Shown piece by piece: positions 1 to 46,291 of a stretch of DNA of 46,291 bases. Made by a program: the position numbers and the translations under genes. Source of the DNA: Gammaproteobacteria bacterium (GTDB lineage: Bacteria > Pseudomonadota > Gammaproteobacteria > SpSt-1174). How positions within the stretch are numbered: the first letter of the stretch is position 1; each line of letters opens with the position of its first letter. The stretch is taken from NCBI GenBank assembly GCA_033839185.1, contig JAJLKJ010000004.1:1-46291 (forward strand). Reading direction: 5' to 3'. Below the pieces are notes generated by a model. That model did no database searches. It saw only the letters and a list, made by a program, of their open reading frames with translations, and was not told the origin of the DNA.

Positions 1-2069
<2,069 letters not shown>

Positions 2070-2196
2070 GGGTTTACCGAATGCAGTGGCTCGTGGGCGG
2101 AGCGTGTTGACCAGTCAAATCCCACCGGCTCGGGGGGAGGCTGGCGAAACGGCCCAGTGTACTACACAAACGCCACGGGATTGATCCGCGCCCACT

Positions 2197-2220
2197 GGAT
2201 TCCCGCCTGCGCAGGAATGG
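2197..2220. repeat. short GC-rich hairpin of the type that translates as IPACAGM (GGATTCCCGCCTGCGCAGGAATGG)
   Basis: ATTCC...GGAAT flanks the 10-bp palindrome CCTGCGCAGG, in the uvrA / MFS divergent spacer. Confidence 0.4.
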
Positions 2221-2358
2221 CCGGGGAGAGGGCCGTCCATCTCCCCGCGCGCCTCCCGTCCCAGATGCCATGCTGCGGGGGGAAACTTGTTAAGATACGC
2301 CTCCCGCGATCTCCCCAGGCATAAAGGAAAGGCTTTGAAGTCCGGTTATTCCGACCAG

Positions 2359-3711
2359 ATGACCCCGCGCGAGAGGCGCGCCGCGTTCTCGCTGGGCAGT
2401 GTGTATGCCGTGCGCATGCTCGGCCTGTTCATGATCCTGCCCGTGTTCGCCCTCTATGCCGAGGGCCTGGCCGGCGTCACGCCCTTCCTGGTGGGCATGG
2501 CGCTGGGCGTCTACGGCTTCACCCAGGCGGCCTTCCAGCTGCCGCTGGGCATGCTCTCCGACCGCCTGGGCCGCAAGCCGGTGATCATCGGGGGGCTGAT
2601 CGTCTTCACCCTGGGCAGCGTGCTGGCCGCCACCGCCGATTCCATCCACGGCGTCATCCTCGGCCGCGCCCTGCAGGGCGCCGGGGCCGTGGCGGCCGCC
2701 CTCATGGCCCTGGCCGCCGACCTCACCCGGGAGGAGCATCGTGCCAAGGCCATGGCCGTCATCGGCATGAGCATCGGCATTGCCTTCGCCGTGGCCATGA
2801 TCGGCGGCCCGGTCCTGGATCGCTGGATCGGCGTGCCCGGCATCTTCTGGATCACCGCCGTGATGGCCGTGATCGCCATCGGCATCATCGCCTTCGTCGT
2901 CCCGCGTCCGGCCGCCGTGCGCTTTCATCGCGACGCGCAGACCGAGCCCGCCAGCCTCGGTGGTGTGCTGCGCGACGGTCAGCTGCTGCGCCTGGACCTG
3001 GGGATCTTCGTCCTGCACATGAGCATGATGGCCAACTTCATCGTCATCCCGCCGCTGCTGGTCGGGTCCGGCCTGCCGGGCGCCCAGCACTGGCTCATCT
3101 ACCTGCCGGTGCTGGTCATCGCCTTCCTGGCCATGATCCCGTTCATCATCGTGGCCGAGAAGCACCGGCGCATGAAGCCCGTGTTCCTGGGCGCCATTGC
3201 CCTGCTGGGCGTGGCCCAGATCGCCTACCTGCTGGTCGACGGCCTGGCCGGGCTCGCCGTGGCCCTGTTCCTGTATTTCTGGGCCTTCATCGTGCTCGAG
3301 GCCTCGCTGCCCTCGCTGGTGGCCAAGTTCGCCCCGCCGGACCGCAAGGGCACCGCCATGGGCGTGTATTCCACCGCGCAGTTCCTCGGCATCTTCGTCG
3401 GTGGTGCGGCGGGCGGGGCCCTGGCAGGCCGTTTCGGCGCCGACGGCGTGTTCTGGTTCACCAGCCTGAGCATGGCGCTCTGGCTGCTGGTGGCGGCCAC
3501 CATGCGCCACCCGCGGTATCTCTCCAGCTACCTGCTCAACGTCGGCCCCATGGATGCCGCCCGGGCCCGCGATCTCGTGCGGCGCCTCACCGCCGTGCGG
3601 GGCGTGGCCGAGGCCGTCATCGCCCACGAGGAGGGCGTGGCCTACCTCAAGGTCGAGCGCCATGCACTGGACGAACAGGGTTTGCGTGAATTCTCGGCGA
3701 GCCCTGCGTAG
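2359..3711 (+). CDS. MFS transporter with a ~70-aa soluble C-terminal extension
   Basis: ORF 2287..3711. Multi-pass hydrophobic profile with the MFS loop motif GMLSDRLGRKP. The ATG at 2359 (MTPRERRAAFSLG) is preferred over the TTG at 2287. Sits in the uvrA / MFS-ssb position seen in pseudomonads. Confidence 0.8.
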   Translation: MTPRERRAAFSLGSVYAVRMLGLFMILPVFALYAEGLAGVTPFLVGMALGVYGFTQAAFQLPLGMLSDRLGRKPVIIGGLIVFTLGSVLAATADSIHGVILGRALQGAGAVAAALMALAADLTREEHRAKAMAVIGMSIGIAFAVAMIGGPVLDRWIGVPGIFWITAVMAVIAIGIIAFVVPRPAAVRFHRDAQTEPASLGGVLRDGQLLRLDLGIFVLHMSMMANFIVIPPLLVGSGLPGAQHWLIYLPVLVIAFLAMIPFIIVAEKHRRMKPVFLGAIALLGVAQIAYLLVDGLAGLAVALFLYFWAFIVLEASLPSLVAKFAPPDRKGTAMGVYSTAQFLGIFVGGAAGGALAGRFGADGVFWFTSLSMALWLLVAATMRHPRYLSSYLLNVGPMDAARARDLVRRLTAVRGVAEAVIAHEEGVAYLKVERHALDEQGLREFSASPA

Positions 3712-3756
3712 AATTGGCCGATCAGCATCAACGCATCTCAAGAAGAGGGGAGACAC

Positions 3757-4230
3757 ATGGCACGCGGAGTAAACAAGGTCATCCTGGTCGGCAACCTGGG
3801 TAACGACCCCGAAGTGAAGTACATGCCCAGCGGCGGCGCCGTCACCAACATCTCCCTGGCCACGACCGACCAGTGGAAGGACAAGAACACCGGCGAGCGC
3901 CAGGAACGCACCGAGTGGCACCGCGTGGTCTTCTTCAACCGCCTGGCCGAGATCGCCGGCGAATACCTGCGCAAGGGCTCCCAGGTCTACGTCGAAGGCC
4001 GCCTGCAAACCCGCAAGTGGCAGGGCCAGGACGGCCAGGACCGCTACACCACCGAGATCGTCGCCTCCGAGATGCAGATGCTCGGCGGCGGTGCCGGCGG
4101 CGGGCGCGGTGGCGATGCCCCCTACGACGCCGCCCCCCAGGGCCGCGGCGGCCAGTCGTCCGCCCCGTCCCAGGCCCCGAGCCAGCCGGCGCCCTCGATG
4201 GATGACTTCGACGACGACATCCCGTTCTAG
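3757..4230 (+). CDS. ssb: single-stranded DNA-binding protein
   Basis: [60 protein letters not shown], then a Gly/Pro/Gln-rich linker and the canonical acidic tip DDDIPF. SD GAGGGGAG lies upstream. Confidence 0.96.
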
Positions 4231-4272
4231 CCTTCACCCGTCGGCGGCAGGCCAGACCTGCCGCCCCGATGA

Positions 4273-4320
4273 GACGGCAGCCACGATGATCGGCGCCGGC
4301 TGCCGTCCTGTCGTCTTCTT
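4273..4320 (+). terminator. possible intrinsic terminator after ssb
   Basis: GACGGCAGCC (4273-4282) pairs with GGCTGCCGTC (4298-4307), followed by a pyrimidine-rich CTGTCGTCTTCTTCT. There is no clean U-tract. Confidence 0.35.
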
Positions 4321-4331
4321 CTCCCGCCTTG

Positions 4332-4337
4332 TATAAT
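4332..4337 (+). promoter_or_regulatory. consensus -10 hexamer TATAAT, 6 nt before the miaB ATG
   Basis: TATAATcccgcgATG. No SD and no good -35. Confidence 0.3.
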
Positions 4338-4343
4338 CCCGCG

Positions 4344-5711
4344 ATGGCAAAGAAAGTCTTTATCCAGACCCATGGCTGTCAGATGAACGAGTACGATTCG
4401 GCGAAGATGCTGGACGTGCTCAATGCCTCTGAGGGCATGGAGCTTGCGCAGTCCGCCGAGGAGGCGGACGTGCTGCTGTTGAATACCTGCTCCATCCGGG
4501 AAAAGGCCCAGGAGAAGGTGTTCTCACTGCTCGGCAAGTGGAAGGCGCTGAAGGACGGCAAGCCCGGCCTGGTGATCGGCGTGGGCGGCTGCGTGGCGAG
4601 CCAGGAAGGCGAGGCGCTGCGCGAGCGGGCGCCCTGCGTGGACGTGGTCTTCGGGCCGCAGACCCTGCACCGTCTGCCGGAGATGCTCGAGGGCGTGCGC
4701 CGTTTCCACCTGCCCGTCGTCGATATCTCCTTCCCGGAGATCGAGAAGTTCGACAACCTGCCGGAGCCGCGCGCCGAGGGTCCCACGGCCTTCGTCTCGG
4801 TGATGGAGGGCTGTTCGAAGTACTGCACCTTCTGCGTGGTGCCCTATACCCGTGGCGAGGAGATCAGCCGGCCGTTCGACGACGTGATTGCCGAGGTGGT
4901 GCAGCTCGCGGCCCAGGGCGTGCGCGAGGTGAACCTGCTCGGCCAGAACGTGAACGCCTACCGCGGGCGCATGCACGATGGCGAGATCGCCGACCTGGCC
5001 CTGCTGATCCACTACGTGGCGGCCATCGACGGCATCGACCGCATCCGCTTCACCACCTCCCATCCGGTGGAGTTCTCCGATTCCCTGATCCAGGCCTTCG
5101 CCGAGGTGCCGCAGCTCGTCAGCCACCTGCACCTGCCGGTGCAGAGCGGCTCGGACCGCATCCTCGCGGCGATGAAGCGCGGCCACACGGCGCTGGAGTA
5201 CAAGCAGAAGATCCGCCGCCTGCGCGAGGCGCGGCCCGGGATCAGCCTGTCGTCGGACTTCATCGTCGGCTTCCCGGGCGAGACCGACGCCGATTTCGAG
5301 GCCACCATGAAGCTCATCGAGGACATCGGCTTCGATACCTCCTTCAGCTTCATCTACAGCCGCCGTCCCGGCACGCCGGCCTCGTCCCTGCCGGACGACG
5401 TGCCGCTGGAGGCGAAGAAGGCCCGCCTGGCGCGCCTGCAGGCACGCATCCTGGAGATGGCCGAGGCCATCAGCCAGTCCATGGTCGGTACGGTGCAGTC
5501 CGTGCTGGTCGAGCGCCCCTCGCGCAAGGACCCGAAACAGCTCGCCGGCCGTACCGAGAACAACCGCGTGGTCAATTTCGACGGCCACGAGCGCCTGATC
5601 GGCCGCTTCGTCGACGTGCGCATCACCGAGGCCCTGCCGAACTCCCTGCGGGGCGAGGTGGTGGCGGTCGAGGATGTCGCGACCGGTGAGCGCGTGGCCG
5701 TAACCGCTTGA
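4344..5711 (+). CDS. miaB: tRNA-2-methylthio-N6-dimethylallyladenosine synthase (radical SAM methylthiotransferase)
   Basis: [22 protein letters not shown] matches the MiaB N-terminus. Radical SAM motif CSKYCTFC and a TRAM-like C-terminus are present. The ATG at 4344 is preferred over the TTG at 4329. Confidence 0.93.
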
Positions 5712-5743
5712 ATCTGTGTGATGAATCCCCACCTGTAGCCGTA

Positions 5744-5816
5744 GGAGCGCTGCGAGGCGCGATTGCCCGGGCCGACCGTGATCGCGCCTTCGCCCAGAGG
5801 GCACAAACAGCGCTCC
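5744..5816. repeat. REP-like long imperfect hairpin downstream of miaB
   Basis: GGAGCGCTG (5744-5752) pairs with CAGCGCTCC (5808-5816). Inner GAGGCGCGAT (5754-5763) pairs with ATCGCGCCTT (5781-5790). It is preceded by GTAG. Confidence 0.5.
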
Positions 5817-5878
5817 CATGTTAATCATCACGTATACTCGACCCATCGCTCCGATATTTCCTGCAGGTAATCCGCTCC

Positions 5879-6886
5879 TTGGCTCAGATCCAGACTGAAA
5901 CCGTCCTCGACGACCACCCGAGTTCCGTGGCCGTGACCCTCGAACCCGCCGACAATGCCCGCCTGGCCAATCTCTGCGGCCAGTTCGACGAGCATCTGCG
6001 CCAGCTGGAGCGGCGTCTGGGCGTGGAGATCAACAACCGCGCGAACCACTTCAACATCATCGGTGAACACCGCCCCGCACAGGCGGCGGGCGAGCTGCTG
6101 CGCGACCTGTACCGCGCGACCCGCGAGGAGCAGCTCAGCCCGGAGCGGGTACACCTGTGGCTGCAGGAGTCCGGCGTGGAGCAGCTGCTGGAGCAGCGGG
6201 CCGAGGCGAAGGAGGACTTCACCCTGCGCATCAAGCGCGGCAACATCCGCGCGCGCGGGCCGAGCCAGGCGCGGTATCTCAAGTCCATCCAGTCGCACGA
6301 CCTGGTGTTCGGTGTGGGCCCGGCCGGCACCGGCAAGACCTACCTGGCCGTGGCGGCCGCCGTGGAGGCGCTGGAGAGCGACATGGTGCGCCGCCTGGTG
6401 CTGGTGCGCCCGGCGGTGGAGGCCGGCGAGCGTCTGGGCTTCCTGCCCGGGGACCTCGCGCAGAAGATCGACCCCTATCTGCGGCCCATGTACGACGCGC
6501 TCTACGAGATGCTGGGCTTCGAGAAGGTGGCCAAGCTCATCGAGCGCAACATCATCGAGGTGGCACCGCTGGCCTACATGCGCGGACGCACGCTGAACGA
6601 CGCCTTCATCCTGCTGGACGAGGCGCAGAACACCACGGTGGAGCAGATGAAGATGTTCCTCACCCGCATCGGCTTCGGCTCCACGGCCGTGGTCACGGGC
6701 GACGTGACCCAGGTCGACCTCCCGCGCAACCAGCAGTCCGGCCTGCGGCACGTGATCGAGGTGCTGAAGGATGTGGACGGCGTGAGTTTCAGCTTCTTCA
6801 CCGCCCACGATGTGGTGCGCCACCCGCTGGTGCAGCGCATCGTGCAGGCCTACGACCGCTCGGAGCAGGGCGAAGGCCAGGCATGA
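5879..6886 (+). CDS. ybeZ: PhoH-family ATPase (YbeZ-like)
   Basis: [10 protein letters not shown]...[10 protein letters not shown] and Walker [14 protein letters not shown]. Conserved position between miaB and ybeY. The start is uncertain: TTG at 5879, or GTG at 5927/5933. Confidence 0.87.
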
Positions 6887-7341
6887 GCCGGCTCGCCGTG
6901 GAAGTGCAGGACGCCGCTGCCGGCGCGCGACCTGCCGATGCCGATCTCGCCCGTTGGGCCGAGGCGGCCTGGCGCGGGGAGGGCGGGGCCGAGGTGGTCA
7001 TCCGCCTGGTCGAGGCCGACGAGAGCCAGGCGCTCAACCGCGACTACCGCGGCAAGGACCGGCCCACCAACGTGCTCTCCTTTCCCTTCGAGGCCCCGCC
7101 GGGCCTGCCCGCCGAGGACCTCGGCGGTTACCTGGGCGATCTCGTCATCTGCACCCCGGTGGTGCAGGCCGAGGCCCGCGAACAGGGCAAGAGCGAAGCA
7201 AGCCACTGGGCGCACATGGTGGTGCACGGCCTGCTGCACCTGCAGGGCTACGACCACATCGACGAGGCCGAGGCCGAGGCGATGGAGACGATTGAAAAGG
7301 AAATTCTGGCTGGTTTAGGCTTTGCCGATCCTTACTGCTGA
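6883..7341 (+). CDS. ybeY: rRNA maturation endoribonuclease YbeY
   Basis: Metal-binding motif [11 protein letters not shown]. The ATG at 6883 overlaps the ybeZ stop (ATGA). 152 aa. Confidence 0.9.
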
Positions 7342-7350
7342 GACCTTTTT

Positions 7351-7503
7351 GGCCACAGAGGGCACAGAGTTCACAGAGGGGTTCGCGTGGTTTCGCAGGA
7401 TAAACCCTTTCTAGCGCAGCCCGATCTGCACCTGTTGATGACAGGCCCTGTGTAGTTGATTGGCCTGAGTTTTGCCTCTGTGGTCTCTGTGCCCTCTGTG
7501 GCG
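7351..7503. repeat. CACAGAG-family palindromic element, copy A (29-nt arms, 95-nt spacer)
   Basis: GGCCACAGAGGGCACAGAGTTCACAGAGG (7351-7379) versus CCTCTGTGGTCTCTGTGCCCTCTGTGGCG (7475-7503). The arms are reverse complements apart from about 3 positions. Confidence 0.88.
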
Positions 7504-7537
7504 AATAGACAGTTTCCAATACGGATAGACTTACATC

Positions 7538-8410
7538 ATGAAAGAAGACCGACCTAGTACCTCTTCCTCCCAGTCGCGCTGGCTGGATCGCCTGAGCCAG
7601 GTGTTGCTGGGGGAGCCCCGGGACCGTGAGCAGTTGATCGAGTTGTTGCGCGGCGCGCAGCAGCGGGAGCTGCTGGATATGGATGCGCTCGCCATGATCG
7701 AGGGCGTCTTGCAGGTCTCGGAGATGCAGGTACGGGACATCATGATCCCGCGCTCGCAGATGGTGGTGGTGGAGCAGGATGCGCGGGTGGCGGAGATGCT
7801 GCCGGTGATCATCGACTCGGCCCATTCGCGTTTCCCCGTGGTGGGCGACAGTCGCGACGACGTGGAGGGCATCCTGCTGGCCAAGGACCTGCTGCGGTTT
7901 TATGCGGCGGAGCAGCGCGAGGAGGACTTCGACATCCAGGACTACCTGCGGCCGGCGGTCTTCATCCCCGAGAGCAAGCGCCTCAATGTGCTGCTCAACG
8001 AGTTCCGCAACAGCCACAACCACATGGCCATCGTGGTGGACGAGTACGGCGGCGTGTCGGGCCTGGTGACCATCGAGGACGTGCTGGAGCAGATCGTCGG
8101 CGAGATCGACGACGAGCATGACATCGTCGACGATGGCCACGACATCCTGCGTCACACCGACAACCGCTATACGGTGAAGGCGCTCACGCCGATCGACGAG
8201 TTCAACGAATACTTCGGCACCGAGTACAGCGACGAGGAATTCGACACCATCGGCGGTCTGCTGATGAACCGCTTCGGCCACGTGCCCAAGCGTGGCGAGG
8301 AGATCACGGTCGATCGCTTCGACTTCAAGGTGCTGCGCGCCGACAATCGTCGCATCCACCTGCTGCAGCTCAGCCTGCGGGCCAACGGCGGCGACGAGCC
8401 CGAGGCCTGA
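7538..8410 (+). CDS. corC: CBS-domain Mg/Co efflux-associated protein (CorC/YbeX, HlyC/CorC family)
   Basis: VRDIMIPRSQM, SAHSRFPV, HMAIVVDEYGGVSGLVTIEDVLEQIVGEI and a CorC_HlyC C-terminal region. Lies downstream of ybeY as in E. coli. Confidence 0.88.
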   Translation: MKEDRPSTSSSQSRWLDRLSQVLLGEPRDREQLIELLRGAQQRELLDMDALAMIEGVLQVSEMQVRDIMIPRSQMVVVEQDARVAEMLPVIIDSAHSRFPVVGDSRDDVEGILLAKDLLRFYAAEQREEDFDIQDYLRPAVFIPESKRLNVLLNEFRNSHNHMAIVVDEYGGVSGLVTIEDVLEQIVGEIDDEHDIVDDGHDILRHTDNRYTVKALTPIDEFNEYFGTEYSDEEFDTIGGLLMNRFGHVPKRGEEITVDRFDFKVLRADNRRIHLLQLSLRANGGDEPEA

Positions 8411-8416
8411 TCCGGC

Positions 8417-9925
8417 ATGAACTGGCTGCAGTGGCTCGCGGCCCGGCCGCGACTGGGTGACCTGCTCGCGCTCGCGGCCGGCGCCCTGCTGCCGCTGGCC
8501 TTCGCCCCCTTCGAATGGCGGCTGCTGTCCGTCCTCTCACCCGCGCTGCTGTTCCTGCTGTGGCTGCAGATCTCCCCGCGGCGCGCCTTCTGGCGCGGCT
8601 ATCTGTTCGGTCTGGGGCAGTTCGGGGTGGGCGTGTCCTGGGTGTACAACAGCATCCATCTCTTCGGTAACGCGGTGGCGCCGCTGGCCGGGCTGTTCAC
8701 CGCGCTGTTCATCGCCGTGCTGGCGCTTTATCCCGCCATCATCGGCAGCCTGATGGTGCGCCTTGGCCGCCGCTTCAGCCTGGGTGCGGCGGCGCTGCTG
8801 GTGGCACTGCCCTTCGGCTGGGTGCTCCACGAGTGGGTGCGCGGCTGGCTCTTCACGGGCTTTCCCTGGCTGCTGCTCGGTCATCCGCAGGTCGACTCCT
8901 GGCTGATGGGCTATGTGCCGGTGCTCGGTGCCTATGGCGCGAGCCTGGTGGCGGCGCTGCTGGCCGCGGGGCTGGCCGGTCTGCTGGTGCTGCCCGGTCG
9001 GCGGCGCTGGCTGGCCGGCGGCGGCGTCGCGGCCCTGGTCCTGGGCGGTCTGCTGCTGGCGGCGCTGTCCTGGACACGACCGGTCGGCGAGACGCTGAGC
9101 GTGAGCATCGTGCAGCCGTCCATTGCGCAGGAGGACAAGTGGCGGCGTGAGCAGTTCCAGCCAACCCTGGAGATCTACGAAAAGCTCACCCGCGCGCACT
9201 TCGGCCGCGACGTGATCGTGTGGCCGGAGTCGGCCATCCCCGCCACCTTCGGGCAGGTGGCCGCGGACTACCTGCGACCACTGGCCGCCGATGCCCATGT
9301 CCACGGGACGGCGCTGGTCACCGGTATCTTCGTGCGGGATCCGCAGGACGGCACCTACTACAACAGCCTGGTCGTGCTGGATGGCGAGATCGACGTCTAC
9401 CACAAGCGGCACCTCGTCCCCTTCGGCGAGTACACGCCGCTGCGCGGACTGCTGGGCTGGCTGGACCGCTTCGTCGTCATTCCCATGTCCGACCTGGGCA
9501 CCGGCACCGGCCGGCCGCTGCTCCAGGTCAACGGCCACCCCGTCGGCGCCTCGATCTGCTACGAGGACGCCTTCGGCGAGGAGGTGATCGAGGCCCTGCC
9601 GGAGGCGGCCTATCTCATCAACGTCAGCAACGACGCCTGGTTCGGTGACAGCCTCGCCCCCTGGCAGCATCTCGAGCTCGCGCGCATGCGCGCCCTGGAG
9701 AGCGGGCGCTGGATGGTGCGTGCCACCAACACGGGGGTGTCCGCCGTGATCGACGCCCGCGGGCGGCTGGTCGCCGTCTCGCCCCAGTTCGAGCGGCATG
9801 TGCTCAATGCCGAGATACAGCCCTACGAGGGCATGACGCCCTATGCCCGCTGGGGGAACTGGCCGGTGGTGGGGCTGGCGGTTCTGGTGCTGGGGCTGCT
9901 GGCCGCCCTGCGGTGGAGGCGGTGA
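8417..9925 (+). CDS. lnt: apolipoprotein N-acyltransferase
   Basis: Multi-pass N-terminus followed by a nitrilase-like domain with WPESA and ICYEDAFGEE. Conserved position after corC. Confidence 0.9.
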   Translation: MNWLQWLAARPRLGDLLALAAGALLPLAFAPFEWRLLSVLSPALLFLLWLQISPRRAFWRGYLFGLGQFGVGVSWVYNSIHLFGNAVAPLAGLFTALFIAVLALYPAIIGSLMVRLGRRFSLGAAALLVALPFGWVLHEWVRGWLFTGFPWLLLGHPQVDSWLMGYVPVLGAYGASLVAALLAAGLAGLLVLPGRRRWLAGGGVAALVLGGLLLAALSWTRPVGETLSVSIVQPSIAQEDKWRREQFQPTLEIYEKLTRAHFGRDVIVWPESAIPATFGQVAADYLRPLAADAHVHGTALVTGIFVRDPQDGTYYNSLVVLDGEIDVYHKRHLVPFGEYTPLRGLLGWLDRFVVIPMSDLGTGTGRPLLQVNGHPVGASICYEDAFGEEVIEALPEAAYLINVSNDAWFGDSLAPWQHLELARMRALESGRWMVRATNTGVSAVIDARGRLVAVSPQFERHVLNAEIQPYEGMTPYARWGNWPVVGLAVLVLGLLAALRWRR

Positions 9926-9951
9926 GGCGGGGCCCTGTCGGGCCGTTCATA

Positions 9952-10036
9952 GTCCGTGGTCCGTTGTGAAACCCAGGGTGCGTATCCGCTATGCCCCATC
10001 CGGACTGCTGAAGTGGAGTCTCAACGGACCACGGAC
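9952..10036. repeat. heptamer-stem hairpin (15-bp perfect inverted repeat, 55-nt loop) between convergent lnt and the DUF1451 gene
   Basis: GTCCGTGGTCCGTTG (9952-9966) versus CAACGGACCACGGAC (10022-10036). The stem is itself a tandem heptamer, GTCCGTG GTCCGTT. Confidence 0.8.
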
Positions 10037-10041
10037 CGCTT

Positions 10042-10560
10042 TCAGGGCCTCTTGCGGGTGAAGGTGGTGGCGTGGCACCGGGGGCAGGGCGGGACGTGGC
10101 CGGCCTTCTTGAAGTGCAGTTCCTCGCCGCATTCGCTGCAGGTGAGGGTGCCGGGGCCGGTGATCTCGCCGGTCTGGTAGATGTTGGCGACCTGGGCGCG
10201 GGCGGCGATCTCGGCGAGTTCGACGCGGGTACGGTCGGCCACGGAGGTGATGAGGTCGAGCAGGTTGGCCTCGATCAGTTCCAGGTCCATGTGGAACCAG
10301 GTGCCGATGTCCTCGCCACTCTCGTGCAGGTAGGCGCCGATCTCGGCGAGGTCGCGCCGGATGTACTCGGCGATCTCCTCGGCCTCCTCGCGGGTGGCCT
10401 CCCCGAGCTCGACGCTCTTCTCGCGAGCCGTCTCCAGGGCATGCTCGATGCGCGGGCGGGTCTTTTCCTCCGCCTCCTCGATGGAATGCTTCAGCCGCTC
10501 CATCATCCGGTGATAGAGATCGAGGCGGTGCTCTTCGTGCGGCTTCTGGTGGTCGGTCAT
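10042..10560 (-). CDS. zinc-ribbon-containing protein (DUF1451-like)
   Basis: 172-aa acidic helical protein ending in CSECG...PPCPRCH (CxxC...CxxC). The same lnt / leuS neighbourhood is seen in pseudomonads. Confidence 0.7.
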   Translation of the reverse strand: MTDHQKPHEEHRLDLYHRMMERLKHSIEEAEEKTRPRIEHALETAREKSVELGEATREEAEEIAEYIRRDLAEIGAYLHESGEDIGTWFHMDLELIEANLLDLITSVADRTRVELAEIAARAQVANIYQTGEITGPGTLTCSECGEELHFKKAGHVPPCPRCHATTFTRKRP

Positions 10561-10593
10561 CGCAAACGCTCCTGTCTGATGGTTGCCTTATAG

Positions 10594-13305
<2,712 letters not shown>

Positions 13306-13306
13306 G

Positions 13307-13801
13307 GTGTCGCGTTACGTGCCGCGCCTGGTGTTCGTGCTGCTCGCCGTCCTGCTGGCGGCCGGCTGCGGTTTCCAGTTGCGCGGCGCGGCCAACCTGC
13401 CGCCCGAGATGGCGCGCACCTACATCAGCGGCCTGGATGCGCGCGACGTCCTGTTCCTGGAGCTCAAGCGCCAGCTGCGCGCCATGGGCGTCGAGGTGGT
13501 GGATGGGCCCGAGCAGGCCACCGCGCAGTTGCGATTCCTGGAGCGGCGCGATACACGCCGCGTACTCTCGGTCGGCAATCAGGCCACGGTGCGCGAATAC
13601 GAGCTCATGACCAGCGTCCGCTTCGATGCGCGCGGCATCGGCAACGACTTTCGTCGAGACCCCGTCACCCTGACCGCCACCCGCGAACTCAGCTTCGACG
13701 AGACCAACGTCCACAGCACCGCCGGCGAGGAGGCCCTGCTGCGCGAGGACATGCAGCGGGACATGGTGCAGCGCGTGTTGCGCCGGCTGGAGACGCACTG
13801 A
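13307..13801 (+). CDS. lptE: LPS-assembly lipoprotein LptE
   Basis: Lipobox LLAAGCGFQLRG, ~160 aa, immediately downstream of leuS (GTG 1 nt after the leuS stop). Confidence 0.78.
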   Translation: MSRYVPRLVFVLLAVLLAAGCGFQLRGAANLPPEMARTYISGLDARDVLFLELKRQLRAMGVEVVDGPEQATAQLRFLERRDTRRVLSVGNQATVREYELMTSVRFDARGIGNDFRRDPVTLTATRELSFDETNVHSTAGEEALLREDMQRDMVQRVLRRLETH

Positions 13802-13934
13802 AAGTCGCAAGTCGCAAGTCGCGAGTGGGCAGTCCAGGAAATTCAATGCGCCACAGAGGGCACAGAGTCAAACTGCTTCCCCGATGGCCTCTATGTGCTC
13901 TGTGCCCTCTGTGGTGTCCAGACTTCCCGCTTGC
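13802..13934. repeat. CACAGAG-family element, copy B, with (AAGTCGC)x3 outer array
   Basis: AAGTCGC x3 at 13802-13822. Arms are GCGCCACAGAGGGCACAGAG (13848-13867) and CCTCTATGTGCTCTGTGCCCTCTGTGGTG (13888-13916). A degenerate complementary flank GACTTCCCGCTTGC lies at 13921-13934. Confidence 0.82.
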
Positions 13935-13965
13935 CTGAGTGCACTTCGGGGGCTAACTTAAGTCC

Positions 13966-14829
13966 ATGACCTCTCTCGCCTTTATCGGCCCCGGCATCAT
14001 GGGGCGCCCCATGGCGCTGAACCTGATGGGCGGTGGCCACGACATGCATGTCTATGCCCGCCGGGCCGAGGCGGCCGAGCCGCTGGTGGCGGCGGGCGCC
14101 AGGGCCTGGGGCTCGCCGGCCGAGGCCGCCGCGCAGGCCGAGATGATCTTCTCCTGCGTCTCGGACACGCCCGACGTGGAAGACGTGCTGCTCGGTGCGC
14201 AGGGTGTGGTCCACGGGGCCCGGTCCGGCAGTGTCGTCGTCGACATGAGCACCATCTCCCCCAGCGCCACCCGGGAGATGGCCGCCCGGCTCGCCGAGCG
14301 GGGCATCGAGATGCTGGATGCCCCGGTGTCCGGGGGCGAGCAGGGCGCGATTGCCGGCACGCTCTCCATCATGGTGGGGGGCAAGGCCGAGGTCCTGGCG
14401 CGGGTGCGGCCGCTGCTGGACCTCATGGGCAGGAACATCGTGCACGTCGGCGGCAACGGGGCGGGGCAGGTGGCCAAGGCCTGTAACCAGATCGTCGTCG
14501 CCCAGACCCTGGTCGGCGTGGCCGAGGCCCTGCAGCTCGCCAGGCGTGAGGGCGTGGATGCCGCCCGCGTGCGCGAGGCCCTGCTCGGGGGCTTTGCCGG
14601 CTCGAAGATCCTCGAGGTCCACGGCCAGCGCATGCTGGACGAAAACTACACGCCGGGTTTCAAGGCACGCCTGCATACCAAGGATCTCGGCATCGCCCTG
14701 GCCGAGGCCGAGTCCCTGGGGCTCGACGTCACGGCGGTGCGCGCCGCTGCCGATCTCATCCGGCGGGTGGCCGAGGAGATCGACGGCGAGCTGGACCACT
14801 CGGCGGTGTTCCGGCTGCTTGGCGAATGA
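13966..14829 (+). CDS. NAD(P)-dependent 3-hydroxyacid dehydrogenase (HIBADH / 2-hydroxy-3-oxopropionate reductase family)
   Basis: N-terminal Rossmann motif FIGPGIMGRPMA, plus DAPVSGG and GAGQVAKACNQ signatures of the family. Confidence 0.8.
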   Translation: MTSLAFIGPGIMGRPMALNLMGGGHDMHVYARRAEAAEPLVAAGARAWGSPAEAAAQAEMIFSCVSDTPDVEDVLLGAQGVVHGARSGSVVVDMSTISPSATREMAARLAERGIEMLDAPVSGGEQGAIAGTLSIMVGGKAEVLARVRPLLDLMGRNIVHVGGNGAGQVAKACNQIVVAQTLVGVAEALQLARREGVDAARVREALLGGFAGSKILEVHGQRMLDENYTPGFKARLHTKDLGIALAEAESLGLDVTAVRAAADLIRRVAEEIDGELDHSAVFRLLGE

Positions 14830-14852
14830 CTCGGTTGAAGCCCCCTCAACGC

Positions 14853-14880
14853 AAAAGGCCCGGGAGATCCCGGGCCTTTT
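14853..14880. terminator. bidirectional intrinsic terminator between convergent genes
   Basis: AAAAGGCCCGGGA-GA-TCCCGGGCCTTTT is a perfect palindrome with A/T runs on both sides. Confidence 0.65.
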
Positions 14881-14905
14881 GCGTGGTGACGACTGATGCC
14901 GTCGA

Positions 14906-15349
14906 TCAGGGCTTGACGTAGGTGTAGCCCTGGCCCTGCAGGTGGGAGAGATGGGCGACGCCGCTGGGGACGATGTCGCTTTCCTTCACGTCGTAGAGGT
15001 CCTTCTTGTAGTCGATGCCCTTGCCCTTGAGGGTGTTGGCGCAGACCTGGAACTCGACGTTCTGCATCTTCAGGCTGTCGACGCGGGAGCGCAGGTCCTC
15101 GTTGGCCTTCGCGCCCTTGAGCAGGTCGACCCCGCCGCTGTGCATCACGACCTTGATCTCCATGTTCTCGGCGCCCACGGCGTTGATGTGGTTCTGGATG
15201 TTGCGCAGGGCGGCCATATGGGTCTTGGCGTCGCCGGAATTGATGTGGTAGACGGCCTTCTGCTTGCCGTAGTCGCCGGCAAAGGCGGCGCCGGAGAAGG
15301 CAATCAGGACGGCAGCGATGGACATCAGTGACATGACGAGTTTTTTCAT
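14906..15349 (-). CDS. DsrE/DsrF-like family protein with N-terminal signal peptide
   Basis: MKKLVMSLMSIAAVLIAFSGAAFA signal peptide, then a COG1416-type DsrE-like fold (KAVYHINSGD ... FQVCANTL). The ATG at 15349 has SD GGAG; the track ORF extends upstream to 15475. Confidence 0.65.
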   Translation of the reverse strand: MKKLVMSLMSIAAVLIAFSGAAFAGDYGKQKAVYHINSGDAKTHMAALRNIQNHINAVGAENMEIKVVMHSGGVDLLKGAKANEDLRSRVDSLKMQNVEFQVCANTLKGKGIDYKKDLYDVKESDIVPSGVAHLSHLQGQGYTYVKP

Positions 15350-15531
15350 GGGGTAGAACTCCTTCCATTCCTGTCTGTTTAGGGTTGGCCATGCGTTATG
15401 CATTGTTTTTATGAGCCCGGTCCGGGCCAGTGGGCCGGGTTGTGATTGTGACGAGTGAGGCAAACGTCCGATCACTGACTGGATGATGACTGAACGGAAG
15501 CGCTTATTCCATCCGGCGCCATCCCGCCCCT

Positions 15532-16002
15532 TCAGATATGGACGCTGAAGTCGCCGTGGCGCGCCTTGCCCAGCAGGTTGCGGAATGCGGCCCCGCTCAG
15601 GTGGACCAGGGATTCATGGTCGCCGGCCTCGAGATAGATGTCGTCCTGGGTATCGAGGCTGCTGTCGACCAGGGTCTCCATGCCATAGGCCGGACCCAGG
15701 GCCGGGACGGCGCCGGGGGCGCAGTCGGCGAACAGGGCGCTCACCTCCCGCTCGGTGGCCAGCCCCACCAGTTCACCCAGCTCGTGATGCAGGCGGGCGA
15801 GCTGGAGGCGGTGGGTGGCGGGCAGGGCGGCGAGCAGGTAGTGCCCGGCGTCTTCCAGTACCACGGCCTTGGCCAGGCGGTCGCCCGGGATGTGGGCGGC
15901 CTCGGCGCTGCGATTGGCCGAGGGCGTGGGGTCGTGGCGCACGAGCTCGTAGGCGATGCCGTGGTCGTCGAGATACTGTTTTAGCGTGGTGCTGATGCCC
16001 AT
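15532..16002 (-). CDS. YbaK/EbsC-like aminoacyl-tRNA deacylase domain protein
   Basis: 156 aa from the ATG at 16002 (SD GGAG). KAVVLEDAGHYLLAALPATHRLQL...GAVPALG resembles the YbaK/ProX editing fold. Confidence 0.6.
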   Translation of the reverse strand: MGISTTLKQYLDDHGIAYELVRHDPTPSANRSAEAAHIPGDRLAKAVVLEDAGHYLLAALPATHRLQLARLHHELGELVGLATEREVSALFADCAPGAVPALGPAYGMETLVDSSLDTQDDIYLEAGDHESLVHLSGAAFRNLLGKARHGDFSVHI

Positions 16003-16054
16003 GGCGTGATCTCCTCGGCAGATGGGCGATCCACCGAGTATAGTCCGGTGCGCT

Positions 16055-16453
16055 TCAGGCGTGGCGAATGCGTCCCGAGAGTTCGGTGCCCGCGGCCAGG
16101 GTGTGGTAGATGGTACCCTTCTGCACATTGCGATGCAGGAGGTCGAGCGTCTCCTCGTCGGCCCCGGTCGCCACCGTGATCGTGTACTCGATGCGGGCGA
16201 TGGCCGGCGGGCTGTCCTGACGCCAGCCGCGCAGCTCGATGCGCAGGCTGCCGATCTGCATGCGCAGCAGGGGCAGGGCGCGCTGGATGGCGCGCACCAT
16301 GCAGGCCGCCAGGGCGGCGAGCAGCAGCTCGGGCGGGCTGAGGGCGTCGTCGCGGCCCTGCATGTCGGTATCGAGGGTGAGCTGTGCGTCACCGGCCTGC
16401 GCCAGCGTGCCGTGCTCGTCGATGCGTTCGGCCACGAGATGGTATTCGAGCAT
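16055..16453 (-). CDS. OsmC/Ohr family protein
   Basis: 132 aa from the ATG at 16453 (SD GGAGAA). SPPELLLAALAACM and the C-terminal pattern are typical of the OsmC family. Confidence 0.7.
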   Translation of the reverse strand: MLEYHLVAERIDEHGTLAQAGDAQLTLDTDMQGRDDALSPPELLLAALAACMVRAIQRALPLLRMQIGSLRIELRGWRQDSPPAIARIEYTITVATGADEETLDLLHRNVQKGTIYHTLAAGTELSGRIRHA

Positions 16454-16528
16454 GCCTTTCTCCTGCCTTCTGAATGGTGCTGGGGACGAGTGTAGCCCCT
16501 GTCCGGCCATTTTCGGGGTCTGTTCCGG

Positions 16529-16548
16529 CTGTCATATTAATGTAACAT
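16529..16548 (+). promoter_or_regulatory. candidate Pho box upstream of the PiT transporter gene
   Basis: CTGTCATATTAATGTAAC matches about 15 of 18 positions of CTGTCATA(A/T)A(T/A)CTGTCA(C/T). It lies 32-51 nt before the ATG at 16580. Confidence 0.33.
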
Positions 16549-16579
16549 TCGGGCCAGTATTCAAACCGGGCGAGACACC

Positions 16580-18169
16580 ATGAGCACAGGCAAGTCGATG
16601 AACGTGGCCAGCATCCGCAACCCCGAGTACCTGCGCCTGACCGCAGGGCTGATCTTCATGATCGGCGTCTTCGTGTACGCCCTGTGGCATACCGACGGGA
16701 TACCGGATCTCGGTGCCCAGGCCCTGCTGCTGCTGATCGCCGCGGCGGTCGTGGGGGCCTACATGGCCATGAACATCGGCGCCAACGACGTGGCCAACAA
16801 CCTCGGCCCGGCGGTGGGCTCGCGGGCCGTGACGCTCGGCTGGGCCATCGTGATCGCCGCCGTGTTCGAGGCCATGGGCGCCATCGTGGCCGGCGGGGAG
16901 GTGGTGAGCACCATCAAGGGGGGCATCATCGACCCCGCCCAGATCACGCAGGTGGGCGACTTTGCCTGGCTGATGCTGGCGGCCCTGCTGGGGGCGGCAC
17001 TGTGGTTGAACCTGGCCACCGCCCTGGGCGCCCCGGTCTCCACCACCCATTCCATCATCGGTGCGGTGATGGGCGCCGGCATCGCCGCGGGCGGCTGGGG
17101 GCTCGTCAACTGGGCGACCATCGCCTCCATCGTCGCCAGCTGGGTGGTCTCGCCGCTGCTGGGCGGGGTGATTGCCGCCGCCTTCCTCTACCTCATCAAG
17201 CGCACCATCACCTATCGCCGCGACATGCATCTGGCTGCCGGGCGCGTGGTTCCCTGGCTGGTGGCGGTGATGGCGCTGGCCTTCACCACCTACATGTTCA
17301 TCAAGGGGCTGGGCGCGATCGCGCGTCTGCCCATCGGTTATGCCCTGCTGGCCGGCCTGGGCGTGGCCATCGCGGTGTTCTTCGTGGTGCGCGTGCCGCT
17401 GCGCCGCCGTGCCGTGGTGAGCGAGAACAGCAAGGAGGGCGTGAACGGGCTGTTCACCTGGCCGCTGATCTTTGCCGCCGCCCTGCTGAGCTTCGCCCAT
17501 GGCGCCAACGACGTGGCCAATGCCATCGGACCGCTGGCGGCCATCTACGAGGCCATCATCAGCGGGCAGGTGGCGAGCAAGGCGCCGGCGCCGTTGTGGA
17601 TCATGGTGCTGGGGGCGCTGGGTCTGGCCGCGGGCCTCGCGCTCTACGGTGCGCGCCTGATCCGCACGGTGGGGCGCGAGATCACCGAGCTCGACCGCAT
17701 GCGTGCCTATGCCATCGCCATGTCGGCCACGCTCACGGTGATCGTGGCCGCCCAGCTGGGCATGCCGGTCTCCACCACGCACGTGACCATCGGCGCCCTG
17801 TTCGGCGTAGGCTTCCTGCGCGAATACCTCAAGACCAACTACGCGAAGATGGAGGCCATCATCATCGCCGGCCACAAGGGCAAGGACCGGGCCGCCGTGG
17901 AGGCCTATCTCAAGGTCTTCGAGGCCGCGCCGGTGGCGGAGAAGCGCGTGATGCTGGCGGAGATGAAGCAGCGCGCCAAGGAAAACGACGCAGGGCTGGT
18001 ATTCGCCAAGAAGGAACGCAAGGCCATGAAGAAGGCCTACAAGAGCCAGCTGGTGAAACGCTCCATGGTGCTGCGCATCGTCGCCGCCTGGGTGATCACG
18101 GTGCCGGCGACCGCGGTGCTGGCGGCGATCCTCTACCGGATCACCACCTTCTGGGATGCGGGGTTCTAG
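16580..18169 (+). CDS. inorganic phosphate transporter, PiT family
   Basis: Duplicated GANDVAN signatures (GANDVANNLGPAVG and GANDVANAIGPLAA), multi-pass membrane profile, and a charged cytoplasmic insert near the C-terminus. Confidence 0.86.
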   Translation: MSTGKSMNVASIRNPEYLRLTAGLIFMIGVFVYALWHTDGIPDLGAQALLLLIAAAVVGAYMAMNIGANDVANNLGPAVGSRAVTLGWAIVIAAVFEAMGAIVAGGEVVSTIKGGIIDPAQITQVGDFAWLMLAALLGAALWLNLATALGAPVSTTHSIIGAVMGAGIAAGGWGLVNWATIASIVASWVVSPLLGGVIAAAFLYLIKRTITYRRDMHLAAGRVVPWLVAVMALAFTTYMFIKGLGAIARLPIGYALLAGLGVAIAVFFVVRVPLRRRAVVSENSKEGVNGLFTWPLIFAAALLSFAHGANDVANAIGPLAAIYEAIISGQVASKAPAPLWIMVLGALGLAAGLALYGARLIRTVGREITELDRMRAYAIAMSATLTVIVAAQLGMPVSTTHVTIGALFGVGFLREYLKTNYAKMEAIIIAGHKGKDRAAVEAYLKVFEAAPVAEKRVMLAEMKQRAKENDAGLVFAKKERKAMKKAYKSQLVKRSMVLRIVAAWVITVPATAVLAAILYRITTFWDAGF

Positions 18170-18188
18170 CAGCGGGGACAAGCCCTTT

Positions 18189-18217
18189 TGCCACAGAGGG
18201 GACAGAGATCACAGAGG
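18189..18217. repeat. CACAGAG-family solo arm, copy C (no partner arm found)
   Basis: TGCCACAGAGGGGACAGAGATCACAGAGG. No CTCTGTG arm lies between 18218 and the zupT stop at 18305. Confidence 0.7.
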
Positions 18218-18304
18218 TGATCGGGGTGACATGCGCCCTTGAGGCGATCCACTGACGACCCGCCAGCCCGCTGCCCGGCAGTCGGGGCCTTCGCTGCTGC
18301 ATGG

Positions 18305-19105
18305 TCAGGCCCCCAGGGCCTGGTCGAGGACCATCATCAGGCCAAAGCCCGCGAGCAGGGTGAAGGTCACCGGGGCCTGGTTGCCGCGGCGGTGGGTCTC
18401 CGGGATGATCTCGTTGCTGATGACGAACAGCATGGCGCCGGCCGCCACGGCCAGCCCCCAGGGCAGCAGGGCGTCGGCGAAACCGACCGCCGTCACGCCC
18501 ACCAGACCGCCGACGGGCTCCACCAGCCCCGTGAGCAGGGCCAGCAGGAAGGCCTTCGTGCGGCTGTAGCCGGCGGCCAGCAGGGCCACCGCGACCACCA
18601 GCCCCTCCGGCATGTTCTGCAGGCCGATGCCGATCATCAGCACGATGGCGTTGTTGAGGTCCGGTCCGCCGAAGCCCACCCCCACCGCAAGCCCTTCCGG
18701 AAAGTTGTGCAGCGTGATGGCGAAGACGATCAGCCACATGCGCTGGATGCCCTGAATCTCGGGACCGTCGTGGCCCATGATGAGGTGTTCGTGGGGTACA
18801 TGCTTGTGGATGAACCACAGCCCCGCCGCACCCAGCAGGATGCCGCCGAACATCACCAGTGGCGGGCTGAGCAGGCTGTCGGCCGCCACGCTCTCCAGTC
18901 CCGGCAGCAGCAGCGAGAAGAAGGTGGCCGCCAGCATGATGCCCGCGCTGAGCCCCAGCAGCAGGTCCTGGGCGCGTGGCGTGAGGCGCGGTGCCACGTA
19001 CATGGGCAGCGCACCGATTCCGGTGCCGAGCCCGGCGACCAGACTGCCGAGCAGGCCGAGGGTGATGGGCGAGAGGGTGAGCAGATGGGCGGTCAGCGAT
19101 TCCAT
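18305..19105 (-). CDS. zupT: ZIP-family zinc/divalent metal transporter ZupT
   Basis: 266 aa from the ATG at 19105. ITLHNFPEGLAVG and GLQNMPEGLVVA motifs. Confidence 0.85.
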   Translation of the reverse strand: MESLTAHLLTLSPITLGLLGSLVAGLGTGIGALPMYVAPRLTPRAQDLLLGLSAGIMLAATFFSLLLPGLESVAADSLLSPPLVMFGGILLGAAGLWFIHKHVPHEHLIMGHDGPEIQGIQRMWLIVFAITLHNFPEGLAVGVGFGGPDLNNAIVLMIGIGLQNMPEGLVVAVALLAAGYSRTKAFLLALLTGLVEPVGGLVGVTAVGFADALLPWGLAVAAGAMLFVISNEIIPETHRRGNQAPVTFTLLAGFGLMMVLDQALGA

Positions 19106-19136
19106 GCCGCCATTGTGACGTGTTCGCCGGGCTGCG

Positions 19137-20234
19137 TCATGCGGGCTTGTGCGAGGCGGCGTAGTTGGCCAGCCGCACCGGCATGCGTTTGGCGCCCCAG
19201 TGGCCCGGTTGCGCCTCGAACACGCCGGCGCAGGCGGTGCCGCACTGCGGGCAGCGGCCATCCCCGGTCAGCGCCCAGTCGGTGATCACGTAGCCGTCGC
19301 GCCCGATCAGGCGTTCCCCGCAGCCGTGGCAATAGGTGCTGCCACCCTTCGGGTCGTGCACGTTGCCGGTGTAGACGTAGCGCAGGCCATTCTTCAGGCC
19401 GATCTCGCGGGCGCGGGTCAGCGTGGCTGGCGGGGTCGGGGGATGCTCCATCATCTTCCAGTCCGGGTGGAAGGCGGTGAAATGCCAGGGGACGTCCGGG
19501 CCGAGCTCCTTCACCCCCCAGCGGGTCATGGCATCGATCTCCTCGTCGGAATCGTTCTCGCCCGGGATCAGCAGCGTGGTGATCTCCAGCCAGCAGTCGG
19601 TCTCGTGCTTGATGTATTTCAGGGTGTCGAGCACCGGGTCGAGGTGGCCGCCGCAGATCTTCCAGTAGAAATCCTCGGTGAAGCCCTTGAGGTCCACGTT
19701 CGCCGCGTCCATCCATTTGAAAAGCTCGGCGCGCGGCTCGGGCGTGATGTAACCGGCGGTGACCGCCACCGACTTGATGCCCGCCTCCCGGCAGGCCTTC
19801 GCCGTATCGATGGCGTACTCCATGAAGATCACCGGATCGTTGTAGGTGTAGGCCACGCTGCGGCAGCCCAGCTCCTTCGCCGCCAGCGCCAGGGTCTCCG
19901 GCGAGGCCTCGTCCATCAGCGTATCCAGCTCGCGCGACTTGCTCATGTCCCAGTTCTGGCAGAACTTGCAGGCCAGGTTGCAGCCCGCGGTGCCGAAGGA
20001 GAGCACCGGCGTCCCCGGCAGAAAGTGGTTGAGCGGTTTCTTCTCGATGGGGTCGACGCAAAAGCCCGAGGAGCGGCCGTAGGAGGTGAGCACGATCCGG
20101 TCGCCCTCGTTGGCCCGCACGAAGCACAGCCCGCGCTGCCCCTCGTGCAACTTGCAGAAGCGTGGGCAGACATCGCACTGGATGCGGCCGTCCTCGAGGC
20201 GGTGCCAGTAACGGGTGGGGATGGTGGTCTGCAT
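19137..20234 (-). CDS. AmmeMemoRadiSam system radical SAM enzyme
   Basis: CNLACKFCQNW (CX3CX2C), Cys-rich N-terminus CDVCPRFC, and a C-terminal zinc ribbon CHGCG...CPQCG. Divergent from the Memo and AMMECR1 genes. Confidence 0.85.
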   Translation of the reverse strand: MQTTIPTRYWHRLEDGRIQCDVCPRFCKLHEGQRGLCFVRANEGDRIVLTSYGRSSGFCVDPIEKKPLNHFLPGTPVLSFGTAGCNLACKFCQNWDMSKSRELDTLMDEASPETLALAAKELGCRSVAYTYNDPVIFMEYAIDTAKACREAGIKSVAVTAGYITPEPRAELFKWMDAANVDLKGFTEDFYWKICGGHLDPVLDTLKYIKHETDCWLEITTLLIPGENDSDEEIDAMTRWGVKELGPDVPWHFTAFHPDWKMMEHPPTPPATLTRAREIGLKNGLRYVYTGNVHDPKGGSTYCHGCGERLIGRDGYVITDWALTGDGRCPQCGTACAGVFEAQPGHWGAKRMPVRLANYAASHKPA

Positions 20235-20492
20235 GCGCTCTCGCTCCCTGCGTCAAACGGGTGTCACAGCCTGACTATAGGTTGGCATTCAGGCCGGAAC
20301 CAGCGATTTTTCCGGCTGTCGCATGACTACAATCAATGCAGAAGCGGTGGCTGTCGGCTAGGCTTGAACAGCGAGCCGTTGTCATGCCCGAGGTCGCCTT
20401 CTGCCCTGCCTCGGACGAGCTCTCAAAGAGCATGTAGGGAAAAAACATGCCTCAGTGACGATGAGATCACTTACACCAAAGGACGAACCACC

Positions 20493-21299
20493 ATGAACGC
20501 ACAAGCCCAGCCTGCCCCCCTGATTCGCCGTGCCGCCGTGGCCGGCATGTTCTATCCGGCCGATGCGGCCGAGTTGCGCGAGATGGTCGAGGGGTTTCTC
20601 GACCAGGCCCGCTGTGACGAGCCCCCGCCCAAGGCCATGATCGCCCCCCATGCGGGCTATATCTACTCCGGCGCCGTCGCCGCCTCGGCCTATGCCCGCC
20701 TGCGCAATCGCCGGCGGCCCATCGAGCGGGTGGTGCTGCTGGGGCCGGCCCACCGCGTGGGTTTTTACGGTGTGGCCGCCAGCAGCGCGGATTATTTCGA
20801 GACGCCGCTCGGGGACGTGCCGCTGGACCGCGAGGCCATCGAGCGGGTGGTGGCCCTGTCCGACGTCTTCGTCTTCGACCCGGCCCACGCGCAGGAGCAC
20901 AGCCTCGAGGTGCATCTGCCCTTTCTGCAGGTCGCACTCGGCGACTTCGCGCTCGTGCCGCTGGTGGTGGGATCGGGCGAGGCGGCGGAGGTCGACCGTG
21001 TGATCGAGGCCCTGTGGGGCGGGGAGGAGACGCTGATCGTGGTGAGCTCCGACCTCAGCCATTACCACGACTACCAGACCGCGCGCCGCATGGACGAGCG
21101 CACCACCCGGGCCATCGAGGCGCTGGAGCCGGGGAAGATCCGCCCGGAACAGGCCTGCGGCCGCCTGCCCATCCAGGGGCTGCTGAACGCGGTGCAGCGC
21201 CATGGACTGCAATGCCGGAACATCGACCTGCGCAGCTCCGGCGATACCGCCGGGCCGCGCGACCAGGTGGTGGGTTACGGGGCCTATGTCTGCGAGTGA
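20493..21299 (+). CDS. AmmeMemoRadiSam system protein B (MEMO1 family)
   Basis: AGMFYPAD, IAPHAGYIYSG, EHSLEVHLPFLQ and SSDLSHY motifs. The ATG at 20493 has SD AAGGA. It is embedded in the antisense-shadow ORF 19149..21299. Confidence 0.86.
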   Translation: MNAQAQPAPLIRRAAVAGMFYPADAAELREMVEGFLDQARCDEPPPKAMIAPHAGYIYSGAVAASAYARLRNRRRPIERVVLLGPAHRVGFYGVAASSADYFETPLGDVPLDREAIERVVALSDVFVFDPAHAQEHSLEVHLPFLQVALGDFALVPLVVGSGEAAEVDRVIEALWGGEETLIVVSSDLSHYHDYQTARRMDERTTRAIEALEPGKIRPEQACGRLPIQGLLNAVQRHGLQCRNIDLRSSGDTAGPRDQVVGYGAYVCE

Positions 21300-21874
21300 G
21301 CGCCGTGGCTGAGGCCTCGCTCGATACCGGCGAGCGCCGGCAGCTGCTGGTCATCGCCCGGCAGTCCATCGAGCAGGGCCTGCATGGCGGGGAACCCCTC
21401 CGGCTTGCGCAGGACGACCTGCCGCCCCGACTGCGGGAGACGGGCGGCACCTTCGTCACCCTCAGGCGCCACGGCGAGCTGCGCGGCTGCATCGGCACGC
21501 TCGAGCCGCATCAACCCCTGGCGCAGGACGTGGCCGAACACGCCTTTGCCGCCGCCTTCCGCGACCCCCGCTTCCCCCCGCTGCGAGCCGACGAGCTCGA
21601 CGACCTGACGATCGACATCGCCATCCTCGGCCCAGCCGAGGAGCTGGTGTTTCAGGACGAGGCCGACCTCGTGCGTCAGCTGCGTCCCGGCGCCGACGGC
21701 CTCATCCTGCAGGAGGGCGCGCGGCGCGGGACCTTCCTGCCGAGCGTGTGGGAGCAGCTGCCCGATCCCGCTGAGTTCCTGCGACAGCTCAAGCGCAAGG
21801 CCGGCCTGCCGGCCGACCACTGGTCGGACACGCTCAGGGTCTGGCGCTACGGCGTCGAGGTGGTAGGGGGCTGA
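21296..21874 (+). CDS. AmmeMemoRadiSam system protein A (AMMECR1 domain)
   Basis: GTFVTLRRHGELRGCIGTLEP and RGTFLPSVWEQLPDP. The GTG at 21296 overlaps the Memo stop (GTGA). Confidence 0.85.
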   Translation: MSAVAEASLDTGERRQLLVIARQSIEQGLHGGEPLRLAQDDLPPRLRETGGTFVTLRRHGELRGCIGTLEPHQPLAQDVAEHAFAAAFRDPRFPPLRADELDDLTIDIAILGPAEELVFQDEADLVRQLRPGADGLILQEGARRGTFLPSVWEQLPDPAEFLRQLKRKAGLPADHWSDTLRVWRYGVEVVGG

Positions 21875-21899
21875 AGTTTGAAGTTTGAAGTTTGAAGTT
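21872..21899. repeat. perfect heptanucleotide tandem repeat (TGAAGTT)x4
   Basis: Counted directly from the sequence. The first TGA is the stop codon of the AMMECR1-domain gene. Confidence 0.97.
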
Positions 21900-22058
21900 T
21901 GAGGGGTGAATCGCCTGGCGGGCACGGCCCGCCCTATTGTTCATCAGCCACAGAGCTCACAGAGGTATGACAAGGTGGTTTTACTTTGTGTCCTCTGTGG
22001 CAATACCCGTCTGAATGGCTCTGTCCTTCCCACTTCAAACTTCAAACTTCACCCCTAA
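21872..22058. repeat. CACAGAG-family element, copy D, full nested form: heptamer array / GC hairpin / core palindrome / complementary heptamer array
   Basis: (TGAAGTT)x4 at 21872-21899. GGCGGGC-ACG-GCCCGCC at 21917-21933. Arms at 21947-21965 and 21984-22001. CTTCAAA CTTCAAA CTTCACC at 22033-22053. Confidence 0.88.
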
Positions 22059-23077
22059 CGCCCCGAACCCATTCGCTCCATCAGGTAACAGAGGCAGTCC
22101 TGCCGCACCACCCGTTCGTCCAGCGTGAGCATGGAGGGCATCATGGCGCGCCTGAGCAGGATGCGCTGGTCGCGGATCTCGAAGTAGTCGTCGGTGACGT
22201 CGGCGCCGGTCTCGTCGTAGGCGGCGAGTCGCGCATTGGCGAGTGCGTCGACGATGCCGAACTCGGTGCCGGCCGGCACCTCGCGGAAGTTCATGCGTTC
22301 GAGCTCCGGGTCGAAGGCGATGTGGGCGGCGCTGTGGCCGAAGCTGAAGCTGAAGGCATCCGGCACCTTCACCTGGGCGACGGTGTGGAAGAGATCGATG
22401 TCATGCCCGTTCACGGCATGCGAGGGGATCTCGGCGAGATGCAGGCAGGCGTCGAGGTATTCGACGGCATGTTCCACGCCGTAGGCCTGGCCGGGCTTGC
22501 CGCATTCCAGGGTGGTGGACGGACAGACCTCGGCCATGGCCATGGAGGCTACGCCGCGCGGGCGGATGAAATAGACCACGGTGCGGCCGAACAGCACGGC
22601 GAGCTGCAGGAAGGCGTTGTCCAGCCGGTTGATGCAGGCATAGTGCGGGTTGAGGCCGGTGTTGTTGTGGACGTCCACACTGGCAAAGGCCTGGCGCCGG
22701 CGCATGGTCTGGACGATGTACGCCATCATGCGCGTCTCCTCGCCCGGCGGGAGCTCGGTGCCGGGCCAGCAGCGGTTGTAGTCGGGCTGGTCGTCCAGGC
22801 GGCGGCGCCCCTCGCGGGCGGCGGCGACGTTGCCGATGAACAGCGACAGGGCGCGTGGCAGTTCCTGCCCGGCGTAACGCTCCAGCAGCGTCTGGATCGC
22901 GACCAGCCCCGTATCCTCGTTGCCGTGCAGCAGCACGGAGACGAACAGCGGCGCCTCCCGCCGTCCGGGCAGGTGGATGAGCGTCGGGCCGTCCAGCACG
23001 CGATGCAGGTCGCGGGCCGCGATGCCGAGCAGGCCGTCGGGCAGGTTGTCGATCTCGGTGAGCAGTGCGGGTCGCAT
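22055..23077 (-). CDS. succinylglutamate desuccinylase/aspartoacylase (AstE_AspA, M14-like) family zinc hydrolase
   Basis: 340 aa from the ATG at 23077. LHGNEDTG (HxxE zinc motif) and a predicted-deacylase-like layout. Lies 2 nt downstream of the GCS2 gene stop. Confidence 0.75.
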   Translation of the reverse strand: MRPALLTEIDNLPDGLLGIAARDLHRVLDGPTLIHLPGRREAPLFVSVLLHGNEDTGLVAIQTLLERYAGQELPRALSLFIGNVAAAREGRRRLDDQPDYNRCWPGTELPPGEETRMMAYIVQTMRRRQAFASVDVHNNTGLNPHYACINRLDNAFLQLAVLFGRTVVYFIRPRGVASMAMAEVCPSTTLECGKPGQAYGVEHAVEYLDACLHLAEIPSHAVNGHDIDLFHTVAQVKVPDAFSFSFGHSAAHIAFDPELERMNFREVPAGTEFGIVDALANARLAAYDETGADVTDDYFEIRDQRILLRRAMMPSMLTLDERVVRQDCLCYLMERMGSGR

Positions 23078-23079
23078 GA

Positions 23080-24504
23080 TTACAGGTCCCATTCGTGTAC
23101 CGGCCGTCCCTGCCATTGTCTGCGCAGATAGTCCTCGGTGAGTCTGGCCATGTCGCGGCCGTGCACGGTCACCCAGCGGCGCTGCCATTCAGCGCCGTTC
23201 TGCGTGGTCTCGGCGCGTGCCTGGATGATGTCCAGATAGCGTGCGATGTCATCCGGTGCGATGGCCAGTTGCCGCAGGCCCTCGCGCGCCGCGGGCAGCA
23301 GGGTATGCAGGATCAGCTCACGTATCGGCACATGCCGGTCATCGTCCCAGCGGATGGTGGCGGCCAGCCCGCGACGGGCGGCCGCATAGAAATTGTCTCG
23401 CGCCCGGGCGAAGGGGAGGCGCGCCTCCATGTCGTCGGCGGCCAGGGCCTGCACGAGGCCGTAGAAGAAGGCGGCGTTGGCGACCTGGTCGACCACGGTG
23501 GGCCCGGCCGGCATGACGCGATGTTCGATGCGGATATGTGGCCTGCCGTCCTCGTCGAAGCCGAGCAGCGGGCGGTTCCAGCGCCAGATGGTGCCGTTGT
23601 GCAGGCGCAGGTGCGGCAGCGTGCCGTCGTCGGCCAGCGCCATGGGCAGCAATACCGGGTAGTGCTCCAGGTTCTCGCGAAAGCACTCGAGGATGGAATG
23701 GCGTGCGTAGCCCGAGCCGAAGCCCACGCGCCACAGCGGGCCCCGCGTGACCCCGGCATAGCCGCCGATCTCCACCGCCTGTTCGAACAGCGGGATGCGC
23801 GTCTCCTCCCACAGCTCGTGGCCGAAGAGATAGGGCGAGTTGGCGGCGATGGCCACCATCGGCGCCGAGACCCGCATGGCGGTGTTGTACACGCGCACGG
23901 CCTGTTCGATGGGCGTCTGCAGGTGCAGCTGGAAGGAGGTGGTGGCGGATTCGAGCATCACGTCGTGATGCTCGCAGCGCAGGTGTTCGTGGCCGGCGAT
24001 GTCGAGCCGCAGCGGACGGTGCTCGCGCTGACGGAAGACCTGGGCGTTGAGCGCCCGGTAGCGGTTGAGGTTCGACATGTTGGCCATGCTGAGATCGGCC
24101 GCCGTGACCGTGGGCAGGATGCCGGTCATCACCAGGCGGGTGCCGATGGCCTCGGCGATCTCGCTGGCGTGTTCCCAGGTCTGGGCGATCTCCGCCTCGA
24201 GCAGGCTGAAGGCACGACCGCAGAGCGGCTGCGGCCGGTTGTTGAGTTCGACGTTGAAGCGGGCGAGTTCGGGCGAGGTGAGCTGGTCGTCGCTGGCGGC
24301 GAGAAACGCCTCGTTGCGCGGGGCGGGGCGGGCGTCGCGGTCGATCAGCCAGGCCTCGATCTCGAAGCCGGCGACCGGGCCGCGTGACGAGAGCCGTCCC
24401 TCCGCCTCCCAGCGTTGCAGGGTCTCGGTCTCGCTGACGAGCCGGGCGTGGAAGGCGGCGAAGTCGGCCGGCGTGAAGTCGCTGCTGTCGATCTCCTGTC
24501 CCAT
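23080..24504 (-). CDS. glutamate--cysteine ligase family 2 (GCS2 / carboxylate-amine ligase) protein
   Basis: 474 aa. GFEIEAWLID..., ELNNRP, ESATTSFQLHLQ and IAANSPYLFG resemble the YbdK/GCS2 core. Confidence 0.7.
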   Translation of the reverse strand: MGQEIDSSDFTPADFAAFHARLVSETETLQRWEAEGRLSSRGPVAGFEIEAWLIDRDARPAPRNEAFLAASDDQLTSPELARFNVELNNRPQPLCGRAFSLLEAEIAQTWEHASEIAEAIGTRLVMTGILPTVTAADLSMANMSNLNRYRALNAQVFRQREHRPLRLDIAGHEHLRCEHHDVMLESATTSFQLHLQTPIEQAVRVYNTAMRVSAPMVAIAANSPYLFGHELWEETRIPLFEQAVEIGGYAGVTRGPLWRVGFGSGYARHSILECFRENLEHYPVLLPMALADDGTLPHLRLHNGTIWRWNRPLLGFDEDGRPHIRIEHRVMPAGPTVVDQVANAAFFYGLVQALAADDMEARLPFARARDNFYAAARRGLAATIRWDDDRHVPIRELILHTLLPAAREGLRQLAIAPDDIARYLDIIQARAETTQNGAEWQRRWVTVHGRDMARLTEDYLRRQWQGRPVHEWDL

Positions 24505-24526
24505 CCGGCCTCTCCCTGCCTAGTCC

Positions 24527-24979
24527 TCAGTCGTCATCGTCGTCGTCGAGCGGCTCGTCGTACAGCGATTCCAGCAGGTCCCCCCAGAGCCGTTCGTGTT
24601 TCTCGATGAAGACCAGCAGCTGCTGACGATAGCCGAGCAGATCCGTCTCGAAGCGGGTGAAGTCCTCGCCGCCGTCGATGACCTGGGCGGCGCGTTCGAG
24701 CTGCAGCAGGGCGTCGCGCAGGTTGAGCATGGCGCCCATGGCGCCCTTGATGCGTTCGCGTTCCTGGGGGATCCAGCGGCGGTCGTTGATCACCGAACGC
24801 AGGTTCTCGCCGAGTTCCAGCAGGCGTTTGCGCAGGCGTGGTACGGCGCCGATCTTCTGCGTCTTCAGGTCGCCCCAGACGGCGAGGTCGAGCAGGTCGC
24901 GCCAGCCCGAGCGCAGCGTGTCGATCTGCGCGGGGTCGAAGGCGAAGGATTCGGCGACACGTTGTTCGTCAAAGGGCAT
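24527..24979 (-). CDS. hypothetical helical protein with C-terminal poly-Asp tail (LDDDDDD)
   Basis: 150-aa ORF, 22 nt upstream of the GCS2 gene on the same strand, with a GGGAGAGG SD for the next gene. I recognise no family. Confidence 0.55.
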   Translation of the reverse strand: MPFDEQRVAESFAFDPAQIDTLRSGWRDLLDLAVWGDLKTQKIGAVPRLRKRLLELGENLRSVINDRRWIPQERERIKGAMGAMLNLRDALLQLERAAQVIDGGEDFTRFETDLLGYRQQLLVFIEKHERLWGDLLESLYDEPLDDDDDD

Positions 24980-25032
24980 GGGGCGTCTTCTCGTGCATGT
25001 GCAAAAACCTTAACACGGCCGGCCACCCGGTA

Positions 25033-26701
<1,669 letters not shown>

Positions 26702-26705
<4 letters not shown>

Positions 26706-27973
26706 GGCATTGTCGGGATCAGCCACCAGGTGGCGAGGCCGGAGGATACTACAGCAAGCAGGGTCAGGCCGACACGGCTGCCGAAGCGGCGGCCGCCGAT
26801 GCCGAGCGCGAGCCCACCCTTGACCAGCGAATTGGCCACGGCGGCGATGAGGATGGCCAGCGCGGCGGTGGAGACGGTCAGTCCCTCGCGCGCCATGTTG
26901 GACAGCGAGAGGGTGATGGCATCCACGTCCGCCAGCCCCGAGGCGGCGGCCAGCAGGTAGAGACCGGCATCGCCCATGGAGGTCTCGAGCGCACGCGACA
27001 GCAGCAGGATGGCGGTGAGCAGTGCGGCGAAGATCAGCGCCGGCTTGAGTTCGAAGGGGTTGCTGATACGGGCGCGCTCACCGCCCGGGTGGCTGTCGGC
27101 ACGCTGCCAGAAGATCCAGGCGGCGAGGTAGTTGACGATCATCATCACCAGCACCGGCCACAGCAGGGCCAGGGCCAGCGACCAGCTGAAGATGCCGGCG
27201 ACCACCAGCATGCGCGGGAACATGGTGGCGCAGGCCACCAGGGTGCCGGCGGCGAGCACGTTCTCCAGGCCGCGCTCGCCGCGGGCGATGCGGGCGAAGT
27301 TCACCGTCACCGCCGTGGAGGAGGCCAGCCCGGCAAACAGGCCGGTGGCCAGGATGCCGCGGCGTTCGCCGACGATCTTCATGGCGAAGTAGCCGATGAA
27401 GGAGATGCCGGCGATCAGCACCACCATCCACCAGATCCTGTAGGGATTGAGTGCCGCCCAGGGGCCGTATCCCTCGTTGGGCAGCAGCGGCAGGATCACC
27501 ACCGAGATCAGCAGCAGCTTGAACGTGGCGTAGAGCTCCTTCTCTTCCAGGCGATTGATCCAGGAATGCAGTACGGGCTTCACGCCGAGCAGGATGGTGG
27601 TGATCACGGCCCCGGCCGCCGCCAGCGAGATGTGCCCCAGCGTGGCCATGGCGCCGAAGGCGAAGGCCAGCAGGCCGGCGATGATGCCGGTGATGCTGAT
27701 GTCGGTATCCAGTCGCTGGCTCAGGGCGTAGGCGCCCACCAGCACGGCCGCGAGCGTGGCGAAGGCCACGGCCAGTACCGCCGTGCCCAGCTGTTCGGAG
27801 AGCAGGCCCCAGACACCGCCGAGCAGGCCGATGAGGGCGAAGGTGCGGATGCCGGCCACGCGCCGGCCCTCGGCCAGCCCGCGCTCCTTCCAGCCGCGCT
27901 CCACGCCGATCAGCAGACCGAGCGCGAGGGCCACGCCCAGGGTGTAAAAGGTCTCGAGGTCGTTCATGCCCAC
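26702..27973 (-). CDS. MgtC/SapB-family membrane protein with DUF4010-like C-terminal half
   Basis: LLIGVERGWKER...GIRTFALI MgtC-type N-terminus followed by ~10 further TM segments. Start is GTG at 27973 or ATG at 27967. Confidence 0.7.
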
Positions 27974-28025
27974 AGTATCGCACAGGGCCGCGGGGCAGTA
28001 GCAGGCGGGCGGCGGGTCGCCACGG

Positions 28026-28907
28026 TCAATGCAGGCGCTGGGGTTCCTCGGCCAGTTCCTCGATCAGGGCGCGGATCGCGTCCGCGTCCTCGTCGGCGGG
28101 GTAGTGGGTGAGGTAGTGATCGAGGTCGGCGGCGGCCGCGCGGTTGCAGTCGAGCTCGGTGAGGATCAGCCCGCGATCGCGGTACTCCGGCAGCTGCGTG
28201 GGGTCGATGGCCAGGATCAGGTTGACGATCTCCAGGGCCTTCTCGGCCTGGCCGTCGCGCTGGTACACGGCCTTGAGGTTGCGCAGCAGGCGGATCACGA
28301 TCTCCGGCTTGCGTGCCGCGGCCAGCAGCCGGCCGAGGTCGTCCGGACGGTCGCTGGCCACGTCCTGGAGCAGGCGGTCGAGGTCCTCCTCGGAGAGGCT
28401 CACGCCGCGGTTGAAGGGGTCGAGCACGAGGGCGCCGTCGTCCATGCTGAGCCGGACGAGGAAGTGCCCCGGGAAGCTCACGCCCTCCAGCGGCAGGCCG
28501 AGCCGCCGACCCAGCTCGATGTAGACAATGGACAGGGTAAGCGGGATGCCGCGGCGCTGGTCGAGGACGTCGTTGATGAAGCTGTTGCGCGGGTCGTAGT
28601 AGTTCTCGAGATTGCCGGCAAAGCCCTGTTCGGTGAACAGGAACTGGTTGAGCGCGCGCAGACGCTCTTCGATGCCGGGATCTGCCGGCAGGCGCTGGCG
28701 CAGGGTCTGTGCCCACTCGTCGAGCCGGCGACGGTAGGCCTGCCGGTCCAGGTCCGGGTATTCCAGCATGGCAATGGCCAGGGCCGTATCCAACAGCGGC
28801 GCCTCCCCTTCGGGGGCGCGGGCCGTCTCGATCAGCTGATGCAGCAGCTTGGCTTGCACGGGGCGTCCTGTGTCGGGCCTGTCCCGATCCTGCGGATCGG
28901 CAGACAT
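28026..28907 (-). CDS. SirB1/YchA-like transglutaminase-like plus TPR protein
   Basis: GNLENYYDPRNSFINDVLDQRRGIPLTLSIVYIELGRRLGLPLEGVSFPGHFLVR. The start is uncertain: ATG at 28907, or upstream candidates to 28991. Confidence 0.68.
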   Translation of the reverse strand: MSADPQDRDRPDTGRPVQAKLLHQLIETARAPEGEAPLLDTALAIAMLEYPDLDRQAYRRRLDEWAQTLRQRLPADPGIEERLRALNQFLFTEQGFAGNLENYYDPRNSFINDVLDQRRGIPLTLSIVYIELGRRLGLPLEGVSFPGHFLVRLSMDDGALVLDPFNRGVSLSEEDLDRLLQDVASDRPDDLGRLLAAARKPEIVIRLLRNLKAVYQRDGQAEKALEIVNLILAIDPTQLPEYRDRGLILTELDCNRAAAADLDHYLTHYPADEDADAIRALIEELAEEPQRLH

Positions 28908-28989
28908 TGCAGGTAATGGCGCGACTGGCATCGCTGCCGGGGTTGCGCGTAGACTCTTCAAGCATAACAACAACAGGGACGCCACGCGC

Positions 28990-29790
28990 ATGACCCAGGA
29001 AAACCCCTACCAGCCACCGGAATCCCCGGTCTCCGATCCCGCGGGGCGTGTACGCCCCGGCAACACCCTTGCCGGCGGGCTGGCCGGCGATTACCGCCTG
29101 GAGATCGGCGAGGTGCTGGGCGAGGCCTGGCGGCTCACCGGCGGGATGAAGGGCAGCTTCTGGGGCGCGGCCCTGGTCGTCGGCCTCATCGCCATCGTGG
29201 CCAGCGTGGTGATCAATTTCATGGGGCTGATGTGGATGGGTTCCATGGAGGCCTTCAATGCCAGCATCCCCGCACAGTATCTCAGCCAGTTGCTGATCAA
29301 TGCCGTGCTCGCCCCCTTCGGTGCCGGGCTCCTGATGATCGGCGTGCGCCGTGCGGCGGGGCTGACGGTCTCCTTCGATACCGCCTTTGGCTATGTCGGT
29401 CTGTTCCTGCCGCTGGCCGGGCTCATGCTCCTGCAAAGCCTGCTCACCGGCATCGGCTACCTGCTGCTGATCCTGCCCGGTATCTACCTGGCCATCGCCT
29501 ACACCCTCGCACTGCCGCTGGGCGCCGATCGTCGCCTGGGGCCCTGGCAGGCGCTGGAGACCTCGCGGCGCGCGATCACCCGCCACTGGTTCCAGGTCTT
29601 CGTGCTGTTGCTGGTGAGCTGGCTCATCCTGCTGCTGGGCATCGTCTCGCTGATCGGCTGGATCTGGGCCGCACCGCTGCTGGTCAACGTGCATGGCGTG
29701 CTGTATCGGGAGGTCTTCGGCGTGGCCGAGGCCGGCGCCGATAATGGACCGACAACCATAACAACTACCGAGGGAGGCCTGTCGGCATGA
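28990..29790 (+). CDS. integral membrane protein, NPYQPP N-terminus (DUF975/BPSS1780-like)
   Basis: 266 aa from the ATG at 28990 (MTQENPYQPPES), with ~6 TM segments. Its stop overlaps the next start (ATGA). Confidence 0.55.
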   Translation: MTQENPYQPPESPVSDPAGRVRPGNTLAGGLAGDYRLEIGEVLGEAWRLTGGMKGSFWGAALVVGLIAIVASVVINFMGLMWMGSMEAFNASIPAQYLSQLLINAVLAPFGAGLLMIGVRRAAGLTVSFDTAFGYVGLFLPLAGLMLLQSLLTGIGYLLLILPGIYLAIAYTLALPLGADRRLGPWQALETSRRAITRHWFQVFVLLLVSWLILLLGIVSLIGWIWAAPLLVNVHGVLYREVFGVAEAGADNGPTTITTTEGGLSA

Positions 29791-30584
29791 ACGAGACCAC
29801 CAACCCCTACCAGGCGCCGGAGGCCAACCTGGTGACGGCATCCGGCGGCGACTGGGCCCTGGTCGAACCGCGTCGCGTACCCATCGGCCACGGCTGGAAG
29901 TGGATCGCCGATGCCTTCCGCCTGTTTGGGCGCAGCCCGGTCATCTGGATTCTCAACAGCCTGATCTTCATGGTGATCACCATCGTGCTCAGTATCCTGC
30001 CCATGGTGGGGCTGCTGGCCACCATCCTGATGGCCATCATGACCGGTGGCCTGATGCTGGGGGCATGGACGCTGGATCGCGAGGGGGCGGGCCTGCGGGT
30101 GGATCACCTCTTCATCGGCTTTCGCGATCGTCTGGGACGGCTGGCGGCAATCGGTGGGATCTACCTGCTCGCGACCATCGTCATCACCGTGATCGTGATG
30201 ATCCCCGTCTTCGTCGGGATCGGGTTTTTCGCCGCCAACAACGGCGAGGGCATGAACCCGGCCAGCATGGTGCTGCCGATGATCCTCTTCGGCCTGTTCA
30301 TCTTTCTGCTCAGCGTGCCGTTGCTCATGGCCTACTGGTTCGCTCCGGCGCTGGCGATGCTGCACGACGACGTCGACGCCATCCGGGCGATGAAACTGAG
30401 CCTGGTGGGCTGCCTGCGCAACATCCTGCCGTTGATCCTCTACGGGCTGATCATGACCCTGTTCTTCGTGCTCGCGGCCATTCCCTTCTTCCTGGGTCTG
30501 CTGGTCATGATGCCCGTCATGCTCGCGAGCATGTATACGGGTTATCGCGACATCTTCGTCGGCGACGGGGACGAGGCGGCCTGA
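29787..30584 (+). CDS. BPSS1780-like membrane protein, NPYQAP N-terminus
   Basis: MNETTNPYQAPEA..., GHGWKWIADAFRLF, multi-pass. Paralogous architecture to the upstream gene. Confidence 0.6.
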   Translation: MNETTNPYQAPEANLVTASGGDWALVEPRRVPIGHGWKWIADAFRLFGRSPVIWILNSLIFMVITIVLSILPMVGLLATILMAIMTGGLMLGAWTLDREGAGLRVDHLFIGFRDRLGRLAAIGGIYLLATIVITVIVMIPVFVGIGFFAANNGEGMNPASMVLPMILFGLFIFLLSVPLLMAYWFAPALAMLHDDVDAIRAMKLSLVGCLRNILPLILYGLIMTLFFVLAAIPFFLGLLVMMPVMLASMYTGYRDIFVGDGDEAA

Positions 30585-30595
30585 AGGAGGAGAGG

Positions 30596-31273
30596 ATGTC
30601 GACGCGCACGTTGGGGCTGTCCGACGAACTCTATGACTACCTGAAGAAGGTCTCGCTGCGCGAGGACGCGCTGCTCGCACGCCTGCGTGAAGAGACCCGG
30701 GCGCATCCGCACGGGCGCATGCAGATCTCGCCCGAGCAGGGGCAGTTCATGCGCCTGCTGGTCGGATTGCTGGGCGCGCGTCGTGCCGTGGAGATCGGCA
30801 CCTTCACCGGTTACAGTGCGCTGTGCATCACGCAGGGCATGGGCGGGCAGGGCGAACTCGTCTGCTGCGACACCAGTGACGAGTGGACACGGATCGCCCG
30901 GCGCTACTGGCAGGAGGCCGGCGTGGACGGGCGCATCCGCCTCGAGCTCGGCCCCGGTATCGACACCCTCAACCGCCTGCTCGCCGAGGGCGAGGCCGGC
31001 CGCTTCGACTTCGCCTTCATCGACGCCGACAAGCAGAACTACCCCGCTTACTACGAGCGCTGTTACGAGCTGCTGCGCCCCGGCGGCGTGATCGCCATCG
31101 ACAACACCCTCTGGGGCGGCGCCGTCGCCGACGAGGCCGACCAGCAGGCCAGCACCCGCGCCATCCGCCGCTTCAACGAGGCGGTGCACCGGGACGAGCG
31201 GGTGGAACTGTCGCTGCTGCCCATCGGGGACGGGCTCACGCTGGCGCGCAAGCGGGCGGGGCGTGACGCGTGA
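30596..31273 (+). CDS. class I SAM-dependent O-methyltransferase (caffeoyl-CoA OMT-like)
   Basis: AVEIGTFTGYSAL, FDFAFIDADKQNY and GGVIAIDNTLWGG. Strong SD AAGGAGGAGAGG before the ATG at 30596. Confidence 0.8.
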   Translation: MSTRTLGLSDELYDYLKKVSLREDALLARLREETRAHPHGRMQISPEQGQFMRLLVGLLGARRAVEIGTFTGYSALCITQGMGGQGELVCCDTSDEWTRIARRYWQEAGVDGRIRLELGPGIDTLNRLLAEGEAGRFDFAFIDADKQNYPAYYERCYELLRPGGVIAIDNTLWGGAVADEADQQASTRAIRRFNEAVHRDERVELSLLPIGDGLTLARKRAGRDA

Positions 31274-31279
31274 GGCGAC

Positions 31280-31378
31280 AGACGTTAGGCGAATAGTCTA
31301 AGCGCCACAGAGGGCACAGAGAAAGAACACGACCGGTTTACCTCTGTGATCTCTGTGTCCTCTGTGGCTAAAACGTCT
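31280..31378. repeat. CACAGAG-family element, copy E (inverted orientation relative to A, B and F)
   Basis: Outer AGACGTT (31280-31286) pairs with AACGTCT (31372-31378). Arms are GCGCCACAGAGGGCACAGAG (31302-31321) and CCTCTGTGATCTCTGTGTCCTCTGTGGC (31341-31368). Confidence 0.84.
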
Positions 31379-31409
31379 TTACATCATGCGCGCCATCCAC
31401 GCCCAACGT

Positions 31410-32729
31410 TCACCCGCCAGCCCGCTTATACAGAATCTTCGAGTTCCGCTGGTAGTTGTACAGCTCGCGCCGCTTCACCGGCAGGTCGTCGAGCGAGCCG
31501 GGGTTGAAGCCGCGTTCGCGGAACCAGTGCAGGGTCTCGGTGGTGAGTACGAACAGGCGCTCGAGGCCGATCTTGCGGGCGCGGGCCTCGAGGTAGGCGA
31601 GCAGCACGTCGCCGCGGCCGCCGCGCCGGTAGTCCGGGTGAATGGCCAGGCAGGCGAGCTCGCCGACGCCCTCGGCCTCGAAGGGGTAGAGGGCGGCGCA
31701 GCCGATGATCATGCCGTCGCGTTCCACCACCACGAAGCGCTGGATCTCCAGTTCCAGCTGTTCGCGCGAGCGCCGCACCAGCGTGCCGGCCTCTTCCAGC
31801 GGGCGGATCAGTTCCAGTATCCCGGCCACGTCGTCGATGCGCGCATCGCGCACGCCCTCGTAGATGTCGGCGGTCACCAGCGTGCCGTCACCGTCTCGGG
31901 TGAAGAGTTCCAGCAGCAGGGCGCCGTCGCGCTGCTGCTGCACGAGGTGGACGCGGCGCACACCCTGTTGCGCGGCGTTGATGGCGTTTTCCAGGTGCAG
32001 GCGCGTCTCGGGGTGCAGCTGCTTGCGGCGCTTGAGCAGCTGTTCGGCATCGCTCAGGCCGAGCTGCCCCGGCAGCGGACGTTTTTCACGGGCAATGCCG
32101 AGGTAGATGAGCTTGTCGGCCTTGAGCGCGATGGCGGTCTCGGTGGCGACTTCCTCGGCGCTCAGGTTGAAGGCCTCGCCGGTGGGCGAGTAGCCGAGCG
32201 GCGAGAGCAGCACCAGGTTGTCCAGCGCGAGCTGCGCGCGGATGGCCTCCGCATCGATGCGACGGACCTTTCCGGTGTGGCAGAAGTCCACGCCGTTGCG
32301 TACGCCGATGGGCCGTGCGGTGACGAAGTTGCCGGAGGCCACCCGCAGGCGTATGCCCGACATGGGCGTGTTGACCAGGCTGGTCGACAGCCGTGCCTCG
32401 ATCTCCACGCGCACACAGCCGGCGGCCTCCTTCACCGCGCCCAGCGCCTTCTCGTCGGTGACGCGCAGGCCCTCGGCATAGCGCGGCTCGATGCCCTCCA
32501 GGCGCAGGCGCCGCTCGATCTGCGGGCGGGCGCCATGTACCAGCACCAGGTGGATGCCCAGGCTGTGCAGCAGGGCGATGTCGTGGATCAGGCTGGCAAA
32601 GCCTTCTCCCTCCAGCGCCTCGCCGCCGAAGTAGAGCACGAAGGTGCGGCCGCGGTGTGCGTGGATGTAGGGCGCGGCGTTGCGAAACCACATGACGTGC
32701 TGGTCGATCTTGCCTGGCTGCTTGGGCAC
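31410..32729 (-). CDS. argA: amino-acid N-acetyltransferase (N-acetylglutamate synthase)
   Basis: WFRNAAPYIHAHRGRTFVLYFGGEA kinase-like domain plus a C-terminal GNAT (CLAIHPDYRRGGRG). GTG start at 32729. Confidence 0.9.
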   Translation of the reverse strand: MPKQPGKIDQHVMWFRNAAPYIHAHRGRTFVLYFGGEALEGEGFASLIHDIALLHSLGIHLVLVHGARPQIERRLRLEGIEPRYAEGLRVTDEKALGAVKEAAGCVRVEIEARLSTSLVNTPMSGIRLRVASGNFVTARPIGVRNGVDFCHTGKVRRIDAEAIRAQLALDNLVLLSPLGYSPTGEAFNLSAEEVATETAIALKADKLIYLGIAREKRPLPGQLGLSDAEQLLKRRKQLHPETRLHLENAINAAQQGVRRVHLVQQQRDGALLLELFTRDGDGTLVTADIYEGVRDARIDDVAGILELIRPLEEAGTLVRRSREQLELEIQRFVVVERDGMIIGCAALYPFEAEGVGELACLAIHPDYRRGGRGDVLLAYLEARARKIGLERLFVLTTETLHWFRERGFNPGSLDDLPVKRRELYNYQRNSKILYKRAGG

Positions 32730-32760
32730 GGTGCTGTCCTGGGGAAACGAATCTGTAGGA

Positions 32761-32801
32761 ATAATAAGGAATTGGGCGGGCGAGTGAAACGTCCGCCCGC
32801 T
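32761..32801 (-). terminator. possible terminator after argE
   Basis: GCGGGCG (32776-32782) pairs with CGCCCGC (32794-32800). On the minus strand it is followed by the T-rich CCAATTCCTTATTATT. Confidence 0.4.
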
Positions 32802-32805
32802 GGCC

Positions 32806-33960
32806 TTATTGCAGGCAGAAGCGTTCGATCATCTGCCCGAGGATGCGGCGCATGGGTTCGATGCGGTCCACGCGCAGGTATTCGTCAGGCTGGTGGGCCT
32901 GCTCGATGTCGCCGGGGCCGAGCACGATGGTCTGGATGCCAAGCTTCTGCAGGAAGGGCGCCTCGGTGCCGAAGGCGACCGAGCGGGCCGGTTGACCGGT
33001 GAATGCCTCTGCAGCGGCCACCAGCGGCGAGTCGGCCGGCGTCTCGAAGGCCGGCACCTCCACGTCGAGGTTGCGCATCTCGATGTGCAGCCCGCTTTCG
33101 TGCAGGCGTCCGCCCAGGCGCTGCTTCAGTTCCTCGCGCAGCGGCGTCATCTCCATGCTCGGCATCAGCCGCATGTCGAAATGCAGCTCGCAGAGGCCGC
33201 AGATGCGGTTCGGGTTGTCACCGCCATGGATGTGGCCGAGGTTGAGCGTGGGTACGGGCACGGCGAAGGCCGGGTTGCGGTAGCGCTCGCCCAGTTCCCG
33301 TCGCCAGTCCATCAGCTCGCCGATCACGGTATGCATGCCGTCGATGGCGTTGATGCCGAGGCTCGGGTCGCTGGAGTGGCCGGCGCGGCCGATGAGCCGG
33401 ATCGCCTCCATGGCCACGCCCTTGTGCATGCGCACGGGGGTGAGGCCGGTGGGTTCGCCGATGATGGCGTAGCGCGCCTTCGGCCGGCCGAGATGGGCGA
33501 GCAGCTGTGCGCCGTTCATGGTGCTCTCCTCGTCGGCAGTGGCGAGGATGATGAGCGGGCGTTTGAGCCTTGCCGGATCCACCTCGCGGGCCACGTCCAC
33601 GGCGATGGCGAGAAAGGCCTTCATGTCCGAGGTGCCCAGGCCATAGAGCAGGCCGTCTTCCTCGATGACCGTGAACGGGTCGTGACGCCACTTGCCCTCG
33701 TCGTAGGGCACGGTGTCGGTGTGGCCGGCCAGCACCAGGCCATCCTCACCCTCGCCGAGGGTGGCGATCAGGTTGGCCTTGAAGGGGGAGTCGGAGACCG
33801 GGATCACCTCGGTGCGGAAACCGAGGGCATCCAGCCATCCCGCCAGGCGTTCGATCACACCCTGGTTGCCCATGTCGAATTCGGGGCTCACGCTGCTCAC
33901 CGAGGGCTCGGCGACCAGTTCGGCTATCATCTGTTGTAGGCTTGGGAACCTGGCGGTCAT
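32806..33960 (-). CDS. argE: acetylornithine deacetylase
   Basis: MTARFPSLQQMIAELVAEPSVSS, LAGHTDTVP and ATADEES M20 motifs. ATG at 33960. Confidence 0.87.
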   Translation of the reverse strand: MTARFPSLQQMIAELVAEPSVSSVSPEFDMGNQGVIERLAGWLDALGFRTEVIPVSDSPFKANLIATLGEGEDGLVLAGHTDTVPYDEGKWRHDPFTVIEEDGLLYGLGTSDMKAFLAIAVDVAREVDPARLKRPLIILATADEESTMNGAQLLAHLGRPKARYAIIGEPTGLTPVRMHKGVAMEAIRLIGRAGHSSDPSLGINAIDGMHTVIGELMDWRRELGERYRNPAFAVPVPTLNLGHIHGGDNPNRICGLCELHFDMRLMPSMEMTPLREELKQRLGGRLHESGLHIEMRNLDVEVPAFETPADSPLVAAAEAFTGQPARSVAFGTEAPFLQKLGIQTIVLGPGDIEQAHQPDEYLRVDRIEPMRRILGQMIERFCLQ

Positions 33961-34095
33961 GGTCGTGTCTTTGGCTGTGATGGAGGCATCTGCCCGGTTC
34001 GCTGATACTAGCACCAAGACCCGTGACAAGGGTCTACACCCGGCGCATACTGCGCCGACTTTTTTCGCCTGACCGGGGGAAGGCCACCCGCTTCG

Positions 34096-35211
34096 ATGAT
34101 CCGCACCGCCACGCTCGACGACATCCCCCGTCTACTCCGCCTGGAGGAGGCCTGCTTCGACACCGACCGGCTGTCGCGGCGCCAGTTCCGCTATATGCTC
34201 ACCAAGGCCAACGCCGTGGTCTTCGTCCATGAGGAAGACCAGGCGCTGCTGGGTTACGTGCTGATCCTGTTCAGCCGCGGCACCTCCATGGCGCGTCTCT
34301 ATTCCATCGCCGTCGATCCCGCCGCCCGCGGACGCGGCGTGGCGCGTGCCCTGGTGGAGGCGGCCGAACATGAGAGCCGCGAGCGCGAGTGCGCCTATTT
34401 GCGCCTGGAGATCCGCAAGGACAACACGGCCTCGCTGGGGCTGTTCCAGACGATGGGCTACAAACAGTTCGGCGAGTTCCCGGACTATTACGAAGACCAC
34501 ATGGATGCCTGGCGCTTCGAGAAGTCGCTGGCGCCCGATCTCGCTCCCGAGCTGGCGCGGGTCCCCTACTACGAGCAGACCCTGGATTTCACCTGTGGCC
34601 CCGCCGCACTGATGATGGCCATGAAGTCGCTGGCGCCGACCCTGCCGCTGGATCGCAAGCTGGAACTGCGCCTGTGGCGCGAGGCCACCACCATCTACAT
34701 GACCTCCGGTCACGGTGGTTGCGGACCCTTCGGCCTGGCGCTCGCGGCCGCGCATCGCGGCTTCGACGTGGAGGTGTATGTCAGCGACGAGGGCGTGCAC
34801 CTGGTCGATACGGTGCGCAGTGAGGAAAAAAAGGAGGTCATCCGCCTGGTGCAGGAGGACATGCGCGAGGAGCTGACGCAGCGCGGGGTGCCCGTCCACT
34901 ATGCCACTCTGAGCCTGGAGGAGATGGAGCAGCGCTTCAATGCCGGAGGTATACCCGTGGTGCTGATCAGCTCCTACCAGATCTACGAGGAGAAATTCCC
35001 CCACTGGGTGGTCGTCACCGGTTTTGACGAACACTTCGTCTACGTGAACGACCCGTACGTGGACTACGAGAACGACGAGACGCTGGTGGACTCGATCAAC
35101 ATGCCGATCCACAAGCGCAACTTCCAGCGCATGGCGCGCTATGGCCGGGCCGGCCTGCGCGCCGTGCTGATGCTTTATGCTCCACCGAACACGCAAGGGA
35201 TGAGCGCATGA
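34096..35211 (+). CDS. GNAT N-acetyltransferase fused to a papain-like (peptidase C39-like) domain
   Basis: The N-terminal 150 aa are GNAT (ARLYSIAVDPAARGRGVARAL). The C-terminal half has TCGPAALMMA (catalytic Cys context) and FPHWVVVTGF (His context). Confidence 0.7.
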   Translation: MIRTATLDDIPRLLRLEEACFDTDRLSRRQFRYMLTKANAVVFVHEEDQALLGYVLILFSRGTSMARLYSIAVDPAARGRGVARALVEAAEHESRERECAYLRLEIRKDNTASLGLFQTMGYKQFGEFPDYYEDHMDAWRFEKSLAPDLAPELARVPYYEQTLDFTCGPAALMMAMKSLAPTLPLDRKLELRLWREATTIYMTSGHGGCGPFGLALAAAHRGFDVEVYVSDEGVHLVDTVRSEEKKEVIRLVQEDMREELTQRGVPVHYATLSLEEMEQRFNAGGIPVVLISSYQIYEEKFPHWVVVTGFDEHFVYVNDPYVDYENDETLVDSINMPIHKRNFQRMARYGRAGLRAVLMLYAPPNTQGMSA

Positions 35212-36701
35212 CCGAACACGTCATACTGATAGAGAACGCCAGCGACTGGAAACCGCACTACCCGAAGCTGCCGGTGGTGGAGGCGCGCGACTACCTGGCC
35301 GGCGCGGCTGGTCTGAACAAGTCCGGCGTGCACGTGGTCAATCTCTGCCGCAGTCAGCGTTATCTGAGCGAGGGGTATTACTGCTCGCTGCTGGCCGAGG
35401 CGCGCCGGCACCGCGTGATTCCCTCGGTGCGCACGCTGCAGGACCTGAGCCGCAAGTCGATCTACAGCCTGGACACGGGCGACCTCGACAAGATCGTGCA
35501 GAAGATCTTCCGCAAGCGTCGCCAGGATCTCACCACCACCGGCTTCGAGCTCGACATCTTCTTTGGCCAGTGCGCCGTGGCCGAGATGCAGGATTTCGCG
35601 CGCCAGCTGTTCGAGACCTTCCCTGCACCCATGCTGCGGGTGGAGTTCCGGCTGGCCGGCCAGTGGCGCATCGCCAGCATCAAGCCACTGGTGTTTCGCA
35701 GTCTCGACGCCGCGCAGGAGGAGTCCTTTTTCGCTGCGCTGGACCAGCACCTCGCACGGCGCTGGCGCAGGCGCCGGGCGCCGTCGGCCTCGCGCTACGA
35801 CCTCGCCATCCTGCACAACCCGGATGAAGTGCTGCCGCCCTCCGATAGCCGTGCCCTGCAGAAGTTCATCCGTGCCGCGCGCGAGCAGGGTGTGAACGCG
35901 GAGCTCATCGAGCGGCGTGATTATGCGCGCCTGGCCGAATACGATGCGCTGTTCATCCGCGAGACCACGCAGATCGATCACTACACCTACCGTTTTGCCA
36001 AGAAGGCCGACAGCGAGGGCATGGTGGTCATCGACGACCCGGACTCCATTCTAAAGTGCACCAACAAGGTGTATCTGGCCGAGCTGCTGGGCAACAACAA
36101 GATCGGCACGCCGCGTACGGTGATCGTCAGTCGAGAAAATGTGAAGACGCTGGACGAGCAGCTCGCCTATCCGATCGTACTCAAGATCCCGGACGGCTCC
36201 TTCTCGCGTGGGGTGTTCAAGGCCGAGAATCCGCGCGAGCTGAAGGATATCGCCACACGCTTGTTCAAGGAGTCCGATCTCATTCTCGCGCAGGAATTCG
36301 TCTATACCGAGTTCGACTGGCGCGTGGGTGTGCTCAACCGCGAGCCGTTGTTCGTCTGTCAGTACTTCATGTCGAAGAAGCACTGGCAGATCGTGAATCA
36401 CAGCAAGCAGGGGCATCCGGACGAGGGCACCTTCAAGACCTGGGCCGTGGAGGACGCGCCCGCGCAGGTGGTGAAGACGGCGCTCAAGGCCGCCAACCTG
36501 ATCGGCGACGGCTTCTATGGCGTGGACCTGAAGGAGACGGCGCGCGGGGTCATGGTCATCGAGGTGAACGACAACCCGAACCTGGAGGCCGGCGTGGAGG
36601 ACCAGGTGCTGAAGGACGTGCTCTACCAGCGCCTGGTCGGTGAGTTCGTGCGCCGTCTGGACGTGCGCCACGACCGTCGTGACGCAGCATCCGGCAGCTG
36701 A
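35208..36701 (+). CDS. RimK-type ATP-grasp ligase with ~200-aa N-terminal RLAN-like domain
   Basis: The C-terminal 290 aa are ATP-grasp (YPIVLKIPDGSFSRGV, ILAQEFVYTEFDWRVGVL, VIEVNDNPN). The ATG at 35208 overlaps the upstream stop (ATGA). Confidence 0.8.
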   Translation: MTEHVILIENASDWKPHYPKLPVVEARDYLAGAAGLNKSGVHVVNLCRSQRYLSEGYYCSLLAEARRHRVIPSVRTLQDLSRKSIYSLDTGDLDKIVQKIFRKRRQDLTTTGFELDIFFGQCAVAEMQDFARQLFETFPAPMLRVEFRLAGQWRIASIKPLVFRSLDAAQEESFFAALDQHLARRWRRRRAPSASRYDLAILHNPDEVLPPSDSRALQKFIRAAREQGVNAELIERRDYARLAEYDALFIRETTQIDHYTYRFAKKADSEGMVVIDDPDSILKCTNKVYLAELLGNNKIGTPRTVIVSRENVKTLDEQLAYPIVLKIPDGSFSRGVFKAENPRELKDIATRLFKESDLILAQEFVYTEFDWRVGVLNREPLFVCQYFMSKKHWQIVNHSKQGHPDEGTFKTWAVEDAPAQVVKTALKAANLIGDGFYGVDLKETARGVMVIEVNDNPNLEAGVEDQVLKDVLYQRLVGEFVRRLDVRHDRRDAASGS

Positions 36702-36707
36702 AGGCGG

Positions 36708-36908
36708 TCAGCCCTTCGGCGGGTAGCCCAGCGCGGCGAGCCGCTGCTCGATCTCGGCGCGGATGTCGCCGTCCGCCTCCACCGTCACCCGGCCACTGGC
36801 GATATCGACGTTCACCTCGTTGATGCGGGGGTCTTCCAGCAGCCCCGTACTGATGGCGCTGGCGCAGCCGCCACACTTGATGTTCTGGGCATCGATCTCG
36901 ATCTGCAT
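36708..36908 (-). CDS. heavy-metal-associated (HMA) domain protein
   Basis: MQIEIDAQNIKCGGCASAI... (CxxC in a beta-alpha-beta-beta-alpha-beta context). The ATG at 36908 is preceded by AGGAGAA; the track ORF extends to 36932. Confidence 0.65.
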   Translation of the reverse strand: MQIEIDAQNIKCGGCASAISTGLLEDPRINEVNVDIASGRVTVEADGDIRAEIEQRLAALGYPPKG

Positions 36909-37036
36909 CTGCTTCTCCTGGCCGGCGGTCAAAGGCTGCGCGGCGACTGTGGTTTTGCGCGTGAGGTTTCGCCCCGCATTATATCCGGGTGTAGAATACG
37001 GGGTTCAACCTCAAGCCGTCGCACCACGGAGCCAGC

Positions 37037-38944
37037 ATGCCGCAGTATCGTTCCCGCACCACCACCCATGGCCGCAACATGGCCGGCGCCCGCGCCCTGT
37101 GGCGCGCCACCGGCATGAAGGACGGTGATTTCGACAAGCCGATCATCGCCATTGCCAACTCCTTCACCCAGTTCGTGCCGGGCCACGTCCATCTCAAGGA
37201 CCTGGGCCAGATGGTCGCGCGCGAGATCGAGGCCCACGGCGGCGTGGCCAAGGAATTCAACACCATCGCGGTGGACGACGGCATCGCCATGGGCCACAGC
37301 GGCATGCTGTACTCGCTGCCCTCGCGCGAGGTGATCTCGGATGCGGTGGAGTACATGGTGAACGCCCACTGCGCCGATGCCCTGGTGTGCATCTCCAACT
37401 GCGACAAGATCACCCCCGGCATGCTCAACGCCGCGCTGCGCCTGAACATCCCCACCGTGTTCGTCTCCGGTGGGCCGATGGAGTCCGGCAAGGCCATCAT
37501 CGGCGGCAAGGAGGTGCACCTCGACCTGGTGGACGCCATGGTCTCGGCCGCCAACCCCAACGAGTCCGACGAGGACGTGATGGAGATGGAGCGCTCGGCC
37601 TGCCCGACCTGCGGCTCCTGCTCCGGCATGTTCACCGCCAACTCCATGAACTGCCTGACCGAGGCCCTGGGCCTGTCGCTGCCGGGCAACGGCTCGACGC
37701 TCGCCACCCATGCCGACCGCCGCGAACTGTTCCTGCGGGCCGGCCGTCTGGCCGTGGACATCGCCAGGCGCTACTACGAGCAGGACGACACCTCCGTGCT
37801 GCCGCGCTCGGTGGCCACCTTCGAGGCCTTCGAGAACGCCATGAGCCTGGACATCGCCATGGGCGGTTCCACCAATACCGTCCTGCACCTGCTGGCCGCG
37901 GCCCAGGAGGCGGGCGTGGACTTCACCATGGCCGACATCGACCGCCTCTCGCGCAAGGTGCCCAACATCTGCAAGGTGGCCCCGGCCACGCAGAAGTACC
38001 ACATGGAGGACGTGCACCGCGCCGGCGGCGTGATCGGCATCCTCGGCGAGCTGGACCGCGGCGGCCTGCTGCACCGCGACGTGCCCACCGTGCACAGCAA
38101 GACCCTGGGCGAGGCCCTGGAGAAATACGACGTGATGCGCACCACCGACGAGGGCGTGAAGACCTTCTTCCGCGCCGGCCCCGGCAACGTGCGCACCACC
38201 GAGGCCTTCAGCCAGGACAAGCGCTGGCCGGCGCTGGATCTGGACCGCGAGAACGGCTGCATCCGCGACATCGCGCACGCCTACAGCAGGGACGGCGGCC
38301 TGGCCGTGCTCTATGGCAACATCGCCCCCGAGGGCTGCGTGGTGAAGACCGCGGGCGTGGAGCAGAGCATGATCGAGGCCCACGAGCTGCGCTACACCAC
38401 CAGCGTGCCCACCTCCACGCTGCGCGGTTTCGCCGGCCCGGCGCGCATCTTCGAGAGCCAGGAGGCGGCCGTGGAGGCCATCCTGGGCGACCAGATCAAG
38501 GCCGGTGACGTGGTCATCATCCGCTACGAAGGGCCGCGCGGCGGGCCGGGCATGCAGGAGATGCTGTATCCGACCAGCTACCTCAAGTCCAAGGGCCTGG
38601 GCAAGGAATGCGCGCTCATCACTGACGGGCGTTTCTCCGGCGGCACCTCCGGCCTGTCCATCGGCCACGTCTCGCCGGAGGCGGCGGAGGGCGGTCCGAT
38701 CGGTCTGGTCGAGGAGGGCGACCTCATCGAGATCGACATCCCGAACCGCGGCATCAACGTGGTGCTCACCGAGGAGGAGCTGGCTGCCCGCCGTGCGGCC
38801 ATGGAGGCGAAGGGCGCAGACGCCTGGAAGCCGGTGGGTCGCGACCGCGTGGTCTCCAGCGCGCTCAAGGCCTACGCCGCCATGACCACCTCCGCCTCCC
38901 GCGGCGCGGTGCGCGACGTCAGCCAGCTGGAGCCCAGGGGCTGA
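37037..38944 (+). CDS. ilvD: dihydroxy-acid dehydratase
   Basis: [34 protein letters not shown], and [55 protein letters not shown]. Confidence 0.96.
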
Positions 38945-38977
38945 GGCCGCACTTTTCCGCGCAGTCGGTTGCACCCG

Positions 38978-39010
38978 CAGGGGGCCGGATGATCCGGCCC
39001 CCTGTTTTTT
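38978..39010 (+). terminator. intrinsic terminator after ilvD
   Basis: CAGGGGGCCGGAT/GATCCGGCCCCCTG stem followed by TTTTTT (39005-39010). Confidence 0.85.
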
Positions 39011-39120
39011 GTGTGGGCCTGTCGGCCATGGCATCCCCGGGCTGCTGTGCTATAGGTTGAGCAAGCACCCGAGAGAAGCCCGTCAGCCTGGCCGCCGCCG
39101 GCGGCCGTGAGGATTGTTGC

Positions 39121-39450
39121 ATGCGCGAGGACTACCAGGACTACCCGCTACTCGACTGGGAGGACGATTACAGTGCGGCCAAGGCGGCCGCCTGTATCCT
39201 CGACGAGGAACGCCTCATCCTCCTCATGCCACGCGAACTCGATCTCAGCGTGGATCCCGAGGAGTGCGGCTGCGACCTGGAGGAGGACGACGGCATGCTG
39301 TACGGCTGCGACCCCGGCGAGACCCTGGAGATCCTGGCCGAGGCCAGCGGGATCGAGGGTCTGGTCGAGGTGGGCGAGGCCGCCGCCGAGGTCGGCGTGC
39401 TGCTGGACATCGATCTGGAGGGGCGGCGCCTGATCTTCCGTGCCTCGTGA
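39121..39450 (+). CDS. hypothetical, strongly acidic 109-aa protein
   Basis: ORF with SD GAGGA upstream. 31 D/E versus 7 K/R by my count. I recognise no family. Confidence 0.45.
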   Translation: MREDYQDYPLLDWEDDYSAAKAAACILDEERLILLMPRELDLSVDPEECGCDLEEDDGMLYGCDPGETLEILAEASGIEGLVEVGEAAAEVGVLLDIDLEGRRLIFRAS

Positions 39451-39558
39451 TGGTCATCAGTTGCTGATCTGGGTCATCTTTCCCGCTTGCTGACATGGCG
39501 CAGGTGTACACCGGGTCCATACTCGGGGGGCTCACCAGCAATCCGAGGAGGGTGTGCA

Positions 39559-39837
39559 ATGAAACAAGTCCTGTTCACAGCCATATTCATCGCCTTCGGC
39601 GCCGGCGCAGTGGCGGATGTCCCCATGACCTTCGAGGATCTGGATCGCGATGCCAACGGCTATATCAACCAGTCCGAGGCCGGTGCGCGCAAGGACCTGA
39701 AGGCCGACTTTTCCTCCATCGACAAGGATGGCGACGGCAGGTTGACCATCAGGGAATACCAGGCCTATGAAGGCAAGGGGCGGATGAGCCCGCCGGAAGA
39801 GAGTGAGGTACCCGAACCGGGTGCGGCGCCGTATTGA
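39559..39837 (+). CDS. secreted EF-hand calcium-binding protein
   Basis: Signal peptide MKQVLFTAIFIAFGAGAVA and two EF loops, DLDRDANGYINQSE and DKDGDGRLTIRE. SD GAGGAGGG before the ATG at 39559. Confidence 0.65.
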   Translation: MKQVLFTAIFIAFGAGAVADVPMTFEDLDRDANGYINQSEAGARKDLKADFSSIDKDGDGRLTIREYQAYEGKGRMSPPEESEVPEPGAAPY

Positions 39838-39849
39838 TCCGCAGTGTGC

Positions 39850-39897
39850 CGCCCGAACGGAAAAGCCCCCGCATTGCGGGGGCTTTTTTGTTCGGGC
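39850..39897. terminator. intrinsic terminator after the EF-hand gene (long hairpin)
   Basis: GCCCCCGC-ATT-GCGGGGGC followed by TTTTTT. The stem is extended by outer GCCCGAAC/GTTCGGGC. Confidence 0.8.
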
Positions 39898-40280
39898 TCA
39901 ATTGAGCCGCTGATGATTTCGCCCTTATGGGGCTGGTGTGATCTTTTTCGGCGTTTGATGGATACGGGCGAGGTACTTTTGTTCGGCGCGTCCATGCGCC
40001 TCACCCCTTCGGGGCTGGCGCGTCAAATAGCTCCATGCGATTTGATCTTTGCTTGCCCAAAGAAAAGTACCCAGAAGAAAAGGCACCCCGCTATCTCGCC
40101 CTTCGGGTGCCCTGCGCTTCTCGCTCCAGACGGGGTTCCGCTGCGCTGCTTGGCGAGAAAAGGGGAGGGCAGTCAAACCCGCTTCGATAGGCCGTAGCCT
40201 GGATGAAGCGTCAGCGGGAATCCGGGGACGTCGGTGATGCGAAGATCAAGCCGGCGTTACCGCCGATAAAGCGGCGACCG
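39898..40280. other. unassigned hairpin-rich non-coding region between convergent genes
   Basis: No credible ORF. Three related ~20-nt units (39919-39938, 40000-40019, 40096-40115). Nested stems GTACTTTT (39972-39979) / AAAAGTAC (40063-40070) enclose the GCGCC-TCA-CCCC-TTCG-GGGG-CT-GGCGC hairpin. Confidence 0.4.
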
Positions 40281-42305
<2,025 letters not shown>

Positions 42306-42412
42306 GGGGGCCACGCGTGATCGAGGGGGTATTCTATCGGCTCCCGGCGGCAAGCGGCATATTGACATCCGCCAAACCCGGCCCCGATCACGCGCTGACG
42401 CCCCCAGGCCGA

Positions 42413-42418
42413 TATAAT
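42413..42418 (+). promoter_or_regulatory. consensus -10 hexamer TATAAT, 6 nt before the ATG of the thioredoxin-fold gene
   Basis: TATAATgcccgcATG. No SD and no good -35 at 17 bp. Confidence 0.28.
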
Positions 42419-42424
42419 GCCCGC

Positions 42425-42799
42425 ATGACCAAAAGCGATACGTCCATGGCCGGCAGCCCTGCGGGCATCGTCAGGCTCGACCAGTTCCGCTTCCACCACG
42501 TGCTGGAGGAGACCCCGGGGCTTGCCCTGGTGTTCTTCACCGGCCCGCACTGCGGGGCCTGCAAGGTCCTGCGCCGGGTGCTGGCCGACTACCTCGGGAC
42601 GCGCCCGCTCAGCGTGTTCGAGGTGGATGCCGAGCGCGACCTGGCGCTGGCCCACGAGTTCGGGGTGTTTCACCTGCCGAGCATGTACCTCTACCGGGAT
42701 GGCGTCTTCCACTGTGAGTTGCACAGCGAGCCGCGGGCGCCGGCCCTGGATGTGGCGATCGCCGCGGCCCGCGCCCGCCCGGCCGAGGAGGCGCCGTGA
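42425..42799 (+). CDS. thioredoxin-fold protein (CGAC motif)
   Basis: LVFFTGPHCGACKVL. 124 aa from the ATG at 42425. Its stop overlaps the ampD GTG (GTGA). Confidence 0.6.
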   Translation: MTKSDTSMAGSPAGIVRLDQFRFHHVLEETPGLALVFFTGPHCGACKVLRRVLADYLGTRPLSVFEVDAERDLALAHEFGVFHLPSMYLYRDGVFHCELHSEPRAPALDVAIAAARARPAEEAP

Positions 42800-43362
42800 G
42801 CATGGACGTGACAGGCGGCTGGCTGGCGGGGGCGCGCCGCGTGCCCTCGCCGAACTCTAACGAGCGGCCGGCGGGGATGGCCCCGGAGCTCATCGTCATC
42901 CACAACATCAGCCTGCCGCCCGGCGAGTTCGGCGGGCCCTGGATCGATGCCCTGTTCACCAACACCCTGGATCCGCAGGCGCATCCGTATTTTCGCGAGA
43001 TCGCCGGGCTCGAGGTCTCCGCCCACCTGCTGATCCGCCGCGACGGCGAGTGCGTGCAGTACGTGCCCTTCGATGCGCGCGCCTGGCATGCCGGACAGTC
43101 GAGCTTTTGCGGGCGCGAGAACTGCAACGACTTCTCCATCGGCATCGAGCTGGAGGGGGCGGACGACATCCCCTTCGCGGACCTGCAGTACCAGCGCCTC
43201 GCCGAGGTGATCGCGGCCCTGCTGGGCGCCTATCCGGGGCTCTCGCCCGAGCGCATCGCGGGACACAGCGATATCGCGCCGGGGCGCAAGACCGATCCGG
43301 GGCCGGTCTTCGACTGGGCGCGGCTGCATGCCGCGCTGGCGACGCGACTTGCAAGCCGCTGA
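42796..43362 (+). CDS. ampD: 1,6-anhydro-N-acetylmuramyl-L-alanine amidase AmpD
   Basis: VIHNISLPPGEFGGPWIDALF, AWHAGQS and SIGIELEG are near-identical to AmpD blocks. Start is GTG at 42796 or ATG at 42802. Confidence 0.9.
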   Translation: MSMDVTGGWLAGARRVPSPNSNERPAGMAPELIVIHNISLPPGEFGGPWIDALFTNTLDPQAHPYFREIAGLEVSAHLLIRRDGECVQYVPFDARAWHAGQSSFCGRENCNDFSIGIELEGADDIPFADLQYQRLAEVIAALLGAYPGLSPERIAGHSDIAPGRKTDPGPVFDWARLHAALATRLASR

Positions 43363-43452
43363 GCGAACGACGACACTTTATCCTGCTGTTTTTCCGGACA
43401 GACCGCTGTTCGCGGACAAAGAACAACAAGACGCAGAATCCAAGGACGCCCC

Positions 43453-44328
43453 ATGACACTGATCACCGTTCTCATCGGCCTCGTGCTCGAGCGCTTCGTC
43501 GGCTATCTCGACGACTTCCGCCAGCTGGGCTGGTTTCGCCAGTATGGCGAGTGGCTGCAGGCGCGCCTGGGCAGCCTGGCCGACGGAGCTCCGGGGGTGG
43601 CGCTGATCCTCATCGGTCCCGTCCTGGTGATCTGGGGCGTGAGCGAGCTCTTCGATGATGCCCTGCTGGGGCTGCTCGAACTCCTCTTCGGCGTGGCCGT
43701 GCTGCTCTACTGCCTGGGGCCGCGTGATCTGCGGCAGGACGTGGAGTCCTATACCGAGGCCCTGGAATCCGGCGACGAGGCCCGCATCGAGCGCGCCACC
43801 GCACGCCTGGTCGACGGCCCCCTGCCCGAGGAGCCGGTGGCGCGTCTGCGGGCCGTGGTGGAGGGCGTCTTCATCGAGGCCAACAGCCGGCTGCTGGCCG
43901 TGGTCTTCTGGTTCGTGATCCTGGGGCCGCTGGGCGCGGTGGTCTACCGCCTGAGTCATGCGCTGGCGCAGCAGGCCGCGGCCGACAGCCGCCTGCGGCG
44001 TGCCGCTACGCACTGGCTGGGCCTGCTCGACTGGGTTCCCGCACGCCTGGTGGCCCTGTTCTACGGTCTCACCGGCCACTTCGACGATACCCTGGCGGTA
44101 TTGCGCCGCCATCTGGTCGGCCCGCTGGAGGCGCTCCCGGCCACCAACCGTGCCCTGCTGGCCGAGGCCGGCATCGCCGGCCTGCAGTTCGACGAGCTGG
44201 CCAGCGAAGAGCTGGATGCCGAGCAGGTGAATCTCATCTTCACCACCACCAGCACCATGGTGCTGCGCACCCTGGCGCTGGCCGTCACCCTGCTGGCCGT
44301 CGCCACGCTGGGTGGCTGGACCGCCTGA
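43453..44328 (+). CDS. ampE: AmpE-like membrane regulatory protein
   Basis: MTLITVLIGLVLERF and LLDWVPARLVALFYGL, downstream of ampD as in enterics. Confidence 0.75.
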   Translation: MTLITVLIGLVLERFVGYLDDFRQLGWFRQYGEWLQARLGSLADGAPGVALILIGPVLVIWGVSELFDDALLGLLELLFGVAVLLYCLGPRDLRQDVESYTEALESGDEARIERATARLVDGPLPEEPVARLRAVVEGVFIEANSRLLAVVFWFVILGPLGAVVYRLSHALAQQAAADSRLRRAATHWLGLLDWVPARLVALFYGLTGHFDDTLAVLRRHLVGPLEALPATNRALLAEAGIAGLQFDELASEELDAEQVNLIFTTTSTMVLRTLALAVTLLAVATLGGWTA

Positions 44329-44932
44329 TCCCGCCGCTTCCCCGCCCGTGCCGGCCACGGTCCTCGACCTGCTGCGCCACGGCGAGCCCGTTGGCGGCCG
44401 CTGCTATCGGGGCAATGGCGTCGACGACCCGCTGAGCGAGGCCGGCTGGGCCCAGATGCAGGCCGCGGTGGAGGCCGCCCCCGACTCCTGGACCCGCGTC
44501 GTCACCTCCCCCTTGAGCCGCTGCCGGGCCTTCGCCGCGGCGCTGGGCGAACGCCTCGGTATCCCCCTGGACGTCGAGGCCGATCTGCGCGAGGTGGGTT
44601 TCGGGGTCTGGGAGGGGCTCACGCCGGAGAGGGTGGCCGCGCGCTACCCGCAGATGCTGGCGGCGTTTCGCGCCGACCCGGTGGGGCGGCGGCCCGAGGG
44701 CGCCGAACCCGCTCAGGCCTTCTTCGATCGCAGCGTCCGGGCGCTGGAGGCCATCGCCCGCCGCCACCCGGGGGAGCGGCTGCTCATCGTCGCCCATGCC
44801 GGCACCCTGCGCGCCGCCACCGCCTGGGCCGTACAGGCGCCCCTGGCCGAGGTCTTCCGCATCAAGGTCGGCTACGCCGCACGGGTGCGGCTGCGCTACG
44901 AGGCCGGACGCCCCTGGCTTGAGTTGGGGTGA
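44312..44932 (+). CDS. histidine phosphatase family protein (CobC/alpha-ribazole phosphatase-like)
   Basis: LDLLRHGEP (RHG motif) and IVAHAGTLRA. The start is uncertain: GTG at 44312 overlapping the ampE end, or GTG at 44348. Confidence 0.7.
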   Translation: MAGPPDPAASPPVPATVLDLLRHGEPVGGRCYRGNGVDDPLSEAGWAQMQAAVEAAPDSWTRVVTSPLSRCRAFAAALGERLGIPLDVEADLREVGFGVWEGLTPERVAARYPQMLAAFRADPVGRRPEGAEPAQAFFDRSVRALEAIARRHPGERLLIVAHAGTLRAATAWAVQAPLAEVFRIKVGYAARVRLRYEAGRPWLELG

Positions 44933-44953
44933 GGGAGAGGGAGCGGGAAGGAG

Positions 44954-45132
44954 TGAGGCGTGAGGAGTAAGGGGTTAGGCGGGCATGGCCCGCCCTGTTT
45001 TATTTGCCACAGAGCACACAGAGATCACAGAGGCGAACTAGGCTATGTTATTCCTCTGTGTCCTCTGTGGCGTTTAGACTTTTCGCCTCACGCCTCACGC
45101 CTCACGCCTCACGCCTCACGCCTCACGCCTCA
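44954..45132. repeat. CACAGAG-family element, copy F, full nested form with (CGCCTCA)x7
   Basis: TGAGGCG TGAGGAG TAAGGGG TTAGGCG at 44954-44981. GGCGGGC-ATG-GCCCGCC at 44978-44994. Arms at 45006-45033 and 45053-45071. CGCCTCA x7 at 45084-45132. Confidence 0.9.
45084..45132. repeat. perfect heptanucleotide tandem repeat (CGCCTCA)x7
   Basis: 49 nt counted directly from the sequence. On the minus strand it reads (TGAGGCG)x7, starting with the stop codon of the 45130..45891 gene. Confidence 0.97.
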
Positions 45133-45891
45133 CCTTTCACTGATCTCCCGCAGCTTCTTCACCGCCAGCCCCGCCTCGTCGGCGATCTGCAGGGCGCGTT
45201 CCAGGCGTGCGGCGGCGGTGCGTCCCAGGCACTTGTGCTCGGGGTCGCCGAAGAAGGCCTCGACCGTGCCGGCGATGACCTTGTCGCGGTCGTTCTCGCA
45301 GCCGGTGAGGTGGTCCTGGATGTCGAGCACGTCGGCCAGCACCGCGCGGGCCAGTGTCTCGTGCTGCTTCCACAGCTCGCTGGTGGTGCCGCCCACCACC
45401 AGGCCGGCGATGTTGGCGGTGAGGATGTAGGCGTTCTTGCGCACCAGCTCGTAGCGCATCTCGTCTGCGTCGTCGACGCGGTAGTTCGGGATGTCCAGCG
45501 CATCCAGGGCGGCGTTCACCAGCCCGGCATGCGGGCCGTGCACGGGTGTGGGCACCACGATCTTCACGTCCTGCCCCTTCTTCTTCTCGAACCACACCGA
45601 TGCCACGGTGGGCTGTTTCAGGTCGTGCGCCGCCCAGTCGCGCGGCAGCAGCTCGTTCTGCACCAGCGCCAGGCGGTCGCGCCACACCGGCGGCACGGTC
45701 TCCAGCGCCGGGTGCAGGTCGGCCTCGGCCACGGCCAGCACCGCCAGCGCCGGCTCGGGGATGTGGCGCGACTCGTCGGCCATGTCCATGTCGCGGGTGA
45801 CCGGGTAGACCGGGTGCCCGGCCTTCAGAAAGCCGTTGGCGAAGGTGCAGCCGATCTGGCCCAGGCCGATGATGACGATGGGGTCTTTCAT
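45130..45891 (-). CDS. NAD(P)-binding Rossmann-fold protein of unknown function
   Basis: MKDPIVIIGLGQIGCTFANGFLKAGHPV (GxGxxG). The ATG at 45891 is preceded by AGGAG. The stop TGA (45130-45132) is the first unit of a heptamer array. Confidence 0.55.
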   Translation of the reverse strand: MKDPIVIIGLGQIGCTFANGFLKAGHPVYPVTRDMDMADESRHIPEPALAVLAVAEADLHPALETVPPVWRDRLALVQNELLPRDWAAHDLKQPTVASVWFEKKKGQDVKIVVPTPVHGPHAGLVNAALDALDIPNYRVDDADEMRYELVRKNAYILTANIAGLVVGGTTSELWKQHETLARAVLADVLDIQDHLTGCENDRDKVIAGTVEAFFGDPEHKCLGRTAAARLERALQIADEAGLAVKKLREISER

Positions 45892-46097
45892 GGGGACTCC
45901 TGTCTTTGTGCGCGCAGGTTGAGGAAAGAATGGGCGATAGCTTAGCTGACGGGGGTGGATGGGCCAAAGCATGCCGCGGTTTCTGCGGACGCCTCCCGCG
46001 GCCACCGGGGGTTTCCAGCATCGGCCGGGCAGGTTGAACCTGACTCCCTGTCCATGACATGGAATAATGTCCCGCTACGCCTCCAACCCGGACCTTC

Positions 46098-46291
46098 ATG
46101 CGCCTGAGACCTGAACAACTCGAGACCGAGCTGGCCAAGGGGCTGGCCCCCATCTACATCCTGAGCGGGGATGAGCCGTTCCAGCTGATGGAGGCCGCCG
46201 ACGCCGTGCGGGCGGCGGCACGGGCGGCGGGGTATACCGAGCGCGAGGTGATGAATGCCGAGGCCGGTTTCGACTGGGACACGCTGACGGC
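46098..46291 (+). CDS. holA: DNA polymerase III delta subunit, N-terminal fragment (runs off window)
   Basis: My translation from the ATG at 46098 reads MRLRPEQLETELAKGLAPIYILSGDEPFQLMEAADAVRAAARAAGYTEREV, a typical HolA N-terminus. Confidence 0.72.
   Translation, partial: MRLRPEQLETELAKGLAPIYILSGDEPFQLMEAADAVRAAARAAGYTEREVMNAEAGFDWDTLT

Follow-up and report, generated by a model that had tools for sequence, protein, structure and literature searches.

Among the closest described systems are the intervening sequences (IVSs) of 23S rRNA, found in Coxiella, Leptospira, Salmonella and others. These are small selfish inserts with inverted-repeat ends that form a long stem; one small S23p (PF05635) ORF is optional, gene-less forms exist, and the scattered distribution suggests horizontal transfer (PMC4990558). 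In Coxiella, the IVS measures 428 nt, carries an S23p ORF and ends in a 28-bp terminal stem; RNase III cuts it (PMC4990558).

REP sequences, BIMEs and REPINs are short, multicopy intergenic palindromes found 3' of genes, where they can be nested or clustered; their proposed roles are to stabilise transcripts or to terminate them. Bacterial MITEs such as Correia, ERIC and Rickettsia palindromic elements are inverted-repeat elements without autonomy that form hairpins in transcripts, like those described here, and the inverted repeats of Drosophila foldback elements are likewise built of short tandem sub-repeats. A third kind of sequence comprises the tandem heptanucleotides of cyanobacteria, the GGGAATC repeats of Xanthomonas and the TAACTGA repeats of Beggiatoaceae, which lie near ORF ends, can overlap stop codons and give stops in all three frames, often form convergent inverted pairs and change quickly in length between close relatives, according to the available parts of PMC4692102 and PMC4679880. 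In those parts, the authors regard the arrays as simple sequence repeats that may act through G-quadruplexes or in translation, and connect them with neither small-gene cassettes nor 9-nt CACAGAG arms.

We analyzed a stretch of 46,291 nucleotides from a gammaproteobacterial assembly (contig JAJLKJ010000004.1), referred to in the following as the window, which carries a family of palindromes that resembles the IVSs in its inverted-repeat ends and scattered distribution, and perhaps in having an optional small gene. A PF05635 cassette occupies the window's ybeY/corC site in close relatives. Unlike IVSs, the window elements lie between protein-coding genes rather than at rRNA helix tips, and the commonest passenger of the CACAGAG arms is a PD-(D/E)XK protein rather than S23p. 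Tandem units of 7 or 9 nt make up the arms, a possible further difference from true rRNA IVS stems. The outer arrays in the window belong to the intergenic heptamer-array kind, as do the arms around PF05635 genes. Taken together, the window loci are probably gene-less, stem-only members of a widespread class of small, IVS-like selfish cassettes.

CACAGAG palindromes in the window

The window contains five palindromes and one lone arm, all made from 9-nt CACAGAG-NN units, with 2–3 units per arm in the five true palindromes. The pattern CACAGAGNNCACAGAG, with at most one mismatch, had 17 matches against 0.01 expected from shuffles, and exact CACAGAG had 25 against 7.6 expected. All copies lie between protein-coding genes, and there is no rRNA in the window. 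An earlier note, made from the letters alone, had listed six CACAGAG loci, and all six are present where it placed them; arms face their own complement at five, whereas the arm at 18192–18216 has no partner. Four copies have loops of about 18–20 nt and the fifth has one of 95 nt (7379–7475), as the note had given them. Its description of a real family of polar, nested palindromes with tandem-array arms also held. On one side only, the arms continue as GGCG-NN-TAGAC at 7500–7510 and 45069–45079 and as GGTGTCCAGAC at 13913–13923, and this tail is inverted at 31296–31305. The motif GGCGGGC-AYG-GCCCGCC is present at 21917–21933 and 44978–44994.

The first palindrome (7346–7510) lies between ybeY and corC, with arms of three units each at 7354–7378 and 7476–7500. 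Its polar tail reads GGCGAATAGAC (7500–7510), and a second TAGAC at 7526–7530 comes directly ahead of the corC ATG at 7538. At 13802–13925, 3' of the lptE stop codon, a composite combines AAGTCGC x3.6 (13802–13826) with CACAGAG arms at 13852–13867 and 13889–13913, one unit having decayed to CACATAG; the tail is GGTGTCCAGACTT. The lone arm, CACAGAG gg GACAGAG at CACAGAG, is on the plus strand. The palindrome at 31271–31378 has the opposite polarity, with GTCTA, the reverse complement of TAGAC, at 31296–31300 and arms at 31306–31321 and 31342–31366; an AACGTCT follows 3' of the second arm, ahead of an ATG at 31386.

Two further copies are nested composites between convergent genes. The one at 21872–22051 fills the gap between AMMECR1 and AstE. 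Inside its outer arrays, TGAAGTT x4.4 (21872–21902) opposite ACTTCAA x2.9 (22032–22051), are a terminator-like GC hairpin (21917–21933) and CACAGAG arms at 21949–21964 and 21984–21999. The other, at 44930–45133, has degenerate G-rich heptamers on the left (44930–44972), then a terminator-like hairpin (44978–44994), arms of three units (45008–45032) and two units (45054–45069) with the tail GGCGTTTAGAC, and CGCCTCA x7.1 on the right (45084–45133), opposite the degenerate array at 44949–44972.

A search of Rfam gave no match at the gathering thresholds, and the elements had none even at E values up to 10; we found no counterpart of the family in Rfam or in the searchable literature.

Heptamer arrays and stop codons

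Heptamer arrays were called with Tandem Repeats Finder. Of the outer inverted repeats that the earlier note had read as tandem heptamers, those of TGAAGTT, CGCCTCA and AAGTCGC are indeed arrays, whereas AGACGTT/AACGTCT is a single 7-bp inverted repeat. The arm sequences vary among copies, and within one copy both arms remain complementary. The heptamers are not fully copy-specific, however, because degenerate units of the CGCCTCA type also occur at 31271–31291 (TGAGGCG ACAGACG TTAGGCG).

The proposed association with stop codons held for five genes: the stops at 13799, 21872, 31271, 44930 and, on the minus strand, 45130–45132 abut or begin a flank. The first TGA of the array is itself the stop at 21872 and 31271, and the CGCCTCA array ends on the minus-strand stop. 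The stop codon at 9923, in contrast, ends at 9925, about 27 nt ahead of the heptamer arm at 9952.

That arm belongs to a palindrome without a CACAGAG core (9952–10036), located where the lnt and DUF1451 genes converge, with the arms GTCCGTG GTCCGTT GTGA (9952–9969) and TCAACGGACCACGGAC (10021–10036). Heptamer arms without cores were also found in T. sulfidiphilus and around cyanobacterial S23p genes. Heptamer stems are a second arm type rather than an extension of the CACAGAG cores. The earlier note had named heptamer arrays independent of the cores as an observation that would speak against it, and this is partly the case, although an enrichment of tandem arrays of about 3-fold is seen near cores. 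In other lineages, sequences outside the arms show only weak complementarity.

RNA folding and position relative to genes

The predicted folds of the five palindromes, the 9952–10036 element and the two composites were better than those of all 200 of 200 dinucleotide shuffles, with z from −5.1 to −8.9. The core stems have roughly 18–27 paired positions, some broken at the 2-nt spacers, and fold energies of −29 to −45 kcal/mol (z −5 to −8), in keeping with an IVS-type stem of roughly 20–30 bp. For individual elements, the values were −82.3 kcal/mol (z −6.3) at 7346–7510, −45.2 kcal/mol (z −5.2) at 9952–10036, −45.2 kcal/mol (z −8.1) for the core of 13802–13925, −92.8 kcal/mol (z −8.9) at 21872–22051, −40.7 kcal/mol (z −7.5) at 31271–31378 and −114.4 kcal/mol (z −8.1) at 44930–45133. 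The lone arm at 18192–18216 folded no better than its shuffles (z −0.8).

The elements sit at gene ends, as the earlier note had proposed. Of 44 palindromes surveyed, 43 had the 3' end of a gene on one or both sides and a single one lay between divergent genes; flanking ORFs were a median of about 35 nt away. Family-wide, the flanks are rich in A on the left and in T on the right, a pattern shared with bidirectional terminators, and a simple scan called the hairpins at 21917–21933 and 44978–44994, each a GC stem followed by a T run, as terminator-like on the plus strand. These features would suit ordinary terminators or attenuators that arose from slippage-prone repeats, with no mobile history and a heptamer shared by convergence or chance. 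Bacteria have more intergenic heptamer repeats than expected, according to the available parts of PMC4692102 and PMC4679880 (the latter citing Mrazek et al. 2007), where slippage is put forward as a hypothesis for their origin. The same simple scan did not call the CACAGAG stems themselves, and the copy at 7346–7510 lies inside the ybeY–corC pair. These two genes are normally co-transcribed. Together with the recurrence of the same 7-mer and 5-nt outer end in unrelated phyla and on viral contigs, and the tight link to two particular gene families described below, this makes a purely terminator origin quite unlikely.

Distribution across genomes and viruses

A 15-base arm pattern had at least 120 matches in GTDB genomes. 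Among the matches listed, about 66 motif clusters had the inverted ++-- architecture and about 5 gene-less copies had the reverse order. The genomes and MAGs with ++-- clusters, among the matches listed, were labeled Acidobacteria, Planctomycetes, Chloroflexi, Nitrospirae, Gemmatimonadetes, Bacteroidetes, Verrucomicrobia, Firmicutes, Beta-, Gamma- and Deltaproteobacteria, with one archaeal MAG; by such labels the arms span at least a dozen bacterial phyla. They also occur on IMG/VR viral contigs, where three-unit lone arms are common, in uncultured human faecal phage records and in plasmid records from Bacteroides, Gemmatirosa, Pseudoalteromonas and Nostoc. The CACAGAG family is therefore neither species- nor genome-specific. 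In 63 elements, both ends share one consensus, with the outer terminus TT-N-R-C|CACAGAG.

This distribution bears on two known classes of elements. The earlier note had suspected REP/BIME-like repeats (REPINs) that depend on a RAYT (TnpA-REP) transposase of the IS200/IS605 kind, and the multicopy intergenic palindromes at gene 3' ends, rarely between divergent genes, do look like REPINs. However, the ends read CCACAGAG, lacking the GTAG or CGTC head tetranucleotide given as a defining feature of REPs in the available part of PMC3733652; REPs are imperfect palindromes of 20–40 bp with this head at one end. The arms are tandem arrays of 18–27 nt, the family is found in many phyla and not within a single genus, and the genes enclosed by arms in full-length relatives are GxxExxY/PDDEXK_3 (PF13366) and 23S_rRNA_IVP (PF05635) rather than Y1 transposases. 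As the note had already reported, the window itself holds no transposase or RAYT gene. We found no support for the REP/RAYT reading and regard it as extremely unlikely.

The defined outer end, common to both terminal inverted repeats, and the small, multicopy elements on phage contigs and in plasmid records would also be expected of classical MITEs, deletion derivatives of DDE-transposase insertion sequences mobilized in trans. Unlike in bacterial MITEs and foldback elements, neither a target-site duplication nor a transposase partner was found: no direct repeat of 3–9 bp stood out at any offset in 86 elements, and none of nine arm pairs 250–5000 nt apart enclosed a recognizable transposase gene, some of the enclosed ORFs having been scanned against family libraries. 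Full-length partners instead encode proteins of about 125 residues. A MITE origin is thus also unsupported, and very unlikely.

GxxExxY genes between CACAGAG arms

Full-length relatives carry, between the two arms, a gene for a ≈125-residue protein with a PD-(D/E)XK fold (GxxExxY, TIGR04256/PF13366). In L244, from Bacteroides finegoldii, and in L091, the gene lies exactly between CACAGAG arms, and all six GxxExxY genes in the pattern-selected loci were bracketed in this way. A further sample consisted of 75 metagenome and viral loci picked by the GxxExxY protein alone. The flanking inverted-repeat score reached at least 30 in 48 of these 75 loci, compared with none in shuffles, and 62 of the 75 beat their own shuffles. 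Tandem units faced their complement in 58 of the 75, with a 9-nt period in 33. GxxExxY accounted for 34 of 50 strongly bracketed small ORFs, and the median length of the cassette arms was 40 nt.

The window arms match those around GxxExxY genes in L244, L247, L251, L269, L272 and other loci. No GxxExxY gene was found among all window ORFs by a local jackhmmer search, and the window loops are only 18–95 nt long; a source or mobilizing copy in this genome is thus hypothetical. The structure model of the protein had a pLDDT of 96, and its nearest solved folds were Cas4 and lambda exonuclease. This PD-(D/E)XK protein is a candidate for the mobilizing enzyme, and the cassettes may move by way of such a nuclease. 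We saw no event of transposition or homing.

Several observations suggest that the arms might instead be rows of sites to which a sequence-specific protein, either the cassette nuclease or a host factor, binds on DNA or RNA, with the hairpin being secondary. The 2-nt spacers between units are only weakly complementary (70 Watson–Crick pairs among 154, 55 expected, maximum 71 in 500 shuffles), so the heptamer sequence itself is better conserved than pairing, which suggests that the sequence is recognized as such and that more than a stem is needed. The outer terminus is defined at both ends, and lone three-unit arms are common on viral contigs. One heptamer variant is common to all units of both arms within a cassette, and the purine-rich arm comes first in 37 cassettes vs. 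2, a bias that agrees with that of the gene-less copies. On the other hand, the unrelated PF13366 and PF05635 proteins occur in identically built cassettes, which makes arms specific to the encoded protein unlikely in general. The binding protein is putative, G–U-compatible mismatches between arms exceed A–C mismatches on the sense strand (94 vs. 61 in the protein-selected loci), and sites repeated every 9 nt would not all fall on the same face of the B-form helix. We therefore consider binding-site arrays a less likely explanation, though one to be taken seriously. It overlaps with the cassette reading if the binding protein is the mobilizing enzyme.

PF05635 cassettes and the ybeY/corC site

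Heptamer arms bracket genes for four-helix-bundle "23S rRNA IVS proteins" (IVP, PF05635). Such a gene lies at ybeY/corC in L327 and L328, where CorC is 89–90% identical to that of the window. Heptamer arrays of the GTCCGTT/AACGGAC type occur on both sides of the gene in L328 and are clear only downstream in L327. The heptamers around the L328 gene are those of the window element at 9952–10036, the orthologs of which in L327 and L328 are longer, with the same heptamers. In T. sulfidiphilus, ybeY/corC is occupied by a heptamer palindrome with no gene. The different occupants of this site may be independent arrivals. The window has no IVP gene, and no recognizable remnant of one was found in the 95-nt loop at 7379–7475.

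Among the six cyanobacterial four-helix-bundle genes examined, four lie between inverted short tandem-repeat arms, with heptamer units in three Nostoc records and 7–8-nt units, GGAGATAA, in Picosynechococcus. No PF05635 gene was observed within CACAGAG arms, which were seen only around PF13366 genes.

Proposed mechanism and turnover at orthologous sites

We propose that the cassettes have terminal inverted repeats made of arrays of short tandem units and come in two arm types: 9-nt CACAGAG-NN units with the defined outer end, associated with PF13366, and 7-nt units associated with PF05635. The window copies would have lost the gene or never had one; genes may have been dropped from cassettes or, in the alternative order, inserted into pre-existing hairpin loops. 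Some window copies are nested, with a heptamer-armed element holding a CACAGAG palindrome and a small terminator-like hairpin in its loop. In the transcript of either strand, the arms would pair to give a double-stranded RNA stem with interruptions. In 23S rRNA IVSs, stems similar in size to the core stems are cut by RNase III, and similar processing of the predicted stem, or mere capping of 3' ends, might make the insert harmless after stop codons or between co-transcribed genes.

Arms of tandem units could grow, shrink and homogenize by replication slippage, while template switching or recombination between arms could keep the two matched; such a combination would leave the arms copy-specific yet complementary. 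Elements would then persist at gene 3' ends, with their heptamer arrays changing quickly. The earlier note had offered compensatory covariation or a mechanism that creates inverted duplications as explanations for the complementary arms, and the data fit a mixture of compensatory selection and templating.

At the AMMECR1/AstE site, orthologous copies are common to relatives with 78–92% identical AMMECR1, which suggests that the spread has been partly vertical; the presence of elements on viral contigs and in many phyla suggests that it has also been horizontal. The orthologous palindromes give the impression of age, not of recent movement. Both the heptamer unit and the copy number differ among the copies in L338, L339 and L340, with 5 vs. 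7 units between relatives, and the inner module is inverted in L339 and L340. The architecture of the composite at 44930–45133 is near-identical in L074, a Thioalkalivibrio MAG.

Anatomy of the CACAGAG elements

We read the CACAGAG elements of the window as putative gene-less stems of selfish cassettes resembling rRNA intervening sequences. The motif CACAGAGNNCACAGAG, searched with at most one mismatch, had 17 matches in the window against 0.01 expected from dinucleotide-preserving shuffles, and exact CACAGAG occurred 25 times against 7.6 expected. Every motif match fell in one of six loci (7346–7510, 13802–13925, 18192–18216, 21872–22051, 31271–31378 and 44930–45133), which, read directly, carry the CACAGAG arms that the earlier note had described. 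That note had the arms facing their complement throughout; this applies to five loci, which are palindromes with two to three 9-nt units per arm, but 18192–18216 is a lone arm, and its RNA fold was no better than shuffles. Folds of the cores, of a core-less relative at 9952–10036 and of two long composites had z-scores from −5.1 to −8.9 and were better than 200 of 200 shuffles. Two GC hairpins on the forward strand, at 21917–21933 and 44978–44994, are terminator-like.

The polar tail reported earlier, GGCG-NN-TAGAC, was also found, and when the copies were aligned it extended as TAGACT-TT-CGCCT. Tandem Repeats Finder recovered the heptamer arrays as TGAAGTT ×4.4, ACTTCAA ×2.9, CGCCTCA ×7.1 and AAGTCGC ×3.6. 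The alignment showed CGCCTCA-type heptamers in three copies of the lineage, so the outer arrays are not fully copy-specific, contrary to the proposal in the earlier note.

The genes beside the elements are housekeeping genes, among them ybeY, corC, lptE and an AMMECR1-family gene. No tRNA genes were found in the window, a promoter scan of the elements found nothing, and Rfam gave no match in the window at gathering thresholds and none to the elements at E-values up to 10. At 39833–39922, sub-threshold, weak Rfam matches to Thr_leader, Leu_leader, asX2 and sX6 fell on a terminator-like hairpin, GCCCCCGCAATGCGGGGGCTT, which is unrelated to the elements.

Several known repeat and signal classes were considered. 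The link to REP sequences and RAYT genes raised in the earlier note failed defining tests, as did a classical MITE, target-site duplications being absent. DnaA boxes (TTATCCACA), CIRCE (TTAGCACTC-N9-GAGTGCTAA), sigma-54 and sigma-70 promoters and CsrA sites were compared by eye, and in each case key positions or spacings did not fit. The 67% GC content prompted a comparison with the small non-coding repeats of Deinococcus; a literature search brought up nothing of relevance, and the window turned out to come from a Thioalkalivibrio-like gammaproteobacterium. Searching the literature for the motif string returned unrelated eukaryotic papers alone.

Distribution of the family

The pattern CCACAGAGNNCACAGAG was scanned over one genome per GTDB species and gave at least 120 matches. 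With 15 specified bases in 596 Gb, about 1,100 matches are expected by chance, so single matches carry little meaning. The inverted architecture, with two forward units facing two reverse ones, was seen in about 66 motif clusters among the matches listed, with the arms spaced 10–206 nt apart. The clusters among these matches came from genomes and metagenome-assembled genomes (MAGs) labelled Acidobacteria, Planctomycetes, Chloroflexi, Nitrospirae, Gemmatimonadetes, Bacteroidetes, Verrucomicrobia, Firmicutes and Beta-, Gamma- and Deltaproteobacteria, and from one archaeal MAG, where contamination is possible. Both ends share a consensus running from an A-rich stretch through TT-N-R-C to CACAGAG-RR-CACAGAG, and the CACAGAG arm comes first in nearly all elements. 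No target-site duplication was found beside them, and beyond five bases outside the arms complementarity was slightly above chance. Placement at gene ends, seen earlier in the window, was judged for the family against long ORFs: 43 of 44 elements adjoin a gene 3′ end on one side or both, a single element separates divergent genes, and the median gap to the ORF is about 35 nt.

The motif also occurs in plasmid records (Bacteroides, Gemmatirosa, Pseudoalteromonas, Nostoc/Anabaena), in uncultured human faecal phage records and in IMG/VR viral contigs, where it is frequent, with many copies to a contig, and often takes the form of a lone arm of three units. At five IMG/VR loci (L126, L127, L190, L207 and L220), lone three-unit arms lie 0–40 nt upstream of the ATG of a phage ORF in the same direction. 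As a general role, a 5′ leader was unconvincing: an ATG-started ORF followed within 45 nt of 25 of 103 lone viral arms, against 16 of 103 in the mirror control.

In Shewanella metallivivens (L108, 4835–6117), at least seven complete CACAGAG/CACCGAG palindromes recur head to tail about every 145 bp; here the element itself is amplified in tandem. A Chlamydiae MAG (L006, 1–2240) has repeats of about 235 bp, each with a half arm (CACCACCGAGCCCACAGAGagCACAGAG) followed by TAGACTTACATGAAAAG, closely resembling TAGACTTACATCATGAAAG at 7526–7544 of the window, and CCTCTTTG 8-mers lie near these repeats.

GxxExxY genes between the arms

In a Bacteroides finegoldii record, a gene annotated as a GxxExxY protein, a PD-(D/E)XK-fold protein of about 125 aa, lies between the two CACAGAG arms. 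It matches TIGR04256 and PF13366 (PDDEXK_3 family), as does the gene of a second case, L091. A local search of the pattern-selected loci found six GxxExxY genes, all bracketed by such arms, two of them kilobases away from the match that had selected their locus.

For a sample free of this bias, loci were picked by the GxxExxY protein alone, giving 80 metagenome and 2 viral loci (the two found in a scan of viral contigs), with both flanks present in 75. Of the 75, 48 scored 30 or more for flanking inverted repeats, a level that no shuffle reached, and 62 scored above their own shuffles. Upstream tandem units faced at least two complementary downstream units at 58 loci; the unit period was 9 nt at 33 of these and 8, 10 or 11 nt at the others. 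The heptamer varies between cassettes (CACAGAG, CACGGAG, CACGAAG, CACAAAG, CGCAGAG, CGCAAAG, CACAGAT and others), with the same variant in all units of both arms of one cassette. In 37 cassettes the upstream arm is purine-rich, in 2 it is pyrimidine-rich; the median distance is 11 nt from the upstream arm to the start codon and 7 nt from the stop codon to the other arm. GxxExxY accounted for 34 of 50 small ORFs strongly bracketed by inverted repeats.

The protein keeps the D...E-x-K motif. Its model was confident (pLDDT 96), with Cas4 (SSO0001) and lambda exonuclease as the closest solved folds, at modest TM-scores; a sequence search of solved structures gave no match, and PADLOC gave only a marginal match. 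A 2012 survey described the family as of unknown function, present in prokaryotes and viruses, with multiple transfers (PMC3424549).

The arms can enclose other cargo, since in a Pirellulales MAG (L120, 80–1580) they surround a 411-aa ORF with an R-x4-H motif as in HEPN domains and no Pfam or NCBIfam match. A transposase between widely spaced arms was considered; some of the enclosed ORFs were scanned against family libraries, and only this ORF and unrelated phage ORFs were found there. At another locus (L110, 6560–6960), an ORF of about 105 aa, GIY-YIG nuclease-like by eye, lies within a non-tandem inverted repeat (cccgagcggagcgagggaaccctac / gtagggttccctcgcttcgctcggg) and may be a second kind of small putative nuclease gene in a hairpin cassette.

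Heptamer arms and PF05635 genes

The CorC of the window's Thioalkalivibrio-like MAG shares 97% identity with its counterpart in a "Thioalkalivibrio sp." MAG and 72% with the T. sulfidiphilus protein. In relatives with CorC 89–90% identical, the ybeY–corC gap holds a PF05635 "23S_rRNA_IVP" gene of 123–130 aa with GTCCGTT/AACGGAC-type heptamer arrays. In L328 the arrays stand on either side of the gene; in L327 they are clear downstream of it. The 97% relatives have a decayed copy of this cassette, and T. sulfidiphilus has a gene-less palindrome of ACAAGAG-type heptamers. The 95-nt loop of the window palindrome (7379–7475) was considered as a remnant of the relatives' IVP gene; it gave no significant alignment to that gene, so the different occupants of the gap may be independent arrivals. 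The same spacer in the 97% relatives (L329, 7373–7720; L330, 6605–7040) also contains several copies of a repeat of about 120 nt with ggtaggagcg...cgctcctac palindromes, another repeat family unrelated to the CACAGAG arms.

GTCCGTT heptamers also build the element at 9952–10036, between lnt and a DUF1451 gene, and its longer orthologues in L327 and L328. Among cyanobacterial four-helix-bundle ("S23 ribosomal protein") genes, four of six examined are surrounded by inverted short tandem-repeat arms; one in Nostoc edaphicum has GTAGGGA ×8 facing TCCCTAC ×5. On a Picosynechococcus sp. PCC 7003 plasmid (L335, 315–744), such a gene, with inverted arms of 7–8-nt units of GGAGATAA type, lies in a type III-B CRISPR operon, flanked by cas10 and cmr3 at gaps of about 36 nt each. 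A viral-contig scan with the IVP protein found no locus.

As heptamer arms surround PF05635 genes and stand alone between lnt and DUF1451, the heptamer stems are a second type of arm in this kind of cassette rather than an extension of the CACAGAG core. This goes part of the way towards the earlier note's refuting case of arrays independent of the cores, although arrays are enriched near arms: in the pattern-selected loci, 19% of arms have a second tandem array, most commonly of period 7, no more than 100 nt away, compared with 6% of random positions.

Turnover between AMMECR1 and AstE

The gap between AMMECR1 and AstE was compared across relatives ranked by AMMECR1 identity to the window's. 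The CACAGAG palindrome is present at 92% and 78% identity and absent at 73%, which suggests that it is old and vertically inherited. The heptamers at this site change fast. Two near-identical sequences have TGAAGTT/TGAAGGG ×5 and ×7, and the 92% relative has CACTTCA/CACCTCA ×7 in place of the window's ACTTCAA ×3. In the 78% relatives (L339, 3063–3255; L340, 656–862), a comparison of close relatives showed the inner module, a terminator-like hairpin plus the palindrome, inverted relative to the window (21872–22051), with the orientation of the outer arrays kept. Recombination between inverted arrays would yield such a flip, which indicates that the arms recombine.

A model for the cassettes

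Among studied systems, the 23S rRNA intervening sequence comes closest. That of Coxiella is a selfish insert of 428 nt that carries an S23p ORF; its terminal stem measures 28 bp, and RNase III cuts within the stem (PMC4990558). By analogy, our elements would work alike, but they are located outside rRNA. The arms would fold into an RNase III-type stem in the transcript of either strand, which would make insertion behind stop codons or between co-transcribed genes tolerable, and gene-less copies would persist as transcript-end hairpins. No transposition event was observed; the distribution of the cassettes suggests that they may be mobile.

Mismatches between arms are G–U-pairable on the sense strand in 94 cases and A–C in 61, giving modest support for selection on the RNA of the arms. 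The 2-nt spacers between units are weakly complementary (70 of 154 Watson–Crick pairs against 55 expected); together with the fixed end sequence and arm order, this argues against a pure stem model and in favour of units that are recognized by their sequence, perhaps by the mobilizing enzyme. Template switching is well established as a source of mutation between the arms of imperfect palindromes. Slippage inside each arm, together with templated copying or recombination from one arm to the other, best accounts for the use of one variant across all units of both arms.

Within an incomplete coverage of the literature, we found no publication, and no Rfam family, for the CACAGAG family or for tandem-unit arms around GxxExxY and S23p genes. 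The outer arrays fall into a class of intergenic heptamer repeats that is already on record but lacks an explanation (PMC4692102, PMC4679880). A wider reading, which we offer tentatively and consider less likely than not, is that a single class of selfish mini-cassettes with hairpin arms of 7- or 9-nt units, spread over much of the prokaryotic world, ties together three puzzles hitherto studied apart: the origin of 23S rRNA intervening sequences; the heptamer arrays so plentiful between the genes of cyanobacteria, xanthomonads and sulfur bacteria; and the GxxExxY and S23p gene families of unknown function, which occur in multiple copies. The PD-(D/E)XK nuclease would drive insertion at the tips of hairpins or the borders of genes, templated copying of one side from the other would keep the arms matched, and gene-less stems would stay as transcript-end structures, tolerated or used by the host.

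If this wider reading is true, the hairpin repeats found here in many phyla and viral contigs are footprints of one class of mobile cassette. PF13366 and non-DGR PF05635, both large families without an assigned function, would then have a definite role open to testing, and a single source could plausibly account for both the rRNA intervening sequences and the intergenic heptamer arrays that lack an explanation. The arms are a natural case for the joint evolution of the two sides of a palindrome, and elements at operon junctions may shape transcript ends. One metagenome contig (L122, NODE_134) starts at the corC start codon (window 7538), just past the palindrome at 7346–7510, which may have broken its short-read assembly.

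What the first reader, a model, noticed from the sequence alone, without database searches (positions are those of the whole stretch)
44930..45132. Copy F: largest element, (CGCCTCA)x7 microsatellite fused to the stop codon of the minus-strand gene
The phosphatase-gene stop TGA (44930) opens a purine-rich, heptamer-phased flank (…TGAGGCG TGAGGAG TAAGGGG TTAGGCG). The hairpin GGCGGGC-ATG-GCCCGCC follows. Next come core arms of 3 and 2 units with a 19-nt loop, then GGCGTTTAGACTTTT, then seven perfect CGCCTCA units (45084-45132). On the minus strand these read (TGAGGCG)x7, and the first TGA is the stop of the 45130..45891 gene. The left array is decayed and the right one is perfect and expanded (4 versus 7 units). 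That is what replication slippage on one arm would produce. A perfect 49-nt heptamer array is a likely length-polymorphic site.
Basis: seen in the sequence. Interest (0 to 1): 0.65.

Follow-up and report, generated by a model that had tools for sequence, protein, structure and literature searches.

The report
Heptamer-repeat arm of an intergenic palindrome
The seven perfect CGCCTCA units are the recently homogenised outer arm of a 200-base nested palindrome that sits between two converging genes, supplies a stop codon and a terminator hairpin, and belongs to a fast-changing repeat family whose core turns up in many bacterial phyla; it is not a protein on/off switch.

Summary
(CGCCTCA)x7 at 45084-45132 is perfect, and on the minus strand its last unit is the TGA stop of the ApbA-like gene. 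One correction: the left flank holds seven in-phase decayed heptamers (44933-44981), not four, so both outer arms are 49 nt.

Copy F is one of six copies of a composite intergenic palindrome. Its parts are outer inverted heptamer arrays, a GC hairpin with a T-tract (an intrinsic terminator for the phosphatase gene), nonamer-phased CACAGAG arms, and a TAGAC box.

TAGAC followed by a T-run and (CGCCTNA)n recurs as an end module in other copies and in relatives. The array is therefore an expanded family part, not a local invention.

In the nearest relative the orthologous element is inverted and has only two or three decayed units. Orthologous arrays elsewhere differ by exactly 7 or 9 nt, and one copy is absent in relatives. 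Slippage and turnover are thus supported between lineages. Variation within the strain could not be tested.

Every unit carries TGA after the stop, so unit changes cannot alter either protein.

Inverted CACAGAG nonamer arms occur in many phyla. Heptamer arrays abutting stop codons are known from Xanthomonas, and similar nonamer sites from Geobacter. The function is unproven.

The parts
44930..44932 (+). TGA stop of the histidine-phosphatase-family gene (44312-44932); the first heptamer unit starts at the next base
   Evidence: ORF list; Pfam His_Phos_1, E 9e-44
44933..44981 (+). Left outer arm: seven in-phase decayed heptamers (GGGAGAG GGAGCGG GAAGGAG TGAGGCG TGAGGAG TAAGGGG TTAGGCG), G-rich on the sense strand of the phosphatase gene
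   Evidence: Lag-7 identity 27 of 42, reached by 4 of 10000 shuffles; 35 Watson-Crick pairs of 49 with the right array; TRF period-7 row at 44949-44972
44978..45005 (+). GC hairpin GGCGGGC-ATG-GCCCGCC plus T-rich tail CTGTTTTATTT: an intrinsic-terminator-like module for the plus-strand gene. It overlaps the last heptamer by 4 nt.
   Evidence: Terminator scan: 7 GC pairs, loop of 3, T tail. The same module is in copy D, L229 and L154, and on the opposite side in L121.
45007..45033 (+). Left core arm: CCACAGAG-CA-CACAGAG-AT-CACAGAG-G (three nonamer-phased units)
   Evidence: Pattern search; TRF period 9
45034..45052 (.). 19-nt loop of the core hairpin
   Evidence: Sequence; folds
45053..45070 (+). 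Right core arm: C-CTCTGTG-TC-CTCTGTG-G (two nonamer-phased units)
   Evidence: Pattern search; TRF
45071..45083 (+). TAGAC box (CGTTTAGACTTTT), the conserved asymmetric end module of this lineage's elements
   Evidence: Also present in copies A and E, L121, and L074, L227, L229, L154, L175 and L195
45084..45132 (+). Right outer arm: seven perfect CGCCTCA units. On the minus strand this reads (TGAGGCG)x7, which gives TGA in all three frames.
   Evidence: TRF 7.1 copies, 100% matches; pattern search
45130..45132 (-). TGA stop of the ApbA/PanE-like gene (45130-45891, minus strand), supplied by the outermost heptamer unit
   Evidence: ORF list. The C-terminal tail after LREI is 3 aa here against mostly 5-10 aa in the homologues printed (one has 3, one lacks the motif).

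Best explanation
Copy F is one copy of a high-density intergenic composite palindrome that resembles REP/BIME elements. There are six copies in 46 kb, all at gene 3' ends. The palindrome is built from nested inverted tandem arrays: outer heptamer arms (TRAGGSG on the sense strand of each incoming gene) and inner nonamer arms (CACAGAGRR). Between the two layers lie two asymmetric modules: a GC hairpin with a U-tract on one side and a TAGAC box on the other.

The (CGCCTCA)x7 tract is the outer arm on the TAGAC side. Replication slippage has recently expanded or homogenised it from the two to five degenerate units seen in other copies.

Shown:
- The anatomy.
- Family membership.
- The recurrence of the end module.
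- Differences between lineages of exactly one 7-nt or one 9-nt unit.
- Presence/absence of a whole copy.
- Opposite orientation of the orthologous element in the nearest relative.
- Flanking ORFs ending in heptamer units.

Inferred:
- The arrays grow and shrink by slippage. Complementarity survives because both arms are iterations of the same unit.
- The arms exchange and flip by recombination or template switching within the palindrome.
- Units carrying TGA/TAA/TAG at period 7 place a stop in every frame. This lets the element abut or overrun a gene's non-essential C-terminal tail without harm.
- At the RNA level the element acts as a 3'-end structure between converging genes: an intrinsic terminator for the phosphatase gene, and a long stem-loop for the other gene.
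- The array's exact length is probably near-neutral. It changes 3' UTR and stem length, not protein.
For: - Perfect array, with coordinates confirmed.
- Six copies of the core; CACAGAG occurs 25 times against 7.6 expected.
- All five period-7 arrays of about 3 or more units in the window lie within 80 nt of a core.
- Gene context: two copies sit between tandem genes, four between convergent genes, none between divergent genes.
- The 216-nt region folds as one composite hairpin: -115.8 kcal/mol (z -7.8) on the plus strand and -119.3 kcal/mol (z -9.7) on the minus strand.
- A terminator-like site lies at 44978-44994.
- The TAGAC plus T-run plus (CGCCTNA)n module recurs in copy E, L121, L074/L229 and L227.
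- L121, whose neighbouring protein is 97% identical, carries the element in the opposite orientation. Local alignment scores 102 flipped against 53 unflipped. An X1 metagenome contig shows the same opposite-strand joint.
- L121 has only about two decayed units where the window has seven.
- L227, an orthologue of copy D's locus, differs by one 7-nt unit and one 9-nt unit and carries a different end module.
- At copy B a relative shows a concerted A>C change in all three units and a +9 nt arm unit. Other relatives lack the element altogether.
- Stops lie inside heptamers: the right side of F, both sides of E, the right side of D and both sides of L121. The L121 phosphatase ORF reads on through a 1-nt difference and stops at TAG of TTAGGCG.
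- The ApbA-like tail is shortened to 3 aa.
- Across all loci fetched, 30 of 76 period-7 arrays have an open frame of at least 100 codons ending in or at them, against 9.6% for random placements.
- Precedent: heptanucleotides are reported as the commonest long SSR class, with polymerase slippage proposed as the cause (Mrazek 2007, as cited in PMC4679880). Xanthomonas heptamer arrays occur in convergent pairs at or overlapping stop codons (PMC4692102).
Against: - No reads of this strain could be examined, so unit-number variation at F itself is not shown.
- No transcript ends are available; the one metatranscriptome was uninformative.
- The minus strand has no U-tract after its stems, so termination for the ApbA-like gene is not predicted by the canonical rule.
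- The longest exact inverted match between the two outer arms is 12 nt. That is short for RecA-type recombination, so the flipped orientation could instead reflect independent insertion or template switching.
- Near-neutral drift and slippage do not explain why the heptamer CACAGAG is conserved across phyla. That conservation points to a sequence-specific partner.
- Equal arm lengths (49 and 49 nt) hint at selection on the stem rather than free drift.
Confidence: 0.6

Rival explanations
1. The element is a sequence-specific binding platform. The tandem CACAGAG nonamers, and perhaps the heptamers, are iterated sites for a conserved DNA- or RNA-binding protein. Candidates are nucleoid proteins of the IHF/HU type, as proposed for the Geobacter sites, or S1/Csp/CsrA-type RNA binders, as proposed for the TAACTGA repeats. 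On this reading, unit number tunes occupancy and hence termination, mRNA decay or local DNA architecture.
For: - The same heptamer at 9-nt phase, in inverted pairs, occurs in MAGs and genomes labelled as many different phyla and in one archaeal MAG. A partner arm lies within 400 nt in 62 of the elements found.
- The heptamer stays constant, while the 2-nt spacers vary and are purine-biased.
- G. metallireducens has 21 paired sites of three tandem TCTCCGTS[Y] nonamers, interpreted there as global-regulator sites (PMC2700814).
- Candidate binders are discussed in PMC4679880.
Against: - No candidate protein was identified or tested here.
- Outer heptamer sequences differ between copies (TGAGGCG, TGAAGTT, AAGTCGC), which argues against one heptamer-specific binder.
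- Units are gained, lost and decay freely between close relatives, and whole copies are dispensable.
- G-U against A-C mismatch counts show no strand bias overall (105 against 105).
Confidence: 0.25
2. The element is a non-autonomous mobile element of the MITE or REPIN type. The nested arrays are its terminal inverted repeats, and copies are inserted, excised and flipped by a transposase or recombinase acting in trans. The perfect array reflects a young insertion rather than local slippage.
For: - Dispersed copies share asymmetric internal modules.
- Copy B shows presence/absence between relatives.
- Orientation is opposite at one orthologous locus.
- End modules differ at another orthologous locus.
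- There are three structural alleles at the F locus among near-identical neighbours.
- (TGAGGCG)n next to CACAGAG arms appears at other loci in metagenome contigs.
Against: - No target-site duplication is seen at the filled versus empty copy B site. The difference is a 127-nt for 32-nt replacement.
- No copy with arms far apart enclosing a gene was found among 246 loci.
- There is no 5' GTAG as in RAYT-associated REPs. GTAG-type REPs are a separate family at the same locus.
- Differences of exactly one unit are what slippage predicts, not transposition.
Confidence: 0.3
3. The array is a classical phase-variation (contingency) microsatellite. Changes in its length switch or tune expression of one of the flanking genes.
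For: It is a perfect seven-unit array, and related arrays vary in unit number.
Against: - The array lies entirely after the stop codon, between two converging 3' ends. No promoter-like site is found in 44600-45400.
- Each unit carries TGA, so the protein ends at the first unit whatever the unit number (sequence).
- The flanking genes are housekeeping-type: a histidine phosphatase next to ampD/ampE, and an ApbA-like reductase.
Confidence: 0.05
4. The array is a G-quadruplex-forming repeat like the Xanthomonas GGGAATC arrays.
For: The arrangement is the same: the G-rich strand is the coding strand just after the stop, in convergent pairs (PMC4692102). The left tract contains GGGAGAGGGAGCGGGAAGG.
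Against: TGAGGCG has only GG runs. The left tract has three G3 runs, not four. The perfect array is the C-rich strand on plus and carries GG-only runs on minus.
Confidence: 0.05

Closest known systems
Xanthomonas GGGAATC (GGGNATC) heptamer repeats, Rehm et al. 2015 (PMC4692102)
   Same: Both are dispersed heptamer SSRs in a GC-rich gammaproteobacterium. The Xanthomonas arrays have 2-26 units, mostly about 4. About 70 cases are convergent pairs on opposite strands that could form stem-loops. The G-rich strand lies on the coding strand within 0-50 bp of, or overlapping, the stop codon, and the arrays are transcribed.
   Different: The unit sequence differs and has no G3 tracts, so no quadruplex is expected. 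Here the arrays flank a conserved nonamer-armed core with a terminator module and a TAGAC box, which the parts of that paper read here do not mention.
Geobacter metallireducens 'predicted global regulator binding sites' classes 1-3, Aklujkar et al. 2009 (PMC2700814)
   Same: Class 2 consists of three tandem nonamers TCTCCGTS[Y] in pairs on opposite strands at variable distance. That is one base away from CTCTGTG, and both variants co-occur in the loci. Class 3 consists of five tandem heptanucleotides arranged as hairpins. Some sites belong to two classes, which amounts to nesting.
   Different: The Geobacter sites are described only as alignments in supplements and attributed to IHF/HU without any test. 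No link to stop codons, terminators, inversion or unit-number change was reported. The heptamer units also differ (MTYCTGA).
E. coli REP/BIME elements and REPINs
   Same: These are high-copy imperfect palindromes in intergenic regions at gene 3' ends. They often lie between convergent genes, are mosaic in their modules, and are associated with mRNA 3'-end stabilisation and termination (established knowledge).
   Different: The arms of copy F are tandem arrays rather than a single ~35-nt palindromic unit. There is no conserved 5' GTAG. No RAYT was looked for here. The same core sequence is shared across phyla, whereas REPs are species-specific.
Cyanobacterial STRR heptanucleotide repeats and Beggiatoaceae TAACTGA repeats (MacGregor 2015, PMC4679880)
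   Same: Both are families of tandem heptamers dispersed through intergenic regions. Their phylogenetic distribution is patchy and suggests transfer, and their function is unknown.
   Different: TAACTGA arrays are direct repeats sitting mostly just upstream of start codons; only one indirect repeat is reported. The arrays here are inverted pairs at stop codons.

Membership tests
Long simple sequence repeat (microsatellite) | Head-to-tail iteration of a short unit far beyond chance | tested here: met
   7.1 perfect copies, TRF score 100
Long simple sequence repeat (microsatellite) | Unit-number variation between strains or cells | tested here: inconclusive
   At F, there are 7 perfect units against about 2 decayed units in L121. 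Differences of exactly one unit are seen at orthologous copies D and B. Within-strain variation at F could not be tested, because k=31 contigs cannot size a 49-nt array.
Phase-variable contingency locus | SSR inside an ORF or promoter, so that unit change shifts the frame or the promoter spacing | tested here: not met
   The array follows the stop, lies between converging 3' ends, carries TGA in every unit, and has no promoter-like site nearby
Xanthomonas-type heptamer inverted repeats (Rehm 2015) | Heptamer arrays in convergent pairs, with the G-rich strand on the coding strand within 50 bp of or overlapping the stop | tested here: met
   Both arms abut or contain the stops of the two converging genes. 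The general enrichment is 30 of 76 arrays against 9.6% for random placements.
Xanthomonas-type heptamer inverted repeats (Rehm 2015) | GGGNATC unit with at least four G3 tracts (quadruplex potential) | tested here: not met
   The unit TGAGGCG has only GG runs, and the left tract has three G3 runs
Geobacter class-2 multicopy sites (Aklujkar 2009) | Three tandem nonamers TCTCCGTS[Y] paired on opposite strands at variable distance | tested here: met
   Arms of 3 and 2 units of NNCTCTGTG/CACAGAGNN, separated by a 19-nt loop here and by loops of roughly 20 to 100 nt in the other complete copies. The heptamer differs at one base; CACGGAG variants co-occur.
Geobacter class-2 multicopy sites (Aklujkar 2009) | Binding by IHF/HU-type proteins (as proposed) | not testable with these tools
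   This needs biochemistry
REP / REPIN (RAYT-mobilised) | High-copy intergenic imperfect palindrome | tested here: met
   Six copies in 46 kb, all intergenic
REP / REPIN (RAYT-mobilised) | Conserved 5' GTAG and an associated RAYT gene | tested here: not met
   No GTAG at the element ends. GTAG palindromes are a separate family at the same locus in L122-L125. A RAYT gene was not searched for.
MITE | Terminal inverted repeats plus a target-site duplication | tested here: not met
   Inverted arms are present, but the filled versus empty site at copy B shows no duplication; it is a 127-nt for 32-nt replacement
MITE | A related autonomous element with the same ends | tested here: inconclusive
   No convincing widely spaced arm pair enclosing a gene was found among 246 loci. 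Whole genomes were not available.
Rho-independent terminator | GC-rich stem followed by a U-tract | tested here: met
   Plus strand, 44978-44994, followed by CTGTTTTATT. No such site is found on the minus strand.
Rho-independent terminator | Transcripts end there in vivo | not testable with these tools
   No RNA reads of this organism are available; X29 was uninformative
Any Rfam family | Score at or above the family's gathering threshold | tested here: not met
   No hits in the window. Only far sub-threshold matches to generic long-hairpin miRNA models. Nothing at the elements in eight other loci.

The most novel reading that the evidence does not exclude
The CACAGAG nonamer-armed palindrome, together with its associated inverted heptamer arrays, is a single undescribed class of genetic element that spans many phyla. 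It is either spread horizontally or maintained by a widely conserved factor. It propagates and remodels itself by slippage and intra-palindrome recombination. In effect it would be a self-renewing, invertible 3'-end cassette that brings its own three-frame stops and terminator. Its inversion swaps the intrinsic terminator from one converging gene to the other.
Probability: 0.15. Interest if true: 0.8.

Novelty: new variant of a known kind. Interest (0 to 1): 0.5.

Why it matters
Dispersed heptamer arrays are the commonest long microsatellites in bacteria, and they remain unexplained.

This locus ties them to a defined architecture: nested inverted arrays around a conserved nonamer core with a built-in terminator. 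It also shows in real comparisons that such elements change by single units, flip, and come and go between near-identical genomes, while supplying stop codons to the genes they abut.

If the core that recurs across phyla has a specific partner, this would be a widespread 3'-end signal or mobile element that has so far escaped description. If it has none, the locus is a clear example of how slippage-built palindromes colonise the space between converging genes. It is also a practical warning for gene callers and assemblers, because contigs break at these elements and C-termini shift.

Tried and rejected
- Rfam: nothing at the gathering threshold in the window, and only sub-threshold generic hairpin models at the locus.
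- Read-level sizing of the array: no run holds this strain across copy F. The runs found are k=31 contig sets, which collapse the array.
- Transcript ends from a compost metatranscriptome: depth was too low and the run holds only relatives.
- G-U versus A-C mismatch asymmetry, to decide between RNA and DNA and to pick the strand: 105 against 105 overall, with only a weak excess of G-U at the outer spacer (20 against 8).
- Search for an autonomous version with arms far apart: none convincing.
- Literature searches by sequence (CACAGAG, CTCTGTG, CTCTGTGG) returned only unrelated primer hits or nothing. The Geobacter supplements hold no searchable sequence.
- The metagenome pattern CTCTGTGGCGNNTAGAC returned mostly chance matches; only five real elements were found.
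- Quadruplex reading: rejected because G3 tracts are lacking.
- 'Shine-Dalgarno-like heptamer' idea: roughly a third of the array units I read by eye contain GAGG or GGAG, so it is not general.
- Integron attC resemblance (GTTAGGC inside TTAGGCG): considered from memory only. It was not pursued because the tandem-array structure does not look like an attC site.
- Loop-orientation comparison for F itself: the loop is too diverged to decide (4 against 4).
Full report
**1. The observation**

- The His_Phos_1 gene (Pfam E 9e-44) ends with TGA at 44930-44932.
- TGAGGCG TGAGGAG TAAGGGG TTAGGCG occupy 44954-44981.
- GGCGGGC-ATG-GCCCGCC (44978-44994) is followed by CTGTTTTATT and is picked up as a terminator-like site.
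- CACAGAG occurs three times on the plus strand (45008, 45017, 45026) and twice on the minus strand (45054, 45063), around a 19-nt loop.
- GGCGTTTAGACTTTT follows.
- Tandem Repeats Finder then reports 7.1 perfect copies of CGCCTCA at 45084-45133.
- The minus-strand ORF ends at 45130-45132, so its TGA is the outermost unit of (TGAGGCG)x7. The 45891 start agrees with homologues of 253-257 aa.

One correction is needed. Lag-7 identity is 27 of 42, a value reached by 4 of 10000 shuffles. In register with the right array, 35 of 49 positions are Watson-Crick. Both outer arms are therefore 49 nt: seven decayed units against seven perfect ones.

**2. What copy F is part of**

CACAGAG occurs 25 times in the window against 7.6 expected. 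The matches fall into six clusters: A at 7354-7500, B at 13852-13913, C at 18192-18216 (a half copy), D at 21949-21999, E at 31306-31366 and F (sequences).

All five period-7 arrays of about three or more units in the window lie within 80 nt of a core. They are AAGTCGC at B, TGAAGTT and ACTTCAA at D, and the two arms at F.

A GC3-based ORF map places A and B between tandem genes and C, D, E and F between converging genes. No copy lies between diverging genes.

The copies share two asymmetric modules. One end has a T-rich stretch, preceded in D and F by a GC hairpin. The other end has CGnnTAGAC followed by a T-run. Copy E has the opposite orientation to A, B, D and F.

As RNA, 44925-45140 folds into one composite hairpin on either strand: -115.8 kcal/mol (z -7.8) and -119.3 kcal/mol (z -9.7).

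No Rfam family fits.

**3. The array is a family part, not a local invention**

TAGAC, a T-run and CGCCTNA units recur in several places:
- Copy E has CGCCTAA CGTCTGT CGCCTCA CGCGTCA.
- The orthologue L121 has CGCCTAA CGCCTAT.
- A Thioalkalivibrio MAG contig (L074) and the matching metagenome contig (L229) have CGCCTTC CGCCTTA.
- L227 has TAGACTTTTCGCCTCACGCCTCA, running into the end of the contig.
- Metagenome contigs also show (TGAGGCG)n next to CACAGAG arms at other loci.

Copy F thus carries the family's terminal heptamer array in an unusually long and perfect state.

**4. Comparison with relatives**

The organism is an uncultured gammaproteobacterium. The best match to the ApbA-like protein is 97% identical and comes from a Chromatiales MAG.

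At the F locus:
- In that MAG (L121) the same intergenic site holds the same element in the opposite orientation relative to the two genes. The local alignment scores 102 flipped against 53 unflipped, and the flipped alignment covers both asymmetric modules.
- A contig from metagenome X1 shows the matching opposite-strand joint.
- The longest exact inverted match between the outer arms is 12 nt, so an assembler could not have flipped the segment by mistake.
- L121 has only about two decayed units where the window has seven.
- Three further contigs encode the identical protein but carry a third allele: half a core plus a GTAG-type palindrome.

At copy D, the orthologous contig L227 (flank about 96% identical) differs by exactly one 7-nt unit in the array and one 9-nt unit in the arm. 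It also carries the TAGAC-(CGCCTCA)n module where the window has the GC-hairpin module.

At copy B:
- One relative has all three AAGTCGC units changed A>C in concert, 6 nt fewer at the array end and an extra CACAGAGGT.
- Other relatives lack the whole element. They have 32 nt in place of 127, with no target-site duplication.

These are the signatures of slippage, homogenisation and rapid turnover between lineages. Variation inside the strain could not be examined. No run holds this strain across copy F, and the available runs are kept as k=31 contigs, which cannot size a 49-nt period-7 array.

**5. Relation to the flanking genes**

Read inward on the sense strand of each incoming gene, the heptamers have the form T-R-A-G-G-S-G. 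At period 7 they put a stop in all three frames within three units.
- Stops that lie inside a heptamer unit: the right side of F, both sides of E, the right side of D and both sides of L121.
- In L121 a 1-nt difference lets the phosphatase ORF read on for six codons, until TAG of TTAGGCG.
- The ApbA-like tail after the conserved LREI is 3 aa in the window (SER). In the homologues printed it is mostly 5-10 aa; one has 3 and one lacks the motif.
- The element therefore abuts or overruns variable C-terminal tails without damage.
- Because the array follows the stop and each unit renews it, changing the unit number cannot alter either protein. With no promoter-like site nearby, a classical phase-variation role is excluded.

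**6. Beyond this genome**

A scan of one genome per species for CCACAGAGNNCACAGAG stopped at its 120-locus limit. About 1100 chance matches would be expected in 596 Gb. Yet 62 to 73 of the elements found have the inverted partner arm within about 400 nt, which chance does not give.

By the records' own titles, the hosts include Acidobacteriota, Planctomycetota, Chloroflexota, Nitrospirae, Gemmatimonadetes, Bacteroidetes, Verrucomicrobia, Chlamydiae, Cloacimonadota, a Pelosinus MAG, delta-, beta- and gammaproteobacteria, cultured Trichlorobacter thiogenes and Shewanella metallivivens, and one archaeal MAG.

The same loci are rich in period-7 arrays, often as inverted pairs with varied units. 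Thirty of 76 such arrays have an open frame of at least 100 codons ending in or at them, against 9.6% for random placements.

**7. What is known**

- Heptanucleotides are reported as the most abundant long SSR class in prokaryotes, and polymerase slippage has been proposed as the cause (Mrazek 2007, as summarised in PMC4679880).
- Rehm et al. (PMC4692102) described 186 GGGAATC arrays in Xanthomonas campestris. About 70 form convergent pairs. The arrays are concentrated within 50 bp of, or overlapping, stop codons on the coding strand, and they are transcribed.
- Aklujkar et al. (PMC2700814) listed paired tandem nonamers TCTCCGTS[Y], paired tandem heptamers and paired octamers in Geobacter metallireducens. 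They guessed these were IHF/HU sites.

I found no description of the nested architecture, its distribution across phyla, or its inversion and unit-by-unit change.

**8. Mechanism**

Most likely (confidence 0.6), the element is a REP/BIME-like 3'-end palindrome whose arms are microsatellites.
- Because both arms iterate the same unit, slippage on either arm preserves complementarity. This explains how different copies can carry different but still complementary heptamers.
- Recombination or template switching between the arms explains the flips. It also fits the fact that the loop in L121 and L122 is inverted relative to the modules when compared with D and L229 (11 against 2, 10 against 3).
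- The GC hairpin with its U-tract gives the phosphatase gene a canonical terminator. The other gene meets only long stems without a U-tract.
- The exact array length is probably near-neutral.

This account does not explain why CACAGAG itself is conserved across phyla. That keeps two rivals alive, and they overlap with the main account: a sequence-specific binding partner (0.25) and a trans-mobilised element (0.3).

**9. Verdict**

The tract is ordinary as a microsatellite, but it sits in an architecture that is poorly described and surprisingly widespread.

Noticed in passing
L001-L120 (for example L048 1811-1895, L059 1204-1295, L004 4022-4150, L102 2508-2584 and 6634-6870): Inverted CACAGAG nonamer-phased arms occur in genomes and MAGs labelled as many bacterial phyla and in one archaeal MAG (Ca. 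Ethanoperedens). There are often several copies per 8 kb. I found no description of this distribution.
   Followed up: partly
window 45078-45133 as laid on runs X25, X35 and X36: 31-mers of pure (CGCCTCA)n reach word depths of up to 20000 per contig, about 150000 summed, in one soil metagenome and hundreds in two others. That is far above the roughly 60x depth of the related organism. These arrays must be very numerous or very long somewhere in those samples.
   Followed up: no
window 13800-13926 (copy B): Relatives in X1, X25 and X27 lack the whole element. In its place they have 32 nt (AGAAGCACACTTCACACTTCACCTCTCTCCCT) containing two CACTTCA heptamers, with no target-site duplication. Another relative has all three AAGTCGC units changed A>C in concert.
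   Followed up: yes
window 13600-14100 compared with 21500-22400 and 44500-45500, run X10: A 5.9-kb X10 contig is identical to the window across copy B. X10 contigs at copies D and F differ from the window by about 4-8% in the flanking genes. Either the population is mosaic through recombination, or the window comes from a chimeric or co-assembled bin.
   Followed up: no
L122 1528-1640, L123, L124; L125 5820-5900: Classical GTAG...CTAC REP-like palindromes occupy the same intergenic site in close relatives. Two unrelated palindromic repeat families therefore compete for the same gene-end space.
   Followed up: no
L121 4775-4925: The phosphatase ORF of the relative lacks one G before the stop. 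It reads six codons into the element and ends at TAG of a TTAGGCG unit, giving a product of 199 aa as called. This is a natural demonstration of the three-frame stop effect.
   Followed up: yes
L047 808-1015; L030 7794-7953: In a Binatia MAG and a Pyrinomonadaceae MAG, the inverted heptamer arrays (GCGGAGA/TCTCCGC and GGTAAAA/TTTTACC) lie inside the loop of the nonamer arms instead of outside. The nesting order is therefore not fixed.
   Followed up: no
L108 2513-2753 and 4835-6108 (Shewanella metallivivens): This cultured strain has two adjacent arrays of about 14 GACAAGT units each. It also has a 1.3-kb run of several CACAGAG elements in tandem. It is a possible experimental system.
   Followed up: no
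L121, L122 compared with window copy D and L229: The loop sequence (TATG...GGTTTTAC) is inverted relative to the GC-hairpin and TAGAC modules in L121 and L122 when compared with D and L229 (scores 11 against 2 and 10 against 3). This suggests the loop flips independently between the nonamer arms.
   Followed up: partly
window 18192-18216 (copy C): This is a half element. It has a left arm of three units (one degenerate, GACAGAG) and no right arm, and it lies between converging genes.
   Followed up: no
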